A stretch of 64,000 bases of DNA from positions 205 through 64,204 of the forward strand of contig CAMOTA010000003.1 in the NCBI GenBank assembly GCA_946625225.1, written 5' to 3'. The notes below the pieces were generated by a model. It was not told where the DNA came from and made no database searches. It saw nothing but the letters and a program-made list of their open reading frames with translations. The translations under genes were made by a program, and so were the position numbers. How positions within the stretch are numbered: the stretch's first letter is position 1; every line of letters begins with the position of its first letter. This document shows, piece by piece, positions 1 through 64,000 of the stretch. This stretch comes from an uncultured Eggerthellaceae bacterium (GTDB lineage Bacteria; Actinomycetota; Coriobacteriia; Coriobacteriales; Eggerthellaceae).

Positions 1-56
1 CAGGCGGCAGGCAGCAGGCCGCCGCGCAATGCTTGGGCCGGACGGACCCTGCGCGT

Positions 57-2294
57 TTATTCGCCGGCGATGAGGGCTTCGAATTCCTCGCGGGGCATGG
101 GCTTGGCGAAGTAGTAGCCCTGGAACAGCCTGCAGCCCATTTCCACGAGCATGGACAGCTGCTCGACGGTTTCGACGCCTTCGGTAATCGAAGGAATGCC
201 CAGCCGGCTGGACAAGTTGATGATGGCCTCCAGGATGGTTTGGGCCTTGTCCTGGTTCTTGGTCTTGTACAGGAACATCATGTCGATCTTCAGCACGTCG
301 ACCGGAAGGTCCTTCAGCATGTTCAGCGACGAATAGCCGCTGCCGAAGTCGTCCATTTCCACAAGGAAGCCGCTGGCGCGCAGCTTCTCGATTATCTGCA
401 AGCGGGTTTCCAGGTCGGACATCATAACGGCCTCGGTAATTTCCAGGCGCAGTTTGGCAGGGTCCACTCCGTATCGCCGGACCAGCTGGCTTATCGTGCC
501 GAACACGTCCACGAAGTAGAAGTCCTTCGGCGAGATGTTCACAGACAGGAAATAGTCGATGCCGCGGCTCTGCCATTCCCTTAGAATGCGGCAGGCGCAT
601 TCCCACATGTGCGTGTCCAACCGCGCGATCATGCCGTTTTCCTCGAACACGGGGATGAAGCGCGCAGGCGAAAGGAAGCCTTCTTCGGGATGAATCCAGC
701 GCACGAGCACTTCGGCGCCTTCGATGTTGCCCTCGGCATCTACCTGCGGTTGAAGGTACGGCTGGATCTGGCCGGTTTCGATGGCGTAATCGAGCTGCGA
801 CGAAATGGTCTGGGACCAGAGCACGCGATCGCGCATTTCGTCGGTGTAGCATGCCGCGCGCACGTTCATTTCCTGCTTAATCGAGGCAAGCGCCATGAAT
901 GCGCGGTCGAACATGACGTCTGGGGCCAAGTCGGGCTCGGTAACCTCGTACACGCCCATGTGAATGATTATGGGGAAATTGCCGTCCATTCCCTCGAAGG
1001 TGAAGTGCAGAAGCTCTTGTTCCACCCGGTCGGCCGAAAAGCTATCGGCGCGGGCAATGAAGCCGAACTTGTCGCTGCCGATGCGCCCATAGGCCGAGCC
1101 GGGCGTGGCGGCTGCGCGCATCGCGTCGGCGAGCGCGCAAAGCACTCGATCGCCGTATTCCTTGCTGAAAATGTCGTTGACCAGCTTGAATTCTTTAATG
1201 TCCATGCCCACCACAACATAGGGCGTATCGGGGTTCTCGTCGATTATCGTGCGCGCGCATTCGAAGAGGTGCCTCTCGTTGTACAGGTCGGTAAGTGCAT
1301 CGTGAGTTGCCTGGTGCCGTTCGCGCTGCAGCTTGCGCTCCGCTTCGGTAACATCGCGCACCGTGAAGGCCGCGCCGATATGCCGACCCTCATAGTCGCT
1401 GACCTGCTGCATCTGCAGCTCGTAGAAGCACTCTTCGCCGTCTTCCACGATGCGGCGCGTGTCCGTCCACGATTCTCCGACCTTGTGCCTCCACGGGCCG
1501 AGCTTATTCACGAGCAGGTCCGTGGTGCCCGGGGGAATTTCAATGTCCTTCGGCAATTTCAGCAGAGCATAGCCCGCGCCGTTGGCATAGATGCATTCGG
1601 TGTTGTCCTCGAAGAAGAACACGGCCTGGCTCATGTTGGAAACGATGCGCGAAAGCATGCTGTCCAGCAGGCGGAACGGCCGATAGAACAGGGCGAAGTA
1701 GAAAATGAGCAGCGCGGCCACGCTGAAAGCGACCATGGACTGGTCGATAGGCTCGCCCGAAGCAACGTAGAAGCCCTGCCAAAGCGCTGCTATGAGCACC
1801 GAGATAAGGATGACGACATAGCGTTCCCGATAGATGCGCGGGGATTTAACAATCTTGTACAGGTAGATTCCCGCGATGGCCGCGATCATGATGTATCCGG
1901 AAATACGATGAAACGCCAGGCCGAAGTAGGCATCGGGGGCATAGTACAGCGCATCTTCCACGACAAGTTCGCGCACGCCGAAAGCGAAGCCCGTTATCGG
2001 ATTCAGGGCAAGCTGCACGACATCCACAGCGACAATGGCCGAGGGCACGATCCAGCTGATTTTCCTGCGATCGTCAATCGAGCAGTAACACAGCGTGAAC
2101 CAGAGCAGTGTAAGGACAATGGAATCCGTGCCGTAGAAACACAGGTACATCCCCACCACAGACAGGGGTGCGCTGGTCGACACGATGATTATGATGTTTC
2201 CGACGACCGGGGGCATAACCGCCACGAGCAAGGCCGCCACATTGCCGGCGATGGGCTTTTTTGCCCGAAGGCGCAAAGCAACGATTGCGCACAC
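57..2294 (-). CDS. Membrane-anchored GGDEF/EAL signalling protein (degenerate GGDEF site, intact EAL domain; probable c-di-GMP phosphodiesterase)
   Basis: 745-aa ORF. The N-terminal ~300 aa are strongly hydrophobic (multi-TM). The GGDEF-domain region has a degenerate active site 'RIGSDKFGF'. EAL-domain motifs present: 'AEVLVRW', 'LEITE', 'DDFGSGYSSL', 'KIDMMF', 'EGVET...FQGYY'. The exact start within the first ~25 codons is uncertain. Confidence 0.85.
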   Translation of the reverse strand: MCAIVALRLRAKKPIAGNVAALLVAVMPPVVGNIIIIVSTSAPLSVVGMYLCFYGTDSIVLTLLWFTLCYCSIDDRRKISWIVPSAIVAVDVVQLALNPITGFAFGVRELVVEDALYYAPDAYFGLAFHRISGYIMIAAIAGIYLYKIVKSPRIYRERYVVILISVLIAALWQGFYVASGEPIDQSMVAFSVAALLIFYFALFYRPFRLLDSMLSRIVSNMSQAVFFFEDNTECIYANGAGYALLKLPKDIEIPPGTTDLLVNKLGPWRHKVGESWTDTRRIVEDGEECFYELQMQQVSDYEGRHIGAAFTVRDVTEAERKLQRERHQATHDALTDLYNERHLFECARTIIDENPDTPYVVVGMDIKEFKLVNDIFSKEYGDRVLCALADAMRAAATPGSAYGRIGSDKFGFIARADSFSADRVEQELLHFTFEGMDGNFPIIIHMGVYEVTEPDLAPDVMFDRAFMALASIKQEMNVRAACYTDEMRDRVLWSQTISSQLDYAIETGQIQPYLQPQVDAEGNIEGAEVLVRWIHPEEGFLSPARFIPVFEENGMIARLDTHMWECACRILREWQSRGIDYFLSVNISPKDFYFVDVFGTISQLVRRYGVDPAKLRLEITEAVMMSDLETRLQIIEKLRASGFLVEMDDFGSGYSSLNMLKDLPVDVLKIDMMFLYKTKNQDKAQTILEAIINLSSRLGIPSITEGVETVEQLSMLVEMGCRLFQGYYFAKPMPREEFEALIAGE

Positions 2295-2447
2295 CAGCAG
2301 CGCTATGGCAAAAACGAGCAGGACTATGGTGAATGCAAGCCTTATACGCCCTCCCTCCGTGCAATTAGGCTAATTATACCAATCTGCCCGACACAAGCGC
2401 AGCTGTCGCTTAGCGCAGCACGCCCCCGCCCTGGCATGAGGCTACTT

Positions 2448-2586
2448 CCCACGGCCCTGCCAGCGGAGGGGACGAGAAGAGGGGTGAGGGCGATTCTGCG
2501 GGCACAAATTCTGTTAAATACTCGGGCAAAGCCGAATCCAAGCCCGAATCCCCCCTCCCCGTCCCCGCCGCTGGCAGGGCCATGGG
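2448..2586. repeat. Long-armed hairpin repeat, copy 1 (degenerate); same family as 51265-51417 and 55441-55627
   Basis: Shares the core 'GAGGGGTGAGGGCGATTCTGCrGGCACAAAT.CTG...AAAGCCGAAkCCAAGCCCGAATCCCC' with copy 3. Outer arms 'CCCACGGCCCTGCCAGCGG' and 'CCGCTGGCAGGGCCATGGG' are self-complementary. Confidence 0.75.
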
Positions 2587-2648
2587 CAGTAACGGCAGGA
2601 GAGTCGCTGCCCTTTTGGCCCCTTTCGCCCTGCCGGCATGCGGGGGCA

Positions 2649-2689
2649 GAGAGAGAAAATGTGGAAAAGGGTCTGACCCTTTTCCACAT
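2649..2689 (-). terminator. Rho-independent terminator downstream of the ABC permease gene
   Basis: 13-bp perfect stem ATGTGGAAAAGGG / CCCTTTTCCACAT with a 5-nt loop. On the minus strand it is followed by TTTTCTCTCTC. Confidence 0.7.
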
Positions 2690-2765
2690 CGCGCACTTCA
2701 CCGGCAGCGCACCGAAGAGCCACCCCGTGCACTGGCGGGGGGCGTTGCGGGCCGGCCTTGCCGCC

Positions 2766-3983
2766 CTATTGGTAGCGCAGCGATTCCACGGGGTCGAGCT
2801 TGGCGGCGCGGCGGGCGGGATAATAGCCGAACACCACGCCGATGAGCACGCAGATGCCCACGACCATGGCGATGGAATCGATGCCGATGGAAGGCGTTAT
2901 GGTCATGGTGGAGCCCTCGCCAAGCGCCGCACCTGCCAAACCGCTCAGCCCGAGCGCCCCGAGCAGGCCCAGCACTATGCCGAACACGCCCCCGATAAGC
3001 GTGAGGCCAATCGATTCCAGCAGGAACTGGCGCGTTATGTCGCGCCGACGAGCGCCGAGCGCCTTGCGCAGGCCGATTTCGCGAATGCGCTCGGTCACGT
3101 TGGTCAGCATCATGTTCATGATGCCGATGCCGCCCACCAGAAGCGAAATGGAGGCGACGGCCGTCATGAGCAGCTGGAAGGAGGCCATCAGGGTGTCGAG
3201 CTGGTCCATGATGGACTTCATCGTAACGACGTACAGCGACTCCTCCATCTGGCCTTCGGGTATGCGGAAGCGGTCGACCAGCCATGAGCGGATCGCGGTG
3301 GCGGCGGCTTCCACATCTACGTCTTCGCGCGCCAGCGCCTCCACCCCGGAAACGTCCATGGTGCCGCTGATGCGCTGCGCGCAGGTGGTGAACGGCAGGT
3401 ACAGGTAGACGGTGCTGGAACTTCTTGAAGCGCTGGCCGATTCCAGCACGCCGACGACCTCGTAGTCCGCACCGCCGATTTGCACCGTCTGGCCCACGGC
3501 CTGCGCATTCTCCGACCCGAACAGGTGCTTCACGCCCGCTTGGTCCAGGACCACCACCAAACTGCCGCGATCGTATTCGCCTTGCGAGAAGAAGCGGCCT
3601 TGCGTCAGGTGCATGCCGTTTATGTCCGCATGCTGCGGGAGGACGCCGTTCGCGTAGCCGTCTCCGGTTTTCGTGGACGAGGAAACGCTGGCGCTCGAAG
3701 ACGTCGTCGGGCCGATTACCTCGAAATACCCGTCCAGCGCCATCGACATGTCGTGCACGTCGGCCAGATTCATGGCGCGCCCGTAGTCGCAATAGGCATT
3801 CACCAGACGCGCCTGCGACAGGCCCATTTCGCCGACGAGCGCCGTCTTCACGCCGCCTATGAGGGCCGTCATGGCGATGACGGCCGATATGCCGATGACC
3901 ACGCCGAGGATGGTCAGCAGGCTGCGCGCCTTGTTGGACCTGAACGACGAAACCGTCTCGGCCAGGAGGTCGACCGCTTTCAT
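2766..3983 (-). CDS. ABC transporter permease, MacB/FtsX family
   Basis: 405 aa from the internal ATG 'MKAVDLLAETVSSFRSNKARSLLTILGVVIGI...'. The track ORF 2766..4595 is an in-frame upstream extension over the ATPase gene. The start overlaps the ATPase stop (ATGA). The C-terminal FtsX region contains 'LLVGGIGIMNMMLTNVTERIREIGLRKALGA'. Confidence 0.9.
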   Translation of the reverse strand: MKAVDLLAETVSSFRSNKARSLLTILGVVIGISAVIAMTALIGGVKTALVGEMGLSQARLVNAYCDYGRAMNLADVHDMSMALDGYFEVIGPTTSSSASVSSSTKTGDGYANGVLPQHADINGMHLTQGRFFSQGEYDRGSLVVVLDQAGVKHLFGSENAQAVGQTVQIGGADYEVVGVLESASASRSSSTVYLYLPFTTCAQRISGTMDVSGVEALAREDVDVEAAATAIRSWLVDRFRIPEGQMEESLYVVTMKSIMDQLDTLMASFQLLMTAVASISLLVGGIGIMNMMLTNVTERIREIGLRKALGARRRDITRQFLLESIGLTLIGGVFGIVLGLLGALGLSGLAGAALGEGSTMTITPSIGIDSIAMVVGICVLIGVVFGYYPARRAAKLDPVESLRYQ

Positions 3984-4708
3984 GTGTTCCCCCTTTCGCC
4001 GGCGCGCGCGGCATGCTGGCGTTCCTCTTCGTCGGTGAGCAGCATGCCGTCGCGGATGTGCACGACGCGATCGGCCCATGCGGCCACTTCGGGGTCGTGG
4101 GTGATAAGCACGATGGTCTTTCCCTCGGACTTCAGGCGCAGGAAGGTTTCCAGCACCATGCGGCCCGTTGCCGAATCCAGGTTGCCGGTCGGCTCGTCGG
4201 CCAAGATGACTGCCGGGTCGTTCACCAGGGCGCGCGCTATGGCCACGCGCTGCATCTGCCCGCCCGACAGCTCGTTGGACCGATGCTTGAAGTACGCAGC
4301 CGGCAAGCCCACGGCAGCCAGAGCCGCTTCGGCGCGGGATTTGCGCTCTGCGCGCGGCAGGTCCGTGAAGGTAAGCGGCAAGACGACGTTGCGCAGCACG
4401 GTGGAGCGAGGCAGCAGGTTGAAGCTTTGGAACACGAAGCCCAAGCGCGTTGCCCGCAGCTCGGCCAGCTCGTCGTCGGAAAGCAGCGAAACGTTCAGCC
4501 CTTCCAGCAGATAGGTGCCCGTGGTGGGCGTGTCCAGGCAGCCGATTGTGTTCATGAGGGTGGATTTGCCCGAACCCGACGGGCCCATGATGCACAGCAG
4601 TTCGCCGCGCTGCACCTGCAGCGACACTCCCCGCAGGGCATGCACGTAGCCAGCAGCCGATTCGTAGATGCGGTGCACGTTGCGTATGTCTATTACGGGA
4701 ATGGCCAT
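3980..4708 (-). CDS. ABC transporter ATP-binding protein (MacB/LolD/FtsE-like)
   Basis: 242 aa. Walker A 'GPSGSGKST', signature 'LSGGQ', Walker B 'ILADEPT', H-loop 'ITHD'. Confidence 0.95.
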   Translation of the reverse strand: MAIPVIDIRNVHRIYESAAGYVHALRGVSLQVQRGELLCIMGPSGSGKSTLMNTIGCLDTPTTGTYLLEGLNVSLLSDDELAELRATRLGFVFQSFNLLPRSTVLRNVVLPLTFTDLPRAERKSRAEAALAAVGLPAAYFKHRSNELSGGQMQRVAIARALVNDPAVILADEPTGNLDSATGRMVLETFLRLKSEGKTIVLITHDPEVAAWADRVVHIRDGMLLTDEEERQHAARAGERGNT

Positions 4709-4728
4709 GGTTGCATCACGCCCGACGC

Positions 4729-6375
4729 CTAGCGCGCTGCCGAACTGGCGGCAGCACCCGACCCGAGCGCGGCTTCGACGATGGCGGGCGAGGTGACCAC
4801 GGTTTCGCCTTCTTCCAAGCCCTCATCGATTGCCACCTGCGAACCCGAGCGCTCGCCCACAACGACTTCGCGCTGTTCCATGTCTAGGTTGTTCCCGTCG
4901 CGCACGACCAGCACATATGCCGATGCGCCGTCTTCTATGAGCGCCTCGGCGGGAACAACGAGCACGCTGGGCGCATCGCTTGTCGCAATTTTCACGCTGG
5001 CCGACATGCCCGGCTTCAGGCGCTCGTCGGGATGGTCGATGGCCACGGTTGCCTTGTACGTTACAACCCCGGTGCTGCCCGTTGCCGCGTTCGCATCGCC
5101 CCCAGACCCCGAGGCAACCGAGGCGACCGACGTTACGCTGCCTTCCAGCTGCAAATCGGGGACGGCCGTGAAGGACACCTGGGCACGCTGGCCCACCGTA
5201 ACGTTCGAGACGTCGATTTCGTTCACTTCTATATCGATGCTCAGCGATGCCAGGTTGCCGATTTCGGCAAGCGTGTCGCCTGCGGTGGACGTCCCACCCG
5301 CTGCACCGCCGACAGCCGAGCCGGGCACCACGGACAAGGCCAGCAGCGTGCCCGCAACCGGCGCGCGCACCGTGCGCTTGTCGGCTTCTTCCACGGCGTA
5401 GTTGTAGGAGCGCTGGGCATCCGACACACCTCCCTCGGCTTCGACGACGGCGGAATTCGCGGTGTCGATAGCCGAGGTGTAGGTGCTATGGTCGAACGAG
5501 CCCGGGTCCACCACGCCTGCGGCGGCATAGGCTTCGTTGTAGGCCATCTGGGCAAGCTGCTTCGCCTCTTCCACCAGCTGCTTGCGCTCGGCCTTCGTGG
5601 CCGATTTGGGAATGGCGTCGATCGCCTTGTCGTAGGCCGCGCTGTAGGCGCGGTTCGCATCCGCTTCGGCACGCGCCTCGGCATCTTCCATGGTTTCGAT
5701 GGACCTGTTATAGGCATCCACCGCATCGTTGTACGAGGTCCACGCGGCATCGACGCTTGCCTGTGCGTGGTTCAGGGCCTGATGCGCCTTGTCCAGCGCC
5801 GACCGGGCATCGGCCACGGATTTTTCCAGTTCGGTGTTTTTCAGGGTGAACAGCACGTCGCCCGCTTCCACGTGCTGGCCTTCCACCACGCGAACGTCCT
5901 GCACGATTCCCGCCACCTCGGGCGTAATGGCCACGCGCGAACCCGGCTTCACGTTGCCCGTGGCCTGCACGGCCGGGGAAAGCTCCGAGCGCGTGACGAC
6001 TGCGGTCTGCATCTCGCTCTGCACGGTTTCCATGACGGAGCGGGCCGCGCAGGTAACCAGCCCGATTATCGCCAGCAGCAGCGCCGCCAGGCAGACGACC
6101 ACGATGATTATGATGCGCTTGCGGCGTTTGCGCTTGCGGCGCTCTTCCAGGTTTTTCATTGCCGCGAGGGCTTCGGGGTCGACGCCATCGATGGGTTCGG
6201 GCGGCACGTAGCCCGGGGCCGGCTGACCGAATGCCTGCGGGTTGGGGGCAAGCTGCTGGCCGGGGGCCGGTTGGTCGGGCGCCTGCACCTGGCCGGACGC
6301 CGGTTGGCCGGGCGTTTGCTGGCTTTGCTCTTGCTGGCCGGGATTCTGGAACGGTGTCGTGTTTTCTGCTGCCAT
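4729..6375 (-). CDS. HlyD/MacA-family membrane-fusion (periplasmic adaptor-like) protein
   Basis: 548 aa from the internal ATG 'MAAENTTPFQNPGQQEQ...'; the track ORF extends upstream into the transposase region. It has a Q/P-rich N-terminus, one TM segment ('IIIIVVVCLAALLLAIIGLV'), a lipoyl-like region 'VAITPEVAGIVQDVRVVEGQHVEAGDVLFTL', a long Ala-rich coiled coil and a beta-barrel C-terminus. It sits 20 nt upstream of the ATPase gene. Confidence 0.85.
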   Translation of the reverse strand: MAAENTTPFQNPGQQEQSQQTPGQPASGQVQAPDQPAPGQQLAPNPQAFGQPAPGYVPPEPIDGVDPEALAAMKNLEERRKRKRRKRIIIIVVVCLAALLLAIIGLVTCAARSVMETVQSEMQTAVVTRSELSPAVQATGNVKPGSRVAITPEVAGIVQDVRVVEGQHVEAGDVLFTLKNTELEKSVADARSALDKAHQALNHAQASVDAAWTSYNDAVDAYNRSIETMEDAEARAEADANRAYSAAYDKAIDAIPKSATKAERKQLVEEAKQLAQMAYNEAYAAAGVVDPGSFDHSTYTSAIDTANSAVVEAEGGVSDAQRSYNYAVEEADKRTVRAPVAGTLLALSVVPGSAVGGAAGGTSTAGDTLAEIGNLASLSIDIEVNEIDVSNVTVGQRAQVSFTAVPDLQLEGSVTSVASVASGSGGDANAATGSTGVVTYKATVAIDHPDERLKPGMSASVKIATSDAPSVLVVPAEALIEDGASAYVLVVRDGNNLDMEQREVVVGERSGSQVAIDEGLEEGETVVTSPAIVEAALGSGAAASSAAR

Positions 6376-6488
6376 GTGGTCCCCGCTATCCTTCGGCTTT
6401 GACCCACTGCGAAAAAGCGCCCTGCAGGCGTTTTCCACACGTTCTTTATACGACATTTCGCAGCACTGGCGCAAGAGCGACAACGATG

Positions 6489-7793
6489 CTATTGCGAATC
6501 GGCCCTGCATGCATAGGGCTTGCCATCGCGGTACACGGCAAAGACGATGGCGCACAGCTTGCGCACGACGGCGCTTACGGCAACCTTGTGGCATTTGCCT
6601 TCGGCGCGCTTCTTCTCGTAATAGGCATGCAGCGCAGGGTCGTAACGGCGGGCGCGGTCGGCGGCCACCCACAGGTACCACCGCAGATAGCGCGACCCGC
6701 GCTTCGACAGATGGGCGCGCGTGCCCTCGAACTCGCCCGATTCGTATACCGAAGGATCGCAGCCCGCAAACGCCACGATCTGGGCGGCACGGGAAAAGCG
6801 CGATATTCCGCCGAGCTCGCTTAATATGCCCGCTGCGCATACCACGCCGATTCCCGTAATGCTCATTATCAGCTCGCCTTCGACCGCGCGTGCGAGCACG
6901 CGGTCGATTGCGGCAAGCTGTTCTTGGGCAAATTCGATGAACGCCAGTTGCTGGCGCAGCTGGAATTCCAGATATTCGCTGCTCTGCCCAATGGAAGACC
7001 GGGCAGCTCGTTGCAGGTCTTGCGCCTTTGCGTAGCCAAAGGAATTGCGCGAGGCCGCACGCAGCTCTTCCTCAATCGAAGACGCGCTGGCACCGGATAG
7101 GGCGCGGGCGCCTGGCCACTTCTTCAGAACCGCGATGGAGGCCTTGCAAAAACAGTCGGCGAACAGGCGATGGTATTCGGGGAAGAGCATGTCGAGAAGC
7201 GAAACGGCCTTGCGTTTGCAATCGCCGGAAACGCGCGACACATAGAAGCGGAAACGCGTGAGCGAGCGCAAATCGTCCATGCGGGATTTCTCGTGGTAGT
7301 GGCGAGCGGGGTTGCCGGCATAGAGCCAAAGCGCCAGGGCCTCGGCGTCTACGCGGTCGTTTTTCACGTTTCGGATGTTCATGGCTTTGCGCCAATTGCT
7401 TGTGAGCAGGGGGTTCACCTCGTAGACCTCCATGCCGTGCGCTTTCAGGAATTCGACGAGGTTGCGGCCGTAATGGCCCGTTGCCTCCAGGCACACACCG
7501 ACGGGGTGCTCGTGGTGCGGTTCGAGGGCGTTCGAGAGCTCGGGATGCGATTCCCGCAGGTCGCTTTCGCGAAGATGCGACTTCGGCCCATCCGGTTCTG
7601 GAGCCGTCGGGTTGTCGCCACCCTCATGGGCCTGTCGCTGCAAGACGCCAATCGTTTCGAGCTGCTTCAAAAATGCAGCGAACCCCTCTGCGTCGTTCAT
7701 GAAGTCGAAGCCGACAAGCAACCGCTCGCCCCGTTCGCCGATGACCGCAGCCGAGTGCTTGTATTTCGCGACGTCGATTCCTACACAATACAT
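6489..7793 (-). mobile_element. IS110-family (DEDD) transposase gene; element termini not defined
   Basis: 434 aa. The N-terminus 'MYCVGIDVAKYKHSAAV' is typical of the DEDD_Tnp_IS110 domain. The C-terminus 'ITGIGVVCAAGILSELGGISRFSRAAQIVAFAGCDPSVYESG...HLSKRGSRYLRWYL' is typical of Transposase_20. No terminal inverted repeats were found, as expected for this family. Confidence 0.85.
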
Positions 7794-7892
7794 TGCAACC
7801 TCCTTGCATCAAGGAAGCCCGAATTGCGAAGAGCGCTTCGCCTTCGCGGCGAGCTCCCCGCCCTGCTGCAATGTGCCCTGCACTTCGACATG

Positions 7893-8026
7893 ACGCGATG
7901 CGATGCGGCGCGGCGCGGTGCTGAGCGAATCGCGCGATGCGATGCGGCGCGGCGCGGCGCGGTGTGGTGCGATGCGGCGCGGCGCGGCGCGGTCCTGCGC
8001 GATGCGATGCAGCACGGCATGGCACG
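7893..8026. repeat. Degenerate GC-rich tandem repeat (unit ~GCGATGCGATGCGGCGCGGCGCGG, about 4 copies)
   Basis: Read directly from the sequence, 100-235 bp upstream of the IS110 transposase start codon. Confidence 0.7.
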
Positions 8027-8262
8027 ACATTATGCGGTACGACATGGCGCGAAGCGGATTGGCAATGCCGATTTCGGTTAGGCGAGTGGTTGCCGTCCGG
8101 CAATCGCGCAAAGCAGCGAAAAGCGGGGCGCGATCCTCCTTGAAGAGAACCAGGTCTCAGGCTTCACTGATTCCGCGACCCCCGCCAAGAACATTATACC
8201 TAAGTGCACTGTGCCGAGGAGGTGGTTTTCTTGCCGCAGCACGAGCGCCAAGAGGGCGCGCG

Positions 8263-9222
8263 CTACTGTTTTCGTGCGGCGGCCATCGCCTCTTCTATGA
8301 CGTTTTCGTCTATTCCGCGCGCCCGCAGCTGCGACGCCAACGCATCGATGCCTTGTTCCAGGCCCTGCTCCCGGCCCTGCTCGACGCCCTGCTCGCGGCC
8401 GCGCTCTTCCGCCTCGCGTTCAAGGCGCTCGGCGCGCTCCCTCATAAGCTCCAGCACTTCTCCGCCCATGGTTCGCCTCACCTTCCTCCGCAAGGTTTCG
8501 TGCTTGGCAAGCAAGTGATCGGTCACCTTTATTATAAGCTCGACCAGCTGCTCGTAGAGCAGGGAATCGCCTTTGGCGAGCGTCTCCGATTCCAGACCCG
8601 CGCGCAGTTCGGCGCATTCGGCCACGAGCTCGCTTGTGCGCACATCGTCGCCGTCTATCTCCGAGAGCTGGCCCTCGTAGCGCATCAGGTAGTAGGGCAG
8701 CAGAAGCAACAAGCCCCTCTCGAAGATGTCGTCGCTGCTGAAGCGCTGGGCCTTCACCACGCGCGAAGCGTACATGAACGATTCGCCGCTCGGAAGATTC
8801 ACCTTCATCTGCAGCTCGTCGGGGGTTTTCGAGGTGTGCCGCAGGAACAGGACGCAGGATTCGGGAAAGTTCATCTCGTAGGGAGCGCCGGCCCGAATGG
8901 CCTCTTCGAGGGCGATCGCGAAATCGTATTCAACCATGCGCACCACCATGTCGGTCTCCGGCGTGCTCTGGCATTCGATATGGTAAATCTTGTCCCCCAA
9001 GCGCAGCATCGAATCGGTGATGTTCTTGCCGAGAGGGCCCTCGTGTTCGTTGTCGATTCGCAGGATGGGATCGTCAAGCGCGTAGCTCCTGCCGAACGCC
9101 TCGTTGATGAAGGGGACGATAAGCCGGGGAGTTTTCTGCATCATGGTCTTGAAGACGGAGTCGAATACGGTGTTGTCGGGCATGAAGAACTCCTTTCCAG
9201 CCGCCTGGATACGGCCGCTCAT
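8263..9222 (-). CDS. Rpn/YhgA-like PD-(D/E)XK recombination-promoting nuclease / putative transposase
   Basis: 319 aa. N-terminus 'NTVFDSVFKTMMQKTPRLIVPFINEAFG', core 'GDKIYHIECQSTPETDMVVRMVEYDF', and a repetitive acidic/Gly C-terminus 'EERGREQGVEQGREQGLEQG'. This pattern is typical of the family. The call rests on motif recognition only. Confidence 0.55.
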   Translation of the reverse strand: MSGRIQAAGKEFFMPDNTVFDSVFKTMMQKTPRLIVPFINEAFGRSYALDDPILRIDNEHEGPLGKNITDSMLRLGDKIYHIECQSTPETDMVVRMVEYDFAIALEEAIRAGAPYEMNFPESCVLFLRHTSKTPDELQMKVNLPSGESFMYASRVVKAQRFSSDDIFERGLLLLLPYYLMRYEGQLSEIDGDDVRTSELVAECAELRAGLESETLAKGDSLLYEQLVELIIKVTDHLLAKHETLRRKVRRTMGGEVLELMRERAERLEREAEERGREQGVEQGREQGLEQGIDALASQLRARGIDENVIEEAMAAARKQ

Positions 9223-9383
9223 GGTGTGCGAAAGCGCCGAGACAGCGTTTTCGTGTCCTGTTCGAACAATAGGGAAAGCTGTCCCCGAACGCTCGGGTTA
9301 AGGGGGCGTAACATACTCGACTACTCAGGCTCGCGGGAGACCCCCAGCTATGCATATGCCGATTGCGGCGATTGACCCCATGC

Positions 9384-9472
9384 GGAAGGTCTCGCGGAAG
9401 GCCCTGCGGAGGGTCTTGCGGAGGGCCCTGTGGAAGGTCTCGCGGAAGGCCCTGCGGAGGGTCTTGCGGAGG
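9384..9472. repeat. 24-bp tandem repeat (about 3.7 units; GGAAGGTCTCGCGGAAGGCCCTGC / GGAGGGTCTTGCGGAGGGCCCTGT)
   Basis: Read directly from the sequence; intergenic, upstream of the Rpn-like gene. Confidence 0.8.
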
Positions 9473-9616
9473 ACTCGGCCGCACCCGCCGCCGTCAGCAT
9501 GGAACGTCTTCGCCGGATCGTTATGCAATCATAGTACACATATTTGTATAACTTGATTGAGATTTCGCGGATCTATTTCCTTTGGTCAGTGCTGCTTTTC
9601 ACGGCACCGTAGCCCA

Positions 9617-9948
9617 TCCACCCGCAACCCCGGTCTCGCAGAAACGAGGGCGGACTTGCGGGTGGACGGGGCCACGGGGACGCCGCTTTCCACCCGCAAC
9701 ACGCACTTCGTGGAAACGAGGGCGGACTTGCGGGTGGACGGGGCCATCAGAGCGCCGATTTCGGCCCTTTGCAGGCAGAAGGCGGGGGTTGCGGGTGAAA
9801 TCGCAAGTTGCCGGCAAGAGCCGACCAGGGAAAACTCCACCAGGAGCCTCCCGGGAAGCGGGAAATCCACCCGCAACACGCGCCTCGTGCGGCGAAAGCC
9901 CGGGAAATGCCAATCTGGTGGCCCCTTCCACCCGCAACACGCGCCTCG
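9617..9948. repeat. Cluster of TCCACCCGCAAC motifs. Two 58-bp units (9617-9674, 9689-9746) each contain the inverted repeat TCCACCCGCAA...TTGCGGGTGGA; further copies lie at 9789, 9866 and 9927.
   Basis: Direct reading. The two long units are ~90% identical and spaced 72 bp apart. The cluster lies 270-600 bp upstream of the pilin gene at 10216. Confidence 0.75.
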
Positions 9949-10186
9949 CTCCCGCCGCTGGCCGGGCTGTGGAAAGCAACTGGTCAGTTTCGATTCCGCG
10001 GGATAACTGACCAGGCGTCCTGCCTCGCCGATTTCGAATATGGGCTTGCCCCTCGCAGCTTTCAGCCGTCTTGCGCATTTGCCGCCTCGCCCGCAGTATC
10101 GCCAACAGACTAGAAGATCTGGCCGATGGTAAATCGGCCGGAGCCCCCCTTCTAAATGTACGTGGGTTAGCCATGCCCGACAAAGG

Positions 10187-10344
10187 ATCGCCTTCTTCGA
10201 CTGAAGGAGGCTTCTATGCTAGACATGCTCAAGGAGCGCAAAGCCGCGCTCGAAGCCCAAGGCCAAAAGGGCTTCACCCTGATGGAGATGCTCATCGTCA
10301 TCGCCATCATCGCGATCCTGATCGCCATCGCCATCCCGATTTTC
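10187..10344 (+). repeat. Left arm of a 158-bp inverted repeat (RBS plus the first 43 codons of the pilin gene)
   Basis: Only 2 mismatches against the reverse complement of 18892-19049. Nucleotide identity collapses immediately after 'CCGATTTTC'. Confidence 0.9.
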
Positions 10345-10665
10345 TCCGGCCAACTAGAGAACGCCCGCGAGGCAACGGACGCAGCGAACATCCGCTCTGC
10401 ATACGCCGAAGCCGCGACGCATGCGCTTTCGGACGCGAATGAAGACTTCACGGCAACGGTGGATAAGCAGCAGGCGCAGGCGGATTGGCAGAACACCTCT
10501 CTCGGCACCGAACTCATCGGAGGCATTGCGGTGAACAGCCTCAACTCCAATACGCCCACGACGATTACCTACACTGCCGCGAACTCTTCCGACACAAATG
10601 CGGGTAAGATTATGATTGATGGCCAAGAGGCGGTGACTTCGTTCGAAACGCAGACGCAGCCTTAA
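10216..10665 (+). CDS. Type IV pilin (prepilin-type N-terminal cleavage/methylation domain); major-pilin candidate, copy L
   Basis: 149 aa. The class III signal is 'MLDMLKERKAALEAQGQKG|FTLMEMLIVIAIIAILIAIAIPIF' (Gly-1, Phe+1, Glu+5). A strong RBS (GAAGGAGG) precedes the ATG and the gene has its own terminator at 10703-10736. Confidence 0.9.
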   Translation: MLDMLKERKAALEAQGQKGFTLMEMLIVIAIIAILIAIAIPIFSGQLENAREATDAANIRSAYAEAATHALSDANEDFTATVDKQQAQADWQNTSLGTELIGGIAVNSLNSNTPTTITYTAANSSDTNAGKIMIDGQEAVTSFETQTQP

Positions 10666-10702
10666 GTCGATAGCATTAGTGCAGGATAGAATCCAGTTTG
10701 CT

Positions 10703-10736
10703 GGAAGGTGCCGCCTCGGCGGCACCTTCTTTTGGT
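10703..10736 (+). terminator. Rho-independent terminator after pilin copy L
   Basis: GGAAGGTGCCGCC / GGCGGCACCTTC stem followed by TTTTGG. Confidence 0.75.
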
Positions 10737-10978
10737 CTAGGAACAGGCAAAAGACAACGGGGACGGAGAATGCTTTGACAGCTCTACACCATCAGACGTC
10801 TTGCTACGGTGCGGATATGTTTTCTCAGGTAGATAGCTGGAATTATGTGCGACTGCACATAACAATGAGCAACGGCGTAACCAGACCGAATTTCGGGTAG
10901 CACGCGCGTGTGTCAGGAGGGGGCGTTGCAGCCTTGTGGCGCCCCCTCTTCATGTGGCAGCTGCTAGGTGAAGGCGAA

Positions 10979-11011
10979 AATGAGTCGGGAGAACCGATCT
11001 CCCGACTCATT
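10979..11011. repeat. 33-bp perfect hairpin element (AATGAGTCGGGAGA-N5-TCTCCCGACTCATT), copy 1
   Basis: Identical 14-bp arms also occur at 18395-18427 and 21598-21630; only the loops differ. Confidence 0.85.
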
Positions 11012-11268
11012 GGGGCGCGTCCCGGCACACGGCCGTCGCGCTCGCGCGGGCGTTCATTATGCATGCCGCGGCGGCGTTCGCCCCCGCCCTCCCGGGGCTC
11101 GCGGCAGGAAACGGCCTTGTACGGTGCCGGGGACGCCAGAAAGCGCCGGTGTACGGAGCTTTCTGGCGGGAAACGGCCTTGTACGGTGCGAAAACGGCCC
11201 TTCGCCCTCCGTACATGGGCGATTCCCGCCACGAGGCCCGCGGCGGGGGCTCCCGGGCACCGTACAAC

Positions 11269-11299
11269 GTGTGTCAGGGGGACGTTTCTCTTGACACGC
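11269..11299 (+). repeat. 30-bp REP-like element (consensus GTGTGTCAGGGGGACGTTTCTCTTGACACAC) plus adjacent conserved module 'CGCnCTTTTGTCGAAGGAAnCATCCCTGG'
   Basis: Direct reading. The same element plus module recurs at 13369-13430 and, inverted, at 18444-18504. Confidence 0.85.
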
Positions 11300-11487
11300 T
11301 CGCACTTTTGTCGAAGGAATCATCCCTGGTGCACTAGCAAAGACAGCGGGGACGGAGGCTATTGTCTTCCCGGCTAGCAGACAACGGGAACGGAGGGTGT
11401 TGTCTCCCTGGCCAAGCGTCGTCGCGGCCTTGTCGGCGACGCGAGTAGACAAGGCCCCTCCGTCCCCGTTGTGTGCTCCCGCCCCCA

Positions 11488-11596
11488 GGCGCCGTCGCCT
11501 GCGCCCGTCCGGCTTCGGCAAACCGCGCATTTCGCGCAATCTCGTGCATTTTGCGCCCGGAGCTGCATGAGATTGCGCATTATGCCCGGTTTCGCC
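11488..11596. repeat. ~110-bp repeat 'B', left copy (inverted relative to 16399-16506)
   Basis: ~88% identity to the reverse complement of 16399-16506. Contains the internal inverted repeat GCGCAATCTCGTGCA...TGCATGAGATTGCGC. Confidence 0.8.
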
Positions 11597-11640
11597 TGGC
11601 CCCCGCGACGAGGGCTGCCGCAATCACATGGAAACGCCGC

Positions 11641-11669
11641 GTGTGTGGGGGGCGTTTCTCTTAGCACGC
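11641..11669 (+). repeat. Degenerate REP-like element (GTGTGTGGGGGGCGTTTCTCTTAGCACGC)
   Basis: Direct reading. Its position relative to repeat B mirrors 16357-16386 relative to the right B copy. Confidence 0.6.
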
Positions 11670-11774
11670 GAATGTCAACCGGCGGTTTACCTCTCTCCGG
11701 CGGCCGGGGCGTATCGTCTTTCCCGTAAGCGGCGGACGGCACGGGGGCCGGCCGCACGAAGGGAAGGACGCACC

Positions 11775-12422
11775 ATGAAAAAGGGTCTGACGGAGCTCGT
11801 GTTCGTAGTGGATCGCAGCGGGTCGATGGGCGGGTTGGAAAGCGATACGATCGGCGGCTTCAACGCCACGCTCGAAGCGCATCGCAAGCAGCAGGGCGAG
11901 GCCGTGGTGTCCACCGTGCTCTTCGACAACGAAATCGAGGTGCTGCACGACCGGCTGCCCATTGCCGAGGTTGCGCCCATCACCGAGCGGGAGTACTGGG
12001 TGCGCGGGTGCACGGCGCTGCTCGACGCCGTCGGCGGGGCGGTGAAGCACATCGGGCGCGTGCACGGCTATCTGCCCGAGGAATATCGTCCCGAGCGCAC
12101 GATCGTGGTAATAACGACCGACGGCATGGAAAACGCCAGCTGCAAGTACACCTACGACCAGGTGAAGGCGCTTATCTCGCAGAAGGAAAAGGAGGGCTGG
12201 AGCTTCCTGTTCCTGGGCGCGAACATCGACGCGGCGGCCGAGGCGGACCGCATCGGCATTTCCGCCGACCATGCGGCCACCTACCTTGCGGACGACGAGG
12301 GCACGCGCGTCATGCACGAGGCGCAATGCCAGGCAACCGTGGCCATGCGAGGCGGCGCATCGCTGGCGGGCGGGGCGTGGAAGCGCAACATCGAGCGCGA
12401 CACCGCGGCGCGCGGCAGGTAG
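11775..12422 (+). CDS. von Willebrand factor type A (vWA) domain protein
   Basis: 215 aa from the internal ATG 'MKKGLTELVFVVDRSGSMGG' (MIDAS motif DxSxS). An RBS (GGGAAGGA) lies upstream. The longer track ORF (11628) starts inside repeat DNA. Confidence 0.8.
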   Translation: MKKGLTELVFVVDRSGSMGGLESDTIGGFNATLEAHRKQQGEAVVSTVLFDNEIEVLHDRLPIAEVAPITEREYWVRGCTALLDAVGGAVKHIGRVHGYLPEEYRPERTIVVITTDGMENASCKYTYDQVKALISQKEKEGWSFLFLGANIDAAAEADRIGISADHAATYLADDEGTRVMHEAQCQATVAMRGGASLAGGAWKRNIERDTAARGR

Positions 12423-12427
12423 GCAAT

Positions 12428-12458
12428 GCGTCAAGAGAAGCGTCCCCCTGACACACAC
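12428..12458 (-). repeat. REP-like element (inverted orientation)
   Basis: GCGTCAAGAGAAGCGTCCCCCTGACACACAC, located 6 nt after the vWA stop codon. Confidence 0.8.
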
Positions 12459-12791
12459 GATGAAAAGGCGCGCGCGAACGTTCGCCAAGCCGGTGAGACG
12501 GCCTTCGCGCGTCTAAGCAACAGCCCGGCTCTGCCGGGCATGGGCAAACACGTCTAAACTAATGGAAGCGCCGCATGCTCAACTTTTGGCGCATGCCATC
12601 ATCGTTGCGTCAGCAAAAGCCAGCTCTCTTCTTTGCTAGATGCCGATTCTCGGAAGGGCACTATGCAGCTCCAATCCCGATAAACTTAACTCGTACACCA
12701 ATATTTTACGTTCAGGTAAACTTCAAGTATTATATTACCTATAAGTAAACTGTTCTCAAATAGTACGAATACGTAAAACGTCAGGAGCCCA

Positions 12792-13016
12792 ATGGTTTCC
12801 GAAACTTATATCTGGGAAGGGGCCGACCTCGGCAGGGCGCTGCGGGAGAGGAGGCGCTCGCTTGGCATTCGCCAAGCCGACGCGGCGGCTGCCCTCGGCT
12901 TCTCGCCTCGCCTCCTTTCCGAAATGGAGAACGGGCGCGACACCGTCGCGTACGGGAAAGTACTGCGCTATGCCGGCTACTTGGCCATGGACCTCGTGCT
13001 GCGCGAGAGGGGCTAG
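12792..13016 (+). CDS. XRE-family helix-turn-helix protein (antitoxin-like)
   Basis: 74 aa; 'LRERRRSLGIRQADAAAALGFSPRLLSEMENGRDTV' is a classic HTH_XRE motif. It is preceded by a ~250-bp AT-rich stretch. Confidence 0.75.
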   Translation: MVSETYIWEGADLGRALRERRRSLGIRQADAAAALGFSPRLLSEMENGRDTVAYGKVLRYAGYLAMDLVLRERG

Positions 13017-13018
13017 CC

Positions 13019-13369
13019 ATGGCGGTTCCAAGGCGCTACGAGATACGCTTGTTCGACAGGCCGCTCGTCGAATTCGCCGTGAGCGACGGGCTCATGGGCC
13101 CAGACATTGAACTAAGCGATTACGACAGCACGGCCTTGCCCCTCATGCCCTGCGGTCTGTCTCTTACGCCTGAAGGGATCAGGACCTGGCTCGAGATTAG
13201 GTCCATCCCGACGAACCGCCGTAACGCCGCTCGGATATGCCGCGAGCTCGGCTTCAAGCTCGGCGACTTGGAAGCGCTCTTCGAGGCCCTTGATGCAGCA
13301 ATTGCCAAAAGGGCCCCTGCCAGCGATGGCGCATTCCGATTGGCACCCGGAAACGTTGATTTGAATTAG
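13019..13369 (+). pseudogene. Hypothetical 116-aa ORF, possibly a truncated HipA-like toxin N-terminal fragment
   Basis: It starts 2 nt after the HTH gene stop. The 'IRTWLEIRSIPTNRRNAARICRELGF' motif resembles the 'WLxxRxIPxxRxN' motif I recall from N-termini of some HipA-family kinases. The ORF ends exactly where the REP pair at 13369 begins. This is a weak, memory-based assignment. Confidence 0.3.
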
Positions 13370-13470
13370 CGTGTCGGGGGGACGCTTCTCTTGACACACG
13401 CGCGCTTTTGTCGAAGGAAGCATCCCTGGCGCACTGGCAAGTGTGTCAAGAGAAGCGTCCCCCGACACGC
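13369..13470. repeat. Inverted pair of REP-like elements flanking a ~40-bp conserved module (MITE-like, ~100 bp)
   Basis: GCGTGTCGGGGGGACGCTTCTCTTGACACAC ... GTGTGTCAAGAGAAGCGTCCCCCGACACGC; the two arms are reverse complements. Confidence 0.85.
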
Positions 13471-13558
13471 GTCCCCGCTTCTGGTCCTGTCAGGCCGATG
13501 GGATACAATGGCATGCAACCGAAATCGGCTTTGCGCCGCGAATGCATGGAGGACGAAC

Positions 13559-14782
13559 ATGGCTGGTGAAGCGTTGGAGATGGATGGCGAGAGGAAGCCC
13601 GTAGAAGTCGTGCTGGTAACGGGATACCTGGGGGCGGGAAAGACCACGCTGCTGAACAGCGTGCTTTCGAACGACCGGGGCCTGAGGGCTGCGGTTATCG
13701 TGAACGACATCGGCGAGGTGAACATCGACGCCGACCTGCTGGGCGATGGCCCGGATGCGCTGGCTCAGAGCGTGGTGCCGCTGACGAACGGCTGCATTTG
13801 CTGCACGCTTTCGGACGACCTGGCCGCGCAGCTGTCGGACCTGGCCCAGGCGGGCGCTTACGACTACATAATCGTGGAAGCTTCGGGGATATGCGAGCCC
13901 ATGCCCATTGCCTACACGATTTCGGAGTACTGCCAGCAGGCGGCGGAAGGGGCTTCCGCCGCCACTGCTGCGGACGAGCCTGCGGTTTCCACGGCGGAGC
14001 CCGCCGCTGCCACCGGCGCCGCTGCCCCCGCGCCCGCGCCCTTGCTGGCGCTGGACAACATCGTGGCCGTCGTGGACTGCGCGCGCATGTTGCACGAATT
14101 CGACGGCGGGAAACGCCTTTTGCGTCAGGACCTGAACGAAGACGATGTGGAAAGCCTGCTCGTGCAGCAAATCGAATTCTGCACCACGCTGGTCCTGAAC
14201 AAAACGGACCTGGTCAGCGCAGAGCAGCTGGCCGAAGTGCGCGCCATCGTGCGCACGCTGCAGAAAGACGCGACCATCGTCGAAGCCGAACATGGGCAGG
14301 TGCCGCTCGGCCAGGTGCTGGGGACGCGCAGGTTCGATTTCGACGAGGTGTACCAGTCGGCCGCATGGCTGGACATGCTGGCCCACCCCGAAGAGCACGA
14401 GGACCCCGAAACGCTGGAATATGGCATTTCCACGTTCGTGTACGAACGTCGGCGCCCCTTCAGCGTACAGGCGTTCTCGGACTTCGCCACGAACTGGCCC
14501 GACTCGGTCATTCGCACGAAGGGCTTCGCATGGGTCGACCAAGATCCCGATACCTGCTTCATCCTAGAACAGGCGGGCGCCCAGCGCTCGTTCACCGACA
14601 ACGGGCCGTTCGTGGCATCGTTGCCCGAGGAAGACCAGCAGCGCATCTTGCAGCAGAACCCCGGCGTTGCCGCGCGGTGGAGCCCCGAATGCGGCGACCG
14701 CCTGATACGCCTGGTGTTCATCGGGAAGGACATGGACCGCGCCGCCATCGAGGCGCGTCTGGATGCATGCCTTGCGGGCTAG
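13559..14782 (+). CDS. CobW/YjiA/ZigA-family G3E GTPase (putative metallochaperone)
   Basis: 407 aa from 'MAGEALEMDGERKPVEVVLVTGYLGAGKTTLLN' (P-loop). It has the 'NGCICCTL' CxCC metal motif and a CobW_C-like C-terminus, plus an Ala/Pro-rich insert. An alternative start is at 13508. The track ORF start at 13391 lies inside REP DNA. Confidence 0.85.
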   Translation: MAGEALEMDGERKPVEVVLVTGYLGAGKTTLLNSVLSNDRGLRAAVIVNDIGEVNIDADLLGDGPDALAQSVVPLTNGCICCTLSDDLAAQLSDLAQAGAYDYIIVEASGICEPMPIAYTISEYCQQAAEGASAATAADEPAVSTAEPAAATGAAAPAPAPLLALDNIVAVVDCARMLHEFDGGKRLLRQDLNEDDVESLLVQQIEFCTTLVLNKTDLVSAEQLAEVRAIVRTLQKDATIVEAEHGQVPLGQVLGTRRFDFDEVYQSAAWLDMLAHPEEHEDPETLEYGISTFVYERRRPFSVQAFSDFATNWPDSVIRTKGFAWVDQDPDTCFILEQAGAQRSFTDNGPFVASLPEEDQQRILQQNPGVAARWSPECGDRLIRLVFIGKDMDRAAIEARLDACLAG

Positions 14783-14854
14783 CCGCAACCAAAGCCCGCC
14801 AGCACCCGCGCCGCTTGGCGGGCGCGCAAGAGAGAGCGCGACAAGGAGCACAGC

Positions 14855-16348
14855 GTGCCGCTCACGATAGAAAGAAACGACTTGTCTGCGGTTTCGGCCG
14901 ACGCCATCGTCGTGGCCGCGAACGAATGGCTTCAGATTACCGGCGGCGTGGGAATGACCGTCGCCCGGGCGGCCGGCCTGCAACAGCTGCAGGCGGCATG
15001 CGACGCCATCGGGCACTGCCCGTGCGGTTCGGCCGTGGCAACGCCTGCGTTCAACCTGGATGCCCGGGTCGTGGTGCATGCCGTCGGACCTACGTGGCAC
15101 GGGGGTCATCGCGGCGAGGCCGACACCTTGCGCGAGACCTACGATGCGGCCCTGGAATGTGCCTTCGCGGAAGGCGCCCGTTCCGTTGCCCTTCCGCTTA
15201 TATCGGCAGGCACGTATGGTTTCCCGTCGGACGTTTCGCTTGCCGTTGCCCGCGAAGCCATCCGCGCGTTTTTGAACAGGCACGACAGCATGAACGTGCG
15301 CCTCGTGTTGTACAGCCGCGAATCCGTTGCCGCCGGCATAGCGGCCTATCTGGACATAGCGGAGTACATAGACGATCACTACGTGGCCGACAGCGCCGCA
15401 TGGAACGTGCCGCAGGAGAGCATCATCTTCGATGCGCAGGCACCTGGCCCTGCATTTTCCGGCCCGCGTTTCGAATCTGAGGACGCGGGCGGAGAATCGC
15501 CCCGTCTGCAGGCGGGCGCAATAGACGCAATAGACGCGATAGACGCGATGGGCGCGATGGGCGCGATGGATGCGGCAGCCCCGGAAGCTCGGCAGCCAAA
15601 GGAGCGGCGGGGCCTCTTCGCGCGTTTCGGCGAGGCGCTGGAGCGTTCGCGGCCGCGGCGAGACGAATCGCGCGACGGGGAAGGCGTCGCAGAAGGCGCA
15701 ATCGCAGACGGCAGCGCATCGGCCGTGCTGCTCGCGCCCCAAGCAGCGCCCGACGAAATTGCAAGCGAGGCGGACTCCATCGATGCGGCCATGCTCGATG
15801 CGGCATTGGAGGAAGCGTCGGCTGAGCCCTCTATTGTCGCCCCAGCCCCGGCCGCTTCACCGAGTTCCCCCACTTCGGATGGCGTACAGAGCGCCGAGCG
15901 CGCGATGGGTTCGGCGGGCGCGCTGGTCGCTCCGGGTGCCACAGGCGCGCTGGAGCCGGTCGGTACGGCGAGCATGCGGGGCACACCACGCCTGGAAGAC
16001 CTGCTGGACAACCTGGACGCCCCGTTTTCCACGACGTTGCTTGCGCTTATCGACGAGCGGGGGATGAGCGACGCGCAGGTGTACAAGCGCGCGAACATGA
16101 GCCGCCAGCTGTTCAGCAAGATTCGCTCGAACGCATCGTACCGCCCCACCAAGAAAACCGCCCTGGCCCTGGCCGTGGCGCTCGGGCTGGATTTGGAAGA
16201 GACCCGCGCGCTGCTCGGCCGGGCCGGTTTCGCGCTTTCCCGCAGCAGCAAGGCAGACGTTATCGTGGAATACTTCATCCGCACGGGCAACTACGACATC
16301 TTCCAGATTAACGAAGCCCTATACGCCTTCGACCAGCCCATTCTCTAG
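14855..16348 (+). CDS. Macro domain protein fused to a C-terminal HTH (XRE-like) domain
   Basis: 497 aa with a GTG start. Macro-domain motifs: 'AIVVAANEWLQITGGVG', 'VVHAVGPTWHGG', 'SVALPLISAGTYGFP'. A long acidic/Ala-rich linker follows. The C-terminus 'LLALIDERGMSDAQVYKRANMSRQLFSKIRSN...PTKKTALALAVALGL' is HTH-like. Confidence 0.8.
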   Translation: MPLTIERNDLSAVSADAIVVAANEWLQITGGVGMTVARAAGLQQLQAACDAIGHCPCGSAVATPAFNLDARVVVHAVGPTWHGGHRGEADTLRETYDAALECAFAEGARSVALPLISAGTYGFPSDVSLAVAREAIRAFLNRHDSMNVRLVLYSRESVAAGIAAYLDIAEYIDDHYVADSAAWNVPQESIIFDAQAPGPAFSGPRFESEDAGGESPRLQAGAIDAIDAIDAMGAMGAMDAAAPEARQPKERRGLFARFGEALERSRPRRDESRDGEGVAEGAIADGSASAVLLAPQAAPDEIASEADSIDAAMLDAALEEASAEPSIVAPAPAASPSSPTSDGVQSAERAMGSAGALVAPGATGALEPVGTASMRGTPRLEDLLDNLDAPFSTTLLALIDERGMSDAQVYKRANMSRQLFSKIRSNASYRPTKKTALALAVALGLDLEETRALLGRAGFALSRSSKADVIVEYFIRTGNYDIFQINEALYAFDQPIL

Positions 16349-16356
16349 CGCACATA

Positions 16357-16386
16357 TGTCAAGAGAAACGTCCCCCTGACACACAC
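16357..16386 (-). repeat. REP-like element (inverted orientation)
   Basis: TGTCAAGAGAAACGTCCCCCTGACACACAC, located 9 nt after the macro-HTH stop codon. Confidence 0.85.
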
Positions 16387-16398
16387 GGCAGGGGCCGA

Positions 16399-16506
16399 GC
16401 GAAACCGCGCATAATGTGCAATCTCATGCAATCCTGAGCGCAAAATGCATGAGATCGCGCGAAATGCGCGGTTCGCCGAAACCGGGCGAGCGCGGGCAAC
16501 GGCGTT
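16399..16506. repeat. ~110-bp repeat 'B', right copy
   Basis: See 11488-11596. Confidence 0.8.
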
Positions 16507-16788
16507 CGAGAGCGGCAGGCCGCTCGGCGGCGCTCGCGCGCTCGTCGAACCCGTCGACCGCCGCCTGCTGCGCCCCGTACAAGGCGGCGGCCGGGGCCAT
16601 CATGCTCGAGGTGGAGCGGTTTGGCTCACACGAGGTGCGCCATGCGCAGCGGCAGGTAAATCCTGTTGCCTTCGCCCTCAGGGTCTGCACGACCGCGTTC
16701 GATGCGTGTCGGGATGCAGCTCGAATCGTACGGCTGGGCCGATATGTCCATTATATACGCGCGGACACCCGCCCACGTCATGGTAGCT

Positions 16789-18123
16789 TTATGGCAGGGG
16801 CAACATCGCGAGGTAAAGCGGCAGCGTCACCTTCTTGCCATGGCGGCCCACGTTGCCGTCGATGAGCTTGTAGCCGACGACTACGCCCTCCCGCCCGAGC
16901 ACGTTGTCTAGGGATGCGGTGGAGCCGCGAGAGGCTTTAACCTCGACGGGCTCGACCGCACCGCCGCGCTCGAGCAGAAACTCGATCTCGTGGTTGCCGC
17001 TTTTCGACATCCAGTAGCGCAGCGGGTCGCCGTTGGCGGCGAGCATGCATGCGACCAGGTTCTCGTAGAGCCCGCCTTTCATCGGCCCTTTCAGGGTGTT
17101 GTCCACGACTGCAGCCTTCATGCTGAAATCGTACATCGCCATGAGCAGCCCGGTGTCGTTCGCGTAGAGCCTGAAGCGGCTCCCGTCTTCGTAGGCTGCG
17201 AGCGGAAAATCGAGCGTGGAGACGGCTTGGCAGCGCAAGGCCATTTCCGATCCGACCACCCAATCGACCGCCCTGTCGAATTTCCGCGCGCTCCCGCGCT
17301 TCTCGACGACTGCGTACTGGAACTTGGTGTTCTCTTTGGCGAGCTGCCGCGGAAGCGACAGATAGCACGAGCGAGCTTTGACGCGCTGTGCGGAAGAGGC
17401 GTAGCGCGCTATGTCGTCGAGGTAGAGCGCATGGATGGCCAGCTGCTCCTCGTGGGCGGCGCCGTAATCCCACCCGTTCGAGAAGGCCTCGACCACGGCG
17501 GGCATGCCGCCCACCGCAAGGTATTCCCTCAGGAGTCGCATCATCATGTCGTGCACCGCCTGGGGAATCGGCTCGAGGGTGCTCAGATGGGACTTCAGCG
17601 AATCGAGCGCTTCGTCGTCGTAGCCTCGTGCCCAGAGGAACTCCTCGAAATCGAGGGGGCGCATCGTCACCTGTTCCTCGTAGCCCACGGGCAGAGAGGG
17701 CGTATCATCAAGCTCGCGGAATCTTACGCCGAGCAAGGACCCGGATCCGACGACGTCGCACCTGCCATCTTGCGCGAGGTATTTGAACGAGGCGCGCGCC
17801 GCCGGACATTCCTGTATCTCGTCGAAGAACAAAAGCGTCTTGCCGGGCACGATATGCGCCCCGGGGACGATCAGCGTAATGCGCGAGAGCACGCTTTCCG
17901 CCGAGAGCGGTCCGTCGAAGACGGCCCGGTACTCGGGATGCTCGACGAAGTCGAGCTTCACGTAGCTCTCGTAAGCCTCCTCGCCGAAGCGGTCGACGAT
18001 GAAGGACTTCCCCACCTGGCGCGCCCCGTTAACGAGGAGGCACTTCTTTTTATGCGATTTCTTCCATCGGGTGAGAAAATCGGTCATCTTCCTTCTGAGC
18101 ACGGCGTCCTCCTTCAAATGCAA
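16789..18123 (-). CDS. AAA-superfamily ATPase with DUF4143-type C-terminal domain
   Basis: 444 aa. 'CLLVNGARQVGKSFIV' is the P-loop. The overall pattern matches AAA_14 plus DUF4143 'ATP-binding protein' genes. An alternative start is M13 (18087). Confidence 0.75.
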   Translation of the reverse strand: MHLKEDAVLRRKMTDFLTRWKKSHKKKCLLVNGARQVGKSFIVDRFGEEAYESYVKLDFVEHPEYRAVFDGPLSAESVLSRITLIVPGAHIVPGKTLLFFDEIQECPAARASFKYLAQDGRCDVVGSGSLLGVRFRELDDTPSLPVGYEEQVTMRPLDFEEFLWARGYDDEALDSLKSHLSTLEPIPQAVHDMMMRLLREYLAVGGMPAVVEAFSNGWDYGAAHEEQLAIHALYLDDIARYASSAQRVKARSCYLSLPRQLAKENTKFQYAVVEKRGSARKFDRAVDWVVGSEMALRCQAVSTLDFPLAAYEDGSRFRLYANDTGLLMAMYDFSMKAAVVDNTLKGPMKGGLYENLVACMLAANGDPLRYWMSKSGNHEIEFLLERGGAVEPVEVKASRGSTASLDNVLGREGVVVGYKLIDGNVGRHGKKVTLPLYLAMLPLP

Positions 18124-18394
18124 CTTTTCAAGGATATTTTATGCTGATGTTTGCATCTTTTTAGAACCAATTATACCAATGATTGCATCTTTTCACGATA
18201 GCGCCCAAACCTCGTTGGCACCCCGAGAGGCAGCCAAAAGCGCTGCGAGCGCAACGACCGACCTCGTAGGTGTTTGCACGCAATGGAGATATGAGCAATG
18301 TTCCATTGCCTGAGGGGTAATGGAACATGTTGGGCACATTCGCATGACAGCATGATTGAAGGGCGAGGTCCATGCGACCCTCGCCCTTCTCGAC

Positions 18395-18427
18395 AATGAG
18401 TCGGGAGAACGTTTCTCCCGACTCATT
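18395..18427. repeat. 33-bp perfect hairpin element, copy 2
   Basis: AATGAGTCGGGAGAACGTTTCTCCCGACTCATT. Confidence 0.85.
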
Positions 18428-18443
18428 TTTCACAGCCCCATTA

Positions 18444-18504
18444 CCAGGGGTGCTTCCTTCGCCAAAAGCGCGAGTGTGTCAAGAGAAGCATCCCCCTGAC
18501 ACAC
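18444..18504 (-). repeat. REP-like element plus adjacent conserved module (inverted orientation)
   Basis: CCAGGGGTGCTTCCTTCGCCAAAAGCGCGA + GTGTGTCAAGAGAAGCATCCCCCTGACACAC; this is the reverse complement of the arrangement at 11269-11340. Confidence 0.85.
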
Positions 18505-18523
18505 GCCCCCAACCATTCTTAAC

Positions 18524-18561
18524 TTAGCAAAATGGGGCAGACATTACGGTGCCCGCCCCAT
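18524..18561 (-). terminator. Probable Rho-independent terminator after pilin copy R
   Basis: On the minus strand: ATGGGGCGG...CTGCCCCAT stem followed by TTTTGCT. Confidence 0.55.
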
Positions 18562-18588
18562 CGTTACGCCAAATAAAGCTGCGTACTA

Positions 18589-19020
18589 CTACGAGAGTGT
18601 GTAAGTCACAGAGCTCAACGCCCCATTGCTATAAGTGAACACGACCGTAGCGCTACCGGGGGTACCACCGTCTTCAACTTCAAACGGAAGCTCAGTAGCT
18701 ACCCCACTCCAGTTATTCGCTTGCTGGGATTCGATCCTCACCCCATCAACGGTGACGGTATCAGCATCTGCATCGTACACTGCGTGCGTTCCGTCATTCT
18801 GTTTTGTGATGTAAACCGTCTGCGCCTCAGCATATGCCGAGCGAATGTTTGCAATCGACGTTGCGTCGCGGGCATTCTCGAGCTGGCTTGTGAAAATCGG
18901 GATGGCGATGGCGATGAGGATCGCGATGATGGCGATGACGATGAGCATCTCCATCAGGGTGAAGCCCTTTTGGCCTTGGGCTTCGAGCGCGGCTTTGCGC
19001 TCCTTGAGCATGTCTAGCAT
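18589..19020 (-). CDS. Type IV pilin, copy R (paralogue of 10216-10665)
   Basis: 143 aa from the internal ATG. The first 43 aa are identical to copy L ('MLDMLKERKAALEAQGQKG|FTLMEMLIVIAIIAILIAIAIPIF'), then the sequence diverges ('TSQLENARDATSIANIRSAYAEAQT...'). It has the same RBS. The track ORF start at 19215 is an upstream extension. Confidence 0.9.
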   Translation of the reverse strand: MLDMLKERKAALEAQGQKGFTLMEMLIVIAIIAILIAIAIPIFTSQLENARDATSIANIRSAYAEAQTVYITKQNDGTHAVYDADADTVTVDGVRIESQQANNWSGVATELPFEVEDGGTPGSATVVFTYSNGALSSVTYTLS

Positions 19021-19049
19021 AGAAGCCTCCTTCAGTCGTAGAAGGCGAT
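18892..19049 (-). repeat. Right arm of the 158-bp inverted repeat (RBS plus first 43 codons of pilin R)
   Basis: See 10187-10344. Confidence 0.9.
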
Positions 19050-19426
19050 TTCTTTTCCCGCCCTCTGTCTTGTTTCGAATTCTACTCCAACCGAGTTTCA
19101 AAATAAACGCTGAAACGGGCCGTTTGGCGCTTCTGACGTTAACGTTTGCGTTACGTAATTCAGCGACTAAATATATCATTTTTGCAAATCTTGTAGAAGC
19201 GTTTTGCCATGTCACAAGATGTTGCGGGCAACTCGAACGCTAGCCGGAGCGTGCACGCGCGGTCGAATTTTTGGGCCACATGTCCCAACTTGCAAAGACG
19301 CCACAGATACGCAGTCTCAGGGGAGGCTGCAGCCACCGCCGCGCAATCAGGCATGCAAATGGGCGCGCGCTTCAGAGCCACCCTGTCCTTCATGCCGTGC
19401 GCTTTGCCGAATGATACACTGCCACT

Positions 19427-19849
19427 GTGGAATGCGACATGGGCGAAAGGCGGGACGTGCGAAAGAGGCTGATGGAATACCGCAAGCGCATCGACGCGTT
19501 GCTGGACGCCGACGCGCCGGGCACAGATTGGGATGCGGCCATCGAAGAGCATCTGGCGCAGACGGCGTTCTTCCAGCACGAACGGCTTATCCACCTGCTG
19601 GTAACGCTGGCGTTCGCGCTGATGGAGCTGGCAAGCGCCATTGCGGCGATGCTGGCACCCGCAGGCTCTGTGCAAGTCCTGGCAGCAGCGCTGGCCGTGC
19701 TGTTGCTGGTGCTGCTCGTGCCCTACATCGTGCACTACTACTTCCTGGAAAACGAGACCCAGAAGCTGTACGCGCAATACGACCGCATGATATCGCTGCG
19801 CGAAAGCGCCGAGCGCGGCGGGAAAACCCGGCCAGCCCCGCCCATCTAG
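19427..19849 (+). CDS. Hypothetical small membrane protein (2 predicted TM helices)
   Basis: 140 aa. It has a charged N-terminus followed by 'LIHLLVTLAFALMELASAIAAML' and 'VLAAALAVLLLVLLVPYIV'. The amino-acid composition looks protein-like, unlike the overlapping alternative ORFs. I recognise no homology. Confidence 0.45.
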   Translation: MECDMGERRDVRKRLMEYRKRIDALLDADAPGTDWDAAIEEHLAQTAFFQHERLIHLLVTLAFALMELASAIAAMLAPAGSVQVLAAALAVLLLVLLVPYIVHYYFLENETQKLYAQYDRMISLRESAERGGKTRPAPPI

Positions 19850-21519
19850 CCGATGAGCACGTCCTTGCCCGAGAATGCGAAGCCCACTTCGCGGATGCGG
19901 TCGGGCGATATGCCGCGCTCGACCAGCTGGCGAGCGTAGGCGCGCTCGGCAATCTGAGCCTTGGCGGCGGCAAGGGCTTCTTCGATGGTCTCGCCGCGGC
20001 GAGCGTTGGCCACCTTGAACTCGATGGCGAAGGCGGGGTCATCCGAGGCCAGGGGACAGAGCATAACGTCGTAGCGCCCATAGCCGCTCTCGCGATTGCT
20101 GGTTACCTCGTAGCGGCCGCGCAGCTCCACGAGCAGGCCCAGCACCAAGCCGTGGTAGAAGTTCTCGGGCGCCGATGCGCCGCGGCCCCCGCCGGCGTCG
20201 AAATGCGAGACGCAGCCCTCCAGCACGTCGAGCAGGTAGGCGTTCGCGCCCTCGAGATCGCCCGCCAACAGGCAGCGACAGAACTCGGAGTACGCAGCTG
20301 CGCCGTCGTCGAACCAGGCGCGCACCATCTTGTCGAACATGTGGCGCACCTCGCGGTTGGTCACGGCCAGCTCGGCGGTCGTGTCGCCGCAGAACTCGGC
20401 CCCGAGGACTTTCAGGTAGCCGCTTGCCACCAGCAGCGACCACACGGCGTTGGGCACGCGGCCTATCTCGCCGAAGACCACCTGCTCGTCGAAGGTCTTG
20501 GTGACGCTGCCGCCCGCTAGCAGCTGCTCGAAGTCGGCCTGGATGGAAGCATCGGTGCGCACGGCCTGCGAGACCAGCGCGTTGCCGGAGCTGTTCGCCC
20601 AGTAGGGAGCCAACCGTCCGCGCTTCAGGTAGTTAGTGACCGACCAGGGGTTGTACACGTGGTCCACCTCGCCGAAGCGAAAGCCGTCGTACCACTCGCG
20701 CACCTCGTCGCGGTTTCCGGCAAGCCCCATCTCGTCCATGGCGGCAAAGACCTCGTCTTCGGTGAATCCGAAGGCGGTCTCGTAGGCGTCCGTCGTGGTG
20801 GTGACGACCGCCAGATTGTTCAAATCGCTGAATATCGATTCGCGGCTGACGCGCGTCACCCCCGTTATCAGCCCGCGCCCGAGCGAGGGGCAGGCCTTGA
20901 AGGTGGCGTTGAACAGCGAGCGCTGGAAGGACACGGCCTCGTCCCACCAGCCGCCGGCCCAGGCCTCCTGCATGGGGGTGTCGTACTCGTCGAGAAGCAC
21001 GATGGGGCGCGTGCCATGGTGGGCTTCCAGCGCGATGCACAACTGCGCGAGACAGCCCGTGGCCGTGGCGTCGTCCATCTGGTCGGACACGCGCGCGAGG
21101 AAGGCCCGTACGCCGCTATCGACATCTGCAGAATCCATCAGATGGCGGTGCGCGCTGCACGCACCTGCCAGGGCGCGACACATCTGCGCGCGGGCCGTGG
21201 GCCAGTCGCCGCCCTTGCAGTCGGAAAAGGTGAGCGAGACCACCGGCAGCGTGCCCTGCAGCGAGCGGAAGCGCTCGTCGGCCCAGATTTCCAGCCCGCC
21301 GAACAGCTCTTCGCCGCGGCCGGCGTATTTCTTCGAGAAGAAGCATTGCAGCATGGACAGATTCAGCGTCTTGCCGAACCGCCGCGGCCTGCAGACGAGC
21401 GTGACCGCATCGCCTGCATCCCACCATTCCCGCACAAACGCCGTCTTGTCAACGTAAAAATAGCCGCCCTCGCGCACGACCGCGAAGTCCTGAACGCCTA
21501 TGTTCACCGTCCTGCCCAT
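19846..21519 (-). CDS. AAA-ATPase-like domain protein with C-terminal PD-(D/E)XK (PDDEXK_9-type) nuclease domain
   Basis: 557 aa from the internal ATG 'MGRTVNIGVQDFAVVREGGYFYVDKTAFVREWW...RPRRFGKTLNLSML', preceded by a GGGGAGG RBS. The C-terminus 'ESGYGRYDVMLCP...AFAIEFKV' is PD-(D/E)XK-like. Confidence 0.75.
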   Translation of the reverse strand: MGRTVNIGVQDFAVVREGGYFYVDKTAFVREWWDAGDAVTLVCRPRRFGKTLNLSMLQCFFSKKYAGRGEELFGGLEIWADERFRSLQGTLPVVSLTFSDCKGGDWPTARAQMCRALAGACSAHRHLMDSADVDSGVRAFLARVSDQMDDATATGCLAQLCIALEAHHGTRPIVLLDEYDTPMQEAWAGGWWDEAVSFQRSLFNATFKACPSLGRGLITGVTRVSRESIFSDLNNLAVVTTTTDAYETAFGFTEDEVFAAMDEMGLAGNRDEVREWYDGFRFGEVDHVYNPWSVTNYLKRGRLAPYWANSSGNALVSQAVRTDASIQADFEQLLAGGSVTKTFDEQVVFGEIGRVPNAVWSLLVASGYLKVLGAEFCGDTTAELAVTNREVRHMFDKMVRAWFDDGAAAYSEFCRCLLAGDLEGANAYLLDVLEGCVSHFDAGGGRGASAPENFYHGLVLGLLVELRGRYEVTSNRESGYGRYDVMLCPLASDDPAFAIEFKVANARRGETIEEALAAAKAQIAERAYARQLVERGISPDRIREVGFAFSGKDVLIG

Positions 21520-21597
21520 GTGCAGACCTCCCCGCCGCCGTTCATATGCAACGATTATACCGCGCACACGGCAAAGGCTCGCATCGCGCCAGACCGG

Positions 21598-21630
21598 AAT
21601 GAGTCGGGAGAACAGTTCTCCCGACTCATT
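21598..21630. repeat. 33-bp perfect hairpin element, copy 3 (located just after the pilC stop; possible operon terminator)
   Basis: AATGAGTCGGGAGAACAGTTCTCCCGACTCATT, 68 nt downstream of the pilC stop. There is no clear U-tract. Confidence 0.8.
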
Positions 21631-21697
21631 CTCAGCCCGGGTGGGCTGACGCAAGCTGGAATCCAACACGTGGCCAGTAGTTGCCGGGAGGACTCCC

Positions 21698-22930
21698 CTA
21701 GCCGATGGAGCCGTACATGCTGAACATGGGCAGGTACACCGACAGCAGCAGCACGAACACGATGACGGCCAAGAACACGATGATCATCGGCTCGAGCAGC
21801 GCCATGGCGCGCGCGGTGGCGGTTTCCACTTCGTTGTCGTAGTACTCCGATATTACGTTCATGGTGGATTCCAGCGAACCGGTCTGCTCGCCGACCGCGG
21901 TCATCTCGATGGCCAAGCCGGGCAACGTGCCCTCTTGTTCCAGGCACACGGCCAGCGGCTTGCCGGCTTCCAGGTCGACCACCGTGTTCAGCAGCGAATG
22001 GCCCATGTAGTAGTTGTTTATGGAGCGCGCCGTTACCTCCACGGCCTTCACGATGGGCAGGCCGGCCGACATCATCACGCTCATGGTGCCGGCGTATTCG
22101 CTGGCCGAGCTCATCAGGTTAATGCGACCGATAACGGGCGTGCGAATGCCGCCAAAGGGCAGCTCCACGCCCAGCTTCGACCACATCAGGCGAAAATCGT
22201 CGTTCTTCTTGGCCAGTTTCACGCCGACGATGGCCACGGCCACGATAACAGCCACGAGCCACCACCAGTGCACCCAGAAGTCGGACATGTCGATGACGAA
22301 CTGGGTGATGGCCGGCAGCTCAGAGCCCATCGAAGCAAACGTCTCGCGAAACACCGGCACGGCGAAGATCATGATGATGGCCACGACCACCACGGCAATG
22401 ACCATGACGAACGTCGGGTACACCATGGCGCTTTTCACCTTGGCCTTGGTGCGGCTGGTCTTTTCGTAGTAGTCCTTCAGGCGCGTGAACACGGTTTCGA
22501 GCGAACCCGATTCCTCGCCGGCGCGCACCGATTCGATGAACGTGGTGGGCAGGCCGCTGCCGTGCTTTTCCAAGCTGGACGACAAGCTGTAGCCTGCGGC
22601 CACGTCGTCGGATGCGTCGCGCAGGATTTGCGCGAGCGTCTTGTCTTCTATCTGGTCGGCCAGAAGCTGCAGCGTGCGCACGATGGGCAGGCCCGCGCGC
22701 AGCAAGATGGCAAACTGGTCGCACAGGATGGACAGCGACTTCTCCTTGGCCTTGCGCGTGCCCAGACGCAGGTCCAAATCGCGCGATGCGGCGCCGACCT
22801 CGGTAATCTTCTGCACGATAAGGTTGTTCTCGCGCAGCTGGCGCACTGCCTCTTCGCGGTTGTTGGCCTCGGCAACGCCGGTAACCTCTTCGCCGCTGAA
22901 CGACCGTGCGGTGTAGTTGAATGTTTTCAC
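21698..22930 (-). CDS. pilC: Type IV pilus / T2SS platform protein PilC (GspF family)
   Basis: 410 aa with two T2SSF repeats. Each repeat has the 'G(E/Q)xxGxLE' signature ('VRAGEESGSLETVF', 'AVGEQTGSLESTM') and the protein has 3-4 TM segments. Confidence 0.9.
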   Translation of the reverse strand: MKTFNYTARSFSGEEVTGVAEANNREEAVRQLRENNLIVQKITEVGAASRDLDLRLGTRKAKEKSLSILCDQFAILLRAGLPIVRTLQLLADQIEDKTLAQILRDASDDVAAGYSLSSSLEKHGSGLPTTFIESVRAGEESGSLETVFTRLKDYYEKTSRTKAKVKSAMVYPTFVMVIAVVVVAIIMIFAVPVFRETFASMGSELPAITQFVIDMSDFWVHWWWLVAVIVAVAIVGVKLAKKNDDFRLMWSKLGVELPFGGIRTPVIGRINLMSSASEYAGTMSVMMSAGLPIVKAVEVTARSINNYYMGHSLLNTVVDLEAGKPLAVCLEQEGTLPGLAIEMTAVGEQTGSLESTMNVISEYYDNEVETATARAMALLEPMIIVFLAVIVFVLLLSVYLPMFSMYGSIG

Positions 22931-22959
22931 GGCTCTATCCCGCGCTCCTCTTCACGATG

Positions 22960-24012
22960 CTACCTTGCGTTCCTCTTCACCAGCTCGGGGTCGCGGGCGG
23001 CCTGGATGGCAGTCTCGCGCGATATGGTGCGGGCGCGCACCATCTGCACCAGCATGTTGTCCATGGTAATGCTGCCCAAATCGGCCGTGGTGGCCAGCGT
23101 GTTTTCGATTTGCGGGGTCTTGCCTTCGCGGATGAGGTTGCGGATGGCGTGGTTCACTATCATCACCTCGCAGGCCACGGCGCGCCCCTGCCCGCCGGCG
23201 CGCGGCAGCAGCTGCTGCGACACCACGGCCTGAAGCACCATGGAAAGCTGCAGGCGAATCTGGCGCTGGCGCCCCTCGGGGAACACGTCGACCAGGCGGT
23301 CGATGGAATCGGCGGCCGATTGCGTGTGCAAGGTACCGAACACCAAGTGGCCGGTCTCGGCAGCGGTCAGCGCCGTTTCGATGGTGTCGAGGTCGCGCAT
23401 CTCGCCGATAAGGATTACATCCGGGTCCTCGCGCAGGATGGCGCGCAGGCCCTCGGCGTACGACACGGTGTCGCGCCCGATTTCGCGTTGGTCGATGGAG
23501 CACATCTCGGGCGTGTACACGTATTCGATGGGGTCTTCCAGCGTGATGATGTGGTCCGGGCGCGTCTTGTTTATCTGGTTCAGGATGGACGCGAGCGTCG
23601 TGGATTTACCGGAACCCGTTTCGCCCGTGACGATGATGATGCCCTTCTGGTACGTGGGGAAATCCAACATGACCGGCGGCAAGCCCAGCGTGCTGATGTC
23701 GGGGATGTTGTTGGAAAGCAGGCGGATGGCCAGGCAGACCGAGCGCATGGATTGGTAGATGTTCAGGCGGCAGCGGATGTGGCCGGCATAGGTGCCCGCC
23801 ATGTCCAGCTCGCCCATGTCGGCGATGCTGTCGTAGGCCTCGCCGGCCGCGTCGCGTGCGATGGCCTCGCAATCTTCGGGCGTAAGCACCTGATCGTTCA
23901 GGTCGCGGAGCTTGCCGTCGATGCGCGCGCGGATGGGCACCCCGGCGGCTATGTGAATATCGGATGCGCGGTTAGCCTCGGCCTGCTCGACAATCGTGTC
24001 CATAAGTCCCAT
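22960..24012 (-). CDS. pilT: Type IV pilus retraction ATPase PilT
   Basis: 350 aa. Walker A 'GETGSGKSTT', Asp/His boxes, and the PilT-specific 'AIRNLIREGK' motif. Confidence 0.9.
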   Translation of the reverse strand: MGLMDTIVEQAEANRASDIHIAAGVPIRARIDGKLRDLNDQVLTPEDCEAIARDAAGEAYDSIADMGELDMAGTYAGHIRCRLNIYQSMRSVCLAIRLLSNNIPDISTLGLPPVMLDFPTYQKGIIIVTGETGSGKSTTLASILNQINKTRPDHIITLEDPIEYVYTPEMCSIDQREIGRDTVSYAEGLRAILREDPDVILIGEMRDLDTIETALTAAETGHLVFGTLHTQSAADSIDRLVDVFPEGRQRQIRLQLSMVLQAVVSQQLLPRAGGQGRAVACEVMIVNHAIRNLIREGKTPQIENTLATTADLGSITMDNMLVQMVRARTISRETAIQAARDPELVKRNAR

Positions 24013-24027
24013 TGCGTTCCCCTTGCC

Positions 24028-25716
24028 CTAGTCGGTGGTATAGATGGTGCGGCTTACTTCATCGGCCGTGGTGATGCCCTTCAACACCAGGTCGCGTGCG
24101 TTTTCGATGACCGGTTGGAAACCCGATTCGCGCACGGCCGCCATAAGCTGGTCGCGCGGAAGCTCGCGGTGCACGGCTTCGCTGATGGCGCGATTGATGA
24201 TAAGCGACTCCGCCACGACAATGCGCCCGCGGTACCCGCTGTTGAAACATTCCGAACAGCCCTCGCCACGGAAGAACTGCACATCGGGCGTGTTGGGATT
24301 CATGCCGAGCGCGCGCATTTCCTCGGGCTCGGGCGTGTAGGGCTGGCGGCAGTGCGGGCAAATGCGGCGCACCAGGCGCTGCGAGATTACGCCCTTCAGC
24401 GCCGTGGCCAGCATATACGGCTCGATGCCCATGTCGGCCAGGCGGTCCAGCGTGGAAACGGCGTCGCCCGTGTGCAACGTGGACAACACCAAGTGGCCCG
24501 TGACGGCGGCGCGCATGGCAATCTCGGCCGTTTCGTTATCGCGAATCTCGCCGACCGAAACGATGTCGGGGTCTTGGCGCAGGATGGAGCGCAAGCCGCT
24601 GGCGAAGGTCATGCCGGTCTTCTCGTTCACCTGAACCTGGTTCACGCCTTCCACGTTGTATTCCACCGGGTCTTCCAGGGTGACGATGTTCACCTCTTCG
24701 GTGTTCAGGCGGTTGATGATGGTGAACAGCGTGGACGACTTGCCCGACCCCGTGGGGCCTACGACCAGGATAACGCCTTGCGTGTTGTGGATGAGCTGGT
24801 TGTACACATCCAGGTTGGTGCCGTAGAAGCCCAGCTCTTCGGGCGTGGACTGCTTGGCTTCGCGGTCGAGGATTCGCATGACTATCTTTTCGCCATGCAC
24901 GGTGGGCAGCGTGGAGGTGCGCAGGTCGGCCTCGTGCATGCGGATGCGCACGATGGCGCGGCCGTCCTGCGGCACGCGGCGCTCGGTAACGTCCATGTTG
25001 CACATAATCTTGATGCGGCTCGTAACCGATTGCTGCAGCTCCTTGGGAATGGTCAGCGTGTTGTGCAGCAAGCCGTCCACGCGCATGCGCACGTTCACGA
25101 TGTCTTCCTGCGGTTCGATGTGGATGTCGGACGCCTTGTCGGAGATGCCGCGTTCGATGATGCTGTCGACCAGGCGGATGGAAGGCGCCGCGCCTTCGGC
25201 ATCGCCCACCTCGCTTATCTGCGTGCCCACGTAGTCCACGGACTGGCCGGTTTCCTGTTGCATCTCGCGAATGGCGCGCTTGGCGCCCTCGGTGCCGTAC
25301 AGGGCCGATATGGCATGATCGATGCCGCTTTGCGTGGATATGACCGGCACGACGCGGCGGTGCGTGGCGGCGCGCACTTCCTCGGTGGCGATGAAGTTCA
25401 GGGGGTCGGCCATGGCCAGGTACAGCTCGTCGCCGCGCGTGCGCACGGGCACGACCGAGTATTTCTTGGCAATGTTCTTGGAAAGCACCTGCGCCATTTC
25501 GGGAGCGATTTCGGTCTCGGCAAGGTCCACGTAGTCGATGCCCAGCTGCATCATAAGCGCATCGATAAGCTGGCGTTCGGTGATAACGCCCGTTTGGATA
25601 AGCTCGTCGCCCAAACGGCGCTTGCTTTCCTTCTGGGACTTCAGCGCCGCGCCCAGCTGATCGTCGCTGATAACGCCGGCATCGACCAGAAGGTCGCCTA
25701 GTCGCATGTATTTCAT
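24028..25716 (-). CDS. pilB: Type IV pilus assembly ATPase PilB (GspE family) with N-terminal MshEN-type domain
   Basis: 562 aa. The N-terminus carries two tandem copies of 'RLGxxLhxxGhIxxxxLxxALxxQ'. Walker A is 'GPTGSGKSST'. The tetracysteine 'CPHC...CSEC' Zn motif is present. Confidence 0.9.
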   Translation of the reverse strand: MKYMRLGDLLVDAGVISDDQLGAALKSQKESKRRLGDELIQTGVITERQLIDALMMQLGIDYVDLAETEIAPEMAQVLSKNIAKKYSVVPVRTRGDELYLAMADPLNFIATEEVRAATHRRVVPVISTQSGIDHAISALYGTEGAKRAIREMQQETGQSVDYVGTQISEVGDAEGAAPSIRLVDSIIERGISDKASDIHIEPQEDIVNVRMRVDGLLHNTLTIPKELQQSVTSRIKIMCNMDVTERRVPQDGRAIVRIRMHEADLRTSTLPTVHGEKIVMRILDREAKQSTPEELGFYGTNLDVYNQLIHNTQGVILVVGPTGSGKSSTLFTIINRLNTEEVNIVTLEDPVEYNVEGVNQVQVNEKTGMTFASGLRSILRQDPDIVSVGEIRDNETAEIAMRAAVTGHLVLSTLHTGDAVSTLDRLADMGIEPYMLATALKGVISQRLVRRICPHCRQPYTPEPEEMRALGMNPNTPDVQFFRGEGCSECFNSGYRGRIVVAESLIINRAISEAVHRELPRDQLMAAVRESGFQPVIENARDLVLKGITTADEVSRTIYTTD

Positions 25717-25878
25717 GAAGCGCGCTCCTTGCAGTCGTTCGTTTGCTAGCTGCTATTGTACTCGTTATTACTGGTAAACCACCACAGACTGCACGAATCG
25801 GGCGGCTTGTCGCTTCCGTGGAAATTACGGAGTTCACACACCCCTCGCACTCGACCGCCCGAACGGCGCAGAGTGAAC

Positions 25879-25937
25879 TGTGACAATACCCCGTAGGCTT
25901 TGTAACAATGTTACAAAGCCTACGGGGTATTGTTACA
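25879..25937. promoter_or_regulatory. 59-bp near-perfect palindrome between the 857-aa pilin-like gene and pilB
   Basis: TGTGACAATACCCCGTAGGCTTTGTAACA A TGTTACAAAGCCTACGGGGTATTGTTACA. The arms are 29 bp with one G:T position. The element is AT-richer than its surroundings, has no U-tract on the minus strand, and begins 13 nt after the stop at 25950. Confidence 0.8.
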
Positions 25938-25949
25938 TTCCGAGGGCGC

Positions 25950-28523
25950 TTAGCCCGCGATGTTGACGACTTCGGTTTCCGCCTTGGGCCAGTCGCCGAA
26001 ATGGGTGCTGAGGTGCACGGGCATGCTGGCGACCTGGTCGGCCGGCGTTTCCAGAAGGTCGACGATCGTCGGCAATGGGTACTTGCCCGCATAGGCGAAG
26101 ACAAGCGTTGCATCGTACGGCACAGCGTAGCGTTCGCCGGCTGCGAGCGTCTGGTACGTTTCGATGTCGGGGAACATGCTGGTCACGTTAGCGTCGGTCT
26201 CGGCCTCGGCGTTGCCGATGACCTTCTTGCCGTAGTTCGTGGTTTCCAGATAGCGATTGACAGGCCCCGTGGCAGATACGAGCGACGTGCCATCGAGGAA
26301 TCCGACGAACGCGCCGAGCAACGAATCGCCCGCAGTTCCGTATACCGTGCCCACGGCATAGCTGCCCGTAATGCTTCCACCCGCCGATGCGCCCACCAAA
26401 CCGCCGGCCACAGCGCCCCTCGCAGACCCCGTTGCATAGCTGGCCTGGATGCTCGCTTCCGAAGCCGCGCCCACCAGGCCGCCGGCATTCCCGGAAGCGT
26501 CCACGTTGTAATGCCCGGCCTCCTTGTCGGCCGTTTCCCTGAAGGCGCGCTCGTACGTATGGGCGCCGGCATAGCTGCCGCCAACAGAAGCCGCATTGTC
26601 GGCCACGCCGACCAGCCCGCCCGCAGATGCGCCCGTCGACCGCACGTACAGCGAAGCCGCGCAGTTCTCCATGCTGGCTGCATGCAGCTCGCCCACCAAA
26701 CCGCCGGCATTGCCCGATGCGACAACTTCGTATTCCCGGTCGTCGTCCGCGGCGTTGTATGCCAGCACGCCCGAAGCACGCGATGCGCCGGACATGCTGG
26801 CCGCCAGCGCGCCCGCATTGCCATTAGGCGTGGACACCCGGAAATTCAGCAGCGTAAGGTCGCTTGCAACGTCGTCGTCCAAAGCGCCGAACAAGCCTGC
26901 ATCGCCGCTGGAAGACATCTTCACGACCACGTCGGAAATGCGATGCGAACCGCCGTTATAGGTCAGGCTGTACGTGGACGGCGAAACGGGCATGAACGAG
27001 CCCTCGTCGACGACGTAGTCCTCGCCCGCGGCGCACACGCGCACCTGCTCGGCCGATTCGGCAACCGCCTGCGCAAGCAGCGAATCCGCCGATTGCGTGC
27101 CAAGCGAAAGGGATGCGCTGGCGAACAGCTCCTTGGGTTCGAGCACGACGTTGTCCCTGAACGTGCTCCACGACAAATCGACCGTCTGATCGAAGGCCTT
27201 GGGCACGGCCGTGCTCTTGTCGGCCCATTCCTGGGCATCGGGGTCGTAGCCCGAGATGTCGGTGTCCATGTTGGCGAAGTGCCGCAAGCTGGCCACGGTG
27301 GCCTTGTCGTACGCCACGCCTTCCGCCTGGTCGTCTGAGCTTGCGGGTTGCGATTGCATCAGTTGCCCGAACAGGCTGTTGCAATGGCCCTTCGCGCTGC
27401 GCGCGACATTCGTCAGGCGCGTCGTGCTGAAGGCAACGGCCTGAAGCGTAAGGTTTTCGCCTGGAATGAAGCCGTCGAACAGCTCGCTGAAGTGGCCGCC
27501 CTTCCAGGTTACGTCATCCAGATACACATAGAACACCTGGTCACCCGATTCTTCGCCGCCCTGAATGTAGTCCACTTGCGTGGCAGTCAGGTAATCGCCC
27601 TTGTTGATAAGCGTGAAATCCTTTTCCGCACCGCTCGTATCGCCCGAGACGAGAAGCTTCATCGTGGGCTCCTCATCCCTCAGGAACGAAGAGCTCGTGT
27701 CGGGCAGGACAATCTTCGCCACCAGGCAATCGCCGTTCAAGATTTCCAGCCTGGGCTGGTTCAACGACTCGCCCTTCAGCGATTCGCGGTCTTCGCCGCC
27801 GTAATAGCCCACCATGACCGTGACGCCGCTCGCGCTGGCATAATCCTGGCGTGCGGACTTCTGGGCCTGGCCGGTCATACCCGGGAACAGCTGCGCATAG
27901 TCGTCGTCCTGGAACTCGAAGCCGTCTGCCCGGTTGAACGGGAAGCCGCCGAGCGCCGTGTTGGCGTAGAACACGCCAAGCACTGTGGCGCTTTCCCTGT
28001 CGTACTGAATGACGTAGGTGCCGCCCATCCGAACCGTCTCGTCGATTGATCCGAACGGCAGCATCTGGTACAGCACGCTGGTCTTGGAATCGTTCGTTGC
28101 GGAATTCAGGTAGCGCTTGCTGGCGCTGTTCACAACGTAGTAGTACACATCGTCCGAGTTGTTCGTTTCCTCGTCGTTCGATTTGGTCGCGCGGCTGTCA
28201 TGCGATCCGAACTCGGTCTTGGAATCGATGAGCCCCTGCGATTCGGCGGTCGCCAGATGGTTTTGCGCGGCTATGAATATCTCCTTGGCCGTGCCGTCCA
28301 GTTCCAGCTGTTGCATGTCCTTTTGGATGCGCGATACCGACACGAAGACGATTGCCATCATGATGCCAAGAATGGCAATGACCGTTATCAGCTCCATCAT
28401 CGTGAAGCCGCGACGACTGCGCCCTTCGCGCCCGACAGCAGCGGCGGCAGCACCCGCGCCTGCCCCGACCCGGAATGGAACGCGCTGCGATGCGCGCATG
28501 CGCTCGTGCTTCATTCCGTTCAT
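25950..28523 (-). CDS. Large pilin-like protein (857 aa) with prepilin N-terminus and GLUG-motif-rich C-terminal module
   Basis: The start ATG at 28523 has a GGAGGAGAGAG RBS and an ATGA overlap with the upstream stop. The 1068-aa track ORF is an in-frame upstream extension across two genes. The class III signal is 'GREGRSRRG|FTMMELITVIAILGIMMAIVFVSV' (Phe+1, Glu+5). The C-terminal half has repeated 'GNAGGLVG / SAGGLVG / VAGGLVG' motifs. Confidence 0.85.
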   Translation of the reverse strand: MNGMKHERMRASQRVPFRVGAGAGAAAAAVGREGRSRRGFTMMELITVIAILGIMMAIVFVSVSRIQKDMQQLELDGTAKEIFIAAQNHLATAESQGLIDSKTEFGSHDSRATKSNDEETNNSDDVYYYVVNSASKRYLNSATNDSKTSVLYQMLPFGSIDETVRMGGTYVIQYDRESATVLGVFYANTALGGFPFNRADGFEFQDDDYAQLFPGMTGQAQKSARQDYASASGVTVMVGYYGGEDRESLKGESLNQPRLEILNGDCLVAKIVLPDTSSSFLRDEEPTMKLLVSGDTSGAEKDFTLINKGDYLTATQVDYIQGGEESGDQVFYVYLDDVTWKGGHFSELFDGFIPGENLTLQAVAFSTTRLTNVARSAKGHCNSLFGQLMQSQPASSDDQAEGVAYDKATVASLRHFANMDTDISGYDPDAQEWADKSTAVPKAFDQTVDLSWSTFRDNVVLEPKELFASASLSLGTQSADSLLAQAVAESAEQVRVCAAGEDYVVDEGSFMPVSPSTYSLTYNGGSHRISDVVVKMSSSGDAGLFGALDDDVASDLTLLNFRVSTPNGNAGALAASMSGASRASGVLAYNAADDDREYEVVASGNAGGLVGELHAASMENCAASLYVRSTGASAGGLVGVADNAASVGGSYAGAHTYERAFRETADKEAGHYNVDASGNAGGLVGAASEASIQASYATGSARGAVAGGLVGASAGGSITGSYAVGTVYGTAGDSLLGAFVGFLDGTSLVSATGPVNRYLETTNYGKKVIGNAEAETDANVTSMFPDIETYQTLAAGERYAVPYDATLVFAYAGKYPLPTIVDLLETPADQVASMPVHLSTHFGDWPKAETEVVNIAG

Positions 28524-29116
28524 GCTCTCTCCTCCAACATGACCGCCTTCACCTCGTACACGCCGCCGACCTCGTCGGGGATGCTGGCCAAGGATGCATC
28601 GCCCGGGCCGATCACCTGCAACCCACGGATGCGGAACAGGTCGTTTGCAGAATCGTATTCGAGCTCGCCCTCGAACGACAGGCCGAGCGAATCCGTAATG
28701 GCGGCTGCAGTTATCAAATCCGCTTCGCCATCCATCGCGGTCGTATCGGGCCCGCTCCCGCCCTCCGCGCTTTTGTACACTTGCTTCACGATCCTGGCAT
28801 CGGTCGTGCCTGCGTCCTTCGTTTCGAGCCGGCACCACTGGCCCAGGGCGTCTTCGTAATAGCGCTGATCCCCGACTTCCATCGTGCCAGTCGCCAGGCT
28901 CAGCTCGTCGCGCAATGTCGTGGTGGCCGTTGAAAGCAGGGTCTGCGCGTTCGAGCCATCGACGGCGCGCGTATACGTTCGCGTTGCCACGGGAATGCCC
29001 ATGGCAACCATCCCCGTAAGGATGACGAACAGCGCCAGGGCAAGCAGCATTTCGGTAAGCGAGAAGCCGCGCTGGGAATCGAGAGCTGGGCGAATGGGGT
29101 TCGTCATATCCACCAC
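28520..29116 (-). CDS. Minor pilin / pseudopilin (prepilin-type N-terminus)
   Basis: 198 aa with a GTG start. 'NPIRPALDSQRG|FSLTEMLLALALFVILTGMVAMGI' (Phe+1, Glu+5). Confidence 0.85.
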   Translation of the reverse strand: MVDMTNPIRPALDSQRGFSLTEMLLALALFVILTGMVAMGIPVATRTYTRAVDGSNAQTLLSTATTTLRDELSLATGTMEVGDQRYYEDALGQWCRLETKDAGTTDARIVKQVYKSAEGGSGPDTTAMDGEADLITAAAITDSLGLSFEGELEYDSANDLFRIRGLQVIGPGDASLASIPDEVGGVYEVKAVMLEERA

Positions 29117-29118
29117 CC

Positions 29119-29463
29119 CTATTCTTCCAGCTCGTAGGACACGATGGGGGTCCCATCGGCCTGGTCGTTCACGGCGTAGCCCACATCGTGCGTTTCGCTG
29201 AAGTCAGAGCCGCTTATCGTCACCGTGCCCGTTGCACCCGAAGCGGCCGCAACTTCGGCAATGCTGTTGTTGGCCACGTAGTAGCGATCCATAGCCTCGC
29301 GGCTGCGAGTGTTCATGTTCACCGCCGACGAAATGGCCGTGGCCAGCAACAGGATAGCAAGACCGCCTATGACGATGGCCGCAAGCACTTCGGTTATCGT
29401 CTCGCCGCGCGTGCCGCGTGTGCCGCTCATCAGGGCCCTGGCTCTTTCAAGCATGCGCGCCAT
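29119..29463 (-). CDS. Small minor pilin-like protein
   Basis: 114 aa. 'MSGTRGTRG|ETITEVLAAIVIGGLAILLLATAI' (Glu at +5, unusual Glu at +1). Its start shares one nucleotide with the upstream stop (TAATG). Confidence 0.7.
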   Translation of the reverse strand: MARMLERARALMSGTRGTRGETITEVLAAIVIGGLAILLLATAISSAVNMNTRSREAMDRYYVANNSIAEVAAASGATGTVTISGSDFSETHDVGYAVNDQADGTPIVSYELEE

Positions 29464-30374
29464 TACGCATCACTTCCCGTCTTGAACAGCTTCGTGGGAG
29501 CCCACGTAATGGTCGTTTCGCGCGTGGTCGTTACCTTCGACGTTTCCGTGCGCGTGTAGGAGCCACCGGCGCCGGCAGTCGTGACCGGCGCGCCCCGATC
29601 CTCGTGGATTGACTCGACCGTGTCGATGGCCGCATCGCATTCCAGCGTAAGCGAATAGTGGTCCTCTGTACGGGAATCCGGCTGCGATTGCAGCCAGAAG
29701 CTCAGGCCACCGTCGGCCAGGAGGTATTCGGAAACATCGACCTTCAAGGCATCTTCGTCCACGCCGGCAAGCACCGACGAATGGGCAATCTCGAACGTGC
29801 CCGCATTCGTTTTGGAAGTAGCACGGGGCAAGGAAGCCCCCCACAGGTCGTCGAAGCTGGCCGAGCTCTCATTCTTGCCCATCATGCAGTACAACGCCGA
29901 CACCTCGGGCAACGACAGGCCCTCGTCGCCGATGGAGACGGCGCCCGAGGCCAAGGCAAGCGAATGCGTGACGCCATCGCATGCCATGCGTATCTGCCTG
30001 TCGGTAATCGTTTCGGAAGGGGTCCCCGAAACGGTCGTGCCATCCGCGCGATACGTGGTCGTCGTCGTCACGTTCTTTTCCTGCACAAGCGTTACGGTCA
30101 CGGGCTTGCCATCGAAATCTTCGCGCAGCAGCTGCGCCGCAGACACCACGCTGTAATAGCGCTGATCCGTTTCGGCCAGCTGGCTATGGCGTCCCGACAT
30201 CGCGGTACTGGCCGCCAGCACGACCGACGACAGCAGGGCGCAGATCAGGAAGAGCAACAGGGCAAGCGGCAATGCAGCGCCCTGCTGCGCCCGACGGCTG
30301 TGGAATATGTTCTTTCTCGCATTCAACTTGGCTCTATTCCCTCGCGTCCTCTTCCTCGTTTGCACCAACCGCAC
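29463..30374 (-). CDS. PilX-N-like minor pilin / pilus-associated protein
   Basis: 303 aa. A basic leader is followed by 'RRAQQG|AALPLALLLFLICALLSSVVLAAS', which resembles the PilX N-terminal domain (no Glu+5). Confidence 0.6.
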   Translation of the reverse strand: MRLVQTRKRTRGNRAKLNARKNIFHSRRAQQGAALPLALLLFLICALLSSVVLAASTAMSGRHSQLAETDQRYYSVVSAAQLLREDFDGKPVTVTLVQEKNVTTTTTYRADGTTVSGTPSETITDRQIRMACDGVTHSLALASGAVSIGDEGLSLPEVSALYCMMGKNESSASFDDLWGASLPRATSKTNAGTFEIAHSSVLAGVDEDALKVDVSEYLLADGGLSFWLQSQPDSRTEDHYSLTLECDAAIDTVESIHEDRGAPVTTAGAGGSYTRTETSKVTTTRETTITWAPTKLFKTGSDA

Positions 30375-30424
30375 ATAAGGGGAGCACCCCCCAACTCTGG
30401 ATAAGAGCCGGGGTGCGCTTTGCC

Positions 30425-33400
30425 TTATTCAGGTGCCGTTGTTTCAGGATTCAGGGTATTGATAGTGTTCGAATCGTCCGTCATATATCCCACACCGCTT
30501 TCGCTGACTGTAAGCGTGAACCAGTTACCATCGTCGCCCGACGATACCTGCCGATACCCGGAAGGTATCGTTGTCTCACGCAGATAATACGTTCCATAGG
30601 GCAGCATGCCGATGAAATATACACCGCTGGCGCCGCTGGTGAAGGACGTTGTCGTAGCGCCGCTGATGTCCGTGCCGGACACCAGCGTATGGTCGTGGCG
30701 CAGGATTTCGAACACCGCACCCTCGAGAGGAGCAGAGGCATCGCCCACCTTCTTCAGGATGGCCTTCCTCTCTACGGTGCTGATGTTCATGATGCCGTAC
30801 TTGGCAATGTCGGGCGTGGCAACAGCCTTGCCGGTTGATGGGTCGATCAGGAAGACAGCCGCGTCCTTCTTATCGCCGCCCGTTCCCGTCTGCGCGGCAA
30901 CCTGTTCCTGCGTAATGCCCTCGAGCACGCCGCTTCCTGCTCCCTGCAATGCGGCATCGCCCACAAGAACAATGTACACGTTGCTGACAGGATTGCCGGA
31001 CTCGTCCTTCGTCAGGGCGTTGACATAACCATCCGGCGTGTCCGTCTCCTTCATGTAATAGACTCCGGCAGGTATCTGCTCGAAAAGAACGATGCCCTCA
31101 TCCAGCGATGCGCCGGTTCTGTCCTTATATGTCGCCGTGCCGTCCGCAGATACAGCAGCCGCGTCCTCGCCTCCCTGCTTAAGAGCCGCGGTGCAGGCCG
31201 AATCTGCGTAGAGCGTAAAGGTCGCGCCAGGCATCGCCGTTCCAAAGCCGTCGACTTTCTTGAAGCTCACATCGAATCCGCCGGCCCAGTAGATAAACGA
31301 GGCGTTTTCCCCGGAGCTGCCGGATAGGTAATTGTCTTCTCCGCAGTTTGTCAGGCTGTCCGGCCGCGCATTCCGGAACGCAGCATATGTGGCGCCATTA
31401 ACAGCGCCACTTGCGATGGTGGCAAAGGGCTTCATCATTGCATAATGGTTTTCCGTTTCAGCCCAGACCCAGATCGACCCAGCGTCAACACTCAGATTTC
31501 CCGTCAGGACAACGGATGCCGGTGCGTCCTGCGACTCGGCAATGTAGATGTCCTGGCGCGCCTTCGAATAGGCCTTCCCACCATTTTTCTGCGCAACGAG
31601 ATCGCCGCTCTTGAAGTTGCCGTTTGTCGTGGTGATGTTTCCGCTGACATCGCGTCCCGTTCCGCCGAAGCTGGGGTTGCCAGAGAGATTGAGCGTGCTG
31701 CCCTCTGCCAGATAGACGCCCGCTCCATCGCCGTCGGACTCATTGCGGTTAATCGTGCCGCCGGTTATGGTGGCTAAACCACCCTCCTCCAGGTAGATGC
31801 CCGCACCATTGCCATCCGATTCATTCCGGGCAACGACACCGCCGGTCATGGTGACCGTGCCGCCATTGGCGACATGCACCGCGCCGCCATTATGGCTCTC
31901 GCCGATTTTGGAGTTTTGCAACGTTGCGCCGTCCTGGATGGTCAGCTTGCCGCCGCTCGGGACGTTGGCAATACCGCCGCTTGCGCTGACCGTATACGAA
32001 CCCTTCGCACCGTCGAGGATGATCGACGCAAACGTCAGGTCGCCGGTCACGTTGAACATGGAACCGTCCGCAAAGGCGCGGCGTATGGTAGACGTTGTTC
32101 CAGCGTCCTGCTTGGGGAAGAGCGCATCGCCGGCGGAGGCCGTGGTCAGCGTGACCTTGCTTTCGCTAGCTTCAACAGCCTCTTCCAGGCTGTAGTCTCC
32201 GATCAGCATTTGAATCTGCACGCCGTTGCTGACAGCATAACTTGAAGGATTGCTGCCATTCGATGTGTACAATGTCCCTTCCAGCGCATTAAATGCCCCG
32301 TTGTCGCCTATCAGTTCCGTATAGACTGCAGGCGCGTAGTAATTCGGCTGGCGAGTGCTGCTACCGCCATCCGGTCCCTCGCCTTCCTTGTTTGTTGCCT
32401 TGTTCCAGTCGTACTTGCGATACAGAAGATTCCCGCTCATGTCCGTGATCTTGCAGACTGGCATAAGGTTCGTAAACGTCAGCGACGAGGTGTACGGGTC
32501 CACGTCCGTCCGGCTCTTGTTTTCGCCAATGGTGCTGGTATAGGTATTCGCCTTGACGACGGTGTACTCAACGCCATCGAAGGTCAGCTTTTCAGTTGCC
32601 GAGCTATAGCCGTTCATCGGCATCGCCGCATACCGCTTGGCCTGGTCGACAGTCAAGTACTCGATTACCTCGTACGTCAGCCCCTCCGACAGGTTGACGC
32701 CGCTGATGGACTCCCCAGCCTTCAGCGAAAAGACGGCTGTGGTGGTCTCCGACCCGTTGCTGTCGAAATGCATCTCGCCGTATTCGCCATCGTCGCTGTC
32801 GATCTGCGCTGCATTCAACTGTCCTGCAACCGTTGCATCCCCTCGTATATTCACCTTGAACAGGAACGCTTCATTTCCATCTGCCGATGTTGAATTACCG
32901 GACACAACCTCCTTCCTCACTTCAAGGGAGAAGATCTGAATCCAGTAAATCGTATTGGGGTCCGGATTCTCGATAATGCCGCCCTTCAGCCCGTTTCGGT
33001 CGTTGACGAAGCTGTAGAAGGTGGAAGTGTTGTCATTCGTGGCGAAAGTGCCGAAGTTGTCTCTTTCTCCGCCATAGTCCTTGTACGGATTCGTATCCTC
33101 GTCCCCGGGTACATATACGCCGATATACGACCCTGCATACAAGCCGCCGTTGTTGGTGTTGATGACTGCTTTGGAGCTCTGATCCAGCTCCACGTTGCAG
33201 GCAACAGATTGCCCATCTTTTGTTGCCGTGTTGCCAGAGATATTTACCTTGCCGGAGAAGTAGAGGCGGGAATTCGCACCCTCGATGGCGATACCGCCGC
33301 CGCGTGTGGTGGCGCTGTTGTTGATGATGGAACCGCCGGTCATGGTGAACGGAATGCCCTTGTTGTTCACCACGTACACGCCGCCGCCTTGGGCTGCTGT

Positions 33401-36400
33401 GCAACCGCTGATGGTGCCGCCCGCCATGGTAAAGCCGCCGGAATTGTTTGTGCCAGGGTTATAGACCGCACCGCCTTTGCCGCTCGCCGTGCATTGATAG
33501 ATGCTTCCGGCTGTGAAGGTCAGCGGCTTTGCGCTTTTATTGTATATTGCCCCACCGTCTTTACCACTGCAGTTGCGAATCACACCACCTTGAATACTGA
33601 AGGTGCCTTTTGCGATGTTCACTCCACCGCCATCGCCAGTCGTATTACCGTTTTGCAGCATGGCGTTCTCGCCCAGAATTACGGTGCAATTGTCGTGCTC
33701 AACCCACATGCAGCGCGTGCTACCATTGGGCGTGATTCCATTTTCTGCACCACCGTCGATGACGATGCCCTCCAGAATCAGGTTGCCTTTGGCGTTGAGC
33801 AGGGTTCTTCCGCTGTCAACATCAGAACCGCGGGTCACCGTTGCACGGGTACCGGCGCCTACATAGGGATAACCATCGGTATCGCCCTTGCCCGCCGTGG
33901 TGAATGTAATTGTCCTGCTTTCCACATACACGACATTCATATCTGCAGGAGTCACATAATTTTCGAGCATCTTTATAGCATAGCTATCGCCTACATACAG
34001 CACCCCATCCGCCGTGTACAGTTCAGGCGTATTTGTTGTGCATAACATATTGAACGCTGCAGCGGAGCTATAGCCGTTAAAAACGTTATTGACTTTACCG
34101 GTTCCGAGCCGGTCGAAAATCGCCGGTGACGACCCCTTGGTCGTGCCATCTTCCAGTGTTTGCGTTTTAAGATAGAGCAAATTGCCATTGCCATCGGTAA
34201 TCTTGGCAATCGGCGGGCCAGCCCAGATGATCTTTGTTCCGCTCTCGTCCGTGCGGTCGATGATGCCGTGAAGGGTGCTCGCATCGGCTTTAAACACCGC
34301 GAAATCGTCTGCAAAACCGTGTGGGCTGGCAAATTGCGAGGTGCCGAATTGCGTACCGACCTTGTTTGCGTTTACAACGCGAATTTCGCTTTCGTTGCTC
34401 AGATTGCAGTAGACGTAGACACTGGCCGCATTGTTTTGCGTTCCGTTATCCCACAGCCTCAAATCGGAGAGCGTGCTGTTAGCCGTGGTATTGCCGCGGA
34501 CGATGACAGTATCGGTGAAGCCCTCTTCTGCATCCGAAGGACCGACGAACAGTGTGCGGTTGTTGTTCAGATACACGCCTGCACAGTCCGCAGCCGTATT
34601 CGTGGTCAGACGGTTGCCGGTGATTTCTGTTCCGTTGCGCAAAGTGAGCTGGGATCGGGTGAAGACGCCGCCTCCGCGATAATTGGAGGTGTTGCCAGTG
34701 ACCTTGGAACTATCGATTATCAATGCGTAATCAGCGCCATCCCAAGGCGCGTTGATTCCGCCGCCGTTCCTTACAGCCCTATTGTTGCTGATGGTGGAGT
34801 CGGTTACGGTTAGCGTCTGGACATACGCAAAGATACCGCCGCCACCTCTCGGAGGATTGTTGTCGGTGCTGGCATCGTTTGAGACACAGCCGCTGATGGT
34901 TGAGCCTGTAACCGTCAGCGCAGAGCTTGCAGCATTTCTATTCTGATAGATGCCGCCGCCACTCCATTTCGCCGTACAGTTGGAAATCGTTGTTGGAACG
35001 GCATCATCTCCCGAACCGCTTGCTTGAATCGCAACCGTTTTGGCGCGGGTGTAAATGCCGCCGCCGTTAGCGTCGGAGGTATTGTTATCCAATGTCGAGC
35101 CCGTAACGGTCAGGTTCATGGCGTTGCGCGCATTATCGCTATTAATCTCGAACAGGATACCGCCGCCGTTGCTCTTTGCGGTGTTGTTAGATACGGTCGA
35201 ATCCGTGACCGTCAGCGTCCTGACCCCAGCAAAAATACCGCCGCCGCCTTGATCCGTTCCCGTGTTTGTGTTGTTCGCTGTATTGCCCTTGATATCTGCA
35301 TTGGCAATGACCAGGCTGGAGCCGTCCACATTCCTCCTCTGATACACGCCGCCGCCGTTGGTCTTTGCCGTATTGTCCGAAATGGAGGATCGCGCCATGT
35401 TGCCGCTACTGTCCGCCTTCGTCTCGCTGGCTCCAACGGTGACCGTCTTGGCTAGCGTATAGACTCCGCCGCCGGCACCGCCCGAGGTGTTGCCGTCGAT
35501 GGTGCTGCCTTTGACCGTCAAAACCTGTATGTTGCGGTTGGCTTCATTGTTTGCGTCGAACCACACGCCGCCGCCCGCACCGGATGCGATGTTTCTCGAA
35601 ATGTCGGAATCTGCAATATCGAGTGACGTATAGCTGTAAGCATACACGCCGCCGCCAGCATTGGTGCACGTGTTGTCGGTAATCGTGGACCCGTCAATTG
35701 CTGCCGTGCGCGCGTTCGTCCAGACACCACCGCCGCTTTTGCTGCTATTCTTCGTCTGGTTGGCGCTGATGGTGGCATTGGTAATGGCTATGGAACTTCC
35801 ATCGACATCTCTGCCGTGGTACACGCCGCCGCCCTCATTGCTAGAGGTGCAGTTGCTGATTGTGGTGTGGACGGTTTGCTCCCTGCCTTCATCATCGGTG
35901 TAGGTATAATCGCCGATGATGAGCTCCTTGGCATTCGATCCGACACCGCCGCCCTGTCCGGTCGCCGTGCATCTGTCGAAGGTGCAGCCATAGACTTCAC
36001 CTCTCAGCGCGTTGGTATTGGACATGGCAATGCCGCCGCCGAAGTTGCCGGAAGTGTTGGTAAAGGTGCAGTTGTTTACCGTGGTGTAGACAGCCGTGCT
36101 TCGGAAACCGCCCCCGTTCTGCGCGTATGCCTGACAGTCGTTGAAGCTGCAATTTGTCAGGGTGATTGTGCAGTTCGTGCCTGTGCCGGGGTTTGCGTTG
36201 TTTGTCATGAAGGCGTTGAACCCGCCGCCATTGCGCTCTGTGGCAACACAGTGCTCGAATGTGCAATCGGAAACGTCGATGTACTTGGAGTCAAGCTCCA
36301 TGCCGCCAGCCGCCTTAGCTGAGCAGTTGGTGAAGCTGCAGCCGGAAATCGTCGTCCAGGAATTATAGTTTCCATCGATACGGTGGAACAACGCACCCGC

Positions 36401-39400
36401 CTGGTCGCCGCCGTTGCAATTTTCAAAGGTGCAATCCGTCACAGTGAGCTGGTCGCCATAGAAGTGAATCGCGCCGCCACCGATACGGCTGCCAGATTGC
36501 ATTGTGGAATTGCAGTTGGAGAATGTGCAGCCCATAACGGTCAGCACGGAGTTCGCTCTGGCAGTATTGCTATTGCTGCCAAAATGATCGTCAATATACA
36601 GAGCGCCGCCGTTTTGTGCATAGACGTTGACAAAGTCTACTGTGTCAACCTCGACCGCAAAATAGGAAATGCTAACCGCGCCACCCGCGCTATTGCCGCG
36701 AACGCTCTTGCCGTCGATAATCAGATTTCTTAACGCCAGCTTGCTGTCCGCATCCCCTGCCTCGGATGTGATCATAGAGTTTGTATTTTCTGAGTCGCGG
36801 CTGAGAATCGCTCGATCCGCCTCGCCGATGTAGGGGTAAAGCCCCACTTCCTTCGCCGCAGTGGTGATAGTGATGTCATATCCCTTGGGAATGTTCACAA
36901 CATCGGAAGCCGGGAGCAGATAATCCGTCACCATCTGAATGGCGGCCTTCTTTGCCGTCGCCAGCGCATAGGGCGGATTTGCCCCGGTTGTCGCCACAAT
37001 ATCTGCGATCGCATCGCTGATCTTGCCGTAAGGATGCTCGACGCCATCTGCGTCCACGACCTTGCAGATGATCTTATTGTCGCCGAAGATAATGTTGTAG
37101 GTTCCCGCGCCAGTCAACGTCGTGCCTGTCAGCTGGTCGAACGAGCCGTCGGAAGCGACGATCACCGTCTCCTCGATAAGACTGGCCTCGGCCCCGCGAC
37201 GCAGCCTGACGCTGCCGCCCGTCGTCGTCTCGAAACTCCCATCCAGCTTATAGGCCATATTCTGCCCGCCGGGAATCAGAAGGTTGACAGACTGTCTGGC
37301 TGCAAGCGTCAGGTCGTCCGCCGCAATCGGCAGCAGCGCAGTGCGAATCGCGCCGTTTTTGGCGAAGACCATGCCGTAGCCCGTAGATTCAGCGCTGTTG
37401 AGGACGCTTACTTCGGTGCCATTCACGGTCATCCGCAAATCGCTGATCCTCAGTTGCTCCTCGGTGTTGTTCTCGATGGAAACATAGCCGGGCTCGGAGT
37501 AAATTATGTATATTCGACCGGGAAGATCCGCCGTCTGGCCGTTGCGCATTTCGACCTGCCATTTTTCCGCCGTCGTGTTCCACACGAGCTTCGAGATGTC
37601 ATAGCTGTAATCCGGCGCGTCGTAATAGAACGCGGCTCCGAACGTGGCGTTTTTATGGCTGCTCAAACCATTTCTGACAGCTGAGCTCTTCGTGTAAACG
37701 TCGCTGGCAAGCTCGGACAGAGCCACTTCCCCTTCGCCGTTTATGGTCGGATAGAACATGCCGACGTCCGCTACCGTTGTCCCTCTGCCGGCGGATGTTC
37801 CGTTCGGAAGCCCGCTCGCATAACTTGCCAGATACATAACCTCGATTCTGACGCCATTGCCCCAATACAGCTTCTTCGCCGCCGTGTCGCTTTGAACCGT
37901 CAGAGATGAGTACCGGTCGTTCTTGACTTTAGCCGCATTGCTGTTGCTCGTGTAAACAGCAAACCTCGCGCCGGGAACACTGCGTGTCGGCACAACCGCA
38001 TCGGGAACATAGATACCGATATCCGCGTTGCCGCCCAGGGTGTCGATATTTATGATCGCATCGCTGTCCTGATCGAGGTAGACGTTGCTTTGCGGTGCAT
38101 CATCCGCTGTTCCGAGCTTATTGCCCGTAATCTGCGCATCGCCGGTGAAGTACAGGCGGGTGTTCTCTCCGCCGACGCCGACAGCACCGCCGTCCGTGGC
38201 GGTATTTCCCGTATAGCTTCCTGCGCTTACATTGACCCTGCCGGTATTCGCAAAGACCGCAGCTCCATTGATTGCGTTGTTGCCGGTGGCGGTAACAGAG
38301 GTCAGTGCAAGGGAACCGCTGTTGAGAAAGACTGCGCCGCCGTTGCCAGATGCCGCGCTGTTATTGGTGAGCTGGGTATAGGTTGTGGCGCCGCTCTCGG
38401 TATAGCCAGACACGGTTGCTGCTCCGCTGCCCACATAGAGCGCACCGCCATCTCCGGCGGTTGCCGTATTTCCGGTCATGCTCCCGCCGGACACCGCCAC
38501 ATTGCCGCTGCCCGCGTATATTGCGCCGCCGCTTGTTCCTGCGATGTTGCCAGCGTCTTCCGCAGTGCCGCCAAAGGTGCTGTTTGTTGCGGTAACCGCA
38601 CCCGTGTTGGCATAGACCGCGCCGCCGTTTGCGCCGGCGCTGTTGCCAGCCAGGGTGGTTCCCGTAATGCTGACCGCGCCAGTCCCGGCACAAATCGCAC
38701 CGCCGTTGCCGGTGGTCGCGGTGTTGCCGGCGATAATCGGAGCAATTATCTGTCCTTCGGATTCAGAATTCCCCTCGGCATGCGCGGCAACGGTCACCGT
38801 GCCGCCTATGGCGTTGATCGCGCCGCCGTCGGCGTTCGCCGTGTTCCCGGACAAGCTGCCGCCGGATACCGTCACAGTGCCGGCGCCCGCATGGATCGCG
38901 CCGCCGCTGCCTGCCGCTGCTGTGTTTCCGGACAGGCTGCCGCCGGATACCGTCACAGTGCCGGTGCCCGCATGGATCGCGCCGCCGCTGCCGGTAGACG
39001 CCGTGTTGTTGTCAACCGTACCGCCGGAAACCTCGACCGCGCCGGAAGCGGCATACACCGCACCACCCTCTTTGGCGGTGTTGCTTCTGATTTCCGCTGT
39101 ATCGGATATCGCAACACGAGCGGCATTCGAGTAAACAGCGCCGCCGTTGCCGGAAGCCGCATTGTTGTTCGATACGCTGCCGCCGGAGACGGTCACAGAG
39201 CCCGTGTCAACGCGGATAGCGCCGCCGTTGCCGGTGGTCGCGGTATTTCCCGTGACAGCCGGTTTCACGCCTTCCGCCGTTTCGGATATGCTTATCGTTC
39301 CGGTCTCGGCATAAATCGCGCCGCCTTCCATCGCAGTATTGCCGGTAATGCTGCCGCCCTGATCGACCTCGATCACGACAGTACCGGAGCAACGAACCGC

Positions 39401-42400
39401 GCCGCCGTTGCCGGATTCTGCCTTGTTCCCGGTTATTCTAGACGTACCGGAAACCTTGACCGTGCCCCCGGCGAGCCAAATCGCGCCGCCGTCGCCGCTC
39501 GTTGCAGTGTTGCTTTGAATCGTGCCCGTTCCGCTCAGGGTGATGGCGCTGTTTCCGGAATGGTAAATCGCGCCGCCCTCAGGCGCGCTGCAGTTCTGGA
39601 TTATGCCGCCGATGGCGATATCTCCGGCAGTGGCGTTAATCGCACCACCACCAACAGCGTTCTGGATCATCGCGCCAGAGCCAATCGTCAAGTCACCCGC
39701 GCTCCGAATTACCGGAGAGGTTGCTTCTACAGAACTGCCTTCCAAGGTCACGTTCGTTATCGTCAGCGTACCGTTGTTGGTGAACAGCGGCACATCCGCC
39801 AACTCGGCCGTCCTGGTAATAACGGCCACATGCCCCACACTCTCCGCGGTCGTCAGCGTGATATTGCACCCGTTCGGAATTTCCACGGTATCCGCTGCAG
39901 GCATGAGATAGTCAGTCAGCATCTCGGCAGTTGCCGTTTTCGAGGCGATTTCATTCTCTACGTAATCCACCATACTCCGCAGGGTATAGAAATAATGATC
40001 GTCTATCCTGCAGATCGCCTTCGGGCTGTTGGTCAGGTCTACTTTCTTTTCTGAATCCAACGTGAAAGAAACCGAGGTGTTGTCCGTTACCGACATCGGG
40101 CTGGTCGAGCTTTCAACGATGGATCCGGTCCTTGCCGCAAGCGTGTAGTTCTCGTTACCGCTTTCGGCAATGGTGTATTCGCCCTTGCCGAGTCCCTTGA
40201 TCCTGATTTTCGTGCCATCCGTCACGGTGAATGTAATCGTGCCCGGCTCGGTCCCGTTGGCGGGAGTGGCAGTCACGGTCGCGCTCTCCGCACCGTCCGC
40301 AGCATAGCTTTCCTTTGTTATTGCCGTAGAGCTGATGGTCGCGGTAAAGCTTGATTCGCTGAAAATCGCATTCTCTCCGCTCTCGGATGTGTCCACCGTT
40401 TTGCTGATCTGGAAATCGTAGCCGCGCTCGGTATAGATGGCATAGATGGTCGGCGTCCCGGACAGGGGAAGGTCTTTCCACGTGGCCCCGTCAAAGCTGT
40501 ACTGCAGGGTATTGTTCTGCACGCTAAGCTGCATGGTCAGGGCATCGCTCGTGTCCAGCTCGGAGCTGTTCTCTGCGCCTGCGTTGCCCGCGCCGATCTT
40601 CACATAGCTCAGATACCGCTCGGACAGGCCATCGTCAAGCACGGGAGGCATCCGGAAGTTGTTCCCGTTCTGGCTAATGGCAAAGCCGGAGAGCGGAATC
40701 TCGAAGTTCTCGTTCTGCGCAACGGTTTTTCCATTCATGGTAAGCAAGGCGTGGCTATAGGTCACGGAATTGCTTTCCTCGATGCTTCCCGTCGTTGAAT
40801 TCTCGAGGCAGCCCGTAATATCCGTCAGCGTACCGTCAGCCGTTTCCTTAACATAGCGGATTCTGGGCATGGGGTAGTAGATGTAGTAAAGCTGGCTATC
40901 CCCCAATTCGGATATCGTATTCCCATCGCCGTCTTTCAATACCAGCTCGTAGACATCGCCTTCGACCTGGGCATAGGCAATCGACACAACCTCCGTGCTC
41001 CCCACCGTAATGGCGCTGCCTTCCGAGCCGGTACCGGACATGACCGCACCGAAGGCGTAGGTATTCGTATCGCCCCTGAACACGCCCTCGTGTTCAACCT
41101 GATGCGCTTCGTCCCCTTCTCCTTCAGTCGTGGAATATGCGACTGCCGGTAGTTTTGCAAGGAGCGTTTCGCTTGTTCCCAACGCCAGGTCAAACTTGTA
41201 ATTCGCCTCTGTTGCGTTTCTGAGCGCGGTATCCCTTTGGATAATCCCGCCGTTGGTGCCGTCATTCTCCACCATCGCAACATGGACTTCCACGGGAAGG
41301 GCCTTGTGGGTGTTGGTAAACGCCACGTTCTGCGTGCCGCCGGAGCCGGTCGCGGTATACGTGTACCGATAGGGCTCGGACTCCTGTTCTGCTCCATTTA
41401 TCGCTGTCGTGAAGGCATCGTTGGCCGTCTGCGTGATCCTGGCGGTTTGGGCGGTCACCGTGGTCGTGGTGGTTACTTCACGCGTATTGCCGCCATTGTC
41501 CTCGCCCTCTGTCCGGCTGATCGTTTCGCTGTAGAACAGAATCGACGAATTCGCCTCGCCGTTTTTGAGGATATAGGGCTGGTTGCCTTCCGCAGCAGTG
41601 TCGAAAATCGTTTCGGGCGTTCCGGTCGTCGTGGTCTCTGTCGGATCGCCGCTGTCTTCCCATTCCCCGCTGTCGTTCTTCGTCTGCGCCTGCACGGACA
41701 CCGTAGTCGTAGTAGCCTCCGTCACCAGCAGATCGAAGGTAAACGGCGTGTCCATGACGGCGCCGGTTCCTACGGTCTTCTCGTCGAACATGACCACTGT
41801 GGGCTGCTGGCTGTAATAGACCACATAGAGCTGTGGCGCGTAACCGCAACTTGTCCAGACCGCGTTGTCCCCGGCCTCTGTAGCGTATTCAAATCCACGC
41901 CAGGCGTTCCGGACTCGCAGCGTTGGAACCGGGTCGCTCGGACCGACGGCGTTCGTGATCAGGCTCAGATTCGAGGCATTCATCTGGGTCTCGCCGCCCG
42001 CGTCCACGCTGCCAATGGCAAAGGCATAGTTCGTGAACCCGGACGCAAGGTCCAGAGGTGCAGTGAGTTGGCTCGACATGTTGTATTCGCCGAGAAGGGC
42101 ATCCGTCGCCGTCGGAGCTTCAGACGTTGTCGCGTTCTCCAGCACGCCGCTCGAGGCCATGCTCTTGTAGCCGATGTTCAGCGCCTTTTTCTGATAATAG
42201 ACGAAGTACAGCTCTTCGCCCTCGTCGAGGACGCTGAAGGTCGACTCTCCCGCATATTGCACCTGTATCTTCTTGTTCTCGTATTTGATGGCCGTGACCG
42301 CATTGTCCTCGAAAATGGAATCCAGATCGCTCGCCACGGCGACGAAAGCAAACTCGTAGTCGCCGGAAGGCGTCGTCACATGGCTTGCTCCGTTCAGCGC

Positions 42401-45400
42401 CGTCTCCGTAGCGGATACCGTCACGTCCGTAACGTTCCATCCGTCCGCACCTGTCTTATCTTCCAAATCAGCCGCAGATGCATCCACGGCATGGACGGGC
42501 ACGGTGTTTGCCTCGCCCCAATAGGCGTACAAATCCAGCGCACCGGTTACCTGCTGCGAAAAGTCATATTCCGTATAGGAATACGGATTCGCTTCGTCCC
42601 CCGTGGCAGTTCGTGTTGCCCAGTAACGGAACAGGCGCCCATCCTCTCCCGCATAGACGGGGACCTTGTCCGGTTCTGAAATGGTGGTTCCGAGATTTGC
42701 GGTCTGGGAATAGGCATCGCCTGTTCTCGTATAAACTGCCGTGTCCCACGCTTCGTCACCCCAATTGGCATCCGCGCTGTTCAGGTTATACGTCACCTGA
42801 GCACCCCAGACGGCGTAGAGGGTTGTGGCTTCCGAAACGCCGTATATTACATCGCCTTCATTGGAATAGTATGTCGCGGAATCATCGCAGACGGCTTTAT
42901 CACTCCACCCAAGGAACGTGGCATTGGAACCCGACGGCGCGGAAAAGCCCGTGCCGTCGCTCAGCTTGAACTTGCTATTGTTGACCAGTCCGGAAACGGT
43001 GGCAGTTCCCGCAGTCGCATCGACCGTGCCGGATGCCGCATTCCATTCATCGGTAGCACTATCCGGAGCCTTGCCGAAGTTCACATCATTTTCAGCAACC
43101 GTGCCACCATTGGCGTTATAGACGATAGCGGCCGTTCCGACTTTCGCGTAAACAGCATCCAGATAGACGACGTCCTTGCCGCTGACACGCTTCGCATCGT
43201 CTGCATGCAAGGTGAAGGTTTGACCCGGCGCATAGACCGTAGCACTGTCGTCGCCCCGTACCTGCCAGCCGACAAAGGCGTATCCTGCCGGAGCAATGGC
43301 AGACTGCGCTAGGGCAACCTCTGCATAGTCGGCATAGCCTTCGGGCAGCAGAGCGCTCTTCGTCCCGTCTTCTAGCGTTCCATCGCCTGCGTCGTAGGCG
43401 AGGTAATAGGCGCCCTCCTTCTTCCAATGGAGACGAAGCTTGGTATTGTGGTCGGTATGCTGGCTGAAATCGTAGGGCTCTGCCGCCTCTCCGATCTCGT
43501 TTCCGTCTGCATCCAGGTACACCTCGTACCATCCCGCATAGGTATAGACGCCCGGGGCATATTCAAAGGTGGTATCCTCCGTGGCTAGAGCTGGATTCTG
43601 CGTATAATAGGTATGGCGATCCGCCCAGCCATTGCTTCCTCCCTTGCCGTCTCCGGAATGATCGACAAAGTACCAGGTACCTGAACTTGACTCCACATAG
43701 TCCCGGGTAACATGGGTATACTCGCCGATCGGCTCGCCTTCAAAGCTGGACCAAAACCAGGTCGCACCGGTTCCAGCGCCATTTTCTTCAGCGTACAGAG
43801 CGCCGTAATTCGGATCGATGGTTACCATATACCAGCCGGTTTCCCATCCGGCGTATACGGTGAGGTCATGGTCCGGCATTTTGCTGAGATTCGCGGGGAT
43901 CGTGCAAGCCTGGTCTAGATACCAGTTGGAAAACACATATCCGCTCCGGCCGGAGGTCGGTTCTTCGGGGATTTTATCCGCGATAGATGCATCATAGGAG
44001 ATGTCCGGGTAATTCACCGGAAGGCTCTCGCTCGTTTTTCCTGCTTCCGTAACAGAATCTACGAACGTCAGCGTATAGGACCCGCTGGGGACATAGCCGC
44101 TGTTCTTGTCGTAATAGACATTCAGCACCAAACCGCCGTCCGCGGTGATGCTTTTTGCATCATCGCAGCGAGAATAACTGTACCCCTCGTAAGACCTCTG
44201 CGTATACTCGGCCGGAACAGACGCCGACGCTCCGATTGTGCCGGTAAGGATTGCGCTTTCGGCGTAGGAGTAGGTCTTGTTTTCATCCTCGAGGCCATCT
44301 GCGTCGGACGGGTTTTGCCTCCAGACGACAACCTGGTAATCTGCCGTCGTTGCTGCCGTCCAATATGCGTATAGCGTAGTGTCCGCTCGTAGATAGAGCT
44401 TTCCTGCGCTGATATACGCGCCTGCATCATCCGCGCTGCTTACCAGGCTGCCATCCGCGTTGGTAATCTGGGCACCATAGTTCACGGTTTCGACCGTGCT
44501 GCTTCCTTCTGTCGTGGTCGCCAGCGTTCCCGTGTACCAGCCGCCAAAGGTAAAGCCATCCATGGCGGTAGTCGGAAGCGGAACGGGAATTGCGTCACCG
44601 GCGAAATAGTCTGCCGGAGGCACATAATCCGCTCCCTTACCCGACTGCGCCGCATAATAGGACAGCCGGTGGACTTCCCTGAAAATCGGGTAGAGATGCT
44701 TCTCTCCGGAGACCGTAATACAGCCTTCCGCATCGGCAAAAATGGCCGCGACATCGTTTCCTTCATCGTCCTTTGCCGCGCCAGGGGTAGTGATCGGCGT
44801 TTCAGACCATCCGAAGAAGGCCATCTTTGCACCGCCGCTGCTGGTATATGTTGTGCTGAGGTCGCTGATGTTTACCGTAGCGGAAGTGGTGGCGGACTCT
44901 CCTTCCCCAGCCGTCACAAGCTCTGCCCTGCGCGTATAGGCCACCGGGAAAGTCTTCGAATCAGAGTCATATTGGTCATGGAAAATGACCGTCGCATAGC
45001 TTTTATAGACAGCGTACAGATCGACTGCGCTGTTTTCCGTGATCGTTATGCTATCGAAGTTATAGGGTTCATCATCGAGCGTTAACGAGCCGCCAATCGT
45101 GCTTCCTTTATACCAACCGGCAAACACCTCTGTGTCCGTAGATGCCAACTGCGGCACGATAAGTTCCTCGCCGCTGGTAATTGTCTGCTTGAAGACTGTA
45201 CGCCCCTGAGAATCCGTAAAGGAATACTCTTTATATGTGCCGGGCGCGTCCTCGTTCGGAATCCAGAAGGTATACGTGCTCTGGGGCGTAACGGTCTGGC
45301 CGTCGCTGCCAATCAAAACATACACCGAGAATCCGTCGGTCTCGAAGTCAACGGATTCTCCGCGTACGGTTGCATCCATGACCCGGGCATCTTCTCCGGC

Positions 45401-47485
45401 TCCATCGGGAATATGAACCACGTCTACATTCGCATAATTATTCAGGTCGTCCTTCAGCAGCTCGATGCTTACCGCAACGTTTGCATTGGGCTGGTATTCC
45501 TGGTCGGTGGCGGGGTCGATCAGGGAAATGTCGAAAGCCTTGGCCATCTGCACGCTTTCGGCAGTCGCGCCCAACGCGGCAGCGCTTTGGGCTACGTAGG
45601 CGTCGTAACCTTCTGCGTCCTCGCGTATCTCGGACACGACGAGCTGCGCGCCATCGGGGATGCCGGCTGTGGCGTCGAAGGTTACGCTTATGCGGTATTC
45701 GTTGCCATCGGAAGCCGTCAGCGTCTGGTCCAGCGTGTGCACGGCCAGCTGCCCCGCGGTCATGCCCGACCAGGCAGCGCGGTAGTCAGCAAGCGCCGAC
45801 GAGCTTTTCGCGCCATCCGACTCGCCTTGTTCGACGCGTCCGCCCAGGGCATACGGATCCCACACCAATGCAATGCCCTCGCCCGACTTCAGCGTTGCGG
45901 GGGCCTTCGTGCCCTGCGAGGCGAACACGCGGTCGCCGAACGCGCCGTCGTTCAGTCGATAGCCTTCCAAGGCGCCCGTCTCTTCCAGGCCGGGGTCGTC
46001 GAAGGGGCTGGCGCTCAGCCACAGCGCAGGTTCGTAGCCGGGGTCGGCTTCGCGCACCTTGGCGAACTCGTCCTTCAGCTCCGACTGCGCCTGAAACGCC
46101 TCGACGATCCAGGCATCGCCTTCGAGCTCTTCGGCAAAGGCGTCGGTTACGTGCACCACGGAGCGCCACGAACCCAACACCGTGATGTCCGCACCACGGC
46201 TCTCCCACGAGATGAGCGGCGTGGCGATGCCTGCCAGCGCGAATTCGCTGAACGTGTCGGTGTAGAAGACCAGCTTCGCGCCGCTTTTCTTGGTGGATTG
46301 GTTGTCGATTCCCAGCGGCTCGTATATGCGCTCGTGCGTGTCGGGGTCGTTCCCTTCGTAGCGCGCGACCTCCAGCGCATCGGTTACCGTCGCGTCGATG
46401 GTGGAGGTTTCGATGGTCACTTCGACCTCGGAAGCGGGCACCACCGACTTGCCATTGCTCTGGATGTCGATTTCCAGGAAGCTGGTATGGAACAGGTATT
46501 CATCGTCGCGCACTTCGAAATCGTCTGCCAACGCCTTCGTGCGCGCATTCATCTCGCGCGCGGTCAGGAAATGCTCGGTGTCGAAGGGGCGGTTCTTGAA
46601 CTTCTGGCTTTTGGGATCGTAGCCTTCAGGCGTGCGGATGGCCTGCACGACCGAAAGCTCGGCGTCGTCGGGAATGCCCGCCTGCTCGTCGAAGGCAACG
46701 GAAACGACGATGCTTTTGCCTTCGGCGGTTTTGATGGTCTTCTCGATGGTCGTTTTGTCGTCGGATTGCGCGCGCGCTTCCCGGTCGGCCGAACCCGCCG
46801 GAGCGGACGCGGCGCTGCGCGCCGAGCCAGCCGACGCGGCAGACGAACTGCTCGCCCCGGCGGCGCCGTGCGATGCATCGGCTTCGGCTTCTGCGTCTTC
46901 GCCAGCAGCGTTTGCGTGTTTTGCTTCGGCCGTGCCGTCGGCTTCGCTTGCCGGCTCCTGCGCATAGGCCAGCCCGTCGGCAAGCGCCGATGGGCTCTGC
47001 CGCTCGGAAACTGCATTGTCGGTGGTGCGAGCGTTGCCCTCCTGCGCGACGGCAACAGGAGCTTGGCTCGTGGGGGCGTTGGCGTCCAGCGCGGCGCGGG
47101 TGGCAATGCCGCCGCCATTGGGCAGCGCCGACGTGGCCTGAGGCGCCGCGGCAGCGCCCGTCCGTGCGTCCCATTCGTTGTTTGCAGTGCTGACCTGCTG
47201 CAACACGGAATTGGCGAAGATGCCCGTTCCCGTTGCAAGCGGTACGATGCCCATGGCGAACAGCAAGCCCGTAAGCAGCACGCCCACGACGACCTGAACC
47301 ACCGCGAATCCGCCATAGGTACGCAAGTTTTCCCAGGTGCGCTGCAGCTTTTCTTCTTTTGGTGCGTGTATCATGCTCATCACAACGCTTTCCACCGCCT
47401 GGCTGTCTCGCCCGCTGAACGCGCGTGTGTCGGCAACCGAGACGGTGCAACTTGGTCCCGTCTTCTCACAGACCTCTTCAACCAT
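30425..47485 (-). CDS. Giant (up to 5,686 aa) multi-module surface adhesin with pilin-like N-terminal helix; first gene of the pilus operon
   Basis: Uninterrupted 17,061-nt ORF. M36 (47380) is a better-placed start with GGTGGAAAG upstream. The N-terminus is 'KLQRTWENLRTYGG|FAVVQVVVGVLLTGLLFAMGIVPL' (prepilin-like, Gln instead of Glu at +5). An Ala/Ser-rich linker follows (~46750-47200). Next are two 'ISVxFDxxAGIPDxAxLVV' domains and ~8-10 'GYxFxGW' Listeria-Bacteroides (Flg_new-type) repeats (~42450-45250). There are four beta-helix modules rich in 'GGAI / GGGV(Y/W)' PMP-like repeats (~38000-40025, 34340-37075, 33100-34215, 31440-32465). The protein ends with two SpaA/Cna-B-like domains (~30428-31280). 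It has no C-terminal LPXTG or hydrophobic tail. Sub-domain coordinates are approximate. Confidence 0.85.
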   Translation of the reverse strand: MVEEVCEKTGPSCTVSVADTRAFSGRDSQAVESVVMSMIHAPKEEKLQRTWENLRTYGGFAVVQVVVGVLLTGLLFAMGIVPLATGTGIFANSVLQQVSTANNEWDARTGAAAAPQATSALPNGGGIATRAALDANAPTSQAPVAVAQEGNARTTDNAVSERQSPSALADGLAYAQEPASEADGTAEAKHANAAGEDAEAEADASHGAAGASSSSAASAGSARSAASAPAGSADREARAQSDDKTTIEKTIKTAEGKSIVVSVAFDEQAGIPDDAELSVVQAIRTPEGYDPKSQKFKNRPFDTEHFLTAREMNARTKALADDFEVRDDEYLFHTSFLEIDIQSNGKSVVPASEVEVTIETSTIDATVTDALEVARYEGNDPDTHERIYEPLGIDNQSTKKSGAKLVFYTDTFSEFALAGIATPLISWESRGADITVLGSWRSVVHVTDAFAEELEGDAWIVEAFQAQSELKDEFAKVREADPGYEPALWLSASPFDDPGLEETGALEGYRLNDGAFGDRVFASQGTKAPATLKSGEGIALVWDPYALGGRVEQGESDGAKSSSALADYRAAWSGMTAGQLAVHTLDQTLTASDGNEYRISVTFDATAGIPDGAQLVVSEIREDAEGYDAYVAQSAAALGATAESVQMAKAFDISLIDPATDQEYQPNANVAVSIELLKDDLNNYANVDVVHIPDGAGEDARVMDATVRGESVDFETDGFSVYVLIGSDGQTVTPQSTYTFWIPNEDAPGTYKEYSFTDSQGRTVFKQTITSGEELIVPQLASTDTEVFAGWYKGSTIGGSLTLDDEPYNFDSITITENSAVDLYAVYKSYATVIFHDQYDSDSKTFPVAYTRRAELVTAGEGESATTSATVNISDLSTTYTSSGGAKMAFFGWSETPITTPGAAKDDEGNDVAAIFADAEGCITVSGEKHLYPIFREVHRLSYYAAQSGKGADYVPPADYFAGDAIPVPLPTTAMDGFTFGGWYTGTLATTTEGSSTVETVNYGAQITNADGSLVSSADDAGAYISAGKLYLRADTTLYAYWTAATTADYQVVVWRQNPSDADGLEDENKTYSYAESAILTGTIGASASVPAEYTQRSYEGYSYSRCDDAKSITADGGLVLNVYYDKNSGYVPSGSYTLTFVDSVTEAGKTSESLPVNYPDISYDASIADKIPEEPTSGRSGYVFSNWYLDQACTIPANLSKMPDHDLTVYAGWETGWYMVTIDPNYGALYAEENGAGTGATWFWSSFEGEPIGEYTHVTRDYVESSSGTWYFVDHSGDGKGGSNGWADRHTYYTQNPALATEDTTFEYAPGVYTYAGWYEVYLDADGNEIGEAAEPYDFSQHTDHNTKLRLHWKKEGAYYLAYDAGDGTLEDGTKSALLPEGYADYAEVALAQSAIAPAGYAFVGWQVRGDDSATVYAPGQTFTLHADDAKRVSGKDVVYLDAVYAKVGTAAIVYNANGGTVAENDVNFGKAPDSATDEWNAASGTVDATAGTATVSGLVNNSKFKLSDGTGFSAPSGSNATFLGWSDKAVCDDSATYYSNEGDVIYGVSEATTLYAVWGAQVTYNLNSADANWGDEAWDTAVYTRTGDAYSQTANLGTTISEPDKVPVYAGEDGRLFRYWATRTATGDEANPYSYTEYDFSQQVTGALDLYAYWGEANTVPVHAVDASAADLEDKTGADGWNVTDVTVSATETALNGASHVTTPSGDYEFAFVAVASDLDSIFEDNAVTAIKYENKKIQVQYAGESTFSVLDEGEELYFVYYQKKALNIGYKSMASSGVLENATTSEAPTATDALLGEYNMSSQLTAPLDLASGFTNYAFAIGSVDAGGETQMNASNLSLITNAVGPSDPVPTLRVRNAWRGFEYATEAGDNAVWTSCGYAPQLYVVYYSQQPTVVMFDEKTVGTGAVMDTPFTFDLLVTEATTTTVSVQAQTKNDSGEWEDSGDPTETTTTGTPETIFDTAAEGNQPYILKNGEANSSILFYSETISRTEGEDNGGNTREVTTTTTVTAQTARITQTANDAFTTAINGAEQESEPYRYTYTATGSGGTQNVAFTNTHKALPVEVHVAMVENDGTNGGIIQRDTALRNATEANYKFDLALGTSETLLAKLPAVAYSTTEGEGDEAHQVEHEGVFRGDTNTYAFGAVMSGTGSEGSAITVGSTEVVSIAYAQVEGDVYELVLKDGDGNTISELGDSQLYYIYYPMPRIRYVKETADGTLTDITGCLENSTTGSIEESNSVTYSHALLTMNGKTVAQNENFEIPLSGFAISQNGNNFRMPPVLDDGLSERYLSYVKIGAGNAGAENSSELDTSDALTMQLSVQNNTLQYSFDGATWKDLPLSGTPTIYAIYTERGYDFQISKTVDTSESGENAIFSESSFTATISSTAITKESYAADGAESATVTATPANGTEPGTITFTVTDGTKIRIKGLGKGEYTIAESGNENYTLAARTGSIVESSTSPMSVTDNTSVSFTLDSEKKVDLTNSPKAICRIDDHYFYTLRSMVDYVENEIASKTATAEMLTDYLMPAADTVEIPNGCNITLTTAESVGHVAVITRTAELADVPLFTNNGTLTITNVTLEGSSVEATSPVIRSAGDLTIGSGAMIQNAVGGGAINATAGDIAIGGIIQNCSAPEGGAIYHSGNSAITLSGTGTIQSNTATSGDGGAIWLAGGTVKVSGTSRITGNKAESGNGGAVRCSGTVVIEVDQGGSITGNTAMEGGAIYAETGTISISETAEGVKPAVTGNTATTGNGGAIRVDTGSVTVSGGSVSNNNAASGNGGAVYSNAARVAISDTAEIRSNTAKEGGAVYAASGAVEVSGGTVDNNTASTGSGGAIHAGTGTVTVSGGSLSGNTAAAGSGGAIHAGAGTVTVSGGSLSGNTANADGGAINAIGGTVTVAAHAEGNSESEGQIIAPIIAGNTATTGNGGAICAGTGAVSITGTTLAGNSAGANGGAVYANTGAVTATNSTFGGTAEDAGNIAGTSGGAIYAGSGNVAVSGGSMTGNTATAGDGGALYVGSGAATVSGYTESGATTYTQLTNNSAASGNGGAVFLNSGSLALTSVTATGNNAINGAAVFANTGRVNVSAGSYTGNTATDGGAVGVGGENTRLYFTGDAQITGNKLGTADDAPQSNVYLDQDSDAIINIDTLGGNADIGIYVPDAVVPTRSVPGARFAVYTSNSNAAKVKNDRYSSLTVQSDTAAKKLYWGNGVRIEVMYLASYASGLPNGTSAGRGTTVADVGMFYPTINGEGEVALSELASDVYTKSSAVRNGLSSHKNATFGAAFYYDAPDYSYDISKLVWNTTAEKWQVEMRNGQTADLPGRIYIIYSEPGYVSIENNTEEQLRISDLRMTVNGTEVSVLNSAESTGYGMVFAKNGAIRTALLPIAADDLTLAARQSVNLLIPGGQNMAYKLDGSFETTTGGSVRLRRGAEASLIEETVIVASDGSFDQLTGTTLTGAGTYNIIFGDNKIICKVVDADGVEHPYGKISDAIADIVATTGANPPYALATAKKAAIQMVTDYLLPASDVVNIPKGYDITITTAAKEVGLYPYIGEADRAILSRDSENTNSMITSEAGDADSKLALRNLIIDGKSVRGNSAGGAVSISYFAVEVDTVDFVNVYAQNGGALYIDDHFGSNSNTARANSVLTVMGCTFSNCNSTMQSGSRIGGGAIHFYGDQLTVTDCTFENCNGGDQAGALFHRIDGNYNSWTTISGCSFTNCSAKAAGGMELDSKYIDVSDCTFEHCVATERNGGGFNAFMTNNANPGTGTNCTITLTNCSFNDCQAYAQNGGGFRSTAVYTTVNNCTFTNTSGNFGGGIAMSNTNALRGEVYGCTFDRCTATGQGGGVGSNAKELIIGDYTYTDDEGREQTVHTTISNCTSSNEGGGVYHGRDVDGSSIAITNATISANQTKNSSKSGGGVWTNARTAAIDGSTITDNTCTNAGGGVYAYSYTSLDIADSDISRNIASGAGGGVWFDANNEANRNIQVLTVKGSTIDGNTSGGAGGGVYTLAKTVTVGASETKADSSGNMARSSISDNTAKTNGGGVYQRRNVDGSSLVIANADIKGNTANNTNTGTDQGGGGIFAGVRTLTVTDSTVSNNTAKSNGGGILFEINSDNARNAMNLTVTGSTLDNNTSDANGGGIYTRAKTVAIQASGSGDDAVPTTISNCTAKWSGGGIYQNRNAASSALTVTGSTISGCVSNDASTDNNPPRGGGGIFAYVQTLTVTDSTISNNRAVRNGGGINAPWDGADYALIIDSSKVTGNTSNYRGGGVFTRSQLTLRNGTEITGNRLTTNTAADCAGVYLNNNRTLFVGPSDAEEGFTDTVIVRGNTTANSTLSDLRLWDNGTQNNAASVYVYCNLSNESEIRVVNANKVGTQFGTSQFASPHGFADDFAVFKADASTLHGIIDRTDESGTKIIWAGPPIAKITDGNGNLLYLKTQTLEDGTTKGSSPAIFDRLGTGKVNNVFNGYSSAAAFNMLCTTNTPELYTADGVLYVGDSYAIKMLENYVTPADMNVVYVESRTITFTTAGKGDTDGYPYVGAGTRATVTRGSDVDSGRTLLNAKGNLILEGIVIDGGAENGITPNGSTRCMWVEHDNCTVILGENAMLQNGNTTGDGGGVNIAKGTFSIQGGVIRNCSGKDGGAIYNKSAKPLTFTAGSIYQCTASGKGGAVYNPGTNNSGGFTMAGGTISGCTAAQGGGVYVVNNKGIPFTMTGGSIINNSATTRGGGIAIEGANSRLYFSGKVNISGNTATKDGQSVACNVELDQSSKAVINTNNGGLYAGSYIGVYVPGDEDTNPYKDYGGERDNFGTFATNDNTSTFYSFVNDRNGLKGGIIENPDPNTIYWIQIFSLEVRKEVVSGNSTSADGNEAFLFKVNIRGDATVAGQLNAAQIDSDDGEYGEMHFDSNGSETTTAVFSLKAGESISGVNLSEGLTYEVIEYLTVDQAKRYAAMPMNGYSSATEKLTFDGVEYTVVKANTYTSTIGENKSRTDVDPYTSSLTFTNLMPVCKITDMSGNLLYRKYDWNKATNKEGEGPDGGSSTRQPNYYAPAVYTELIGDNGAFNALEGTLYTSNGSNPSSYAVSNGVQIQMLIGDYSLEEAVEASESKVTLTTASAGDALFPKQDAGTTSTIRRAFADGSMFNVTGDLTFASIILDGAKGSYTVSASGGIANVPSGGKLTIQDGATLQNSKIGESHNGGAVHVANGGTVTMTGGVVARNESDGNGAGIYLEEGGLATITGGTINRNESDGDGAGVYLAEGSTLNLSGNPSFGGTGRDVSGNITTTNGNFKSGDLVAQKNGGKAYSKARQDIYIAESQDAPASVVLTGNLSVDAGSIWVWAETENHYAMMKPFATIASGAVNGATYAAFRNARPDSLTNCGEDNYLSGSSGENASFIYWAGGFDVSFKKVDGFGTAMPGATFTLYADSACTAALKQGGEDAAAVSADGTATYKDRTGASLDEGIVLFEQIPAGVYYMKETDTPDGYVNALTKDESGNPVSNVYIVLVGDAALQGAGSGVLEGITQEQVAAQTGTGGDKKDAAVFLIDPSTGKAVATPDIAKYGIMNISTVERKAILKKVGDASAPLEGAVFEILRHDHTLVSGTDISGATTTSFTSGASGVYFIGMLPYGTYYLRETTIPSGYRQVSSGDDGNWFTLTVSESGVGYMTDDSNTINTLNPETTAPE
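38841..39002. repeat. 81-bp tandem duplication inside the giant ORF (27-aa unit 'GSGGAIHAGxGTVTVSGGSLSGNTAxA')
   Basis: Units 38841-38921 and 38922-39002 are ~93% identical. They sit within a longer degenerate repeat tract. Confidence 0.85.
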
Positions 47486-47754
47486 AGAATTTTATCACTT
47501 TTATCAGGGCTTTAAAGGCTTCCACACCTCTGTTGACGTAATGCAAAGTTGCCCGTCGAGACCAGGGGATCCCCACATTGCGGTCGCATGAAGGCGAACG
47601 CCGGCCGCTCGGTGCAAATTCGCCACAATTGCTGGTGTTTTCAAGCCTTTCGACCACATCATTTGGGACAATAGTGCACACCCAAAGACAACCCGGCATA
47701 CCCGCCGGCCCAAGCTGCGCACATTTCGGGCACGAAGTCCCATCTTTTGCGAAT

Positions 47755-47810
47755 GGGAATTTTTTCGCTTTATTTACCACTATTTTTACTTTATTTACAA
47801 ACTTTCCCCC
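47755..47810 (-). promoter_or_regulatory. AT-rich patch with two CTTTATTTAC direct repeats spaced 21 bp apart; candidate promoter/operator for the giant-adhesin operon
   Basis: The repeats are at 47768-47777 and 47789-47798. The minus strand reads TTGTAA-N18-TAAATA. This is the only strongly AT-rich stretch in the 490-bp divergent intergenic region. No experimental support. Confidence 0.3.
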
Positions 47811-47821
47811 GACATGCCAAA

Positions 47822-47850
47822 GTGTCAAGGGGACGTTTCTCTTGACACAC
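47822..47850 (+). repeat. REP-like element variant (GTGTCAAGGGGACGTTTCTCTTGACACAC)
   Basis: Direct reading. Confidence 0.8.
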
Positions 47851-47974
47851 CACATGGGTGTCGGGAAAGCGGCAAACCGATTGCTGCGCGATATAATGAT
47901 AGAGCGATTGAATTGCTTGCACTGGCAGCCCGGATAATGCATTTGCCGATTTGGAATGAAAAGAGGGGGGTTCG

Positions 47975-50173
47975 ATGGCGAATCTTAGTTGGAATGAGAC
48001 TGTCAAACACTGCGTAGCGTTTTCGGCAATCGTCATCCTGGCGATCCTGTGCATGGGGACGGCGTCGCCCGCATTGGCCTACGCCGAAACAGCCGATGAG
48101 CCCGCGGCGGTAACGCCGCTCACGCTGGGCACCCAGGCGGCGCCCGAAAGCTACACCTACGAGGTGCACCCCATCCTTGCGCCCTTCAACCGGACGATTT
48201 ACGTGAAAACGAACAACCCCGACCCGTACAGCTTCCGCTTGGTGGACCCGACAAGCACGCTCGCCAACGCCGACCCTGCACTCAGCGAATTCAGCAGAAC
48301 CTACCAACTGCTCGAAATGCGCTTTCTGGATGTGAAATACGAGAACGCTTCCACATACCGCGTACCCGGCGGATACATCTTCCGGAACAACAAGTGCGGC
48401 TCCGATGGCGGCTCGCTCACGCTCAAGAAGCAGGTCAACGGCTCGTGGGTGAACACCTCGGTGAAAGTGGCCTGCCCGAAGCTTACGAATACCGACCATT
48501 ACCTTATGGATAACTACGCCGCATCGGCCTCGGGGACCCTTGAGAAGGTCCGGGCGATACAGCATGCGCTCGACGAGCTTGCCGTGTATCCGCGTGCGGT
48601 TTACGACATGGACAAGCCCAACCCGGAACACCCCTATCCGCTCTTTTCAACGTCGCCCTACAAGGAAGTTGGCTTGCACGACCAATATCCCATGTATCTG
48701 ACTAGCGATCAGGATCTTCTCATACGGGAAGTCTATCCCTTCCAGCTCACATCGGAGAGCTTCCCCGACACCATTGCACGACTTGCCCAGCAAATCGACC
48801 CCTCGTGCTCCGTATCCCGCGATCCCTACGAGCACTGGATGCGCACTATCGTCATCGGTGGTAAAGCCTACTCTTTCGGCGGAGCGGGCGAGGGCGGAGC
48901 CGGACGCATATTCAGCAAGTTCGCAACCGTCGATTTCCGCTTCGACGGCTCGGCGGGCGATTGGGGCACATCGCTTTCCATGGAGGATGCGCGTAATCGC
49001 TATATGCGCTACCTCAAGGATTCAAACGAAGCGCTTTCGCCTTTCCGCGATCAGCTGACAGGCGAGGGGCTTACAAAAGCCATCAGTTCGGGAAGCTGGA
49101 TTCTCGTCTATTCGGAATCCGGCGGTCAGCCGGGGGTGCGCCTCGCGTATATGACGCGGCATTATCTGAGCACGCCTTCTGCCGTGTCCGACCATTGGGT
49201 GGACGGGCGCTATGTGAATTACAACGAGCGCCTGGAACCCGGCGCGCGGCTGGAAGACCATATGGATGCGAATCTGACGTTTCGCGACGTGGAGTTCATC
49301 GACAAGAATGGAAACCCTTTCATAGGCGATTTGACATATTGGTCGCCGAACGGCGATGGCAATTGGGAGATAGCCTGGCCGACAGAAATAACGGTGAAGG
49401 ATTCGGCAGCATATCCGGAAACCCTGACGTATGCGCAGGCAAAGCGGATGGGCGTCGATGCCAACACGAACACCGTGCCCGATGCCGGCCTTATCTACGA
49501 TGGCAGCGAGCCGCCGGGCACGCCGTTTTCCACGGTGCATGTGACGGGCATATCCGTTGCGAAGGCCACTATTACCACCAGCGAGGGACGTGGGGTCTGG
49601 CTTGATGCGAAGACGACGCCGAGCAATGCCACCTTCCCCGATGTCACGTGGTCCTCGAGCGACGAAAGCGTGTGCACCGTGAGCGGGAATTCGCTGACTG
49701 CGGTCAAGGAGGGTACGGCGGTTCTGACGGCCACCGCAGTCGATGGCGGCCTTACGGCGACATGCACGGTGAAGGTCGAGAAGCGCCGCCCTTCGTATTG
49801 GGATGATGACTACGACGAATACATCAGCGGCAGCGACGATGCAAAGGCCAAGAAGAAGGCGAACCCCATGGTCGTGAAAGCCAAGAAAAAGGTACTCGTC
49901 GTAAGCCGCGCGAAGCTGAAGGCCAAAAAGTTGGTCATCGCCAAGAAGAAGGCCTTCCGGATATCGAAGGCGAAGGGTGAAGTAGCCTTCAAGGTTGCCA
50001 AATACGATAAGAAAGCCAAGAAGCGCATCTATGTAACAAAAGCCGGCAAGCTTGTGGTCAAGCGAGGCCTTGCGCGCGGCATCTATACGCTGAAAGTGAA
50101 AGTCCGCGCAACAGGCAATGCCCAATACGCCACAAAAGCGAAAATCGTGAAGCTGAAAGTGCGCGTCAAATAG
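47975..50173 (+). CDS. Secreted protein with Big_2 (bacterial Ig-like) domain and Lys-rich C-terminal domain
   Basis: 732 aa. The signal peptide is 'AFSAIVILAILCMGTASPALA|YA'. The Big_2-like segment is 'VTGISVAKATITTSEG...VTWSSSDESVCTVSGNSLTAVKEGTAVLTATAVDGGLTATCTVKV'. The C-terminal ~110 aa are extremely Lys-rich with alternating hydrophobic residues. The RBS is GAGGGGGG and a TATAAT lies at 47892-47897. Confidence 0.8.
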   Translation: MANLSWNETVKHCVAFSAIVILAILCMGTASPALAYAETADEPAAVTPLTLGTQAAPESYTYEVHPILAPFNRTIYVKTNNPDPYSFRLVDPTSTLANADPALSEFSRTYQLLEMRFLDVKYENASTYRVPGGYIFRNNKCGSDGGSLTLKKQVNGSWVNTSVKVACPKLTNTDHYLMDNYAASASGTLEKVRAIQHALDELAVYPRAVYDMDKPNPEHPYPLFSTSPYKEVGLHDQYPMYLTSDQDLLIREVYPFQLTSESFPDTIARLAQQIDPSCSVSRDPYEHWMRTIVIGGKAYSFGGAGEGGAGRIFSKFATVDFRFDGSAGDWGTSLSMEDARNRYMRYLKDSNEALSPFRDQLTGEGLTKAISSGSWILVYSESGGQPGVRLAYMTRHYLSTPSAVSDHWVDGRYVNYNERLEPGARLEDHMDANLTFRDVEFIDKNGNPFIGDLTYWSPNGDGNWEIAWPTEITVKDSAAYPETLTYAQAKRMGVDANTNTVPDAGLIYDGSEPPGTPFSTVHVTGISVAKATITTSEGRGVWLDAKTTPSNATFPDVTWSSSDESVCTVSGNSLTAVKEGTAVLTATAVDGGLTATCTVKVEKRRPSYWDDDYDEYISGSDDAKAKKKANPMVVKAKKKVLVVSRAKLKAKKLVIAKKKAFRISKAKGEVAFKVAKYDKKAKKRIYVTKAGKLVVKRGLARGIYTLKVKVRATGNAQYATKAKIVKLKVRVK

Positions 50174-50186
50174 CTAAAGCGCCCCG

Positions 50187-50226
50187 GTGTGTCAAGTGTG
50201 TCAAGGGGACGTTTCTCTTGACACAC
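50187..50226 (+). repeat. REP-like element with duplicated left arm
   Basis: GTGTGTCAAGTGTGTCAAGGGGACGTTTCTCTTGACACAC, 14 nt after the stop at 50173. Confidence 0.8.
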
Positions 50227-50326
50227 GCCCCTCGTGTTAGCTCGGTGAAACTCCACTGCAATATGACATGTCGGGCGAATCTGGTTTACCATATCTGCTC
50301 GACTGAAAAACGCGAAGGAGCGAACG

Positions 50327-51214
50327 ATGAGCTTTGACGGCATGCCCACGCCGGGACGCAACGACGAATGCTGGTGTGGATCGGGCAAGAAATACAAGAA
50401 GTGCCATTTGGCAAACGACGAGCGCATGGAAGATCTTGCGCTGCAGGGCTTCGAGGTCCTGCCGCGCTCGCTGCTGAAGACGGCGGCCGACATTGCGGGC
50501 ATAAAGCGCAGCGCCGAAGTGAACGTGGGCGCCCTGGACTACGTGGCCGAGCATATCGGTATCGGCACCACGACCGAGGAAATCGACCAATGGGTGCACC
50601 GCTACTGCGGCGAACACGGCGCCGTTCCCGCCGATTTGGACTACGAGGGCTATCCGAAAAGCGTGTGCACCAGCATAAACGAGGTCGTCTGCCATGGCAT
50701 TCCCAGTCCCGACGACGTGCTGAAGAGCGGCGACATCGTGAACGTGGACATGTCCACCATCCGCGACGGCTATTTCTCGGACAGCTCGCGCATGTTCTGC
50801 ATCGGCGAGGTGGACCCCGAATGGCGCCGCCTGGTGGACGTGACGCGCGAATCGGTGCAGGCGGGCCTTGCGGCGGTGAAGCCCTGGGGGTTCCTGGGCG
50901 ACGTGTCGGCGGCCGTGAACAAGGTGGCAACCGACGCCGGCTTTTCGGTGGTGCGCGAATTCGGCGGCCATGGCATCGGCCTGGAATTCCACGAAGACCC
51001 CTGGGTGGGCTTCTGCGAAGAAGCGGGAACGGGCCCCGTGCTCGTGCCCGGCATGTGCTTCACCATCGAGCCCATGGTGAACATGGGCGGCCAGGAAATC
51101 GACATGAACGACCCCAACGGCTGGACCGTGCGCACCGCCGACGGCAAGCCCACGGCCCAATGGGAAGTGCAGCTGGTCGTTACCGAAACCGGCTACGAGC
51201 TGATCAGCTGGTAG
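50327..51214 (+). CDS. map: Type I methionine aminopeptidase with N-terminal SEC-C zinc motif
   Basis: 295 aa. 'RNDECWCGSGKKYKKCH' is the SEC-C motif. M24 motifs are 'VCHGIP', 'GDIVNVD', 'GHGIG', 'EPM', and a C-terminal 'QWE..LVVTETGYELIS'. Confidence 0.9.
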   Translation: MSFDGMPTPGRNDECWCGSGKKYKKCHLANDERMEDLALQGFEVLPRSLLKTAADIAGIKRSAEVNVGALDYVAEHIGIGTTTEEIDQWVHRYCGEHGAVPADLDYEGYPKSVCTSINEVVCHGIPSPDDVLKSGDIVNVDMSTIRDGYFSDSSRMFCIGEVDPEWRRLVDVTRESVQAGLAAVKPWGFLGDVSAAVNKVATDAGFSVVREFGGHGIGLEFHEDPWVGFCEEAGTGPVLVPGMCFTIEPMVNMGGQEIDMNDPNGWTVRTADGKPTAQWEVQLVVTETGYELISW

Positions 51215-51216
51215 CC

Positions 51217-51447
51217 CGTGTCGGGGGGACGTTCCTGTTTGACACACGGCGGGCGCGTGCGTCAGTTACTTTTCACGGGCGGGCCAGCGGCGGGTGCGGG
51301 GAGAGGGGATTCGGGCTTGGCTTCGGCTTTGCCTTAGTATTTATCAGGAATTGTGCCTGCAGAATCGCCCTCACCCCTCTCCCCGCACCCGCCGCTGGCC
51401 CGCCCGTGAAAAGTAACGTGTGTCAAACAGAAACGTCCCCCTGACAC
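51217..51447. repeat. Composite element: inverted REP-like pair (51217-51248 and 51418-51447) flanking long-armed hairpin copy 2 (51265-51417)
   Basis: The hairpin has 44-bp perfectly complementary arms (GTTACTTTTCACGGGCGGGCCAGCGGCGGGTGCGGGGAGAGGGG / reverse complement). Its core is the reverse complement of the cores at 2490-2550 and 55497-55575. Confidence 0.85.
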
Positions 51448-51454
51448 GCTAGCC

Positions 51455-52738
51455 TTAGGCAAGCGATTCGAAGTAGCGCTTGCCGGCGGCGCGGCTGGCT
51501 TGGTCGCGGGCCGCATCTACGCGGTCGTAGTTCTCCATGAGCAGAGCGACTGTATCGGGGCAGATAGCGCCCGCCTTGGCGTCGTCGTTCAGCACGCGGG
51601 CAGCCTGCTCGCGGTCCATTCCGTCGCGATACGGGCGCACCTCGGTAATGGCGGAGAACACGTCGGCCACCGCCATGATGCGATCGCCCTGGTCCAGGTC
51701 GTCAGGCCCGTAGCGGAACGGGTAGCCGTGGCCGTTCAGCTTTTCGTGATGATTGCAGGCCCAGTGGCGAATGTCCTCGAAGCCGTCGATGTTCAGCAGC
51801 ACGAGCGAAGTGTAGTACGGGTGTTCCTTCACGATGTTGAACTCGGCCTCGGTCAGCTTGCCGGGCTTTTCCAGAATTTCGCGAGGCACGGCCAGCTTGC
51901 CCACGTCGTGCAAGTTGCCGGCAATGGCCACCTGCATGGCGCATTCCTCGTCCAAGCCGCACAACAGGGCCAACTGATGGGCCGAAGCTGCAACGCCGGC
52001 GGAATGCATGGCCGTGAAGGGGCTGCGCGAGTCGATAATGCGCGACATGAACCCGGTAAGCCGCAATGCGTCCTGAAGCGACACCGGCGCGATATCGCCC
52101 GTGAAGTATGTCAGAAAGCCCGGATTGTGCGCCAGATCCATCCAGACGTATTCGGCAGCGGAGACTTCCAGGAACGCATCGACCACCTCGGGGCAGAACT
52201 CGGTGCCGCGACATGCTTCGACTGCCTTGCGGATGTCCTTGGCGCGGTTCAGCACGCGCAGGCTGTCGGGGCCTTCGTCGGGACGCGAGCTGCCCACCAT
52301 AAGCGAGACCACATCGGACAGATGCACGATGGACGCTATGCGCCCCAGCCGCTCGCAGGTCTGGCCTTCTGCAATACCGCAGGCCACAGTGTCGGTCCAC
52401 GAGCATTCGCTATAGGCGATAACGCTGGATATGTCCGCGAACCCGGGCAGGTCGCGCAACATGCGCGAACCTTCGCGTGCCACTTCGTGAATGTTGCTTT
52501 CGATTTCGGCAACCGTCTGCGGGGCCTCGGTCATAATAGAGCCGATGTCGTGCAACAGCGCAGAATACAGCGCAAGCACAACCTGGTCTTCGGGCAGGCC
52601 CATCTGCCGCGCAACGAACAGCGACAAATAGGCCGCCTGCTCGTGATGGCGTTCCACTTCCGGGCTGACCAGGTTCATGGCACGTGCCAGACCCAGCATG
52701 AGAGAGCGCATGTTCGTGAAGTTCTTCGCATCGGCCAT
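51455..52738 (-). CDS. HD-GYP domain protein (tandem HD domains; probable c-di-GMP phosphodiesterase)
   Basis: The start is called at 'MADAKNF' with an AGGGGGA RBS; the ORF is open up to 52807. The first HD domain is degenerate ('LLHDIGS'). The second has 'NLHDVGKLAVP', 'HHEKLNGHGYPF' and 'ADVFSAITEVRPYR'. Confidence 0.8.
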   Translation of the reverse strand: MADAKNFTNMRSLMLGLARAMNLVSPEVERHHEQAAYLSLFVARQMGLPEDQVVLALYSALLHDIGSIMTEAPQTVAEIESNIHEVAREGSRMLRDLPGFADISSVIAYSECSWTDTVACGIAEGQTCERLGRIASIVHLSDVVSLMVGSSRPDEGPDSLRVLNRAKDIRKAVEACRGTEFCPEVVDAFLEVSAAEYVWMDLAHNPGFLTYFTGDIAPVSLQDALRLTGFMSRIIDSRSPFTAMHSAGVAASAHQLALLCGLDEECAMQVAIAGNLHDVGKLAVPREILEKPGKLTEAEFNIVKEHPYYTSLVLLNIDGFEDIRHWACNHHEKLNGHGYPFRYGPDDLDQGDRIMAVADVFSAITEVRPYRDGMDREQAARVLNDDAKAGAICPDTVALLMENYDRVDAARDQASRAAGKRYFESLA

Positions 52739-52810
52739 GGCCGTCCCCCTATCTGCCACGTAGTCGAAGACGTGCCCCGCACATGCAGGGCACGTCCCCA
52801 ATTGCAACGA

Positions 52811-55345
52811 TTAAGCGCGAACCTCTGCCTTGGTGGCGGCGCACACCTTCTTCACCAGCTTGGCCTGCGCGCGTTCCACCTCTTCGCCGGTAAGCGTGCG
52901 GTCGGCAGCGCGGTAGGTAAGCGCATAGGCCATCGACTTCTTGCCCGCGCCCAGGCGTTCGGCATCGCGATAGACGTCGAACAGGCGCACGTCGGCCAGC
53001 AGCTTGCCGCCGGCGCTCGTCATGCACTGAACCAGGCGCTCGTTGGTCACGTCTTCGTCCACGACGAAGGCCACGTCCACGTCGACCGGCGGGAATTCGG
53101 GAACATCCACGTAGTCGCGCGCAATGCGGGCCGTCTTGCCGAGGGCGTCCATGTCCAGTTCGAAAGCCACCACCGGCGCCGTGGCCTCGAAGGCATCGAC
53201 CGCCAGGGGGTGAAGCTCGCCCACCCAGCCGAGCTTCGTGCCGCCGCTGTACACGTCGGCCGCACGGCCGGGCTGCAGGAACGGCGCCTCGTCGGCGGGG
53301 ATGGCCTTGAAGCGCAGCTTCGGTATGGCCAGCTCGCGCGCCAGGCTTTCAACCGCGCCCTTGCCGTCGAAGAAATCGAAGGCAGCCGGCGCATTGTTCC
53401 ATGAAGCATCGTCCATGGCGCCCGCCAGCACGGCCGCCACGCGTTCGCGCTCCTTGGGGCTTTTGCGCCCCTCGTGGGCGAAGAACACCACGCCCGACTC
53501 GTATAGCTGCACGTTCTTCACGCCGTGCGCCTGATTGTAGGCAACCGAGCGCAGAAGGCCGGGCACGATGCTCACGCGCATCAGGGACTGTTCGGCGTTC
53601 ATCGGGTTTATAAGCTCCACCGGGTCGCCCGCGATGTTGGCGGCCGGGGCGAACTCGCCCAAGCGCGGCGATGCATCGGCAGCGGCATGCGCACCGGCGG
53701 GAAGGGTTTCCACCAGGCGAAGTTTCACCAGGTCGTCCGGGTCGGTGAACGAATACGTGGTGGTCTCGTTCAGGCCGGCGGCCGTAAGCGTGCGGTTCAC
53801 CTTGCGCGCCAGCAGCTGTGCTTCGGTCAGCGCGCCCACCCGGTCGGGGCTTGCCGGCAGCGTGGGCGGCACCAGGTCCATGCCCCACAGGCGCAGCACT
53901 TCTTCGTACAGGTCTATCTCGCGCTCCAGGTCGGGGCGGCAGGTGGGTGCAAGCACCTGCAGCACCTCGGCGCCTTCGGGCGCATCGTCCACATCGCAGT
54001 CCAGGCGCTCCAGGATGTCCACGATATCGGCCTGCGGCACGTCCACGCCCATCATCTGGCAGAACCGCGGAATGCGGAACTGCAGCTGCACGGGCGCGGT
54101 CGGCGCCGGGTACACGTCCACGATGCCCGGGCACACCGAGCCGCCGGACACCTCCGCCAGCAGCGCAGCGGCAGCCGCCGAATAGTCGGCGATGGGATTG
54201 TCGTCCACGCCGCGCTCGTAGCGCATGGACGATTCGCTGATAAGCCCCAGGTTACGGCTGGTGCGGCTGGTGCGGCCATGCTCGAACGTGGCTGCCTCCA
54301 GCAGGACCGTGGTGGATTCCTCGGTAATCTCGGAATCCAGGCCGCCCATAACGCCGGCCAGCGCCACCGCCCGGTCGGGCGTGGAGATTACGGTCATGTC
54401 GTCGGTCAGCGTGCGCTGTTCGCCATCGAGCGTCGTGAACTGCTCGCCGTCCGCGGCCGCACGCACGATGATATGCGCCTTGCCGTCGCTTCCGACCAGC
54501 TTGTCGTAGTCGAAGGCATGCAGCGGCTGGCCGTACAGGAACAGGATGTAGTTGGTCACGTCCACGACGTTGTTGATGGAACGAGCTCCCGCCGCCGTTA
54601 CGCGCTCGGCCAGCCAAGCGGGGCTCGGGCCGATCTTCACGTTCTTTATAACGCGCGCCGTGTAGCGGGCGCAGCGTGCGGGATCTTCGATTTCAACCGT
54701 GGCCAGGTCCGCCACATTGGGCAGGCTGGCGTCTTCTTCCAGCTCGTACAGGGGAAACGCCACGTCGGAGCGATACATGGCACCCACTTCGCGCGCCATG
54801 CCCACCATGCTCAGGCAGTCGGGGCGGTTCGGCGTTATCTCTAAATCCAGCACCGTGTCGGACATCTGCATGTAGTCCGCAAACGGCACGCCCACGGGCG
54901 CGTCGGGCGGCAGGACGATGATGCCATCGTGGTCGTTGCCCAGCCCCAGCTCGCGTTCGGAGCAGTTCATGCCCATGCTGGTCACGCCGCGCAACTTGGA
55001 TTTCTTGATGGTGAAATCGCCCGGCAGCGTGGCGCCGATGAGCGCCGTTACGATATGGTCCCCGGCATTGAAGTTCTGCGCACCGCACACGATTTGCAGC
55101 GGCTCGGGGTTGCCGTCGGCATCCACGTTGTTGGCGCCGACGTCCACCTTGCACACCCACATATGGTCCGAATCGGGATGCGGCTCCTTTTCCAGCACCT
55201 GCGCGGTAACTATCTTGCCGAAAGAGTCGCCCGTGCGCTCGACCCCCTCCACGCCCGTGCCGGTCAGGTCCAGCCGATCGCAAAACGCCTTCAGGTCGCC
55301 CGGCACGTCCACATACTCGTTCAACCACTTCAAACTAACTTTCAT
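52811..55345 (-). CDS. pheT: Phenylalanine--tRNA ligase beta subunit
   Basis: 'MKVSLKWLNEYVDVPGDLKAF' is a canonical PheT N-terminus (tRNA-binding domain). The B3/4, B5 and FDX-ACB regions are recognisable. The RBS is GGAAAGAGGAAAA. The track ORF has 6 extra upstream codons. Confidence 0.95.
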   Translation of the reverse strand: MKVSLKWLNEYVDVPGDLKAFCDRLDLTGTGVEGVERTGDSFGKIVTAQVLEKEPHPDSDHMWVCKVDVGANNVDADGNPEPLQIVCGAQNFNAGDHIVTALIGATLPGDFTIKKSKLRGVTSMGMNCSERELGLGNDHDGIIVLPPDAPVGVPFADYMQMSDTVLDLEITPNRPDCLSMVGMAREVGAMYRSDVAFPLYELEEDASLPNVADLATVEIEDPARCARYTARVIKNVKIGPSPAWLAERVTAAGARSINNVVDVTNYILFLYGQPLHAFDYDKLVGSDGKAHIIVRAAADGEQFTTLDGEQRTLTDDMTVISTPDRAVALAGVMGGLDSEITEESTTVLLEAATFEHGRTSRTSRNLGLISESSMRYERGVDDNPIADYSAAAAALLAEVSGGSVCPGIVDVYPAPTAPVQLQFRIPRFCQMMGVDVPQADIVDILERLDCDVDDAPEGAEVLQVLAPTCRPDLEREIDLYEEVLRLWGMDLVPPTLPASPDRVGALTEAQLLARKVNRTLTAAGLNETTTYSFTDPDDLVKLRLVETLPAGAHAAADASPRLGEFAPAANIAGDPVELINPMNAEQSLMRVSIVPGLLRSVAYNQAHGVKNVQLYESGVVFFAHEGRKSPKERERVAAVLAGAMDDASWNNAPAAFDFFDGKGAVESLARELAIPKLRFKAIPADEAPFLQPGRAADVYSGGTKLGWVGELHPLAVDAFEATAPVVAFELDMDALGKTARIARDYVDVPEFPPVDVDVAFVVDEDVTNERLVQCMTSAGGKLLADVRLFDVYRDAERLGAGKKSMAYALTYRAADRTLTGEEVERAQAKLVKKVCAATKAEVRA

Positions 55346-55440
55346 ATTTTCCTCTTTCCACACACGTGCCTGCCTGAAGCACCTGCAGCCACGTCAGCGT
55401 CTCCTTCAGCGCCCCTTTTTTTGCGGTTACGATAACGGAG

Positions 55441-55627
55441 CTTTGGGTTCAGGGGTCTGCCGCTTCCCATGGCCGGTCGGAGCCGGGGGCGGGAAGAGGG
55501 GTGAGGGCGATTCTGCAGGCACAAATCCTGAAAAATCCTAAAGCAAAGCCGAAGCCAAGCCCGAATCCCCTCTTCCCGCCCCCGGCTCCGACCGGCCATG
55601 GGAAGCGGCAGACCCCTGAACCCAAAG
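55441..55627. repeat. Long-armed hairpin repeat, copy 3 (187 bp, 61-bp perfect arms) in the pheS-pheT spacer
   Basis: The left arm CTTTGGGTTCAGGGGTCTGCCGCTTCCCATGGCCGGTCGGAGCCGGGGGCGGGAAGAGGGG is the exact reverse complement of 55567-55627. It carries the conserved core of the family. Confidence 0.9.
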
Positions 55628-55636
55628 CGGCCGAAC

Positions 55637-56698
55637 CTAGAACTGCCGCAAGAACCTCATGTCGCCCTGCAGGAGCAAGCGCAAGTCCGGCACGTTGTAC
55701 TTCAGGCAGGCCACGCGTTCCACCCCCACCCCGAAGGCGAAGCCCGAATACACTTCGGGATCGATGCCGCTCATCTGAAGCACGTTGGGATCGACCATGC
55801 CGCAGCCCAGGATTTCCAGCCAGCCAGTGCCCTTGCACATGCGGCAACCTTCGCCGTGGCACACGCCGCAGCTTACGTCCACCTCGGCCGATGGCTCGGT
55901 GAAGGGGAAGTAGTGGGCGCGGAAGCGGGTCTTGCGCTCGGGGCCGAACACGGCCTTGCAGAAATAGTCGAGCGTGCCCTTCAGGTCGCCGAAGGTTATG
56001 CCCTTGTCCACGACCAGCCCTTCTATCTGGGTGAACTGCGGCAAATGGCTGGGATCGGCAATGTCGCGCCGATACACCTTGCCGGGCGCCACCACATAGA
56101 TGGGCAGCTCCTGGTCTTCCATGCAATGCACCTGCACGCCGCTGGTCTGCGTGCGCAGCAGCACGTCGGATTCGCCGCGCACGGCCGCTTCGTCGCCCGA
56201 ACGGTCCACCACGTAGAAGGTGTCCTGCATGGAACGGCTCGGGTGGTCGGCCGGCGCGTTCAGGGCCGTGAAGTTGTAGTAGTCGGTTTCCACCTCCGGA
56301 CCGGTGGCCACGGTATAGCCCAAGCCGAGGAAGACGTCGCACACCTCTTCGCACACGCGGTTTATAAGATGACGCGTGCCCAGCTGCTGCACGCGGCCCG
56401 GCAGCGTAACATCAACGGCCGCGGCATCGATGCTAGCGGCAAGCTCTGCGGCGGCAAGCTCCTGCTTGCGCGCATCCAGCGCCTCTTCCACGACCTTGCG
56501 CGCCTCGTTCACGGCCTTGCCCACTTCGGCGCGCTCTTCCTTGGGCACTTTGCCCATATTGCGCAGGTACGCGGTAAGCGTGCCCGACTTGCCCACAACG
56601 CGCACGCGCACTTCGTCGAGCGCGGCGGTGTCGATCGCCTGCCCGATAGCGCCAAGCGTTTCCTCGCGCAGGGCCTCGAGTTCTTCAACGATTGCCAT
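55637..56698 (-). CDS. pheS: Phenylalanine--tRNA ligase alpha subunit
   Basis: 353 aa from 'MAIVEELEALREE...'. Class II aaRS motifs are 'FRAHYFPFTEPSAEVD' and 'GCGMVDPNVL...GFAFGVGVERV'. An alternative start is at 56719. Confidence 0.95.
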   Translation of the reverse strand: MAIVEELEALREETLGAIGQAIDTAALDEVRVRVVGKSGTLTAYLRNMGKVPKEERAEVGKAVNEARKVVEEALDARKQELAAAELAASIDAAAVDVTLPGRVQQLGTRHLINRVCEEVCDVFLGLGYTVATGPEVETDYYNFTALNAPADHPSRSMQDTFYVVDRSGDEAAVRGESDVLLRTQTSGVQVHCMEDQELPIYVVAPGKVYRRDIADPSHLPQFTQIEGLVVDKGITFGDLKGTLDYFCKAVFGPERKTRFRAHYFPFTEPSAEVDVSCGVCHGEGCRMCKGTGWLEILGCGMVDPNVLQMSGIDPEVYSGFAFGVGVERVACLKYNVPDLRLLLQGDMRFLRQF

Positions 56699-56894
56699 AG
56701 TCAGCCTTTCGACGTGCATTTTTCACACAAACGGTCAGTATAGCCTTTTGCCATCTGCACAAATGCCCGAAACGCAGGTAAAACTCGTTTTACATATTTC
56801 ACAACCCGTCGCGGACCCGGCAGTTGGCGGGCCATGGCCGACGGCGCGCTTTCCCGTTTCCTTTCCACGGGCGCCCTTGCGGCCGAATACAACA

Positions 56895-56925
56895 GCATCG
56901 CCGAAGAAACGACCTTCGGCGATGC
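56895..56925 (-). terminator. Rho-independent terminator after coaE
   Basis: 12-bp perfect stem GCATCGCCGAAG / CTTCGGCGATGC with a 7-nt loop. On the minus strand it is followed by TGTTGTATT. Confidence 0.65.
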
Positions 56926-56962
56926 TGAAATCCCCCGTACGGGAATGTGAGGCGCAACCCGG

Positions 56963-57562
56963 CTATTCCACGCCGATGTATTCGTTCCACCAGGAAATTA
57001 CCTTGTTGTACAGCTCTTCCTTGGTGCCGTCGTTGTTGAAGACCACGTCGGCCTGCTCGATGCGTTCGGCATCGGTAATCTGCTGGGCAATGCGGCGACG
57101 CACATCGGCTTCCTCCCAACCCGCTGCAACGGCGCGTTCGATGCGCATCTCGAGCGGCGCGAGCACGGCGATGATAACGTCTGCCATGTAAGCGAACGAG
57201 TTGTGGCGGCTCTTGAAGATGGAGTACTCCACGACGACGGCCGGACAGCCCGAAGCTTCCAGCTCGTCCAGCCTGGTGGTGAAGGCATCCTCGATGCGCG
57301 GCAGCGTAATGCGGTTCAGCTTGCGCGTTTCTGCGGGGCTGACGAACGCCTTGCGGGCAAGCGCGGGGCGGTCGACTTCCCCCTGGTCGTCCAGCACGTC
57401 GGGGCCGAACGTGGCCACCAGGTCGTCTTTCACCACCTGCCAGCGGTGAATCTCGTGGCCGATCTTGTCCAGATCGATGTACTCCAGTCCCTGATCGACG
57501 AGCGCCTTGCGCGCAGTCGATTTGCCAGCGCCCATTCCGCCGATGACAAAAATCTTGTCCAT
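56963..57562 (-). CDS. coaE: Dephospho-CoA kinase
   Basis: 199 aa from the internal ATG 'MDKIFVIGGMGAGKSTARKAL' (P-loop). The length and C-terminal region are typical of CoaE. The track ORF start at 57715 is an upstream extension. Confidence 0.85.
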   Translation of the reverse strand: MDKIFVIGGMGAGKSTARKALVDQGLEYIDLDKIGHEIHRWQVVKDDLVATFGPDVLDDQGEVDRPALARKAFVSPAETRKLNRITLPRIEDAFTTRLDELEASGCPAVVVEYSIFKSRHNSFAYMADVIIAVLAPLEMRIERAVAAGWEEADVRRRIAQQITDAERIEQADVVFNNDGTKEELYNKVISWWNEYIGVE

Positions 57563-57720
57563 GCCAATCCCCTGTTCCCGCACATGCAACGTGCCGTTTT
57601 CCGATAAGCCCATAATACACGCATTTCTTACGCAGCCGCACATCGTTTTGGATGCGAAGGGGAACGGCTCGTCGACTGGCTGCTTTTCACGGCAGGCCCC
57701 ATTCATCCCCCGCACTTTGC

Positions 57721-57817
57721 GTGTGTGTCAGGGGGACGTTTCTCTTGACACACTGAGGTGCTATATCGTCCCTCGCCAGCATGTCGACGTGTCAAGAGAA
57801 ACGTCCCCCTGACACAC
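57721..57817. repeat. Inverted pair of REP-like elements (MITE-like, ~97 bp)
   Basis: GTGTGTGTCAGGGGGACGTTTCTCTTGACACAC ...34 nt... GTGTCAAGAGAAACGTCCCCCTGACACAC. Confidence 0.9.
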
Positions 57818-57872
57818 GGCAATGTGCTACATTGCCTACGGATACTGGAGAATTCTCGAAATGGGGTGAATC

Positions 57873-58736
57873 ATGGCTGAAGAACAGGCTCTTCCGTTCG
57901 AATCGTTTTCGTTCACGCTGCTCGAAGAGAAACGGCCGCGCATAGCATTGCGCATGAAGGCCGCAGACGGTGGCAAGCTGTACGAGCTGCGCGTGGAAAA
58001 GGGGCCGGCGTCGAACGCCACGGCCTTGTTTTCGCGAAAAGTCCCCACGGAAGTGGCGCAGCGGTTCAAAGACTCGTTGCAGGACGCCGGCGTGTTCGGC
58101 TGGGAGGAGTCGTACGACGACGATGCATCTCGGGGCATGCGGCGCTGGACGCTGAACCTGGTGTTCAAGGAAGGCGTGTTCTCGCTTGCATCGCGCGGCG
58201 GCAGCAACGTTCCGCTGGGCTTCGATCGCTTGCTGGACGAGCTGTACCGGCTGGACTTCCCGCGGCCGGGCAAGGGCACGCAGGGCGCGGGTGGAGCGGG
58301 CGCGGGCGCGCAGCGACTGGCGGGCGGCGACGCCGGGCTCGGCAACAGCCTGAACGCACTCGGGCTGGGAGGCATGGGAAGCATCAACGGCATGACCGCC
58401 GGCGACCTGGGGGCATACTCGGCTACGGGCGGAGCATCGGGGCTGCTCGGCGCGCTCGGGCAGAAGGGGCGCGCGGGTGCAGGCGGATCGGGGCCCGGCG
58501 GCATGCCCGGTGGCTTCGATTTCTCGCAGCTTGCAGACGCGCTGAATTCCGGCGCGCTGGAAGGCAACCTGGAATCGATGATGCAGGACCTGCAGCGCAA
58601 TCCCCAAGCGTTGCAGCAGCGCATGCGCGAAGAGTTCCGCCAACTTCCCCCCGACGAGCAGGAGCGCATGCTGGACGCCCTGGCGGCCACCGGCATGGCC
58701 TCGCGCGCCTGGTGGGAGCGCTTCCTGAAAGAATAG
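57873..58736 (+). CDS. Hypothetical protein with Gly-rich central linker
   Basis: 287 aa. The N-terminal (~130 aa) and C-terminal (~70 aa) parts have balanced, protein-like composition. It is preferred over two Arg/Ala/Pro-rich antisense ORFs. A GGGGTG RBS lies upstream. I recognise no family. Confidence 0.55.
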   Translation: MAEEQALPFESFSFTLLEEKRPRIALRMKAADGGKLYELRVEKGPASNATALFSRKVPTEVAQRFKDSLQDAGVFGWEESYDDDASRGMRRWTLNLVFKEGVFSLASRGGSNVPLGFDRLLDELYRLDFPRPGKGTQGAGGAGAGAQRLAGGDAGLGNSLNALGLGGMGSINGMTAGDLGAYSATGGASGLLGALGQKGRAGAGGSGPGGMPGGFDFSQLADALNSGALEGNLESMMQDLQRNPQALQQRMREEFRQLPPDEQERMLDALAATGMASRAWWERFLKE

Positions 58737-58909
58737 AGAGGGCTGCATCGAAAGCAGGGTTGCAGACGCCTGTGCCGAGCTTTTCACGCACCGCGTTCGG
58801 GGCATCCGGAGCATGCGATGCATGCATGGCCAGCTGGCCCGCCCAACTGGCCTGTCAAGTAGGCAAAACCCGCATATCGGCCCTGCTGTACTTTCGACGC
58901 GGCCCCAAG

Positions 58910-60313
58910 CTACATGACCGAGAAGGCATAGCGCAGCTTGGGATGGCGCAAGACGAGATGGGCCGCAGGCTTGCGCAGCAGCGATATCACGGCGCAGTCG
59001 GCCGGATAGAACATGACGCGCAGGTTCTCGTATGCGCCCGGCCGCACCTCGCGGCCATCGCCCTGGGCGCGAAGCCGCTCGGCTTGCTCGAAGCGCTCAA
59101 AATCGCCGGGCACGTCTTCCAGGTATATCTCGAGAAGCGACGAGGCCTTTTCCAAGATGAATTCCATCTTGCGCTGGTAGTATGCCAGGTCGTCCGGCAG
59201 AAGCGACAAATAGTAGCGGCCTTCGGACTGATGGCCCATCACGGCCTCGCAAGAAAGGGCGCAGGTATCGCAGATGTAATTGGCATGGCAGAACAGGCGG
59301 TTCACCATGCCGCGCAGATAATAGGGTGTAACGCGGCCGCTTAGATAGACCGGAATCCAGCGCCGCAGGGCCTGGACCGTCTCTTCGAGCGGGCGGTCGA
59401 TGCTATGCACGATGTTCACGTGCCCGCCGCGTCGGATAACCTGGCCGACTCCGCGCATGAAACGCCTGTAGAACCCCTGTTCAAGCTCCATTTCCAGCAG
59501 GGGCATATCGCTGGACATGAACACGTCCTTCGACCGCGCATACGCCGCTATGTCCAGGAATTCCAATTCCACCCGCTGCATTTCCTCGGCTCCGTAATGG
59601 AAGCCGGCGCGCGGGCTAAGGTCGACGAGCGGCATGTCCAGGGGGCAAGCCAGCTCTTCGACGATGGCCGCAAAATCGCACGTGTTCAGCCAATCCAGCA
59701 GCGATTCGACCATATCGATATCGGTTTCGACGATATCGCTTCCCATCAGCCAAAATGCAATATCGTCGGCAAGGGACGCCTGCAGGTCCAAGCCCGACCC
59801 CGCATCGAAGGCCGCTTCATCCAACTCGCCGATGAACGTGGGCAGGATCGCCACCTTGTCGTTGAGTATGGACCAATACGAAGCCACCCGCGCACAGAGG
59901 ATGGCAATGCTGTCGCGGTCGGCGGGAACGCGCTGGCCGCTCCGAATGCGCGACAGGTACGATGGGTCCACCTTGGCCAATCGCGCCATGTACACGTTGC
60001 TGATGCCCAGCTTGTTCATAAGCAAGTTCAGCCGGTCGCCGAAGCTCATTCCGACGAGCTGGGGGCCCTTCTGCGCCGTTTCCAACGCAGTTTCAACATC
60101 GTCGATTGAAAGCAGGGGAACTTCGGGCAAGCCTTGCGAAAGCGACACTATGCCACGCGCCAACTGGCGCACCGTTTCGGTGCTCTTCGGAATGCGGCTT
60201 CCATTGCGATAGCGGCTGAGAGCAGACGCAGAAATGCCACACTGCTCCGCCAACGCTGCATTCGTGCAGTTCAGGGACGTGCAATATGAATTAAGGACAT
60301 CCGCGAACGACAT
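58910..60313 (-). CDS. Transcriptional regulator with two XRE-type HTH domains and an uncharacterised C-terminal domain
   Basis: 467 aa. 'NAALAEQCGISASALSRYRNGSRIP' and 'NVYMARLAKVDPSYLSRIRSGQRVP' are HTH_XRE-like. Confidence 0.75.
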   Translation of the reverse strand: MSFADVLNSYCTSLNCTNAALAEQCGISASALSRYRNGSRIPKSTETVRQLARGIVSLSQGLPEVPLLSIDDVETALETAQKGPQLVGMSFGDRLNLLMNKLGISNVYMARLAKVDPSYLSRIRSGQRVPADRDSIAILCARVASYWSILNDKVAILPTFIGELDEAAFDAGSGLDLQASLADDIAFWLMGSDIVETDIDMVESLLDWLNTCDFAAIVEELACPLDMPLVDLSPRAGFHYGAEEMQRVELEFLDIAAYARSKDVFMSSDMPLLEMELEQGFYRRFMRGVGQVIRRGGHVNIVHSIDRPLEETVQALRRWIPVYLSGRVTPYYLRGMVNRLFCHANYICDTCALSCEAVMGHQSEGRYYLSLLPDDLAYYQRKMEFILEKASSLLEIYLEDVPGDFERFEQAERLRAQGDGREVRPGAYENLRVMFYPADCAVISLLRKPAAHLVLRHPKLRYAFSVM

Positions 60314-60512
60314 AGCGCACCCACAATCTTCGAATATGGCGATTATAACGGGGCATCAGGCGCATTCGCGAAACCGTAAGCAGGAATACATATTCGAGCG
60401 TGGAGCGCCCGAGCCCAGCGAGCGCCCAAACGCAAACCGCGCATTCGGGGAGGGCACACTTACGGGCCTCGCGCAACGGCAAAGAGCCGCCGTGCGTTGG
60501 CACGCGACCCGC

Positions 60513-62663
60513 CTACGATCGGCGGCTGCTGCCGTAGGCGGAATGCTTGCGGTTGCCGTAGGCGCTTCCCTTGCGCGCCTGCTTCTTCATGCTGGCCAGC
60601 ACGTCTTCCTCGGCTTCGCCCTCCACGCTGGCGCGCAGCTTCACCACCTGGTCGCGCAGGTGGGCGGCCTGCTCGAAGTCCATGTTGCGCGAGGCCAGGG
60701 CCATCTCATCTTCCATGCTGGAAATGATGCGCAGCACCTCTTCGCGCGAAAGCGCGGCCAGCTCTTTGTTCACGTCTGCGGCCGTCAGGCCTTCCACGTC
60801 TTCGGTTACGAAGCAAAGCACGTCGTTTATGGCCTTGCGGATGGTCTGGGGCTCTATGCCGTGTTCCTCGTTGTAGGCCATCTGGATGGCGCGGCGCCTG
60901 CGCGTTTCGTCGATTGCGGTGCGCATGGAATCGGTCAGCTTGTCGGCATACATGATTACCTGGCCCGACACGTTGCGCGCCGCGCGGCCGATGGTCTGGA
61001 TGAGCGAACGGTGGTTGCGCAGGAAACCTTCCTTGTCGGCGTCTAGGATGGCCACGAGCGATACTTCGGGAAGGTCGAGGCCCTCGCGCAAAAGGTTAAT
61101 GCCCACGAGCACGTCGAACTTGCCCAGGCGCAGGTCGCGCAGGATTTCCACGCGCTCGAGCGTGCCGATGTCGGAATGCATGTAATTGGCCTTCACGCCT
61201 TGGTCCAGCAAATGGTCGGTCAGGTCTTCGGCCATCTTCTTGGTAAGCGTGGTAATGAGCGTGCGCTCGCCCTTCTCGGCGCGAACCTGCACTTCGTCGA
61301 TGACGTCGTCGATCTGCGACACGATGGGGCGCACGATTATCTCGGGGTCGAGCAGGCCCGTGGGACGAATGATCTGCTCCACGCGCGCCTGCTGCACGTT
61401 TTCCTCGTAGTCGCCGGGCGTGGCGGACACGTAGATGAACTGCGGAACGCGGCTTTCGAATTCGTCGAAGCGCAGCGGGCGGTTGTCCAGGCAGCTCGGC
61501 AACCGGAAGCCATGTTCGGCAAGCGTTATCTTGCGGCTGCGGTCGCCTTCGTGCATGCCGCGAATCTGCGGCACCGTAACGTGCGACTCGTCGATAATGC
61601 ACAGGAAGTCCTTGGGGAAGTAGTCGATAAGCGTATAGGGCGGCTCGCCCGGCTGGCGGCCGTCCAGATGGCGGCTGTAGTTTTCGATGCCGCTGCAAAA
61701 GCCCATGGTCTCCAGCATTTCCAGGTCGTAGTTCGTGCGCATTTCCAAGCGCTCGGCTTCGAGCAGCTTGCCCTCGCGCTTGAACTGCTGCAAACGCTCG
61801 CGCAGCTCTTCGCCGATGGTGCGCAGGGCTTTCTCCATCTTCGGGCGCGCCGTTACGTAATGCGATGCCGGCCAGATGGGCAGCGCCTCGTAGCTGCCCA
61901 ACACTTCGCCCGACACGTTGTCGATTTCGGTGATGGCCTCTATCTCGTCGCCCCAGAACTCCACGCGGACGGGGTTGTCGGCATAGGGAGGAAACACGTC
62001 CAGCGCATCGCCGCGCACGCGGAACGTGCCGCGCGCCAGCTCGTAGTCGTTGCGGTCGTATTGGATGTCGATAAGGTCATGGATGACGTCGTCGCGGTCG
62101 GCGGGTACCTGCTTGTCCAAGAACACGGCCATGCCCGCATAGTCCATGGGGCTGCCGATGCCGTATATGCAGCTGACCGACGCCACCACGATAACGTCGC
62201 GGCGCGACAGCAGCGCGCTCGTGGCGGCATGGCGCAGCTTCTCCACTTCCTCGTTTATGCTGGCGTCTTTCTCGATGAAGGTGTCCGACGACGGCACGTA
62301 GGCTTCGGGCTGGTAGTAGTCGTAGTAGCTGACGAAGTACACCACGGCATTATCGGGAAAGAATTCTTTCAACTCGGCCGCCAGCTGCGCGGCAAGCGTC
62401 TTGTTCGGCGCCATGACCAGCGTGGGCTTCTGCACGGCCTCGATGGTCTTGGCCATGGTGAAAGTCTTGCCGCTGCCCGTTACGCCGAGCAGCGTCTGAT
62501 AGCGCAGGCCGTCTTTCACGCCCTTTGCCAGCGCCTCGACCGCTTGGGGCTGATCGCCTGCCATGTCGTAGGGCGCCACCACGCGCAGCGGCGTGTTGGC
62601 AAGCCGCACTTCGGGAAGCTTCCCCTCCATTTCCATTCCGTCTATGTTCGACAAATGAGCCAT
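60513..62663 (-). CDS. uvrB: Excinuclease ABC subunit B
   Basis: 716 aa. '[14 protein letters not shown]' is Walker A. DEAH-like 'IDESH', the helicase C motifs and the C-terminal UVR domain '[11 protein letters not shown]' are present. Confidence 0.95.
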
Positions 62664-62697
62664 GCGCTCCCCCGTTGCTCCCGCGCTGCAAGCGAAG

Positions 62698-64000
62698 CTA
62701 CCATTTCTTCGTGATGGTAACGATGTTCGATCCGTCCAGCCGCTCGTATTCCATGTTGTCTACGCTGTTCTTGGCCATAAGGATGCCCAGGCCTCCGATG
62801 GGCACCTCCATTATGTCGTCGGGCGTGACGGCGTCGGGCTTTTCCAGCGGGTTGTACGGAATGCCCGTGTCGGCGATCTCGACCACGATGGACGGCGGAT
62901 CGGCGCTGTAGGTATAGGATATGCGCGCCCTGCCCGGGTTGCTGGGCGTCGCGCCGGGATAGGCATAGCGCGCCACGTTCACGAACAGCTCTTCGATGGC
63001 AATGTCCAATTGCTTCTGAGTGCGCACCGGGCACAGGCGCCGGTCCAGCTCGGCATGGACGAATTCCAGAACGTTCGGCAGGTTTTCCACATCCGCCACC
63101 ACGCTGAAGGTGGCGGTGTGCTCGGGCGGCACGCCGAATTCCAACGCCAGCATGGTAATGTCGTCGGATTGCTCTGCGCCGCGGGCATAGCAAGCCAGCT
63201 CCGCCCGAAGCTTCTGCACCAGATTGCGCGGATGCAGGTAGTGGTTTTCCGACGCAAAGCGCATCAGGCGATCTTCGCCGTACAGCGCACCCGAAACGTC
63301 CATGGCTTCTGTAACGCCGTCGGTGTACAGCAGAAGCTGGTCGCCTATCTGCAGGTCCGTTTCGAACGTGTCGTAGGGCAGCCCGTCGAACAGCCCGAGT
63401 GGGAGGCCCGAAACATCCCGCAACCAGCGCCAATCGCCGTCTTGCCACAACAGGGGCGGATTGTGCCCGGCGTTCACGTAGTCCACGTGGCCCGTTCCAT
63501 AGTCCAACACGCCCGCGAACAGCGTGACGAACATGCCGGCATTATTGCCGTCGCACAGCTGGCGATTTGCGTTTTCCACGGCCTCGCCGGGCGACATGCC
63601 CGACAACAGATAGTTGCGCACCTGCGTCTTGGCGGCCATCATGAACAACGCCGCCGGAACGCCCTTGCCCGACACGTCGGCGATAACGAAGCCCAACTTG
63701 CCTTCGCGCGCATCCGAATCGTCACCGACCAGGAAGAAGTCGTAGAAATCGCCGCCCACTTCCCTGGCCGCCTTCATACTCGCGTAGATATCGAAGCGCA
63801 ACACGTCGGGGAACGGCGGGAATATGCCGGGAAGCGCACTTTCCTGGATGGCCTTCGCGGTGGCAAGTTCCTGGTCCATGCGGGTCTCGGCCTCGGCGAT
63901 CCAGTTCTTCAGCGCGCCGACCGTCGAATTGATGCCCGCCGAAAGCGACTGGAACTCGCGGCTATCGCGAATGTCCACGCGAGCGTCCAAGTTGCCCGCG
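62698..64000 (-). CDS. PP2C (SpoIIE/RsbU-type) phosphatase fused to a C-terminal HATPase (RsbW/SpoIIAB-like) domain; 5' end lies beyond the window
   Basis: The reading frame stays open to position 64000. There is a HAMP-like remnant '[18 protein letters not shown]'. PP2C motifs are 'EVGGDFYDF', '[13 protein letters not shown]' and '[11 protein letters not shown]'. The C-terminus '[12 protein letters not shown]...[10 protein letters not shown]...[13 protein letters not shown]' is an anti-sigma-kinase-type ATPase fold. Confidence 0.75.

Follow-up and report, generated by a model that had tools for sequence, protein, structure and literature searches.

Recombination keeps the inverted 5' blocks of two opposed type IV pilin genes nearly identical in a rumen Eggerthellaceae bacterium: a candidate pilin inversion switch

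Inversion at the tfpQ-tfpI pilin locus of Moraxella was reportedly described by Marrs in 1988 and Fulks in 1990. In this system, promoter and 5' coding region are single and lie outside a 2.1-kb segment, the silent copy lacks a start and the recombination sites span ~26 bp. The S-layer gene sapA of Campylobacter fetus undergoes RecA-dependent inversion, in which a promoter segment flips between head-to-head genes that share ~600 bp of conserved sequence. The pilin inversion of Moraxella bovis and M. lacunata with its recombinase Piv is cited in several studies (PMC8131017, PMC11868660, PMC11187229). Neisseria employs non-reciprocal, irreversible conversion from many truncated silent copies (PMC11868660; PMC3899283). 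Shufflons rely on short sfx sites, several segments and the tyrosine recombinase Rci, which act on a minor pilin (the PilV tip adhesin) of a conjugative pilus (PMC9881135). Moreover, Milman et al. 2023 predicted gene-altering programmed inversions, for which the annotation 'Pilin' was enriched with an odds ratio of 8.4 (PMC9881135).

The locus described here would add a further form to the pilin inversion switches, a type already known. It lies in a 64-kb stretch of DNA from a rumen Eggerthellaceae bacterium, and we refer to the whole stretch analysed as the window. As in Moraxella, the variable regions of two type IV pilins oppose each other, the crossover would fall within the conserved N-terminal coding region, one promoter would serve whichever variable part faces it, and a DEDD (IS110-family) gene lies beside the locus. 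In contrast to Moraxella, we find two complete genes, a graded repeat of 158 bp and 8.5 kb of unrelated genes between them; the recombinase, with 434 aa, has the long IS110-proper size and the host is a Gram-positive actinobacterium. The sapA system shares full-length homologues with a long conserved 5' region, variable remainders and a single promoter, as well as the homologous recombination at inverted 5' regions without a dedicated invertase that we propose here. However, our genes stand tail to tail, share only 158 bp, and it is the variable parts that would flip. Likewise, Neisseria pilE/pilS combines one expression site with silent pilin sequence, homology-driven exchange and constant N-terminal with variable C-terminal parts (PMC11868660; PMC3899283), whereas in our locus neither gene is truncated and the proposed inversion would be both reciprocal and reversible. 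In shufflons of the R64/TP114 type, inversion also affects the C-terminal part but not the N-terminus of a type IV pilin-family protein (PMC9881135), but a tyrosine recombinase gene is absent from this window. Finally, inverted repeats in paralogous coding sequences are the signature used by Milman et al. 2023, whose typical case opposes a long gene to short pseudogene fragments rather than two intact genes of equal size (PMC9881135).

Both pilin genes (Table 1) encode the prepilin N-terminal methylation motif and each have a start codon, a ribosome-binding site and a terminator of their own, the terminator-like hairpin downstream of pilin A being located at 10703-10730. Pilin B is co-oriented with the pilB, pilT and pilC operon and lies downstream of it, a gene order on which public contigs agree. 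Pilin B occupies the presumed expression site, and pilin A, with no recognisable promoter upstream, is taken as a silent or weakly expressed copy. Two minor-pilin-like ORFs are found near 28409 and 29068, and pilD and pilM are absent from the window. The interval between the arms holds the variable parts of both pilins with their terminators and, according to Pfam, genes for a VWA-like protein, an XRE-type HTH protein with a 116-aa ORF, a CobW-type GTPase, a macro-domain-HTH protein and an AAA_14/DUF4143 ATPase. REP-like hairpins separate these genes, and 6 of the 10 window copies of the hairpin GTCAAGAGAANCNTCCCCC are inside this interval.

Table 1 Features of the pilin locus and its surroundings, in window coordinates.
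Feature	Coordinates	Strand	Details
IS110-family DEDD recombinase, 434 aa	6489..7793	-	PF01548, PF02371; NF033542 226 bits, cut-off 140
Conserved non-coding element upstream of IS110 gene	8115..8203	-	TATAAT 8203-8198
Left arm	10187..10344	+	2/158 nt differ from right arm
Pilin A, 149 aa, complete prepilin gene	10216..10665	+	PF07963, TIGR02532 above cut-offs
Transition zone (alpha1-C helix), pilin A	10345..10419	+	pilin B partner 18817-18891
Segment that crossover in repeat would invert	10345..18891	.	Pfam assignments
Pilin B, 143 aa, complete prepilin gene	18589..19020	-	PF07963, TIGR02532 matches
Right arm	18892..19049	-	content same as left arm
Candidate pilin promoter	19079..19107	-	-35 TTTATT 19107-19102; -10 TAGAAT 19084-19079; 17-nt spacer
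Type IV pilus machinery genes, whole span	21698..25716	-	
PilC, platform protein	21698-22930	-	Pfam T2SSE, MshEN, T2SSF for PilB/PilT/PilC set
PilT, retraction ATPase	22960-24012	-	Pfam T2SSE, MshEN, T2SSF for PilB/PilT/PilC set
PilB, assembly ATPase	24028-25716	-	Pfam T2SSE, MshEN, T2SSF for PilB/PilT/PilC set

A repeat finder returned inverted arms of 233 nt with 90% identity (10187-10419 and 18817-19049), and alignment of 10187-10344 (+) with 19049-18892 (-) left 2 mismatches in 158 nt. The first (10197, T/A) is located at -19 nt relative to the ATG, while the second (10320, G/C) is synonymous within a Leu codon (CTG/CTC); 122 identical bases separate the two. Past CCGATTTTC, the matches per 30 nt amount to 24, 21, 18 and 13 before reaching the random level of 7-8, and the arms are unrelated upstream of -29. 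The near-identical block of the original prediction and the identity drop after it are borne out. The window contains exactly two occurrences of a 44-nt core of the block, for which chance predicts 0.00. As independent public assemblies matched both repeat copies base for base, an assembly artefact of this contig cannot account for the repeat. Each arm comprises 29 nt of 5' UTR followed by the codons for a 19-aa leader peptide and for residues 1-24 of the mature pilin, which belong to the hydrophobic helix alpha1-N. An anti-Shine-Dalgarno hairpin (CCTTC...GAAGG) lies within the 5' UTR, placing the ribosome-binding hairpin inside the repeat. The adjoining transition zone, in which the two pilins are ~78% identical in protein and ~75% in DNA, marks where the homogenised tract tapers off on its 3' side.

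Pilins A and B differ synonymously at 1 of 36 codons within codons 1-40, compared to 10 of 21 within codons 41-66 (Fisher p=7e-5). Since synonymous sites agree inside the block and change just after it, selection at the protein level cannot explain the block identity. The tail-to-tail pair recurs in four more related loci (L024, L025, L115 and L116), all of them metagenome contigs and the latter two from one sample. In each further pair, a block of near-100% identity sets in with the ribosome-binding site (-10 to -14) and declines beyond +85 to +125. In comparisons between loci, 8-16 of the 24-35 synonymous-capable positions of the same codons are different (26-58%), except for the comparison of L115 with L116, whose blocks are identical at 119 of 120 nt. 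The four block copies in this one sample, distributed over two separate contigs, are identical within the block and then exhibit mosaic polymorphisms. Blocks that are near-identical within pairs yet divergent between most loci indicate that each pair homogenises its own, i.e. concerted evolution. Among 79 pilin loci of other species, none contained a near-identical inverted pilin pair, and their paralogous N-terminal blocks were 70-85% identical, with a maximum of 91% over about 100 nt. The variable parts have relatives elsewhere (61% identity between pilin B and L115_p1, 40% between pilin A and L025_p1), and the variable types are therefore older than the separation of these genomes. Taken together, recombination between the arms is shown to keep them identical. 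The proposal that ongoing recombination, restricted to the constant 5' region, accounts for the sharp boundary is strongly supported by the synonymous-site test and by the four related loci, every one of which has its own homogenised block.

A conserved -35/-10 with leader is present upstream of pilin B, L024_p1, L115_p2 and the single pilin of the relative L113, whereas the partners lack it. Position and -10 (TAnAAT, -64 to -59) match in one copy each of L024 and L115 and in L113; all promoter calls are consensus matches and denote candidate sites. No promoter-like site was found in the 320 nt upstream of pilin A, and in L116 a promoter was seen upstream of neither copy. Variable types that are related to each other occupy the promoter-side position in one genome and the promoterless site in another.

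On balance, we consider it probable, if by little, that this is a two-cassette pilin variation locus in which homologous recombination in the repeat inverts 10345-18891 and switches the promoter-linked variable part. A crossover between the arms would invert this interval, leave both proteins unchanged and swap which variable C-terminal part follows the single conserved promoter on the pilC side (19107-19079). The exposed filament surface would be of type B in the window orientation and of type A after inversion, and recombination would result in gene conversion with occasional inversion. We infer that the exchange most likely depends on the general homologous-recombination machinery, which would act on the 120-160 bp of perfect homology, and not on a dedicated site-specific enzyme; the gradual 3' taper of identity and the finding that no recombinase gene is common to all five loci fit homologous exchange.

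Among the ten public contigs that span a junction, nine show the window orientation and one, L005 (ERZ28612955), the inverted one. This low-coverage metagenome contig of 1013 nt runs from the right-hand upstream sequence through the block into the variable part of pilin A, to 73 nt past its stop. Its block carries the right-type allele at the first mismatch and the left-type allele at the second, placing the crossover inside the block. This order of parts is what a crossover, and not a short conversion tract, is expected to produce. However, sister assemblies of the same sample break inside the repeat, so that L005 may have arisen as a de Bruijn graph chimera through the 122 nt of exact identity, and the reciprocal junction (left upstream sequence with pilin B) was not found in public contigs. 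The predicted geometry, i.e. that a crossover inverts the interval and exchanges the upstream region of each variable part, is correct. The switch built on it gains from a promoter and leader confined to the right side and from the recombinant junction, but one 1-kb low-coverage contig against nine parental junctions does not prove inversion.

A somewhat doubtful alternative is that the arms undergo non-reciprocal gene conversion only, with both pilins expressed (co-assembled in one filament or separately regulated) and inversion rare and without biological role. Concerted evolution by itself needs no crossovers, nine of the ten junctions are parental, and start codon, ribosome-binding site and terminator are kept in both genes. 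In addition, L115 and L116 hold four block copies on two contigs, between which inter-locus crossovers would be harmful. The inverted arrangement would then persist for a simple reason: deletion would remove direct repeats. Against this stand the conserved promoter and leader in only one copy per pair, the tail-to-tail geometry in 5/5 loci, and L005, which has the downstream flank of pilin A behind the right-hand promoter; a conversion tract cannot produce this, as there is no homology at which it could end.

Site-specific inversion by the IS110-family recombinase, possibly guided by the RNA element upstream of its gene and acting on a site in the block as Piv does at the Moraxella pilin inversion sites, appears unlikely. 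Domain matches confirmed the location and family predicted for this ORF, the sole dedicated recombinase-like gene in the 64-kb window. Its product has the IS621 bridge recombinase as a distant relative (E=3.6e-21), and the catalytic-domain matches and C-terminal YESG motif are intact. In the five places shown from seven public contigs, the gene has one and the same genomic context. An IS110-family gene is located 1.7-2.6 kb beyond the promoterless pilin and transcribed away from it in 3/5 pair loci (the window, L024 and L116), compared to 0/79 other pilin loci. In L024 and L116 it lies between the pair and pilM, and its identity between them is 72% in protein and about 72% in DNA, compared to 69% in the DNA of the neighbouring pilM (over 502 nt); in the window it adjoins the pair although pilD and pilM are missing. 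Downstream of its own TATAAT, a stem and internal-loop element of ~75 nt contains AAGGAGGATCGCG. The same element precedes the IS110 genes of L024 and L116; it has no Rfam match and probably belongs to a bridge or seek RNA. Moreover, a documented IS110-family pilin invertase exists in Piv (PMC11187229).

However, the pilin-linked IS110 proteins are mutually 57-72% identical, no closer than to many other Coriobacteriia IS110 proteins, and these relatives fall into large clusters of near-identical members, most of them on 1.3-3 kb contigs, like ordinary multicopy insertion sequences. With 388-434 aa, the pilin-linked proteins match the long IS110-proper group in size and not the Piv/IS492/IS621 branch (315-330 aa; PMC11187229). 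The Moraxella/Piv precedent holds in its logic but not in membership: both copies here are complete with their own start codon, and 434 aa is outside the Piv-branch size. The immediate IS110 flanks differ across the three loci, L025 has tyrosine-recombinase-like genes instead, and no IS110 gene was seen on the L115 contig. The non-coding regions showed no convincing complementarity to the pilin block, and a site-specific enzyme neither requires nor accounts for perfect identity that extends over 120-160 bp and ends gradually. The IS110-family gene is a possible catalyst whose link to the repeat is circumstantial. Its recurrence as a neighbour could mean enzyme-driven exchange, which would count against homologous recombination.

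Last, a recent duplication with fast C-terminal divergence and 5' identity kept by purifying selection alone, without ongoing recombination, would draw on the universal protein-level conservation of the N-terminal 40-45 residues among type IV pilins, yet it is scarcely credible and already contradicted by synonymous sites near-identical inside the block and about half changed just outside, by the 29-nt untranslated leader belonging to the block, by near-identical blocks in pairs whose variable types predate genome separation, and by the 70-85% block identity of ordinary paralogous pilins.

Alignment of the two pilin genes confirmed the near-identical inverted 5' block of the original prediction, with 2 of 158 positions differing between the arms: T/A at 10197 (marker 1), in the untranslated leader, and a synonymous G/C exchange in a Leu codon at 10320 (marker 2), separated by an identical run of 122 bases. 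Upstream of position -29, the two loci of the window are unrelated. Past codon 43, identity declines stepwise, with 24, 21, 18 and 13 matches per 30 nt and then a random level. Only one repeat pair in the window touches the pilin genes. A 44-nt core of the block occurs exactly twice in 64 kb (chance expectation 0.00), and both block copies are reproduced exactly in several independent public assemblies. Both pilins read ...QGQKG followed by FTLMEMLIVIAIIAILIAIAIPIF, i.e., a 19-residue leader with a final Gly, the F-T-L-x-E motif and a hydrophobic helix of ~20 residues, and score 35 bits with PF07963 (cut-off 21) and 36 with TIGR02532 (cut-off 16). From this prepilin layout, the block extends over 29 nt of leader RNA, in which a small hairpin can base-pair to the Shine-Dalgarno sequence, and codes for the signal peptide and the membrane-embedded helix alpha1-N. 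Both copies possess a ribosome-binding site, a start codon and a full leader.

Features of the pilin region and of related loci on public contigs
Locus	Feature	Position	Strand	Details
Window	IS110-family gene	6489-7793		434 aa, intact by domain matches
Window	GC-rich tract, 10-nt periodicity (GCGATGCGGCGCGGCGCGG...)	7858-8057		between conserved IS110 5' element and IS110 start codon
Window	PD-(D/E)XK nuclease family gene	8263-9222	-	weak Rpn-family ('recombination-promoting nuclease') match
Window	Separate tract, 12-nt and 24-nt periodicity (CGGAAGGNCNTG)	9354-9484		upstream of Rpn-like gene
Window	Hairpin-forming repeat array on TCCACCCGCAAC...TTGCGGGTGGA	9617-9948		between Rpn-like gene and pilin A
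Window	Block, left arm	10187-10344	+	158 bp
Window	Block, right arm	18892-19049	-	158 bp
Window	Repeat-finder arms	10187-10419 and 18817-19049	inverted	233 nt, 90% identity
Window	Pilin A	10216-10665	+	149 aa prepilin
Window	Pilin B	18589-19020	-	143 aa prepilin
Window	Candidate promoter of pilin B	19107-19079	-	consensus match
Window	Second hairpin family AATGAGTCGGGAGAAC....TCTCCCGACTCATT	10975, 18391, 21594
Window	REP-like hairpin family GTGTCAGGGGGACG..TCTCTTGACAC	11268-18505, 47828, 50204, 57731-57809
Window	131-nt inverted pair	11476-11606 and 16388-16518
Window	PD-(D/E)XK nuclease family gene	19846-21669	-	AAA-ATPase_like + PDDEXK_9 protein, inserted between pilC and pilin B
Window	PilB, PilT, PilC homologues	21698-25716	same as pilin B
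Window	Single 5686-aa ORF	30425-47485	-	directly upstream of pilus gene cluster
Window	CCTTC(GG) leader elements	10187-10215, 19021-19049
L024	Gene order			pilC, pilin, Wzy_C, AAA_16, inverted pilin, IS110
L024	CCTTC(GG) leader elements	2160-2215
L024	Wzy_C gene	2879-4906
L024	CGCAA-type arrays	4947-5004, 10250-10307		TTTCGCAAG repeats
L025	Gene order			giant adhesin, pilin, Wzy_C, inverted pilin, tyrosine-recombinase-like gene
L025	CGCAA-type arrays	9643-9775, 14771-14893, 16290-16411
L025	Wzy_C gene	10669-11985
L025	398-aa genes	12813-14009 and 17718-18914		92% identical
L025	Third, partial pilin 5' block copy	17488-17562		75 nt, 84%
L113	CCTTC(GG) leader elements	9940-10000
L113	Wzy_C gene	11409-12977
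L115	Pilin pair			stop-to-stop distance just 420 nt
L115	CCTTC(GG) leader elements	4970-5020
L116, L117	Gene order			pilin, Wzy_C, inverted pilin, DUF4143, IS110, pilD, pilM
L116	Wzy_C gene	8666-10519

Synonymous sites show that purifying selection does not account for the block identity: among codons for the same amino acid in both window pilins, the share with a synonymous difference rises from 1 of 36 (codons 1-40) to 10 of 21 (codons 41-66; Fisher p = 7e-5). The pair is not a general trait of the pilin family either: a near-identical inverted pair is found at 0 of 79 background pilin loci (one genome per species), where paralogous N-terminal blocks are 70-85% identical (maximum 91% over ~100 nt), and the close relative L113 contains a single pilin and no pair.

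A homologous-pilin look-up on public contigs revealed four further loci with two complete tail-to-tail pilin genes (L024, L025, L115 and L116). The identity profile is alike in every pair locus: no more than random agreement upstream, a step to 100% at the ribosome-binding site (-10 to -14), a plateau until +85 to +125 and decay afterwards. Comparison across the related loci showed that each pair has its own near-identical block. L115 and L116, which derive from one sample, have a block in common (119 of 120 nt in codons 1-40), and their four pilin genes are identical from -13 to +84 and then carry mosaic polymorphisms; all other between-locus comparisons gave 8-16 differences per 24-35 synonymous-capable positions in codons 1-40. 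Because the blocks differ between loci yet match within pairs, each pair homogenises its own. Judged from these alignments, the pairs undergo concerted evolution, which directly indicates that intragenomic recombination is ongoing. The synonymous-site test, together with the homogenised block of each locus, therefore establishes recombination limited to the constant 5' region, as had been proposed. A genome-contig scan with the two-pilin alignment, using leader-peptide patterns, confirmed nothing, and an exact-DNA scan of metagenome contigs with the block returned two contigs, both previously known.

Inversion leaves both proteins unchanged, and exact-protein look-ups therefore catch both orientations. 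Of ten public junctions across the block, nine are parental (among others, the contigs L001-L004 on the left and L006, L007, L008 and L015 on the right) and one, contig L005, is recombinant. L005 (1013 nt, source ERZ28612955) is 100% identical to the window throughout. It starts with 461 nt of right-hand upstream sequence, promoter included, carries the right-arm base at marker 1 and the left-arm base at marker 2, and ends with the entire variable part of pilin A plus 73 nt of its downstream flank, placing the crossover somewhere inside the 122-nt exact stretch. A short conversion tract could not end in this way, because the two downstream regions have no homology. As read from its sequence, L005 is a crossover product; it is possible that it is instead a chimera of a low-coverage assembly graph, since the sister assemblies L013, L032 and L033 from the same study break exactly where the exact stretch ends. 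The reciprocal junction (left upstream sequence with pilin B) was not found via a 191-aa spurious ORF, a 136-aa ORF, the VWA-like gene or the DUF4143 gene, these look-ups returning nothing but parental junctions and contigs that break off within the repeat. Separately, contig L011 (ERZ1756109 k141_3484642) joins in its first 40 nt the right-hand upstream sequence and block (compare window 18902-18925) to a third pilin variant with codons for AVLIAIA, GCGGTGCTTATCGCGATTGCC, which neither window copy matches, and ends soon after. Its sequence indicates further heterogeneity at the block end and suggests additional pilin cassettes or strains in its sample.

The two sites also differ in their promoters. 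A sigma-A-like promoter, assigned by consensus match, with a -35 element at -87, a -10 element TAnAAT at -64 to -59 and a leader hairpin thereafter, aligns 5' of four genes: pilin B, one pilin copy each of L024 (p1) and L115 (p2), and the single pilin of L113. The partner copies of the first three have no aligned promoter, and L116 has one at neither copy. The variable type of pilin B is promoter-linked in the window and promoterless in L115 (61% identity), and that of pilin A is promoterless in the window and promoter-linked in L025; across genomes, related variable types are thus found at either site. Taken together, the recombinant contig and the promoter asymmetry make the predicted inversion switch likely, against which stand the nine parental junctions out of ten and the possible chimera.

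Our comparisons show, at the level of sequence, that the arms exchange often enough to remain identical while the block diverges between genomes. The agent of this exchange would be the general homologous-recombination machinery. Non-crossover outcomes would homogenise the arms, and crossover outcomes would invert 10345-18891, move the other variable part behind the sole promoter and thereby switch the exposed pilus surface. The inverted geometry would protect the pilin pair, because direct repeats would delete the intervening interval. This interval has been filled in the window with unrelated accessory genes between REP-like hairpins; its counterpart in relatives contains a Wzy_C gene.

The sapA inversion of Campylobacter fetus is RecA-dependent and acts between full-length homologues that share an extended conserved 5' region and have a single promoter, the genes lying head to head. 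The window pair has in common with it the oppositely oriented full-length homologues, the long 5' region, homogenised within the genome, and the apparently single promoter, but its genes lie tail to tail. Moraxella tfpQ/tfpI, the precedent originally invoked, holds for the logic of the switch: two pilin variable regions lie inverted to each other, and exchange falls within the conserved N-terminal coding sequence. In anatomy, the window pair is closer to sapA. A Piv-type locus has promoter and 5' coding region once and a silent copy without a start, whereas here only the promoter appears single, and the adjacent recombinase is outside the size range of the Piv branch. Neisseria pilE/pilS, with non-reciprocal transfer from truncated silent copies, is unlike the window pair, as are shufflons, which employ a tyrosine recombinase acting at short sites: the sizeable window ORFs contain no tyrosine or serine recombinase domain, and the pilin genes are touched by one repeat pair rather than by multiple short sfx-type repeats around several segments. 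In a systematic survey, 'Pilin' was among the annotations enriched for predicted programmed inversions (PMC9881135). The kind of system is thus already known; new are the design with two complete genes, the Coriobacteriia lineage and the recurrent IS110-family neighbour.

This neighbour raises the alternative that a single-copy bridge-RNA-type recombinase, retained beside inverted pilin pairs in rumen Eggerthellaceae, is the pilin invertase, i.e., a second independent domestication after Piv, in Gram-positives, possibly with a guide RNA reading the pilin block. We consider this unlikely. The protein has the N-terminal DEDD RuvC-like domain (PF01548) and the C-terminal Tnp domain with Ser-Gly (PF02371), scores 226 bits with NF033542 (cut-off 140), and its YESG motif aligns with IS621 at distant overall similarity (E=3.6e-21). 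It is exactly conserved on seven public contigs, the five places shown share one genomic context, and no second gene copy is present in the window; neither the window nor these five places display the several copies or insertion contexts of a mobile element. L024 and L116 each have an IS110 homologue with matching placement and orientation past the promoterless pilin, where it separates the pair from pilM; 0 of 79 other pilin loci has one. The L024 and L116 genes are 72% identical as protein and ~72% as DNA, next to 69% for the neighbouring pilM DNA (502 nt), and the window gene still lies beside the pair though pilD and pilM are elsewhere. All three pilin-linked copies also carry, in the 5' non-coding region behind a TATAAT, a ~75-nt stem with internal loop that is probably part of a guide RNA; it was located by a three-sequence consensus folding that is too thin for covariation counts. 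An Rfam search of 5500-22000 gave solely sub-threshold microRNA and IRES matches on hairpin repeats.

However, the pilin-linked proteins are 57-72% identical to each other, and many other Coriobacteriia IS110 proteins, which form large near-identical clusters on mostly short contigs like ordinary multicopy elements, are at least as close; an exclusive clade is rejected on these pairwise identities. With 434 aa in the window, closest relatives of 388-424 aa and a pilin-linked range of 388-434 aa, they fall into the size range of the long IS110-proper group and not into that of the short Piv/IS492/IS621 branch, 315-330 aa (PMC11187229). Moreover, the immediate flanks of the IS110 genes differ from locus to locus, and L025 has tyrosine-recombinase-like genes in their place. 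Searches with 8-12-mers, local alignment and position recurrence in three genomes yielded no convincing evidence that the IS110 non-coding regions could pair with the pilin block as a guide would. An apparent recurrence at block +21 to +26 fails to extend in alignment, and we take it as GC-rich noise. Finally, a site-specific enzyme leaves the perfect identity over 120-160 bp, with its graded end, unexplained. The IS110-pilin link, put forward as speculative, is suggestive but unproven, and we favor homologous recombination between the arms.

The pair lies in a pilus assembly locus. Pilin B is downstream of and co-oriented with pilB, pilT and pilC, which supply the ATPase and platform protein of a type IV pilus; PilD and PilM are not encoded in the window. 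Two minor-pilin-like ORFs and the gene of the 5686-aa surface protein lie further upstream, and L025 and L113 have giant SpaA/Big_2-domain adhesins at the matching place. The presence of pheT and uvrB indicates that the window is chromosomal, and the host is an uncultured Eggerthellaceae bacterium of the sheep rumen. To our knowledge, the type IV pili of Coriobacteriia have hardly been studied. The locus suggests that a reversible DNA flip varies the pilus surface in gut and rumen actinobacteria, which bears on adhesion, phage receptors and immune or protozoal pressure in the rumen. Its design is simple, with two complete genes, an inverted repeat of ~150 bp including the translation start, and one promoter; as it recurs in several related genomes, it offers a clean natural case for homologous versus enzyme-driven inversion. 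If the IS110-family neighbour turned out to be the catalyst, nature would provide an example of a bridge-RNA-type recombinase serving programmed inversion, so far demonstrated mainly in engineered settings and for Piv.

In relatives, the Wzy_C gene (O-antigen-ligase-like, TfpO/PilO-like) lies between or beside the pilins and always follows, on its downstream side, the same variable type, which would fit a role in serving that pilin; the window has no Wzy_C gene. This linkage suggests variant-specific pilin glycosylation. The two 398-aa genes of L025 have tyrosine-recombinase-like motifs and no Pfam match. Between them lies a 5-kb island (nucleotidyltransferase, PhdYeFM/ParE, Fic) adjoining the distal pilin, and the partial block copy is beside the second gene, which may reflect integration of an element into the pilin 5' block.

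PD-(D/E)XK nuclease family genes flank the window pair on either side. The array at its left comprises further copies besides two 72-nt units, with seven motif matches in total and none elsewhere in the window, and CGCAA-type arrays lie beside the L024 and L025 pairs. The MAG contig L019 (GCA_003452695.1, DMNP01000134.1, 1-1833) matches window 2489-9960 at 99.4% and diverges at 9960, just past the array, where a Peptidase_S8/ChW gene replaces pilin A, owing either to rearrangement between strains at the array or to chimerism of the MAG contig. Six of the ten window copies of the REP-like hairpin are inside the invertible interval, between accessory genes. Finally, CCTTC(GG) elements in the pilin leaders can pair with the Shine-Dalgarno sequence GAAGGAGG, and an upstream CCGAAGG in relatives could compete for this pairing, which looks like an anti-SD/anti-anti-SD arrangement that could control translation.

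Follow-up and report, generated by a model that had tools for sequence, protein, structure and literature searches.

A rumen actinobacterium, represented by an Eggerthellaceae MAG of the Coriobacteriia, carries a pilus locus of type IVa-like character that includes the retraction ATPase PilT. In the window, by which we mean the whole analyzed stretch of 64,000 nucleotides, eight closely spaced genes on the minus strand span 21698-47485 (ORF coordinates; Table 1). They encode a giant protein, four minor pilins (303, 114, 198, and 857 aa), PilB, PilT, and PilC. We modestly favor the reading that they represent a type IVa pilus (T4aP) with a tip complex of the four minor pilins, and that the giant is the non-pilin, Sec-exported partner of this complex. 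The evidence for the whole system is genomic.

The earlier note on this DNA proposed an undescribed system of a high-GC, actinobacterial monoderm. The host is indeed an actinobacterium. The claim of an undescribed system was overstated; the module is mostly clostridial, and both T4aP in Actinobacteria (predicted in Denise 2019, PMC6668835) and modular pilins (Raynaud 2021, PMC8179133) have been published. In the literature, no earlier description was found of the five-gene module that consists of the four minor pilins and the giant.

Table 1. Features of the pilus locus in the window. The arrow (↓) marks the cleavage site.
Feature	Position	Strand	Remarks
Promoter-like site TTTAAA-16-TGnTAAAAT	47489..47516	-	upstream of the giant gene
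Giant surface adhesin (candidate)	30425..47485	-	ORF 5,686 aa; likely start ATG 47380, ~5,651 aa
Minor pilin, 303 aa	29463..30374	-	QQG↓AALPLALLLFLIC...DQRYY, no Glu+5; GspK/PilX-like by position and motif only
Small minor pilin, 114 aa	29119..29463	-	RG↓ETITE; GspI/PilV-like
Minor pilin, 198 aa	28520..29116	-	canonical class III signal RG↓FSLTE
Modular minor pilin, 857 aa	25950..28523	-	RRG↓FTMME; N_methyl, TIGR02532, and GLUG matches
Perfect 24-bp stem-loop	25883..25933	-	right after the 857-aa stop codon, inside the 233-nt spacer
PilB extension ATPase	24028..25716	-	two N-terminal MshEN c-di-GMP-binding motifs, tetracysteine Zn motif
PilT retraction ATPase	22960..24012	-	AIRNLIRE motif
PilC platform protein	21698..22930	-	two T2SSF domains
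Major-pilin-like gene, 143 aa	18589..19020	-	KG↓FTLME
Second major-pilin-like gene, 149 aa	10216..10665	+ (inverted orientation)	N_methyl E 7e-9, KG↓FTLME

Gene Order and Pilus Machinery

From the giant gene to pilC, the gaps between consecutive ORFs are 50, -1, 2, -4, 233, 15, and 29 nt. The recomputed coordinates and gaps agree with the earlier description of eight co-directional, closely packed genes, whose sole large spacer carries a palindrome. The palindrome is a perfect hairpin (dG -53 kcal/mol, z -9.2), which is not repeated elsewhere in the window and has no U-tract. Ten other loci do not conserve it at the corresponding junction. In relatives, the adhesin gene occupies the position where this locus has the hairpin. 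The giant probably starts at ATG 47380, not at 47485, as judged from an RBS (GGTGGA) and the promoter-like site upstream. A 154-aa ORF at 47478-47942 was considered as a gene and rejected; it has no family match and failed the coding-like GC3/GC2 filter. Mobile-element genes are observed near the locus.

The three distal genes had been named pilB, pilT, and pilC, and profile searches confirm these names. PilB matches T2SSE (E 1.8e-128) and MshEN and contains a CxxC...CxxC motif; its score against TIGR02538, 569 bits, is under the equivalog cutoff of 675. PilT, with its AIRNLIRE motif, scores 428 bits against TIGR01420 (cutoff 319). PilC matches PF00482 (T2SSF) in two stretches (E 3e-59). The identities of related loci to this locus are 53-62% for PilB, 56-62% for PilT, and 37-51% for PilC. 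Those of Firmicutes-labelled loci are 52-56%, 55-61%, and 37-41%, respectively. The small canonical pilins noticed before at 3-11 kb from the operon are also present. Both the 149-aa pilin and its 143-aa paralogue have the class III signal peptide of a major pilin; their first ~50 residues are identical and their first ~68 codons are highly similar. The presence of PilT and the resemblance of the major pilins to fiber subunits point to a real retractile pilus.

Neither an A24 prepilin peptidase nor pilMNO is found in the 64-kb window, and on this point Pfam scans and tblastn (E > 0.3) agree with the earlier note. These genes are missing from the window because the locus was rearranged after pilC. 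In close relatives, the order is pilC-pilA-pilD-pilMNO, and pilD adjoins pilA in those relatives that have a PilC of 72-82% identity. Here, an AAA-ATPase/PDDEXK_9 gene is inserted between pilC and the 143-aa pilin gene, and the pilin genes show displacement and inversion. Misassembly was rejected as the source of this rearrangement; an independent assembly from another sample has the identical arrangement, with PilB, PilT, and PilC proteins 100% identical. The search for homologues of a relative's PilD revealed pilD in relatives and none assignable to this MAG.

Because pilD and pilMNO are gone from the window and the locus is rearranged, pilus assembly might have been lost in this strain. The system of this genome would then be a decaying remnant, in which the rearrangement removed pilD and pilMNO, pilus production ceased, and the genes are heading for loss. 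The order kept by close relatives and the inserted and displaced genes after pilC are consistent with such decay. We nevertheless consider it unlikely. All eight ORFs are intact, including the 17-kb ORF, which would be prone to stop codons if unselected, and its integrity argues for ongoing selection. The same arrangement and the same three machinery proteins recur in the independent assembly, and the PilB sequence by itself is shared without change by five contigs of different samples. The genes for pilD and pilMNO may sit elsewhere in the genome, as they do at the locus L115, where they are rearranged yet present. We infer that this genome still produces the pilus.

Minor Pilins and the Giant Protein

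The 857- and 198-aa proteins show N_methyl/TIGR02532 matches and G↓Fxx(x)E motifs. Together with the G↓ETITE of the 114-aa protein, three pilins have Glu at +5, as the earlier note had observed. Each of the four minor pilins has a class III motif that is conserved across its family. The 303-aa protein was assigned as GspK/PilX-like because of its motif, its gene position, and one weak HMM match, to GspK (E 0.0025). An HMM scan gave no PilX_N match, and the earlier label of PilX-N-like is not retained. The single-sequence AF2 model of the 303-aa pilin (pLDDT 44) has no usable fold. In the 114-aa family, weak matches to XpsI are seen in 14 of 15 members and to PilV in 8, and the family is also GspI-like. 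Against PDB sequences, the family profiles of the 303-, 198-, and 114-aa proteins find no match beyond the generic pilin helix at the N-terminus.

The 857-aa protein is a true modular pilin, in which a prepilin methylation motif is combined with a non-pilin module. It is composed of, in order, an alpha1 helix, a small head, Ig-like sandwiches, a helical domain, a GLUG beta-helix, and, at the C-terminus, the conserved motif H(Y/F)GDWP. The alpha1 helix, the Ig-like domains, and the beta-helix are seen in the AF2 model (pLDDT 78). The extra modules resemble the non-catalytic part of the S. pneumoniae IgA1 protease. The proposal that this protein is a candidate modular pilin adhesin holds.

At its N-terminal end, the giant has a signal or anchor of the Sec type, then a linker that is rich in Ala/Ser and ~150 aa long, and two "AGIP" domains. 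They are followed by Listeria-Bacteroides repeats, GGAI-type beta-helix repeats, DUF7601, and C-terminal SpaA-fold domains. The Pfam scan of the whole giant detected Flg_new, DUF7601, and SpaA only. The C-terminus, which ends with ...NPETTAPE, contains no LPXTG, no TM segment, and no anchor. The giant would therefore need a partner to stay on the cell. Among 27 giant C-termini, the tails vary, with a partial ...E-T-T-x-P pattern that probably follows the last SpaA strand. These 27 sequences were also searched for a conserved C-terminal plug like that of PilY1, a strand of ~12 residues that binds PilK, and none was convincingly found.

All five proximal genes had been described as pilin-like, with the giant as a giant modular pilin. 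This stands for the four minor pilins and is not supported for the giant. As a type IV pilin of ~5,600 aa, the giant would be cut by PilD after Gly-Gly (GG↓FAVVQ) and polymerized via its N-terminal helix. Its sequence does offer Phe at +1 after a basic leader whose last residue is Gly, Gln at +5, and a hydrophobic stretch that covers ~22 aa and includes Gly14 and Pro23. Giant pilins are also biologically possible, because true pilin-giant fusions over 4,100 aa exist in related genomes (L008, L019, L046, and L017). However, Glu5 is missing, neither N_methyl nor TIGR02532 is matched in the HMM scan, and the GG↓F...Q motif is conserved in no homologue. The unfused giants have Sec-type signal peptides ending in xFA↓A (AxA or xFA sites), and the giant in the window has ...GIFA↓NS. 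After its hydrophobic segment come a c-region rich in Pro/Gly and a disordered Ala/Ser linker instead of an alpha1C helix and a pilin head. It is very improbable that the giant is itself a pilin. The giant in this window is most likely a PilY1-like partner, Sec-exported by its appearance, and not a pilin. Export by Sec is suggested by the N-termini of its homologues. The giant in the window has ~550 additional aa at its N-terminus, including a TM segment and a long linker of low complexity; this region may just as well be a membrane anchor that stays uncleaved, with a tether across the wall.

The giant was compared by tblastn with the sequences of related loci and by a search of representative proteins. 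It is 50-86% identical to giants from Firmicutes and coincides with a GC dip. Such identity suggests its transfer across phyla.

The Module in Other Genomes

A profile scan with the 857-aa family revealed loci in at least 180 GTDB species. The carriers are rumen and gut Clostridia and Coriobacteriia, mostly clostridial. Two cultured members of the Hungate collection, Oribacterium sp. NK2B42 (L075) and Clostridiales bacterium NK3B98 (L077), are among them. Eighty of these loci were kept for the comparison of gene order. The 303- and 198-type genes lie upstream of the 857-type gene, in the same order, in 71 of the 80. The giant is upstream of the minor pilins in 36 loci, downstream in 12, and fused in 6; it adjoins them in at least 54 of the 80 loci, in two phyla. 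With this synteny and the Sec-type N-termini, a non-pilin, Sec-type protein is encoded with the minor-pilin operon. The module frequently neighbors pilBTC or pilD-pilMNO. A pilB, pilC, pilD, or pilM gene is present within 10 kb in 24 of the 80 loci; by chance, such adjacency would be ~1%. Many module loci have no T4P machinery gene within 10 kb.

Complete arrangements are also observed. The locus L070 has the order giant-303-114-198-857-pilB-pilT-pilC-u234-pilD-pilM-N-O-pilA, where u234 is an uncharacterised 234-aa ORF. The Eggerthellaceae locus L124 has giant-pilBTC-pilA-pilD-pilMNO. The earlier note suggested checking gene order in related genomes, and close Eggerthellaceae relatives hold the minor pilins, the adhesin, pilBTC, pilA, pilD, and pilMNO all in one locus.

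In the fusions (L046, L017, L019, L008, and L013), the 857-type pilin passes from its HYGDWP C-terminus directly into an AGIP domain. It is the domain that opens the mature unfused giants, and the signal peptide is gone. The HYGDWP-AGIP fusion is also seen in the representative protein P0245 (4,232 aa). The giant was joined to the C-terminus of the 857-type pilin independently in at least four lineages. Because of these fusions, the N-terminus of the giant is likely to dock on the 857-type pilin.

Conservation and fusions bear on whether the giant is coupled to the pilus. An independent surface adhesin could lie beside the pilus genes only through a shared surface-structure or horizontally transferred island, with no coupling. 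Its apparent horizontal acquisition (the identity to Firmicutes giants and the GC dip), its varying place upstream or downstream relative to the minor pilins, and mobile-element genes in the vicinity would fit this explanation. It is quite improbable, considering the adjacency to the four minor pilins in two phyla, the repeated fusions to the 857-type pilin, and giants that have no anchoring signal of their own.

A Gram-positive piston similar to type II secretion is a minority possibility that deserves some weight. Here, a pilus or pseudopilus capped by the minor pilins would push the Sec-exported giant through the wall, and the giant would be self-anchored at its N-terminus or released. In Clostridium perfringens, a large protein is reported to be secreted in a T4P-dependent manner (PMC11580942), and the cargo of T4bP systems docks N-terminally on the minor pilin of the tip ahead of its release (a point discussed in Denic 2026). 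The TM segment of the giant is followed by a linker of ~150 aa, enough to span the wall. On the other hand, PilT is present and the major pilins look like fiber subunits. The covalent pilin-giant fusions in relatives would hold the adhesin on the pilin, not free it.

We thus return to the pilus with a tip complex and a giant partner. In our reading, the giant would be functionally similar to PilY1, yet dock through its N-terminus, and be coupled to the pilus-tip complex. PilB, which is predicted to bind c-di-GMP, PilT, and PilC would constitute the motor, and the two small FTLME pilins the fiber. The 303-aa (GspK-like, without Glu5), 114-aa (GspI-like), 198-aa, and 857-aa modular pilins would form a priming and tip complex, comparable to PilHIJK/GspHIJK. 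The giant, exported by Sec, would be the non-pilin partner of this complex. Its N-terminal linker and AGIP domain would be placed beside, and probably docked on, the domain conserved at the C-terminus of the 857-aa pilin. The retractable pilus would present a multi-domain adhesin of ~600 kDa (mass from length).

A wider version is proposed tentatively. In many rumen and gut Clostridia and Coriobacteriia, the four-minor-pilin complex may recruit a separate Sec-exported giant of 1,500 to 5,700 aa, with the N-terminal linker/AGIP region on the C-terminal domain of the GLUG pilin. The slot of the giant may be a hypervariable cassette, exchanged across phyla and sometimes fused in cis.

Should this coupling prove real, non-pilin tip adhesins, an idea developed for Gram-negative bacteria, would extend to Gram-positive-type bacteria, where the docking geometry is another one and the proteins are among the largest that these organisms encode. 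It would be a candidate means for abundant uncultured rumen and gut Clostridia and Coriobacteriia to attach to fiber, to the tissue of the host, or to other microbes. Variation in the manner of a cassette and the apparent transfer of the adhesin from Firmicutes to Actinobacteria point to a specificity of attachment that is exchanged horizontally and a pilus motor that passes down vertically. Since pilin and adhesin occur naturally both split and fused, the docking hypothesis can be put to a direct test.

Comparison with Known Systems

According to current accounts, monoderm T4aP lack an equivalent of PilY1, and their tips are functionalized only by modular pilins. The T4aP operons of C. perfringens and C. 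difficile contain pilB-pilT-pilC-pilD-pilMNO-pilA and minor pilins. Their core machinery genes and gene order are shared by the loci of the relatives described here, and the c-di-GMP-binding domain of PilB is common to both. The host here is, in contrast, an actinobacterium of the Coriobacteriia, and no coupled giant adhesin gene was found reported in the literature for the C. perfringens and C. difficile T4aP.

The giant ends in SpaA/prealbumin-fold domains and DUF7601, similar to sortase-assembled SpaA-type pili and adhesins. Unlike them, it has no LPXTG and is encoded with type IV pilus genes. No sortase gene is present among the ORFs scanned.

The 857-aa protein resembles PilB and PilC of Streptococcus sanguinis (Raynaud 2021, PMC8179133) in having an N-terminal pilin module with bulky domains. 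The fused relatives over 4,100 aa follow the same logic of a module placed onto a pilin; the largest modular pilin cited in that survey is 860 aa. The 857-aa protein differs in its modules, which are Ig-like domains and a GLUG beta-helix instead of vWA or lectin domains, and the largest adhesin in the window is encoded by a separate, non-pilin gene.

In the T4bP systems CofB-CofJ and TcpB-TcpF, a Sec-exported non-pilin engages the tip modular minor pilin by its extended N-terminus (as summarised in Denic 2026). This N-terminal geometry matches the one implied by the pilin-giant fusions. In contrast to the giant, the CofJ/TcpF-type cargos are small and released, they belong to T4bP of diderms without PilT, and there is no sequence relationship.

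The resemblance to the Gram-negative minor-pilin/PilY1 tip module, pointed out in the earlier note, is supported. As in the fimU-pilVWXY1E or pilHIJK-pilC module of Pseudomonas, Neisseria, and Myxococcus, there is an operon of four minor pilins with one member without Glu5 and one GspI-like member. A very large non-pilin, a putative adhesin with variable domains and predicted export by Sec, and a PilB/PilT/PilC machine are likewise shared with the diderm module. The differences are also clear. The host here is a monoderm, and thus there is no secretin. The giant is 3 to 5 times larger than PilY1, and the Pfam scan of its whole length detected no PilY1/PilC beta-propeller (IPR008707). PilY1 docks on PilK by a C-terminal plug (PMC13533445; bioRxiv 10.64898/2026.09.18.752573), whereas the fusions indicate that the giant would dock on the 857-type pilin by its N-terminus.

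Pilus genes and minor pilins

Eight minus-strand ORFs lie within 21698-47485, separated by gaps of 50, -1, 2, -4, 233, 15, and 29 nt. The ORF layout, the HMM matches to PilB, PilT, and PilC, and the pilin motifs largely bear out the earlier note; matches and motifs together confirm the three motor proteins that it named. By sequence, these are genuine genes of a T4aP system. The annotation of the Eggerthellaceae MAG GCA_003452695.1 gives PilB as GspE and the 5,686-aa protein (the giant) as hypothetical. Contigs of several metagenome assemblies, with sample names that point to sheep rumen, contain the same proteins. As the note had stated, A24 peptidase and pilMNO are not found in the 64-kb window, and the two canonical small (major) pilins are encoded outside the operon.

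Features of the locus and its surroundings (window coordinates; a slash marks the leader/mature or signal peptide junction)
Feature	Position	Strand	Remarks
7TM-PAS-GGDEF-EAL protein	57-2294
IS110-family transposase	6489-7793
319-aa ORF	8263-9222		Unassigned; nuclease-like by eye
Inverted repeat, 233 nt	10187-10419, 18817-19049		90% identity
Second pilin copy	10216-10665	plus	Fifth after pilC; inverted, 8.4 kb away
Short intergenic repeats, 59-131 nt	11268-11330, 11476-11606, 13371-13429, 16388-16518, 18443-18505		Inverted copies, 82-92% identity
DUF4143 AAA-ATPase gene	16789-18123
Unrelated genes			Fourth after pilC
Pilin gene	18589-19020	minus	Third after pilC
140-aa membrane ORF	19427-19849	plus	Second after pilC; two TM; no family match
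AAA-ATPase/PDDEXK_9 gene	19846-21669		First after pilC; AAA-ATPase_like + PDDEXK_9
PilC		minus	Distal gene; two T2SSF domains
PilT		minus	Distal gene; TIGR01420, 428 bits, exceeding cutoff; AIRNLIRE
PilB	24028-25716	minus	T2SSE, E 1.8e-128; N-terminal MshEN; CxxC...CxxC
Hairpin	25883-25933		Perfect, 24 bp; dG -53 kcal/mol
857-aa minor pilin		minus	RRG/FTMME; N_methyl and GLUG
198-aa minor pilin		minus	RG/FSLTE; N_methyl
114-aa minor pilin		minus	RG/ETITE; no HMM match for single protein; weak XpsI/GspI in 14/15 family members, PilV in 8/15
303-aa minor pilin		minus	QQG/AALPLALLLF, no Glu5; weak GspK, E 0.0025
Giant	30425-47485	minus	Start most likely ATG 47380
Promoter-like site	47516-47489
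732-aa protein	47975-50173	plus	Predicted secreted; ALAYA/E
HD-GYP-type HD domain protein	51455-52807

The MshEN domain of PilB has the 24-residue c-di-GMP-binding motif in two tandem copies (RLGDLLVDAGVISDDQLGAALKSQ and RLGDELIQTGVITERQLIDALMMQ). Together with the GGDEF-EAL and HD genes of the window and the EAL or GGDEF genes that flank the pilus locus in relatives, this suggests that piliation is under c-di-GMP control.

Four proximal genes code for prepilin-type proteins; the one of 857 aa shares 30-45% identity with hundreds of homologues. Its AF2 model (family alignment, pLDDT 78) consists of a long alpha1 helix, a small head, Ig-like sandwiches, a helical domain, and a GLUG beta-helix. 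This model most closely resembles the non-catalytic portion of the S. pneumoniae IgA1 protease, and no HExxH motif is present in the 857-aa sequence.

The palindrome reported in the 233-nt spacer proved to be a perfect hairpin directly 3' of the 857-aa gene stop codon. It occurs once in the window, lacks a U-tract, and is not conserved at the corresponding junction in other loci. Its position is the adhesin-gene slot of Eggerthellaceae relatives. Possible explanations are a scar left by recombination and an element for transcript processing or attenuation.

The giant and its fused relatives

ATG 47380, which has the RBS GGTGGA, is preferred as the start of the giant, and the promoter-like site lies upstream. 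The N-terminus (...LRTYGG FAVVQVVVGVLLTGLLFAMGIV PLATGTGIFA NSV...) permits a class III leader reading, by which the giant would itself be a pilin. This reading was set aside, as the GG/F...Q motif is not conserved among giant homologues, these have Sec-type N-termini, and a pilin head is absent: after the hydrophobic segment come a c-region rich in Pro and Gly and a ~150-aa linker rich in Ala and Ser. Homologous giants were compared in the retrieved loci and among the 41 matches to residues 36-440 in an exhaustive HMMER search; all those with a visible N-terminus have a standard Sec signal peptide, usually with xFA/A at its end. IFA/NS of the giant agrees with this pattern. Since it also lacks Glu5 and matched no prepilin model in the HMM search, the giant is probably a non-pilin. 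Its body is composed of Listeria-Bacteroides repeats, GGAI-type repeats, DUF7601, and C-terminal SpaA-fold domains; no LPXTG motif, C-terminal TM segment, or PilY1 propeller was found in it. Of the five pilin-like genes claimed previously, four stand as minor pilins, but the fifth probably encodes a giant partner with predicted Sec-type export.

The 732-aa protein, whose gene is divergent from that of the giant, carries a Sec signal peptide and a Big_2 domain. Its C-terminal tail of ~90 aa is extremely rich in Lys and might serve in binding to cell wall or nucleic acid.

In L046, L017, L019, L008, and L013, related loci, a single ORF contains a prepilin leader, the whole 857-type protein, and the AGIP domain, which heads mature unfused giants. 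The fusion point is a near-terminal HYGDWPxPE..VN motif and a short linker, and the giant part lacks its signal peptide. P0245, a representative protein of 4,232 aa, is fused likewise. As the families and junctions differ, the fusions are independent. Joining the 857-type C-terminus to the AGIP domain, they argue that the giant N-terminus would be adjacent to the 857-type pilin C-terminus in the working assembly. The "giant modular pilin" of the earlier note is therefore real in fused relatives (>4,100 aa), but not in the window, where the giant is a separate ORF.

The long 857-type proteins of L020, L049, L076, L081, and L085 (several Clostridia) were ruled out as fusions. Their C-terminal 500-600 residues are duplicated in tandem, two- or three-fold, which brings them to 1,400-2,100 aa; such self-duplication is a second route to a larger pilin, separate from giant fusion.

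Conservation, probable exchange, and rearrangement

Scanning the genomes of GTDB species with the 857-family profile gave 180 loci. The best 80 are mainly from Clostridia of ruminant gut, plus Coriobacteriia. Carriers in Firmicutes are Oscillospiraceae, Lachnospiraceae, Ruminococcaceae, Butyrivibrio, Oribacterium sp. NK2B42, Clostridiales bacterium NK3B98, Mogibacterium, and Erysipelotrichaceae; those in Coriobacteriia are Denitrobacterium, Coriobacteriaceae, and Eggerthellaceae. Gene order, which the earlier note proposed to check, is conserved: in 71 of these 80 loci, the 857-type gene comes after the 303- and 198-type genes, always in that order. A related giant is upstream in 36, downstream in 12, and fused in 6 of the 80, and pilB/pilC/pilD/pilM lie within 10 kb of the module in 24. 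L070 shows the order giant-303-114-198-857-pilB-pilT-pilC-u234-pilD-pilM-pilN-pilO-pilA, u234 being an uncharacterised ORF of 234 aa. In L005 (6204-8079), from Clostridia, and also in L044, a major pilin gene and a Wzy_C (O-antigen-ligase-like) gene are just upstream of the module, which recalls pilin O-glycosylation systems (PilO/TfpO type).

In Eggerthellaceae relatives (PilB 80-83% identical), the adhesin gene is between the 857-type gene and pilB. The adhesin has 5,200 aa in L124, followed by pilBTC-pilA-pilD-pilMNO, 1,561 aa in L123, and 2,118 aa in L060. Such sizes beside conserved motor genes indicate that the adhesin slot is hypervariable and the motor conserved.

Compared piecewise in 300-residue windows, the giant has its best matches exclusively in Firmicutes giants of Lachnospiraceae, Oscillospiraceae, and Solobacterium (50-86% identity; for example, L031 of Lachnospiraceae at 86% and L017 of Solobacterium at 67%). 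Coriobacteriia giants are less similar, and residues 1-600 are nearly unique. The minor pilins have their best matches in Coriobacteriia (38-49%) and PilB in Eggerthellaceae. GC is 0.55-0.59 across the giant gene versus 0.61-0.65 in the flanks, with a dip at ~32000-46000. These observations point to putative acquisition or replacement of the adhesin across phyla, from Firmicutes to Actinobacteria.

Relatives with PilC 72-82% identical have pilC-pilA-pilD, continuing to pilM-pilN-pilO where the contig reaches. The different order in the window is real, as an independent assembly shows it too. All eight ORFs are intact, including that of 17 kb, which argues against decay of the locus. A homologue of the 140-aa ORF (L115:5026-5400, 73% nucleotide identity) is directly upstream of pilD in a rearranged Eggerthellaceae-like contig; the ORF may represent an accessory pilus gene that has gone unrecognised.

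The 233-nt inverted repeat spans the 5' UTR and approximately the first 68 codons of both pilin genes, with 8.4 kb of unrelated genes in between. Through recombination of its copies, this segment could be inverted or the C-terminal halves of the pilins exchanged, and the repeat might be a pilin-variation device. The short intergenic repeats in the rearranged stretch bounded by the pilin genes resemble small mobile or repetitive elements. The transposase, the 319-aa ORF, and both AAA-ATPase genes lie amid the displaced pilin genes, which would fit a rearrangement of the distal half of the pilus locus by mobile elements.

Comparison with known systems

T4aP in Actinobacteria have already been predicted by genome surveys (PMC6668835), and the pili studied there are Tad only (PMC6916266). 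Modular pilins are established, the largest cited in a survey having 860 aa (PMC8179133). Our literature searches found no description of the minor-pilin/giant module. Recent papers show that PilC/PilY1 stays at the tip through its C-terminal strand, which is added to PilK (PMC13533445; bioRxiv 10.64898/2026.09.18.752573), and monoderm T4aP are said to lack PilC/PilY1 and to rely on modular pilins (bioRxiv 10.64898/2026.09.18.752573).

Four minor pilins with a Sec-exported giant partner would replace the five-pilin reading. Conservation and fusions are the basis on which the giant is predicted to be coupled to the pilus tip. From its genes, the locus would be comparable in working to the minor-pilin/PilY1 tip module, but the giant does not belong to the PilY1 family. 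The N-terminal docking implied by the fusions would place it closer to the geometry of T4bP cargo systems, such as CofB-CofJ.

What the first reader, a model, noticed from the sequence alone, without database searches (positions are those of the whole stretch)
30425..47485. Intact 17-kb ORF: a giant adhesin with a pilin-like N-terminal helix instead of a sortase signal, built from four similarly organised beta-helix modules
The sequence shows 17,061 nt without a stop codon. The C-terminus ends in '...NTLNPETTAPE', with no LPXTG motif and no hydrophobic tail, although the last ~280 aa look like SpaA/Cna-B domains typical of sortase substrates. The only membrane or fibre anchor candidate is the N-terminal 'RTYGG|FAVVQVVVGVLLTGLLFAMGIVPL'. 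The body is strikingly modular. Four PMP-like 'GGAI/GGGVY' beta-helix blocks each open with a related unit: '(I/V)C(K/R)(I/V)xD...' followed by '(M/L)xDYLxPA..V.IP.G..ITLTTA'. Examples are ICRIDDHYFY.../MLTDYLMPAADTVEIPNGCNITLTTA, ICKVVDADGVEHPY.../MVTDYLLPASDVVNIPKGYDITITTA, IAKITDGNGNLLY... and VCKITDMSGNLLY.... Each block closes with an 'RLYF(T/S)G...(I/V)Y(V/I)...' cap. A tract of ~8-10 Flg_new-type repeats precedes the blocks. Covalent or pilin-type N-terminal attachment of a >500 kDa adhesin would be unusual.
Basis: partly seen in the sequence, partly recalled or inferred. Interest (0 to 1): 0.8.

Follow-up and report, generated by a model that had tools for sequence, protein, structure and literature searches.

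The report
Giant adhesin of type IV pilus
This intact 17-kb gene of a gut Eggerthellaceae bacterium encodes a ~590-kDa adhesin that belongs to a type IV pilus operon, and in relatives the same adhesin is fused to a true pilin, so it is most likely carried by a retractable pilus rather than fixed to the cell wall.

Summary
Window 30425-47485 (minus strand) is one stop-free ORF of 5,686 codons. It has an N-terminal leader-Gly-hydrophobic helix, about 8 Flg_new repeats, four related beta-helix modules and two C-terminal SpaA domains. There is no LPXTG motif and no C-terminal hydrophobic tail.

The ORF heads a type IV pilus (T4P) operon: giant, K-like (303 aa), I-like (114 aa) and J-like (198 aa) minor pilins, an 857-aa GLUG modular pilin ("H"), then PilB, PilT, PilC. 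Two pilA genes lie nearby.

- Ten of eleven homologues looked up in Coriobacteriia and Clostridia sit in the same minor-pilin operons.
- In P0041 (4,232 aa) and P0146 (7,092 aa) the H pilin, with a canonical prepilin signal, is fused in frame to this adhesin.

The protein is therefore very probably a pilus-presented adhesin.

How it attaches is unresolved. No pilin profile detects it, and operon-equivalent giants elsewhere have plain Sec signals, so PilY1-like docking is about equally likely.

Verdict: a new variant of a known kind (modular pilins and tip adhesins).

The parts
30425..47485 (-). Giant adhesin ORF: 5,686 codons, with the probable start at 47380 (M36), giving 5,651 aa and 587 kDa.
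   Evidence: Pfam domains.
47309..47380 (-). Polar, basic leader MSMIHAPKEEKLQRTWENLRTYGG (aa 36-59), ending in Gly-Gly.
   Evidence: read directly from the sequence.
47234..47308 (-). A 25-residue hydrophobic helix, FAVVQVVVGVLLTGLLFAMGIVPLA (aa 60-84). It is either a candidate prepilin-like alpha1N stem (F1, Q5, G14, P23) or a Sec signal or membrane anchor.
   Evidence: AlphaFold2 single-sequence model: helix, kink at M19-P23, second helix to residue ~50, then disorder. No pilin HMM hit.
46751..47158 (-). Low-complexity Ala/Ser/Gly/Glu/Asp-rich linker (aa ~110-245).
   Evidence: pLDDT below 50.
45266..46750 (-). Two N-proximal 'AGIP' domains (aa ~246-560 and ~575-740). In the fusion proteins this kind of domain directly follows the H pilin.
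42416..45238 (-). Tract of about 8 Flg_new (Listeria-Bacteroides repeat) units.
37070..40015 (-). Beta-helix module 1 (aa 2491-3472; ICRIDD opening unit, PMP-type GGAI repeats, RLYFTG cap), including the domains that follow it.
34211..37069 (-). Beta-helix module 2 (aa 3473-4425; ICKVVD opening unit).
32459..34210 (-). Beta-helix module 3 (aa 4426-5009; IAKITD opening unit, RLYFSG cap, DUF7601 Ig-like domain).
   Evidence: AlphaFold2 mean pLDDT 86. Foldseek matches to beta-helix proteins and to the Cpa-type Ig-like domain.
31286..32458 (-). Beta-helix module 4 (aa 5010-5400; VCKITD opening unit).
30428..31285 (-). Two SpaA/CnaB-type domains and a free C-terminal tail, ...WFTLTVSESGVGYMTDDSNTINTLNPETTAPE. 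No sorting signal.
29463..30374 (-). K-like minor pilin (303 aa as ORF, 287 aa as called in GCA_003452695.1). Cleavage motif QQG|AALPL: Pro4, no Glu5.
   Evidence: (weak GspK hit, E 0.0025).
29119..29463 (-). I-like minor pilin (114 aa; TRG|ETITE).
28520..29116 (-). J-like minor pilin (198 aa; QRG|FSLTE).
25950..28523 (-). 'H' modular pilin with GLUG motifs (857 aa; RRG|FTMME; C-terminal GDWPxxET motif). Its ATG overlaps the J stop codon (ATGA). This is the fusion partner of the giant adhesin in other genomes.
24028..25716 (-). PilB extension ATPase with an MshEN c-di-GMP-binding N-terminus.
22960..24012 (-). PilT retraction ATPase.
21698..22930 (-). PilC platform protein (T2SSF).
18589..19020 (-). 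Major pilin pilA, copy 1 (KG|FTLME).
10216..10665 (+). Major pilin pilA, copy 2, in inverted orientation.

Best explanation
The ORF encodes the adhesive 'effector' of a retractile type IV pilus (T4P).

Shown:
- The gene is the first cistron of a cluster that runs giant, K, I, J, H minor pilins, PilB, PilT, PilC.
- Relatives of this adhesin sit in the same minor-pilin operons across Coriobacteriia and Clostridia.
- In several genomes the H pilin and the adhesin are a single polypeptide with a canonical prepilin signal.

Inferred:
- The window protein is the 'split' form of such a giant modular pilin.
- It is exported by its N-terminal signal and joins the H-I-J-K priming complex in the membrane.
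- PilB-driven polymerisation of PilA carries it out on the pilus tip.
- From the tip, its ~5,400-residue rod of Flg_new repeats, Ig-like domains and beta-helix modules binds a surface. PilT-driven retraction then pulls on that bond.

Attachment step. My slight preference is PilY1-like non-covalent docking. The N-terminal segment would serve only for export or transient membrane retention. The adhesin would be held by its N-proximal 'AGIP' domains on the C-terminal end of H, where it is fused in other species, and/or by a C-terminal strand given to K. The confidence below is for this whole statement including the docking step. For 'pilus-presented adhesin' alone I hold about 0.85.
For: Operon in the window:
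- Giant stop at 30425 and K start at 30374, with no terminator-like site between them.
- K, I, J and H carry class III-type N-termini.
- PilB, PilT and PilC follow.

Conserved linkage. T4P contexts were found for:
- the window's own contig
- P0008, P0061, P0041, P0146
- P0094, P0048
- the giants that follow H homologues P0158 and P0178
- P0084 and P0002
- upstream of pilB in L002, L003, L009 and L079

Rosetta-stone fusions. P0041 and P0146 match the window H pilin end to end (34-37% identity, E 1e-116 and 1e-125). They then match the giant from aa ~238 (P0041) or ~586 (P0146) through the beta-helix modules. P0146 continues to the giant's C-terminal SpaA end. P0041 is seen on 5 contigs.

For docking rather than a pilin stem:
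- Operon-equivalent giants in L091, L093/L094, L095 and L096 have short Sec-type signals.
- No pilin profile detects the window N-terminus.
- Precedent: PilY1 and MshQ are large non-pilin proteins encoded next to the IJK pilins and held by beta-strand complementation with PilK (PMC12918778).
Against: - No experiment or complex model was possible, so neither a docking surface on H nor a C-terminal strand has been shown.
- C-terminal tails are variable, and even the closest orthologue (L002) has a different tail.
- The window N-terminus has a 25-residue hydrophobic stretch and no clean AXA site. That is unlike the 12-16-residue Sec h-regions of the Sec-type family members and like pilin stems.
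- PilD, PilM, PilN and PilO are not in the 64-kb window, so it is unverified that the machine is complete in this genome.
- One family member (P0007) shows no T4P gene on its short contig.
Confidence: 0.45

Rival explanations
1. One reading: a headless giant pilin. The prepilin peptidase cuts after Gly59 (GG|FAVVQ). The ~50-residue N-terminal helix (hydrophobic residues 1-25, kink at G20-P23, second helix to ~50) inserts into the filament core at or near the apex together with H, I, J and K. Because it has Gln5 rather than Glu5, it can only sit at the top. The linker and the adhesin rod then project from the tip. This would be a ~585-kDa pilin-like subunit.
For: - Gly-Phe is the same cleavage dipeptide as in PilA, H and J of this operon.
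- The only polar residue in the hydrophobic stretch is Gln, exactly at +5. G14 and P23 mimic G14/P22 of type IVa pilins (sequence).
- The hydrophobic length is 25. Pilins in this operon have 25-30 and Sec-type family members 12-16.
- AlphaFold2 predicts helix, kink, helix to residue ~50, then disorder.
- Operon-equivalent giants carry recognisable class III N-termini. P0094 and L009:19373 match a K-type profile at 25 and 33 bits, against 5.4 bits or less for 140 controls. P0048 reads G|TAAAE with Glu5.
- Degenerate, tool-invisible prepilin signals are documented (S. sanguinis PilA, PMC9934059). Pfam also misses the K pilin here and barely sees the I pilin.
Against: - No Glu5 and no HMM support.
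- The custom K-type and extended profiles rank it at the bottom.
- No globular pilin head follows the helix.
- Plausible SPase I sites exist (ATG|T, IFA|N).
- The nearest relatives, P0008 and P0061, have AQA/AEA sites after their helices.
- Other family members clearly use Sec signals, so a pilin stem is not required for function.
- The AlphaFold2 model is single-sequence with pLDDT 67-84.
Confidence: 0.38
2. An ordinary cell-surface adhesin. The N-terminal helix would be a signal anchor or Sec signal, and the protein would stay on the membrane or wall. It would share the operon with pilus genes only for co-regulation of adhesion and motility.
For: - The N-terminus is compatible with a type II membrane anchor.
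- Related proteins in the wider family end in LPXTG-type sorting signals and are presumably wall-anchored (P0095, P0096, P0100).
- P0007 shows no T4P neighbours.
Against: - In-frame fusions to a canonical pilin and placement among the minor pilins in 10 of 11 contexts argue for a physical link, not only a regulatory one.
- Sec-type members would have no anchor at all after cleavage.
Confidence: 0.12
3. A non-functional or artefactual ORF: an assembly chimera of repeats, or a decaying gene.
For: The source is probably a metagenome-assembled genome, and repeats are hard to assemble. The pilus locus downstream looks rearranged, with insertions, an IS110 element and an inverted pilA duplication.
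Against: - 17 kb without a stop (P about 10^-89).
- The modules are only 29-47% identical, so they are not collapsible repeats.
- Its C-terminal third (1,934 aa) is called on an independent public contig of GCA_003452695.1 that carries an identical J pilin.
- A 56%-identical orthologue exists over aa 2895-5484, and a co-linear 36.6%-identical homologue over the full length.
Confidence: 0.03

Closest known systems
Modular type IV pilins (S. sanguinis PilB with a vWA module and PilC with a lectin module; Raynaud et al. 2021, PMC8179133; PMC9934059)
   Same: An adhesive module is presented by a minor pilin at the tip of a monoderm T4P. The window's H protein (857 aa, GLUG) and the fused homologues P0041 and P0146 fit the definition: a canonical class III signal plus non-pilin domains.
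   Different: Size and architecture. The 2021 survey's most extreme case was 860 aa, whereas the fused relatives here are 3,200-7,100 aa. The window protein is a separate polypeptide without a detectable pilin module.
PilC/PilY1 and MshQ tip adhesins of diderm T4P (PMC12918778)
   Same: A large non-pilin adhesin encoded next to the H/I/J/K minor pilins and presented at the tip. The gene lies directly beside K.
   Different: No PilY1 beta-propeller domain. The organism is a monoderm, where PilY1 is said to be absent (PMC9934059). The protein is five times larger. A C-terminal complementing strand has not been demonstrated.
GspK/PilX/PilK-type apical minor pilins and Tad CpaL
   Same: Glu5-less N-terminal helix and an apical position. 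CpaL is a minor-pilin-like protein with a large middle region. Some operon-equivalent giants (P0094, L009:19373) carry K-type N-termini.
   Different: The window N-terminus does not match the K-type profile. A separate K pilin is already encoded in the operon.
Sortase-anchored SpaA/Cna-B adhesins and pilins of Gram-positive bacteria
   Same: C-terminal SpaA (prealbumin-like) and DUF7601 Ig-like domains. Foldseek matches the Ig-like part to Cpa and T-antigen.
   Different: No LPXTG, no hydrophobic tail and no sortase gene in the window.
Chlamydial Pmp and autotransporter-type beta-helix adhesins
   Same: GGAI/FxxN-type repeats (PF02415 hit) that form a right-handed beta-helix.
   Different: No beta-barrel translocator. 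The organism is a monoderm. The modules are embedded in a multi-domain rod.

Membership tests
Type IV pilin / class III signal peptide protein (Pfam PF07963 N_methyl, TIGR02532) | Short polar, basic leader ending in Gly, directly followed by ~20 or more hydrophobic residues. | tested here: met
   MSMIHAPKEEKLQRTWENLRTYGG | FAVVQVVVGVLLTGLLFAMGIVPLA.
Type IV pilin / class III signal peptide protein (Pfam PF07963 N_methyl, TIGR02532) | Glu at position +5 of the mature protein. K-type apical pilins are exempt. | tested here: not met
   Gln at +5.
Type IV pilin / class III signal peptide protein (Pfam PF07963 N_methyl, TIGR02532) | Match to a prepilin N-terminal profile. | tested here: not met
   No hit to PF07963 or TIGR02532, even at E<=10 for Pfam and E<=1 for NCBIfam. 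The custom K-type HMM ranks it last. Caveat: the same profiles also miss the K pilin and score the I pilin at only 13 bits.
Type IV pilin / class III signal peptide protein (Pfam PF07963 N_methyl, TIGR02532) | Globular pilin head (alpha1C packed on a beta-sheet) after the N-terminal helix. | tested here: not met
   The helix to residue ~50 is followed by a ~135-aa low-complexity segment that is predicted to be disordered.
Type IV pilin / class III signal peptide protein (Pfam PF07963 N_methyl, TIGR02532) | Cleavage and N-methylation by the prepilin peptidase PilD. | not testable with these tools
   Needs biochemistry. No PilD gene in the window, although related operons carry one.
Type IV pilin / class III signal peptide protein (Pfam PF07963 N_methyl, TIGR02532) | Encoded together with the T4P assembly machinery. 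| tested here: met
Modular pilin (sensu Raynaud 2021: IPR012902 N-terminus plus non-pilin domains) | Pilin module and functional module in one polypeptide. | tested here: not met
   Not met for the window giant, which has no pilin module. Met for its neighbour H and for homologues P0041, P0146, P0006, P0085 and P0133.
PilC/PilY1 tip adhesin | C-terminal PilY1/PilC beta-propeller domain (IPR008707, Pfam Neisseria_PilC). | tested here: not met
   The Pfam scan of the whole protein in six pieces shows no such domain.
PilC/PilY1 tip adhesin | Gene adjacent to the I/J/K minor pilin genes. | tested here: met
   50 nt upstream of K. The same holds in relatives.
PilC/PilY1 tip adhesin | Extreme C-terminal beta-strand that complements PilK (PMC12918778). 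| not testable with these tools
   No multimer modelling is available. The tails are short and variable.
Sortase substrate (LPXTG surface protein) | C-terminal LPXTG, a hydrophobic segment and a basic tail. | tested here: not met
   None in any frame of the window.
Chlamydia Pmp / autotransporter | PMP repeats together with a C-terminal autotransporter beta-barrel in a diderm. | tested here: not met
   Repeats are present (PF02415) but there is no barrel domain. The host is a Coriobacteriia monoderm.

The most novel reading that the evidence does not exclude
The 587-kDa protein is itself a pilin-like subunit. PilD cuts at GG|F, and a headless ~50-residue alpha1 stem with Gln5 seats it at the apex of a retractile pilus. 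It would then be by far the largest filament subunit known. More broadly, gut Coriobacteriia and Clostridia would routinely mount 3,000-7,000-residue adhesins on type IV pili in three ways: by fusion to the H pilin, through a K-type stem, or by docking. This would be a monoderm counterpart of PilY1 that has not been described.
Probability: 0.38. Interest if true: 0.85.

Novelty: new variant of a known kind. Interest (0 to 1): 0.68.

Why it matters
Type IV pili are thought to gain functions through small modules grafted onto minor pilins, or in diderms through PilY1. PilY1-type effectors are described as absent from monoderms (PMC9934059).

Here a whole family of 3,000-7,000-residue adhesins is embedded in the minor-pilin operons of gut and rumen Coriobacteriia and Clostridia. 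Some members are true pilins of up to 7,092 aa. That is about eight times the largest modular pilin noted in the 2021 survey (PMC8179133).

If these proteins are displayed on pili, three questions follow:
- How does a >500-kDa rod cross the peptidoglycan on a filament tip?
- How does the tip bond withstand retraction forces?
- What do these abundant commensals bind?

The natural split, fused, K-stem and Sec variants offer a ready-made comparative system for testing how tip effectors are attached.

I found no paper describing this in the searched library. That library is not exhaustive.

Tried and rejected
Searches that led nowhere:
- The search for homologous proteins with giant aa 36-730 found nothing. 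The candidate list was probably saturated by the low-complexity linker.
- The same tool with aa 236-560 found nothing. The word index is too insensitive at ~30% identity.
- Two metagenome-contig scans for the N-terminal region found no relatives. An alignment of nine sequences was too divergent to be searched.
- PDB sequence search with module 3 gave nothing meaningful.
- Literature searches for giant pilins and for Coriobacteriia T4P adhesins found nothing specific.

Tests that did not support the pilin reading:
- Profile tests of the N-terminus with Pfam, NCBIfam, a custom K-type HMM and iteratively extended HMMs were all negative for the window protein.
- An iterative self-HMM count of Flg_new repeats drifted, so I replaced it with a motif count.

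Technical failure:
It ran after I removed them.

Readings considered and rejected:
- Sortase anchoring: no LPXTG motif.
- Autotransporter or Pmp: monoderm host, no barrel domain.
- Pseudogene or assembly artefact: intact ORF on independent contigs, with co-linear homologues.
- PilY1 family membership: no beta-propeller domain.
- A conserved extreme C-terminal strand as proof of PilK docking: the tails are variable, so this is left open.
Full report
**1. The observation**

Window 30425-47485 holds a single ORF on the minus strand, 5,686 codons long with no internal stop. At this composition (57.6% GC) the chance of that is about 10^-89. The GC content of codon positions 1/2/3 (0.54/0.50/0.68) shows a coding pattern.

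The first ATG is probably not the real start:
- A promoter-like -35/-10 pair ends 4 nt before the first ATG.
- M36 (47380) is preceded by GGTGGAAAG.

From M36 the product is 5,651 aa and 587 kDa, with pI 4.4.

Pfam finds Flg_new, Chlam_PMP repeats, DUF7601 and two C-terminal SpaA domains.

The four modules exist:
- The opening units are at aa 2491, 3473, 4426 and 5010.
- They are related at 29-35% identity, with E values of 1e-9 to 6e-10. The caps of modules 1 and 3 match at E 2e-14.
- The exact 'RLYF(T/S)G' cap is in two modules only, and 'DYLxPA' is in two only.

About eight 'F.GW' Flg_new-type units lie between aa 750 and 1690. There is no LPXTG-like signal and no C-terminal hydrophobic segment. 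No LPXTG protein is encoded anywhere in the window.

I modelled module 3 from an alignment of ten homologues (mean pLDDT 86, pTM 0.83). It folds as an N-terminal cap, a right-handed beta-helix and a C-terminal Ig-like domain. The best PDB matches are Rhombotarget A (E 5.5e-4), then, at non-significant E-values (0.05 and above), phage tailspikes and pectate lyases. The Ig-like part matches the pilus adhesin Cpa, also only at E about 0.2-0.4.

**2.

Directly downstream on the same strand lie the following genes:
- A 303-aa protein with 'RRAQQG|AALPLALLLFLICALL' (Pro4, no Glu5). It gives a weak GspK hit, E 0.0025.
- A 114-aa protein with 'TRG|ETITEVL', GspI-like.
- A 198-aa pilin with 'QRG|FSLTEML'.
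- An 857-aa pilin with 'RRG|FTMMELI' and GLUG motifs. Its ATG overlaps the preceding stop codon (ATGA).
- PilB with an MshEN c-di-GMP-binding N-terminus, then PilT and PilC.

Only 50 nt separate the giant's stop from the first of these genes, and no terminator-like site lies between them. By size, motif and order I call the minor pilins K, I, J and H, after the conserved HIJK tip complex (PMC9934059).

Two near-identical pilA genes (KG|FTLME) lie at 10216-10665 (+) and 18589-19020 (-). PilD, PilM, PilN and PilO are not in the window.

The organism is an Eggerthellaceae bacterium. An identical 198-aa pilin occurs in GCA_003452695.1, and one source names the matching H protein's organism as Eggerthellaceae.

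**3. Relatives**

A scan of one genome per species with PilB found the closest loci in Coriobacteriia metagenome-assembled genomes.
- L079 (PilB 84% identical) has a complete operon: giant (at least 2,573 aa), K, I, a pilin, PilB, PilT, PilC, PilA, PilD, PilM, PilN, PilO.
- L002 carries an orthologue that is 56% identical over giant aa 2895-5484. L003 and L009 carry 35-37%-identical homologues upstream of pilB.

A full HMMER search with giant aa 36-735 found 1,168 proteins, many of them 2,000-7,600 aa long. Most matched through the N-proximal 'TASDGNxYxIxVxYDxxAGIP' domain.

I looked up genomic contexts for eleven family members, counting the window's own contig as one. Ten lie in T4P minor-pilin operons:

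| Locus | Giant | Gene order |
|---|---|---|
| L001 | window's own contig | giant(C-terminal part)-K-I-J-H |
| L082 | P0008 | K-I-J-H-giant-PilB |
| L083 | P0061 | beside PilC/PilT |
| L084 | P0041 | K-I-J-giant pilin-PilB-PilT-PilC |
| L086 | P0146 | K-I-J-giant pilin-PilD-PilM-PilN-PilO |
| L087 | P0094 | K-I-J-H-giant-PilB-PilT-PilC-PilA |
| L089 | P0048 | K-I-J-H-giant |
| L091 | follows H homologue P0158 | K-I-J-H-giant |
| L093/L094 (Clostridia) | follows H homologue P0178 | K-I-J-H-giant |
| L095 | P0084 | giant-K-I-H-giant |
| L096 | P0002 | PilC-PilA-...-giant-H-K-I-J-PilD-PilM |

The exception, P0007, sits on a short contig with no pilus gene in view.

**4. Rosetta-stone fusions**

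P0041 (4,232 aa, seen on five contigs) and P0146 (7,092 aa) begin with canonical prepilin signals (SSG|FTMMEML and KKG|FSMAELL). They match the window H pilin end to end (34-37% identity, E 1e-116 and 1e-125). After the conserved H C-terminal motif 'GDWPxPET' they continue into sequence homologous to the window giant. The match starts at giant aa ~238 for P0041 and ~586 for P0146 and runs through the beta-helix modules. In P0146 it reaches the giant's terminal SpaA domains.

P0006, P0085 and P0133 are further H-adhesin fusions. In the split operons the giant gene starts 3-74 nt after H.

Fusion and fission of neighbouring genes is classical evidence that the two products work in one complex. 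This is my main reason to hold at about 0.85 that the window protein is displayed by the pilus.

**5. How is it attached?**

The N-terminal signals of operon-equivalent giants fall into distinct classes.

(a) Fused to the H pilin, as above.

(b) A leader ending in Gly, followed by 24-26 hydrophobic residues:
- window: GG|FAVVQ...
- P0048: KG|TAAAE..., with Glu5
- P0094 and the protein at L009:19373. Their N-termini match a profile built from eight K pilins at 25 and 33 bits, while 140 control N-termini score 5.4 bits or less.
- P0008 and P0061

(c) Ordinary Sec signals with 12-16-residue h-regions and AXA-type sites: L091, L093/L094, P0002 and P0084.

Evidence for a prepilin-like stem in the window protein:
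- Gly-Phe is the cleavage dipeptide used by PilA, H and J in the same operon.
- The only polar residue of the stretch is Gln, at +5.
- G14 and P23 resemble G14/P22 of type IVa pilins.
- There is no clean AXA site.
- AlphaFold2 (single sequence, pLDDT 67-84) predicts a helix, a kink at M19-P23, a second helix to residue ~50, then disorder. This looks like a headless alpha1.
- Degenerate prepilin signals that no tool detects are documented (S. sanguinis PilA; PMC9934059). Pfam N_methyl also misses the K pilin here and scores the I pilin at only 13 bits.

Evidence against:
- There is no Glu5 and no pilin head domain.
- No profile supports it. My K-type and extended profiles rank it last.
- P0008 and P0061 have AQA/AEA sites after their helices.
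- Class (c) shows that the family can function without a pilin stem.

The alternative is PilY1-like docking. In diderms, PilC/PilY1 is held at the tip by giving its extreme C-terminal strand to PilK. MshQ, a ~1,200-aa protein encoded next to the IJK genes, is predicted to do the same (PMC12918778).

The window gene lies immediately beside K. The fusions show that the adhesin's N-proximal domains lie next to the C-terminus of H. The C-terminal tails after the last SpaA strand are short and come in at least two types:
- 'GVGY...I(R/N)NTLNPE(S/T)TAP', shared by the window, P0003 and P0026.
- 'Y..R.AA(K/R)TAA', found in the closest orthologue L002 and in P0146.

I could not test either docking mode because multimer modelling is not available here.

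My estimates are: docking 0.45, pilin stem 0.38, not physically pilus-linked 0.12, artefact 0.03.

**6. Comparison with what is known**

The concept is known:
- modular pilins (PilB and PilC of S. sanguinis; PMC8179133, PMC9934059);
- non-pilin tip adhesins (PilY1, MshQ, CpaL; PMC12918778).

What differs here:
- The scale. The 2021 InterPro survey cited an 860-residue protein as its extreme case, against 3,200-7,100 aa for the fused pilins found here.
- The existence of split, H-fused, K-stem and Sec-exported versions of one adhesin family.
- Its occurrence in monoderms, where PilY1-type effectors are described as absent.

The window protein fails the sequence tests for pilin, modular pilin, PilY1, sortase substrate and Pmp/autotransporter (see the membership table). 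I therefore file it as a new variant of a known kind, not as a member of any of these families.

Four literature searches found no description of such giant pilus adhesins. The library does not cover most subscription journals.

**7. Verdict**

The pilin nature of the N-terminal helix remains open.
- Interest is 0.68.

Noticed in passing
window 10187-10419 and 18817-19049 (also 11476-11606 / 16388-16518 and 11268-11330 / 18443-18505): Two near-identical pilA genes lie in inverted orientation: 233-nt arms, 90% complementary, 8.4 kb apart. Nested inverted repeats lie between them. The flanked segment holds CobW, Macro-HTH, AAA_14/DUF4143 and VWA genes. This could be an invertible segment or a duplication that gives pilin variation.
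   Followed up: partly
window 6489-21669: In relatives, PilC is followed by PilA, PilD, PilM, PilN and PilO (L079, L086, L087). Here PilC is followed by an AAA-ATPase_like/PDDEXK_9 gene and unrelated genes, with an IS110 transposase at 6489-7793. A tblastn search found no PilD/M/N/O in the window. The pilus locus appears rearranged.
   Followed up: partly
window 24028-25716, 57-2294 and 51455-52807: PilB carries an MshEN c-di-GMP-binding N-terminus. A GGDEF-EAL protein with a 7TM sensor domain and an HD-GYP-type (HD_5) protein are encoded in the window. In L084 a GGDEF-EAL gene sits directly upstream of the K pilin. This suggests c-di-GMP control of the pilus.
   Followed up: no
window 25950-28523: The 857-aa 'H' pilin with GLUG motifs belongs to a large family of ~715-805-aa pilins in Clostridia and Coriobacteriia, which sources annotate as 'type II secretion system protein'. 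All family members I examined (the window H and the six others printed) end in a conserved 'HYGDWPxPE(T/L)' motif. In the fusions the adhesin is joined right at this motif.
   Followed up: partly
L040, L045, L050, L062, L071 (Ruminococcus/Clostridia loci from the PilB scan): ORFs of about 2,000 aa lie near pilB with K-type prepilin N-termini (NSKKG|FSLPMAMA..., Pro4, no Glu5). These look like giant K-type minor pilins, a second way of mounting large modules on pili.
   Followed up: no
L009 19373-21700: This protein (at least 776 aa, cut by the end of the locus) has a leader and helix (KLQSQQG|ASMSIAFLLFLACFV) that match K minor pilins at 33 bits. It lacks the K head domain and runs straight into the adhesin's 'AGIP' domain and a beta-helix opening unit. 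It is a K-stem version of the adhesin.
   Followed up: partly
P0041 residues ~765-775 (locus L084): At the junction between the H part and the adhesin part the sequence reads 'PINRQGFTLEST'. This resembles a prepilin cleavage motif without its hydrophobic stretch and may be a relic of a once-separate prepilin gene.
   Followed up: no
window 30428-30523; P0003, P0026, L002: The C-terminal tail '...GVGYMTDDSNTINTLNPETTAPE' is conserved in two otherwise distant giants (P0003, P0026). The closest orthologue (L002) instead carries a different, helix-like tail ('YGTRDAARTAAEEW') that P0027, P0093 and P0146 share. Tails seem to be exchangeable cassettes.
   Followed up: partly
family members P0095, P0096, P0100 and others: Some members of the same large family end in LPXTG-type or 'PTG'-type sorting signals with a hydrophobic tail. 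The family therefore spans sortase-anchored and pilus-operon-encoded forms.
   Followed up: no
window 8263-9222 and L090 1743-2702: A similar 319-aa protein (MxDNTVFDSVFKTM...) with no Pfam match lies near pilus or adhesin genes both in the window and next to the giant P0007.
   Followed up: no
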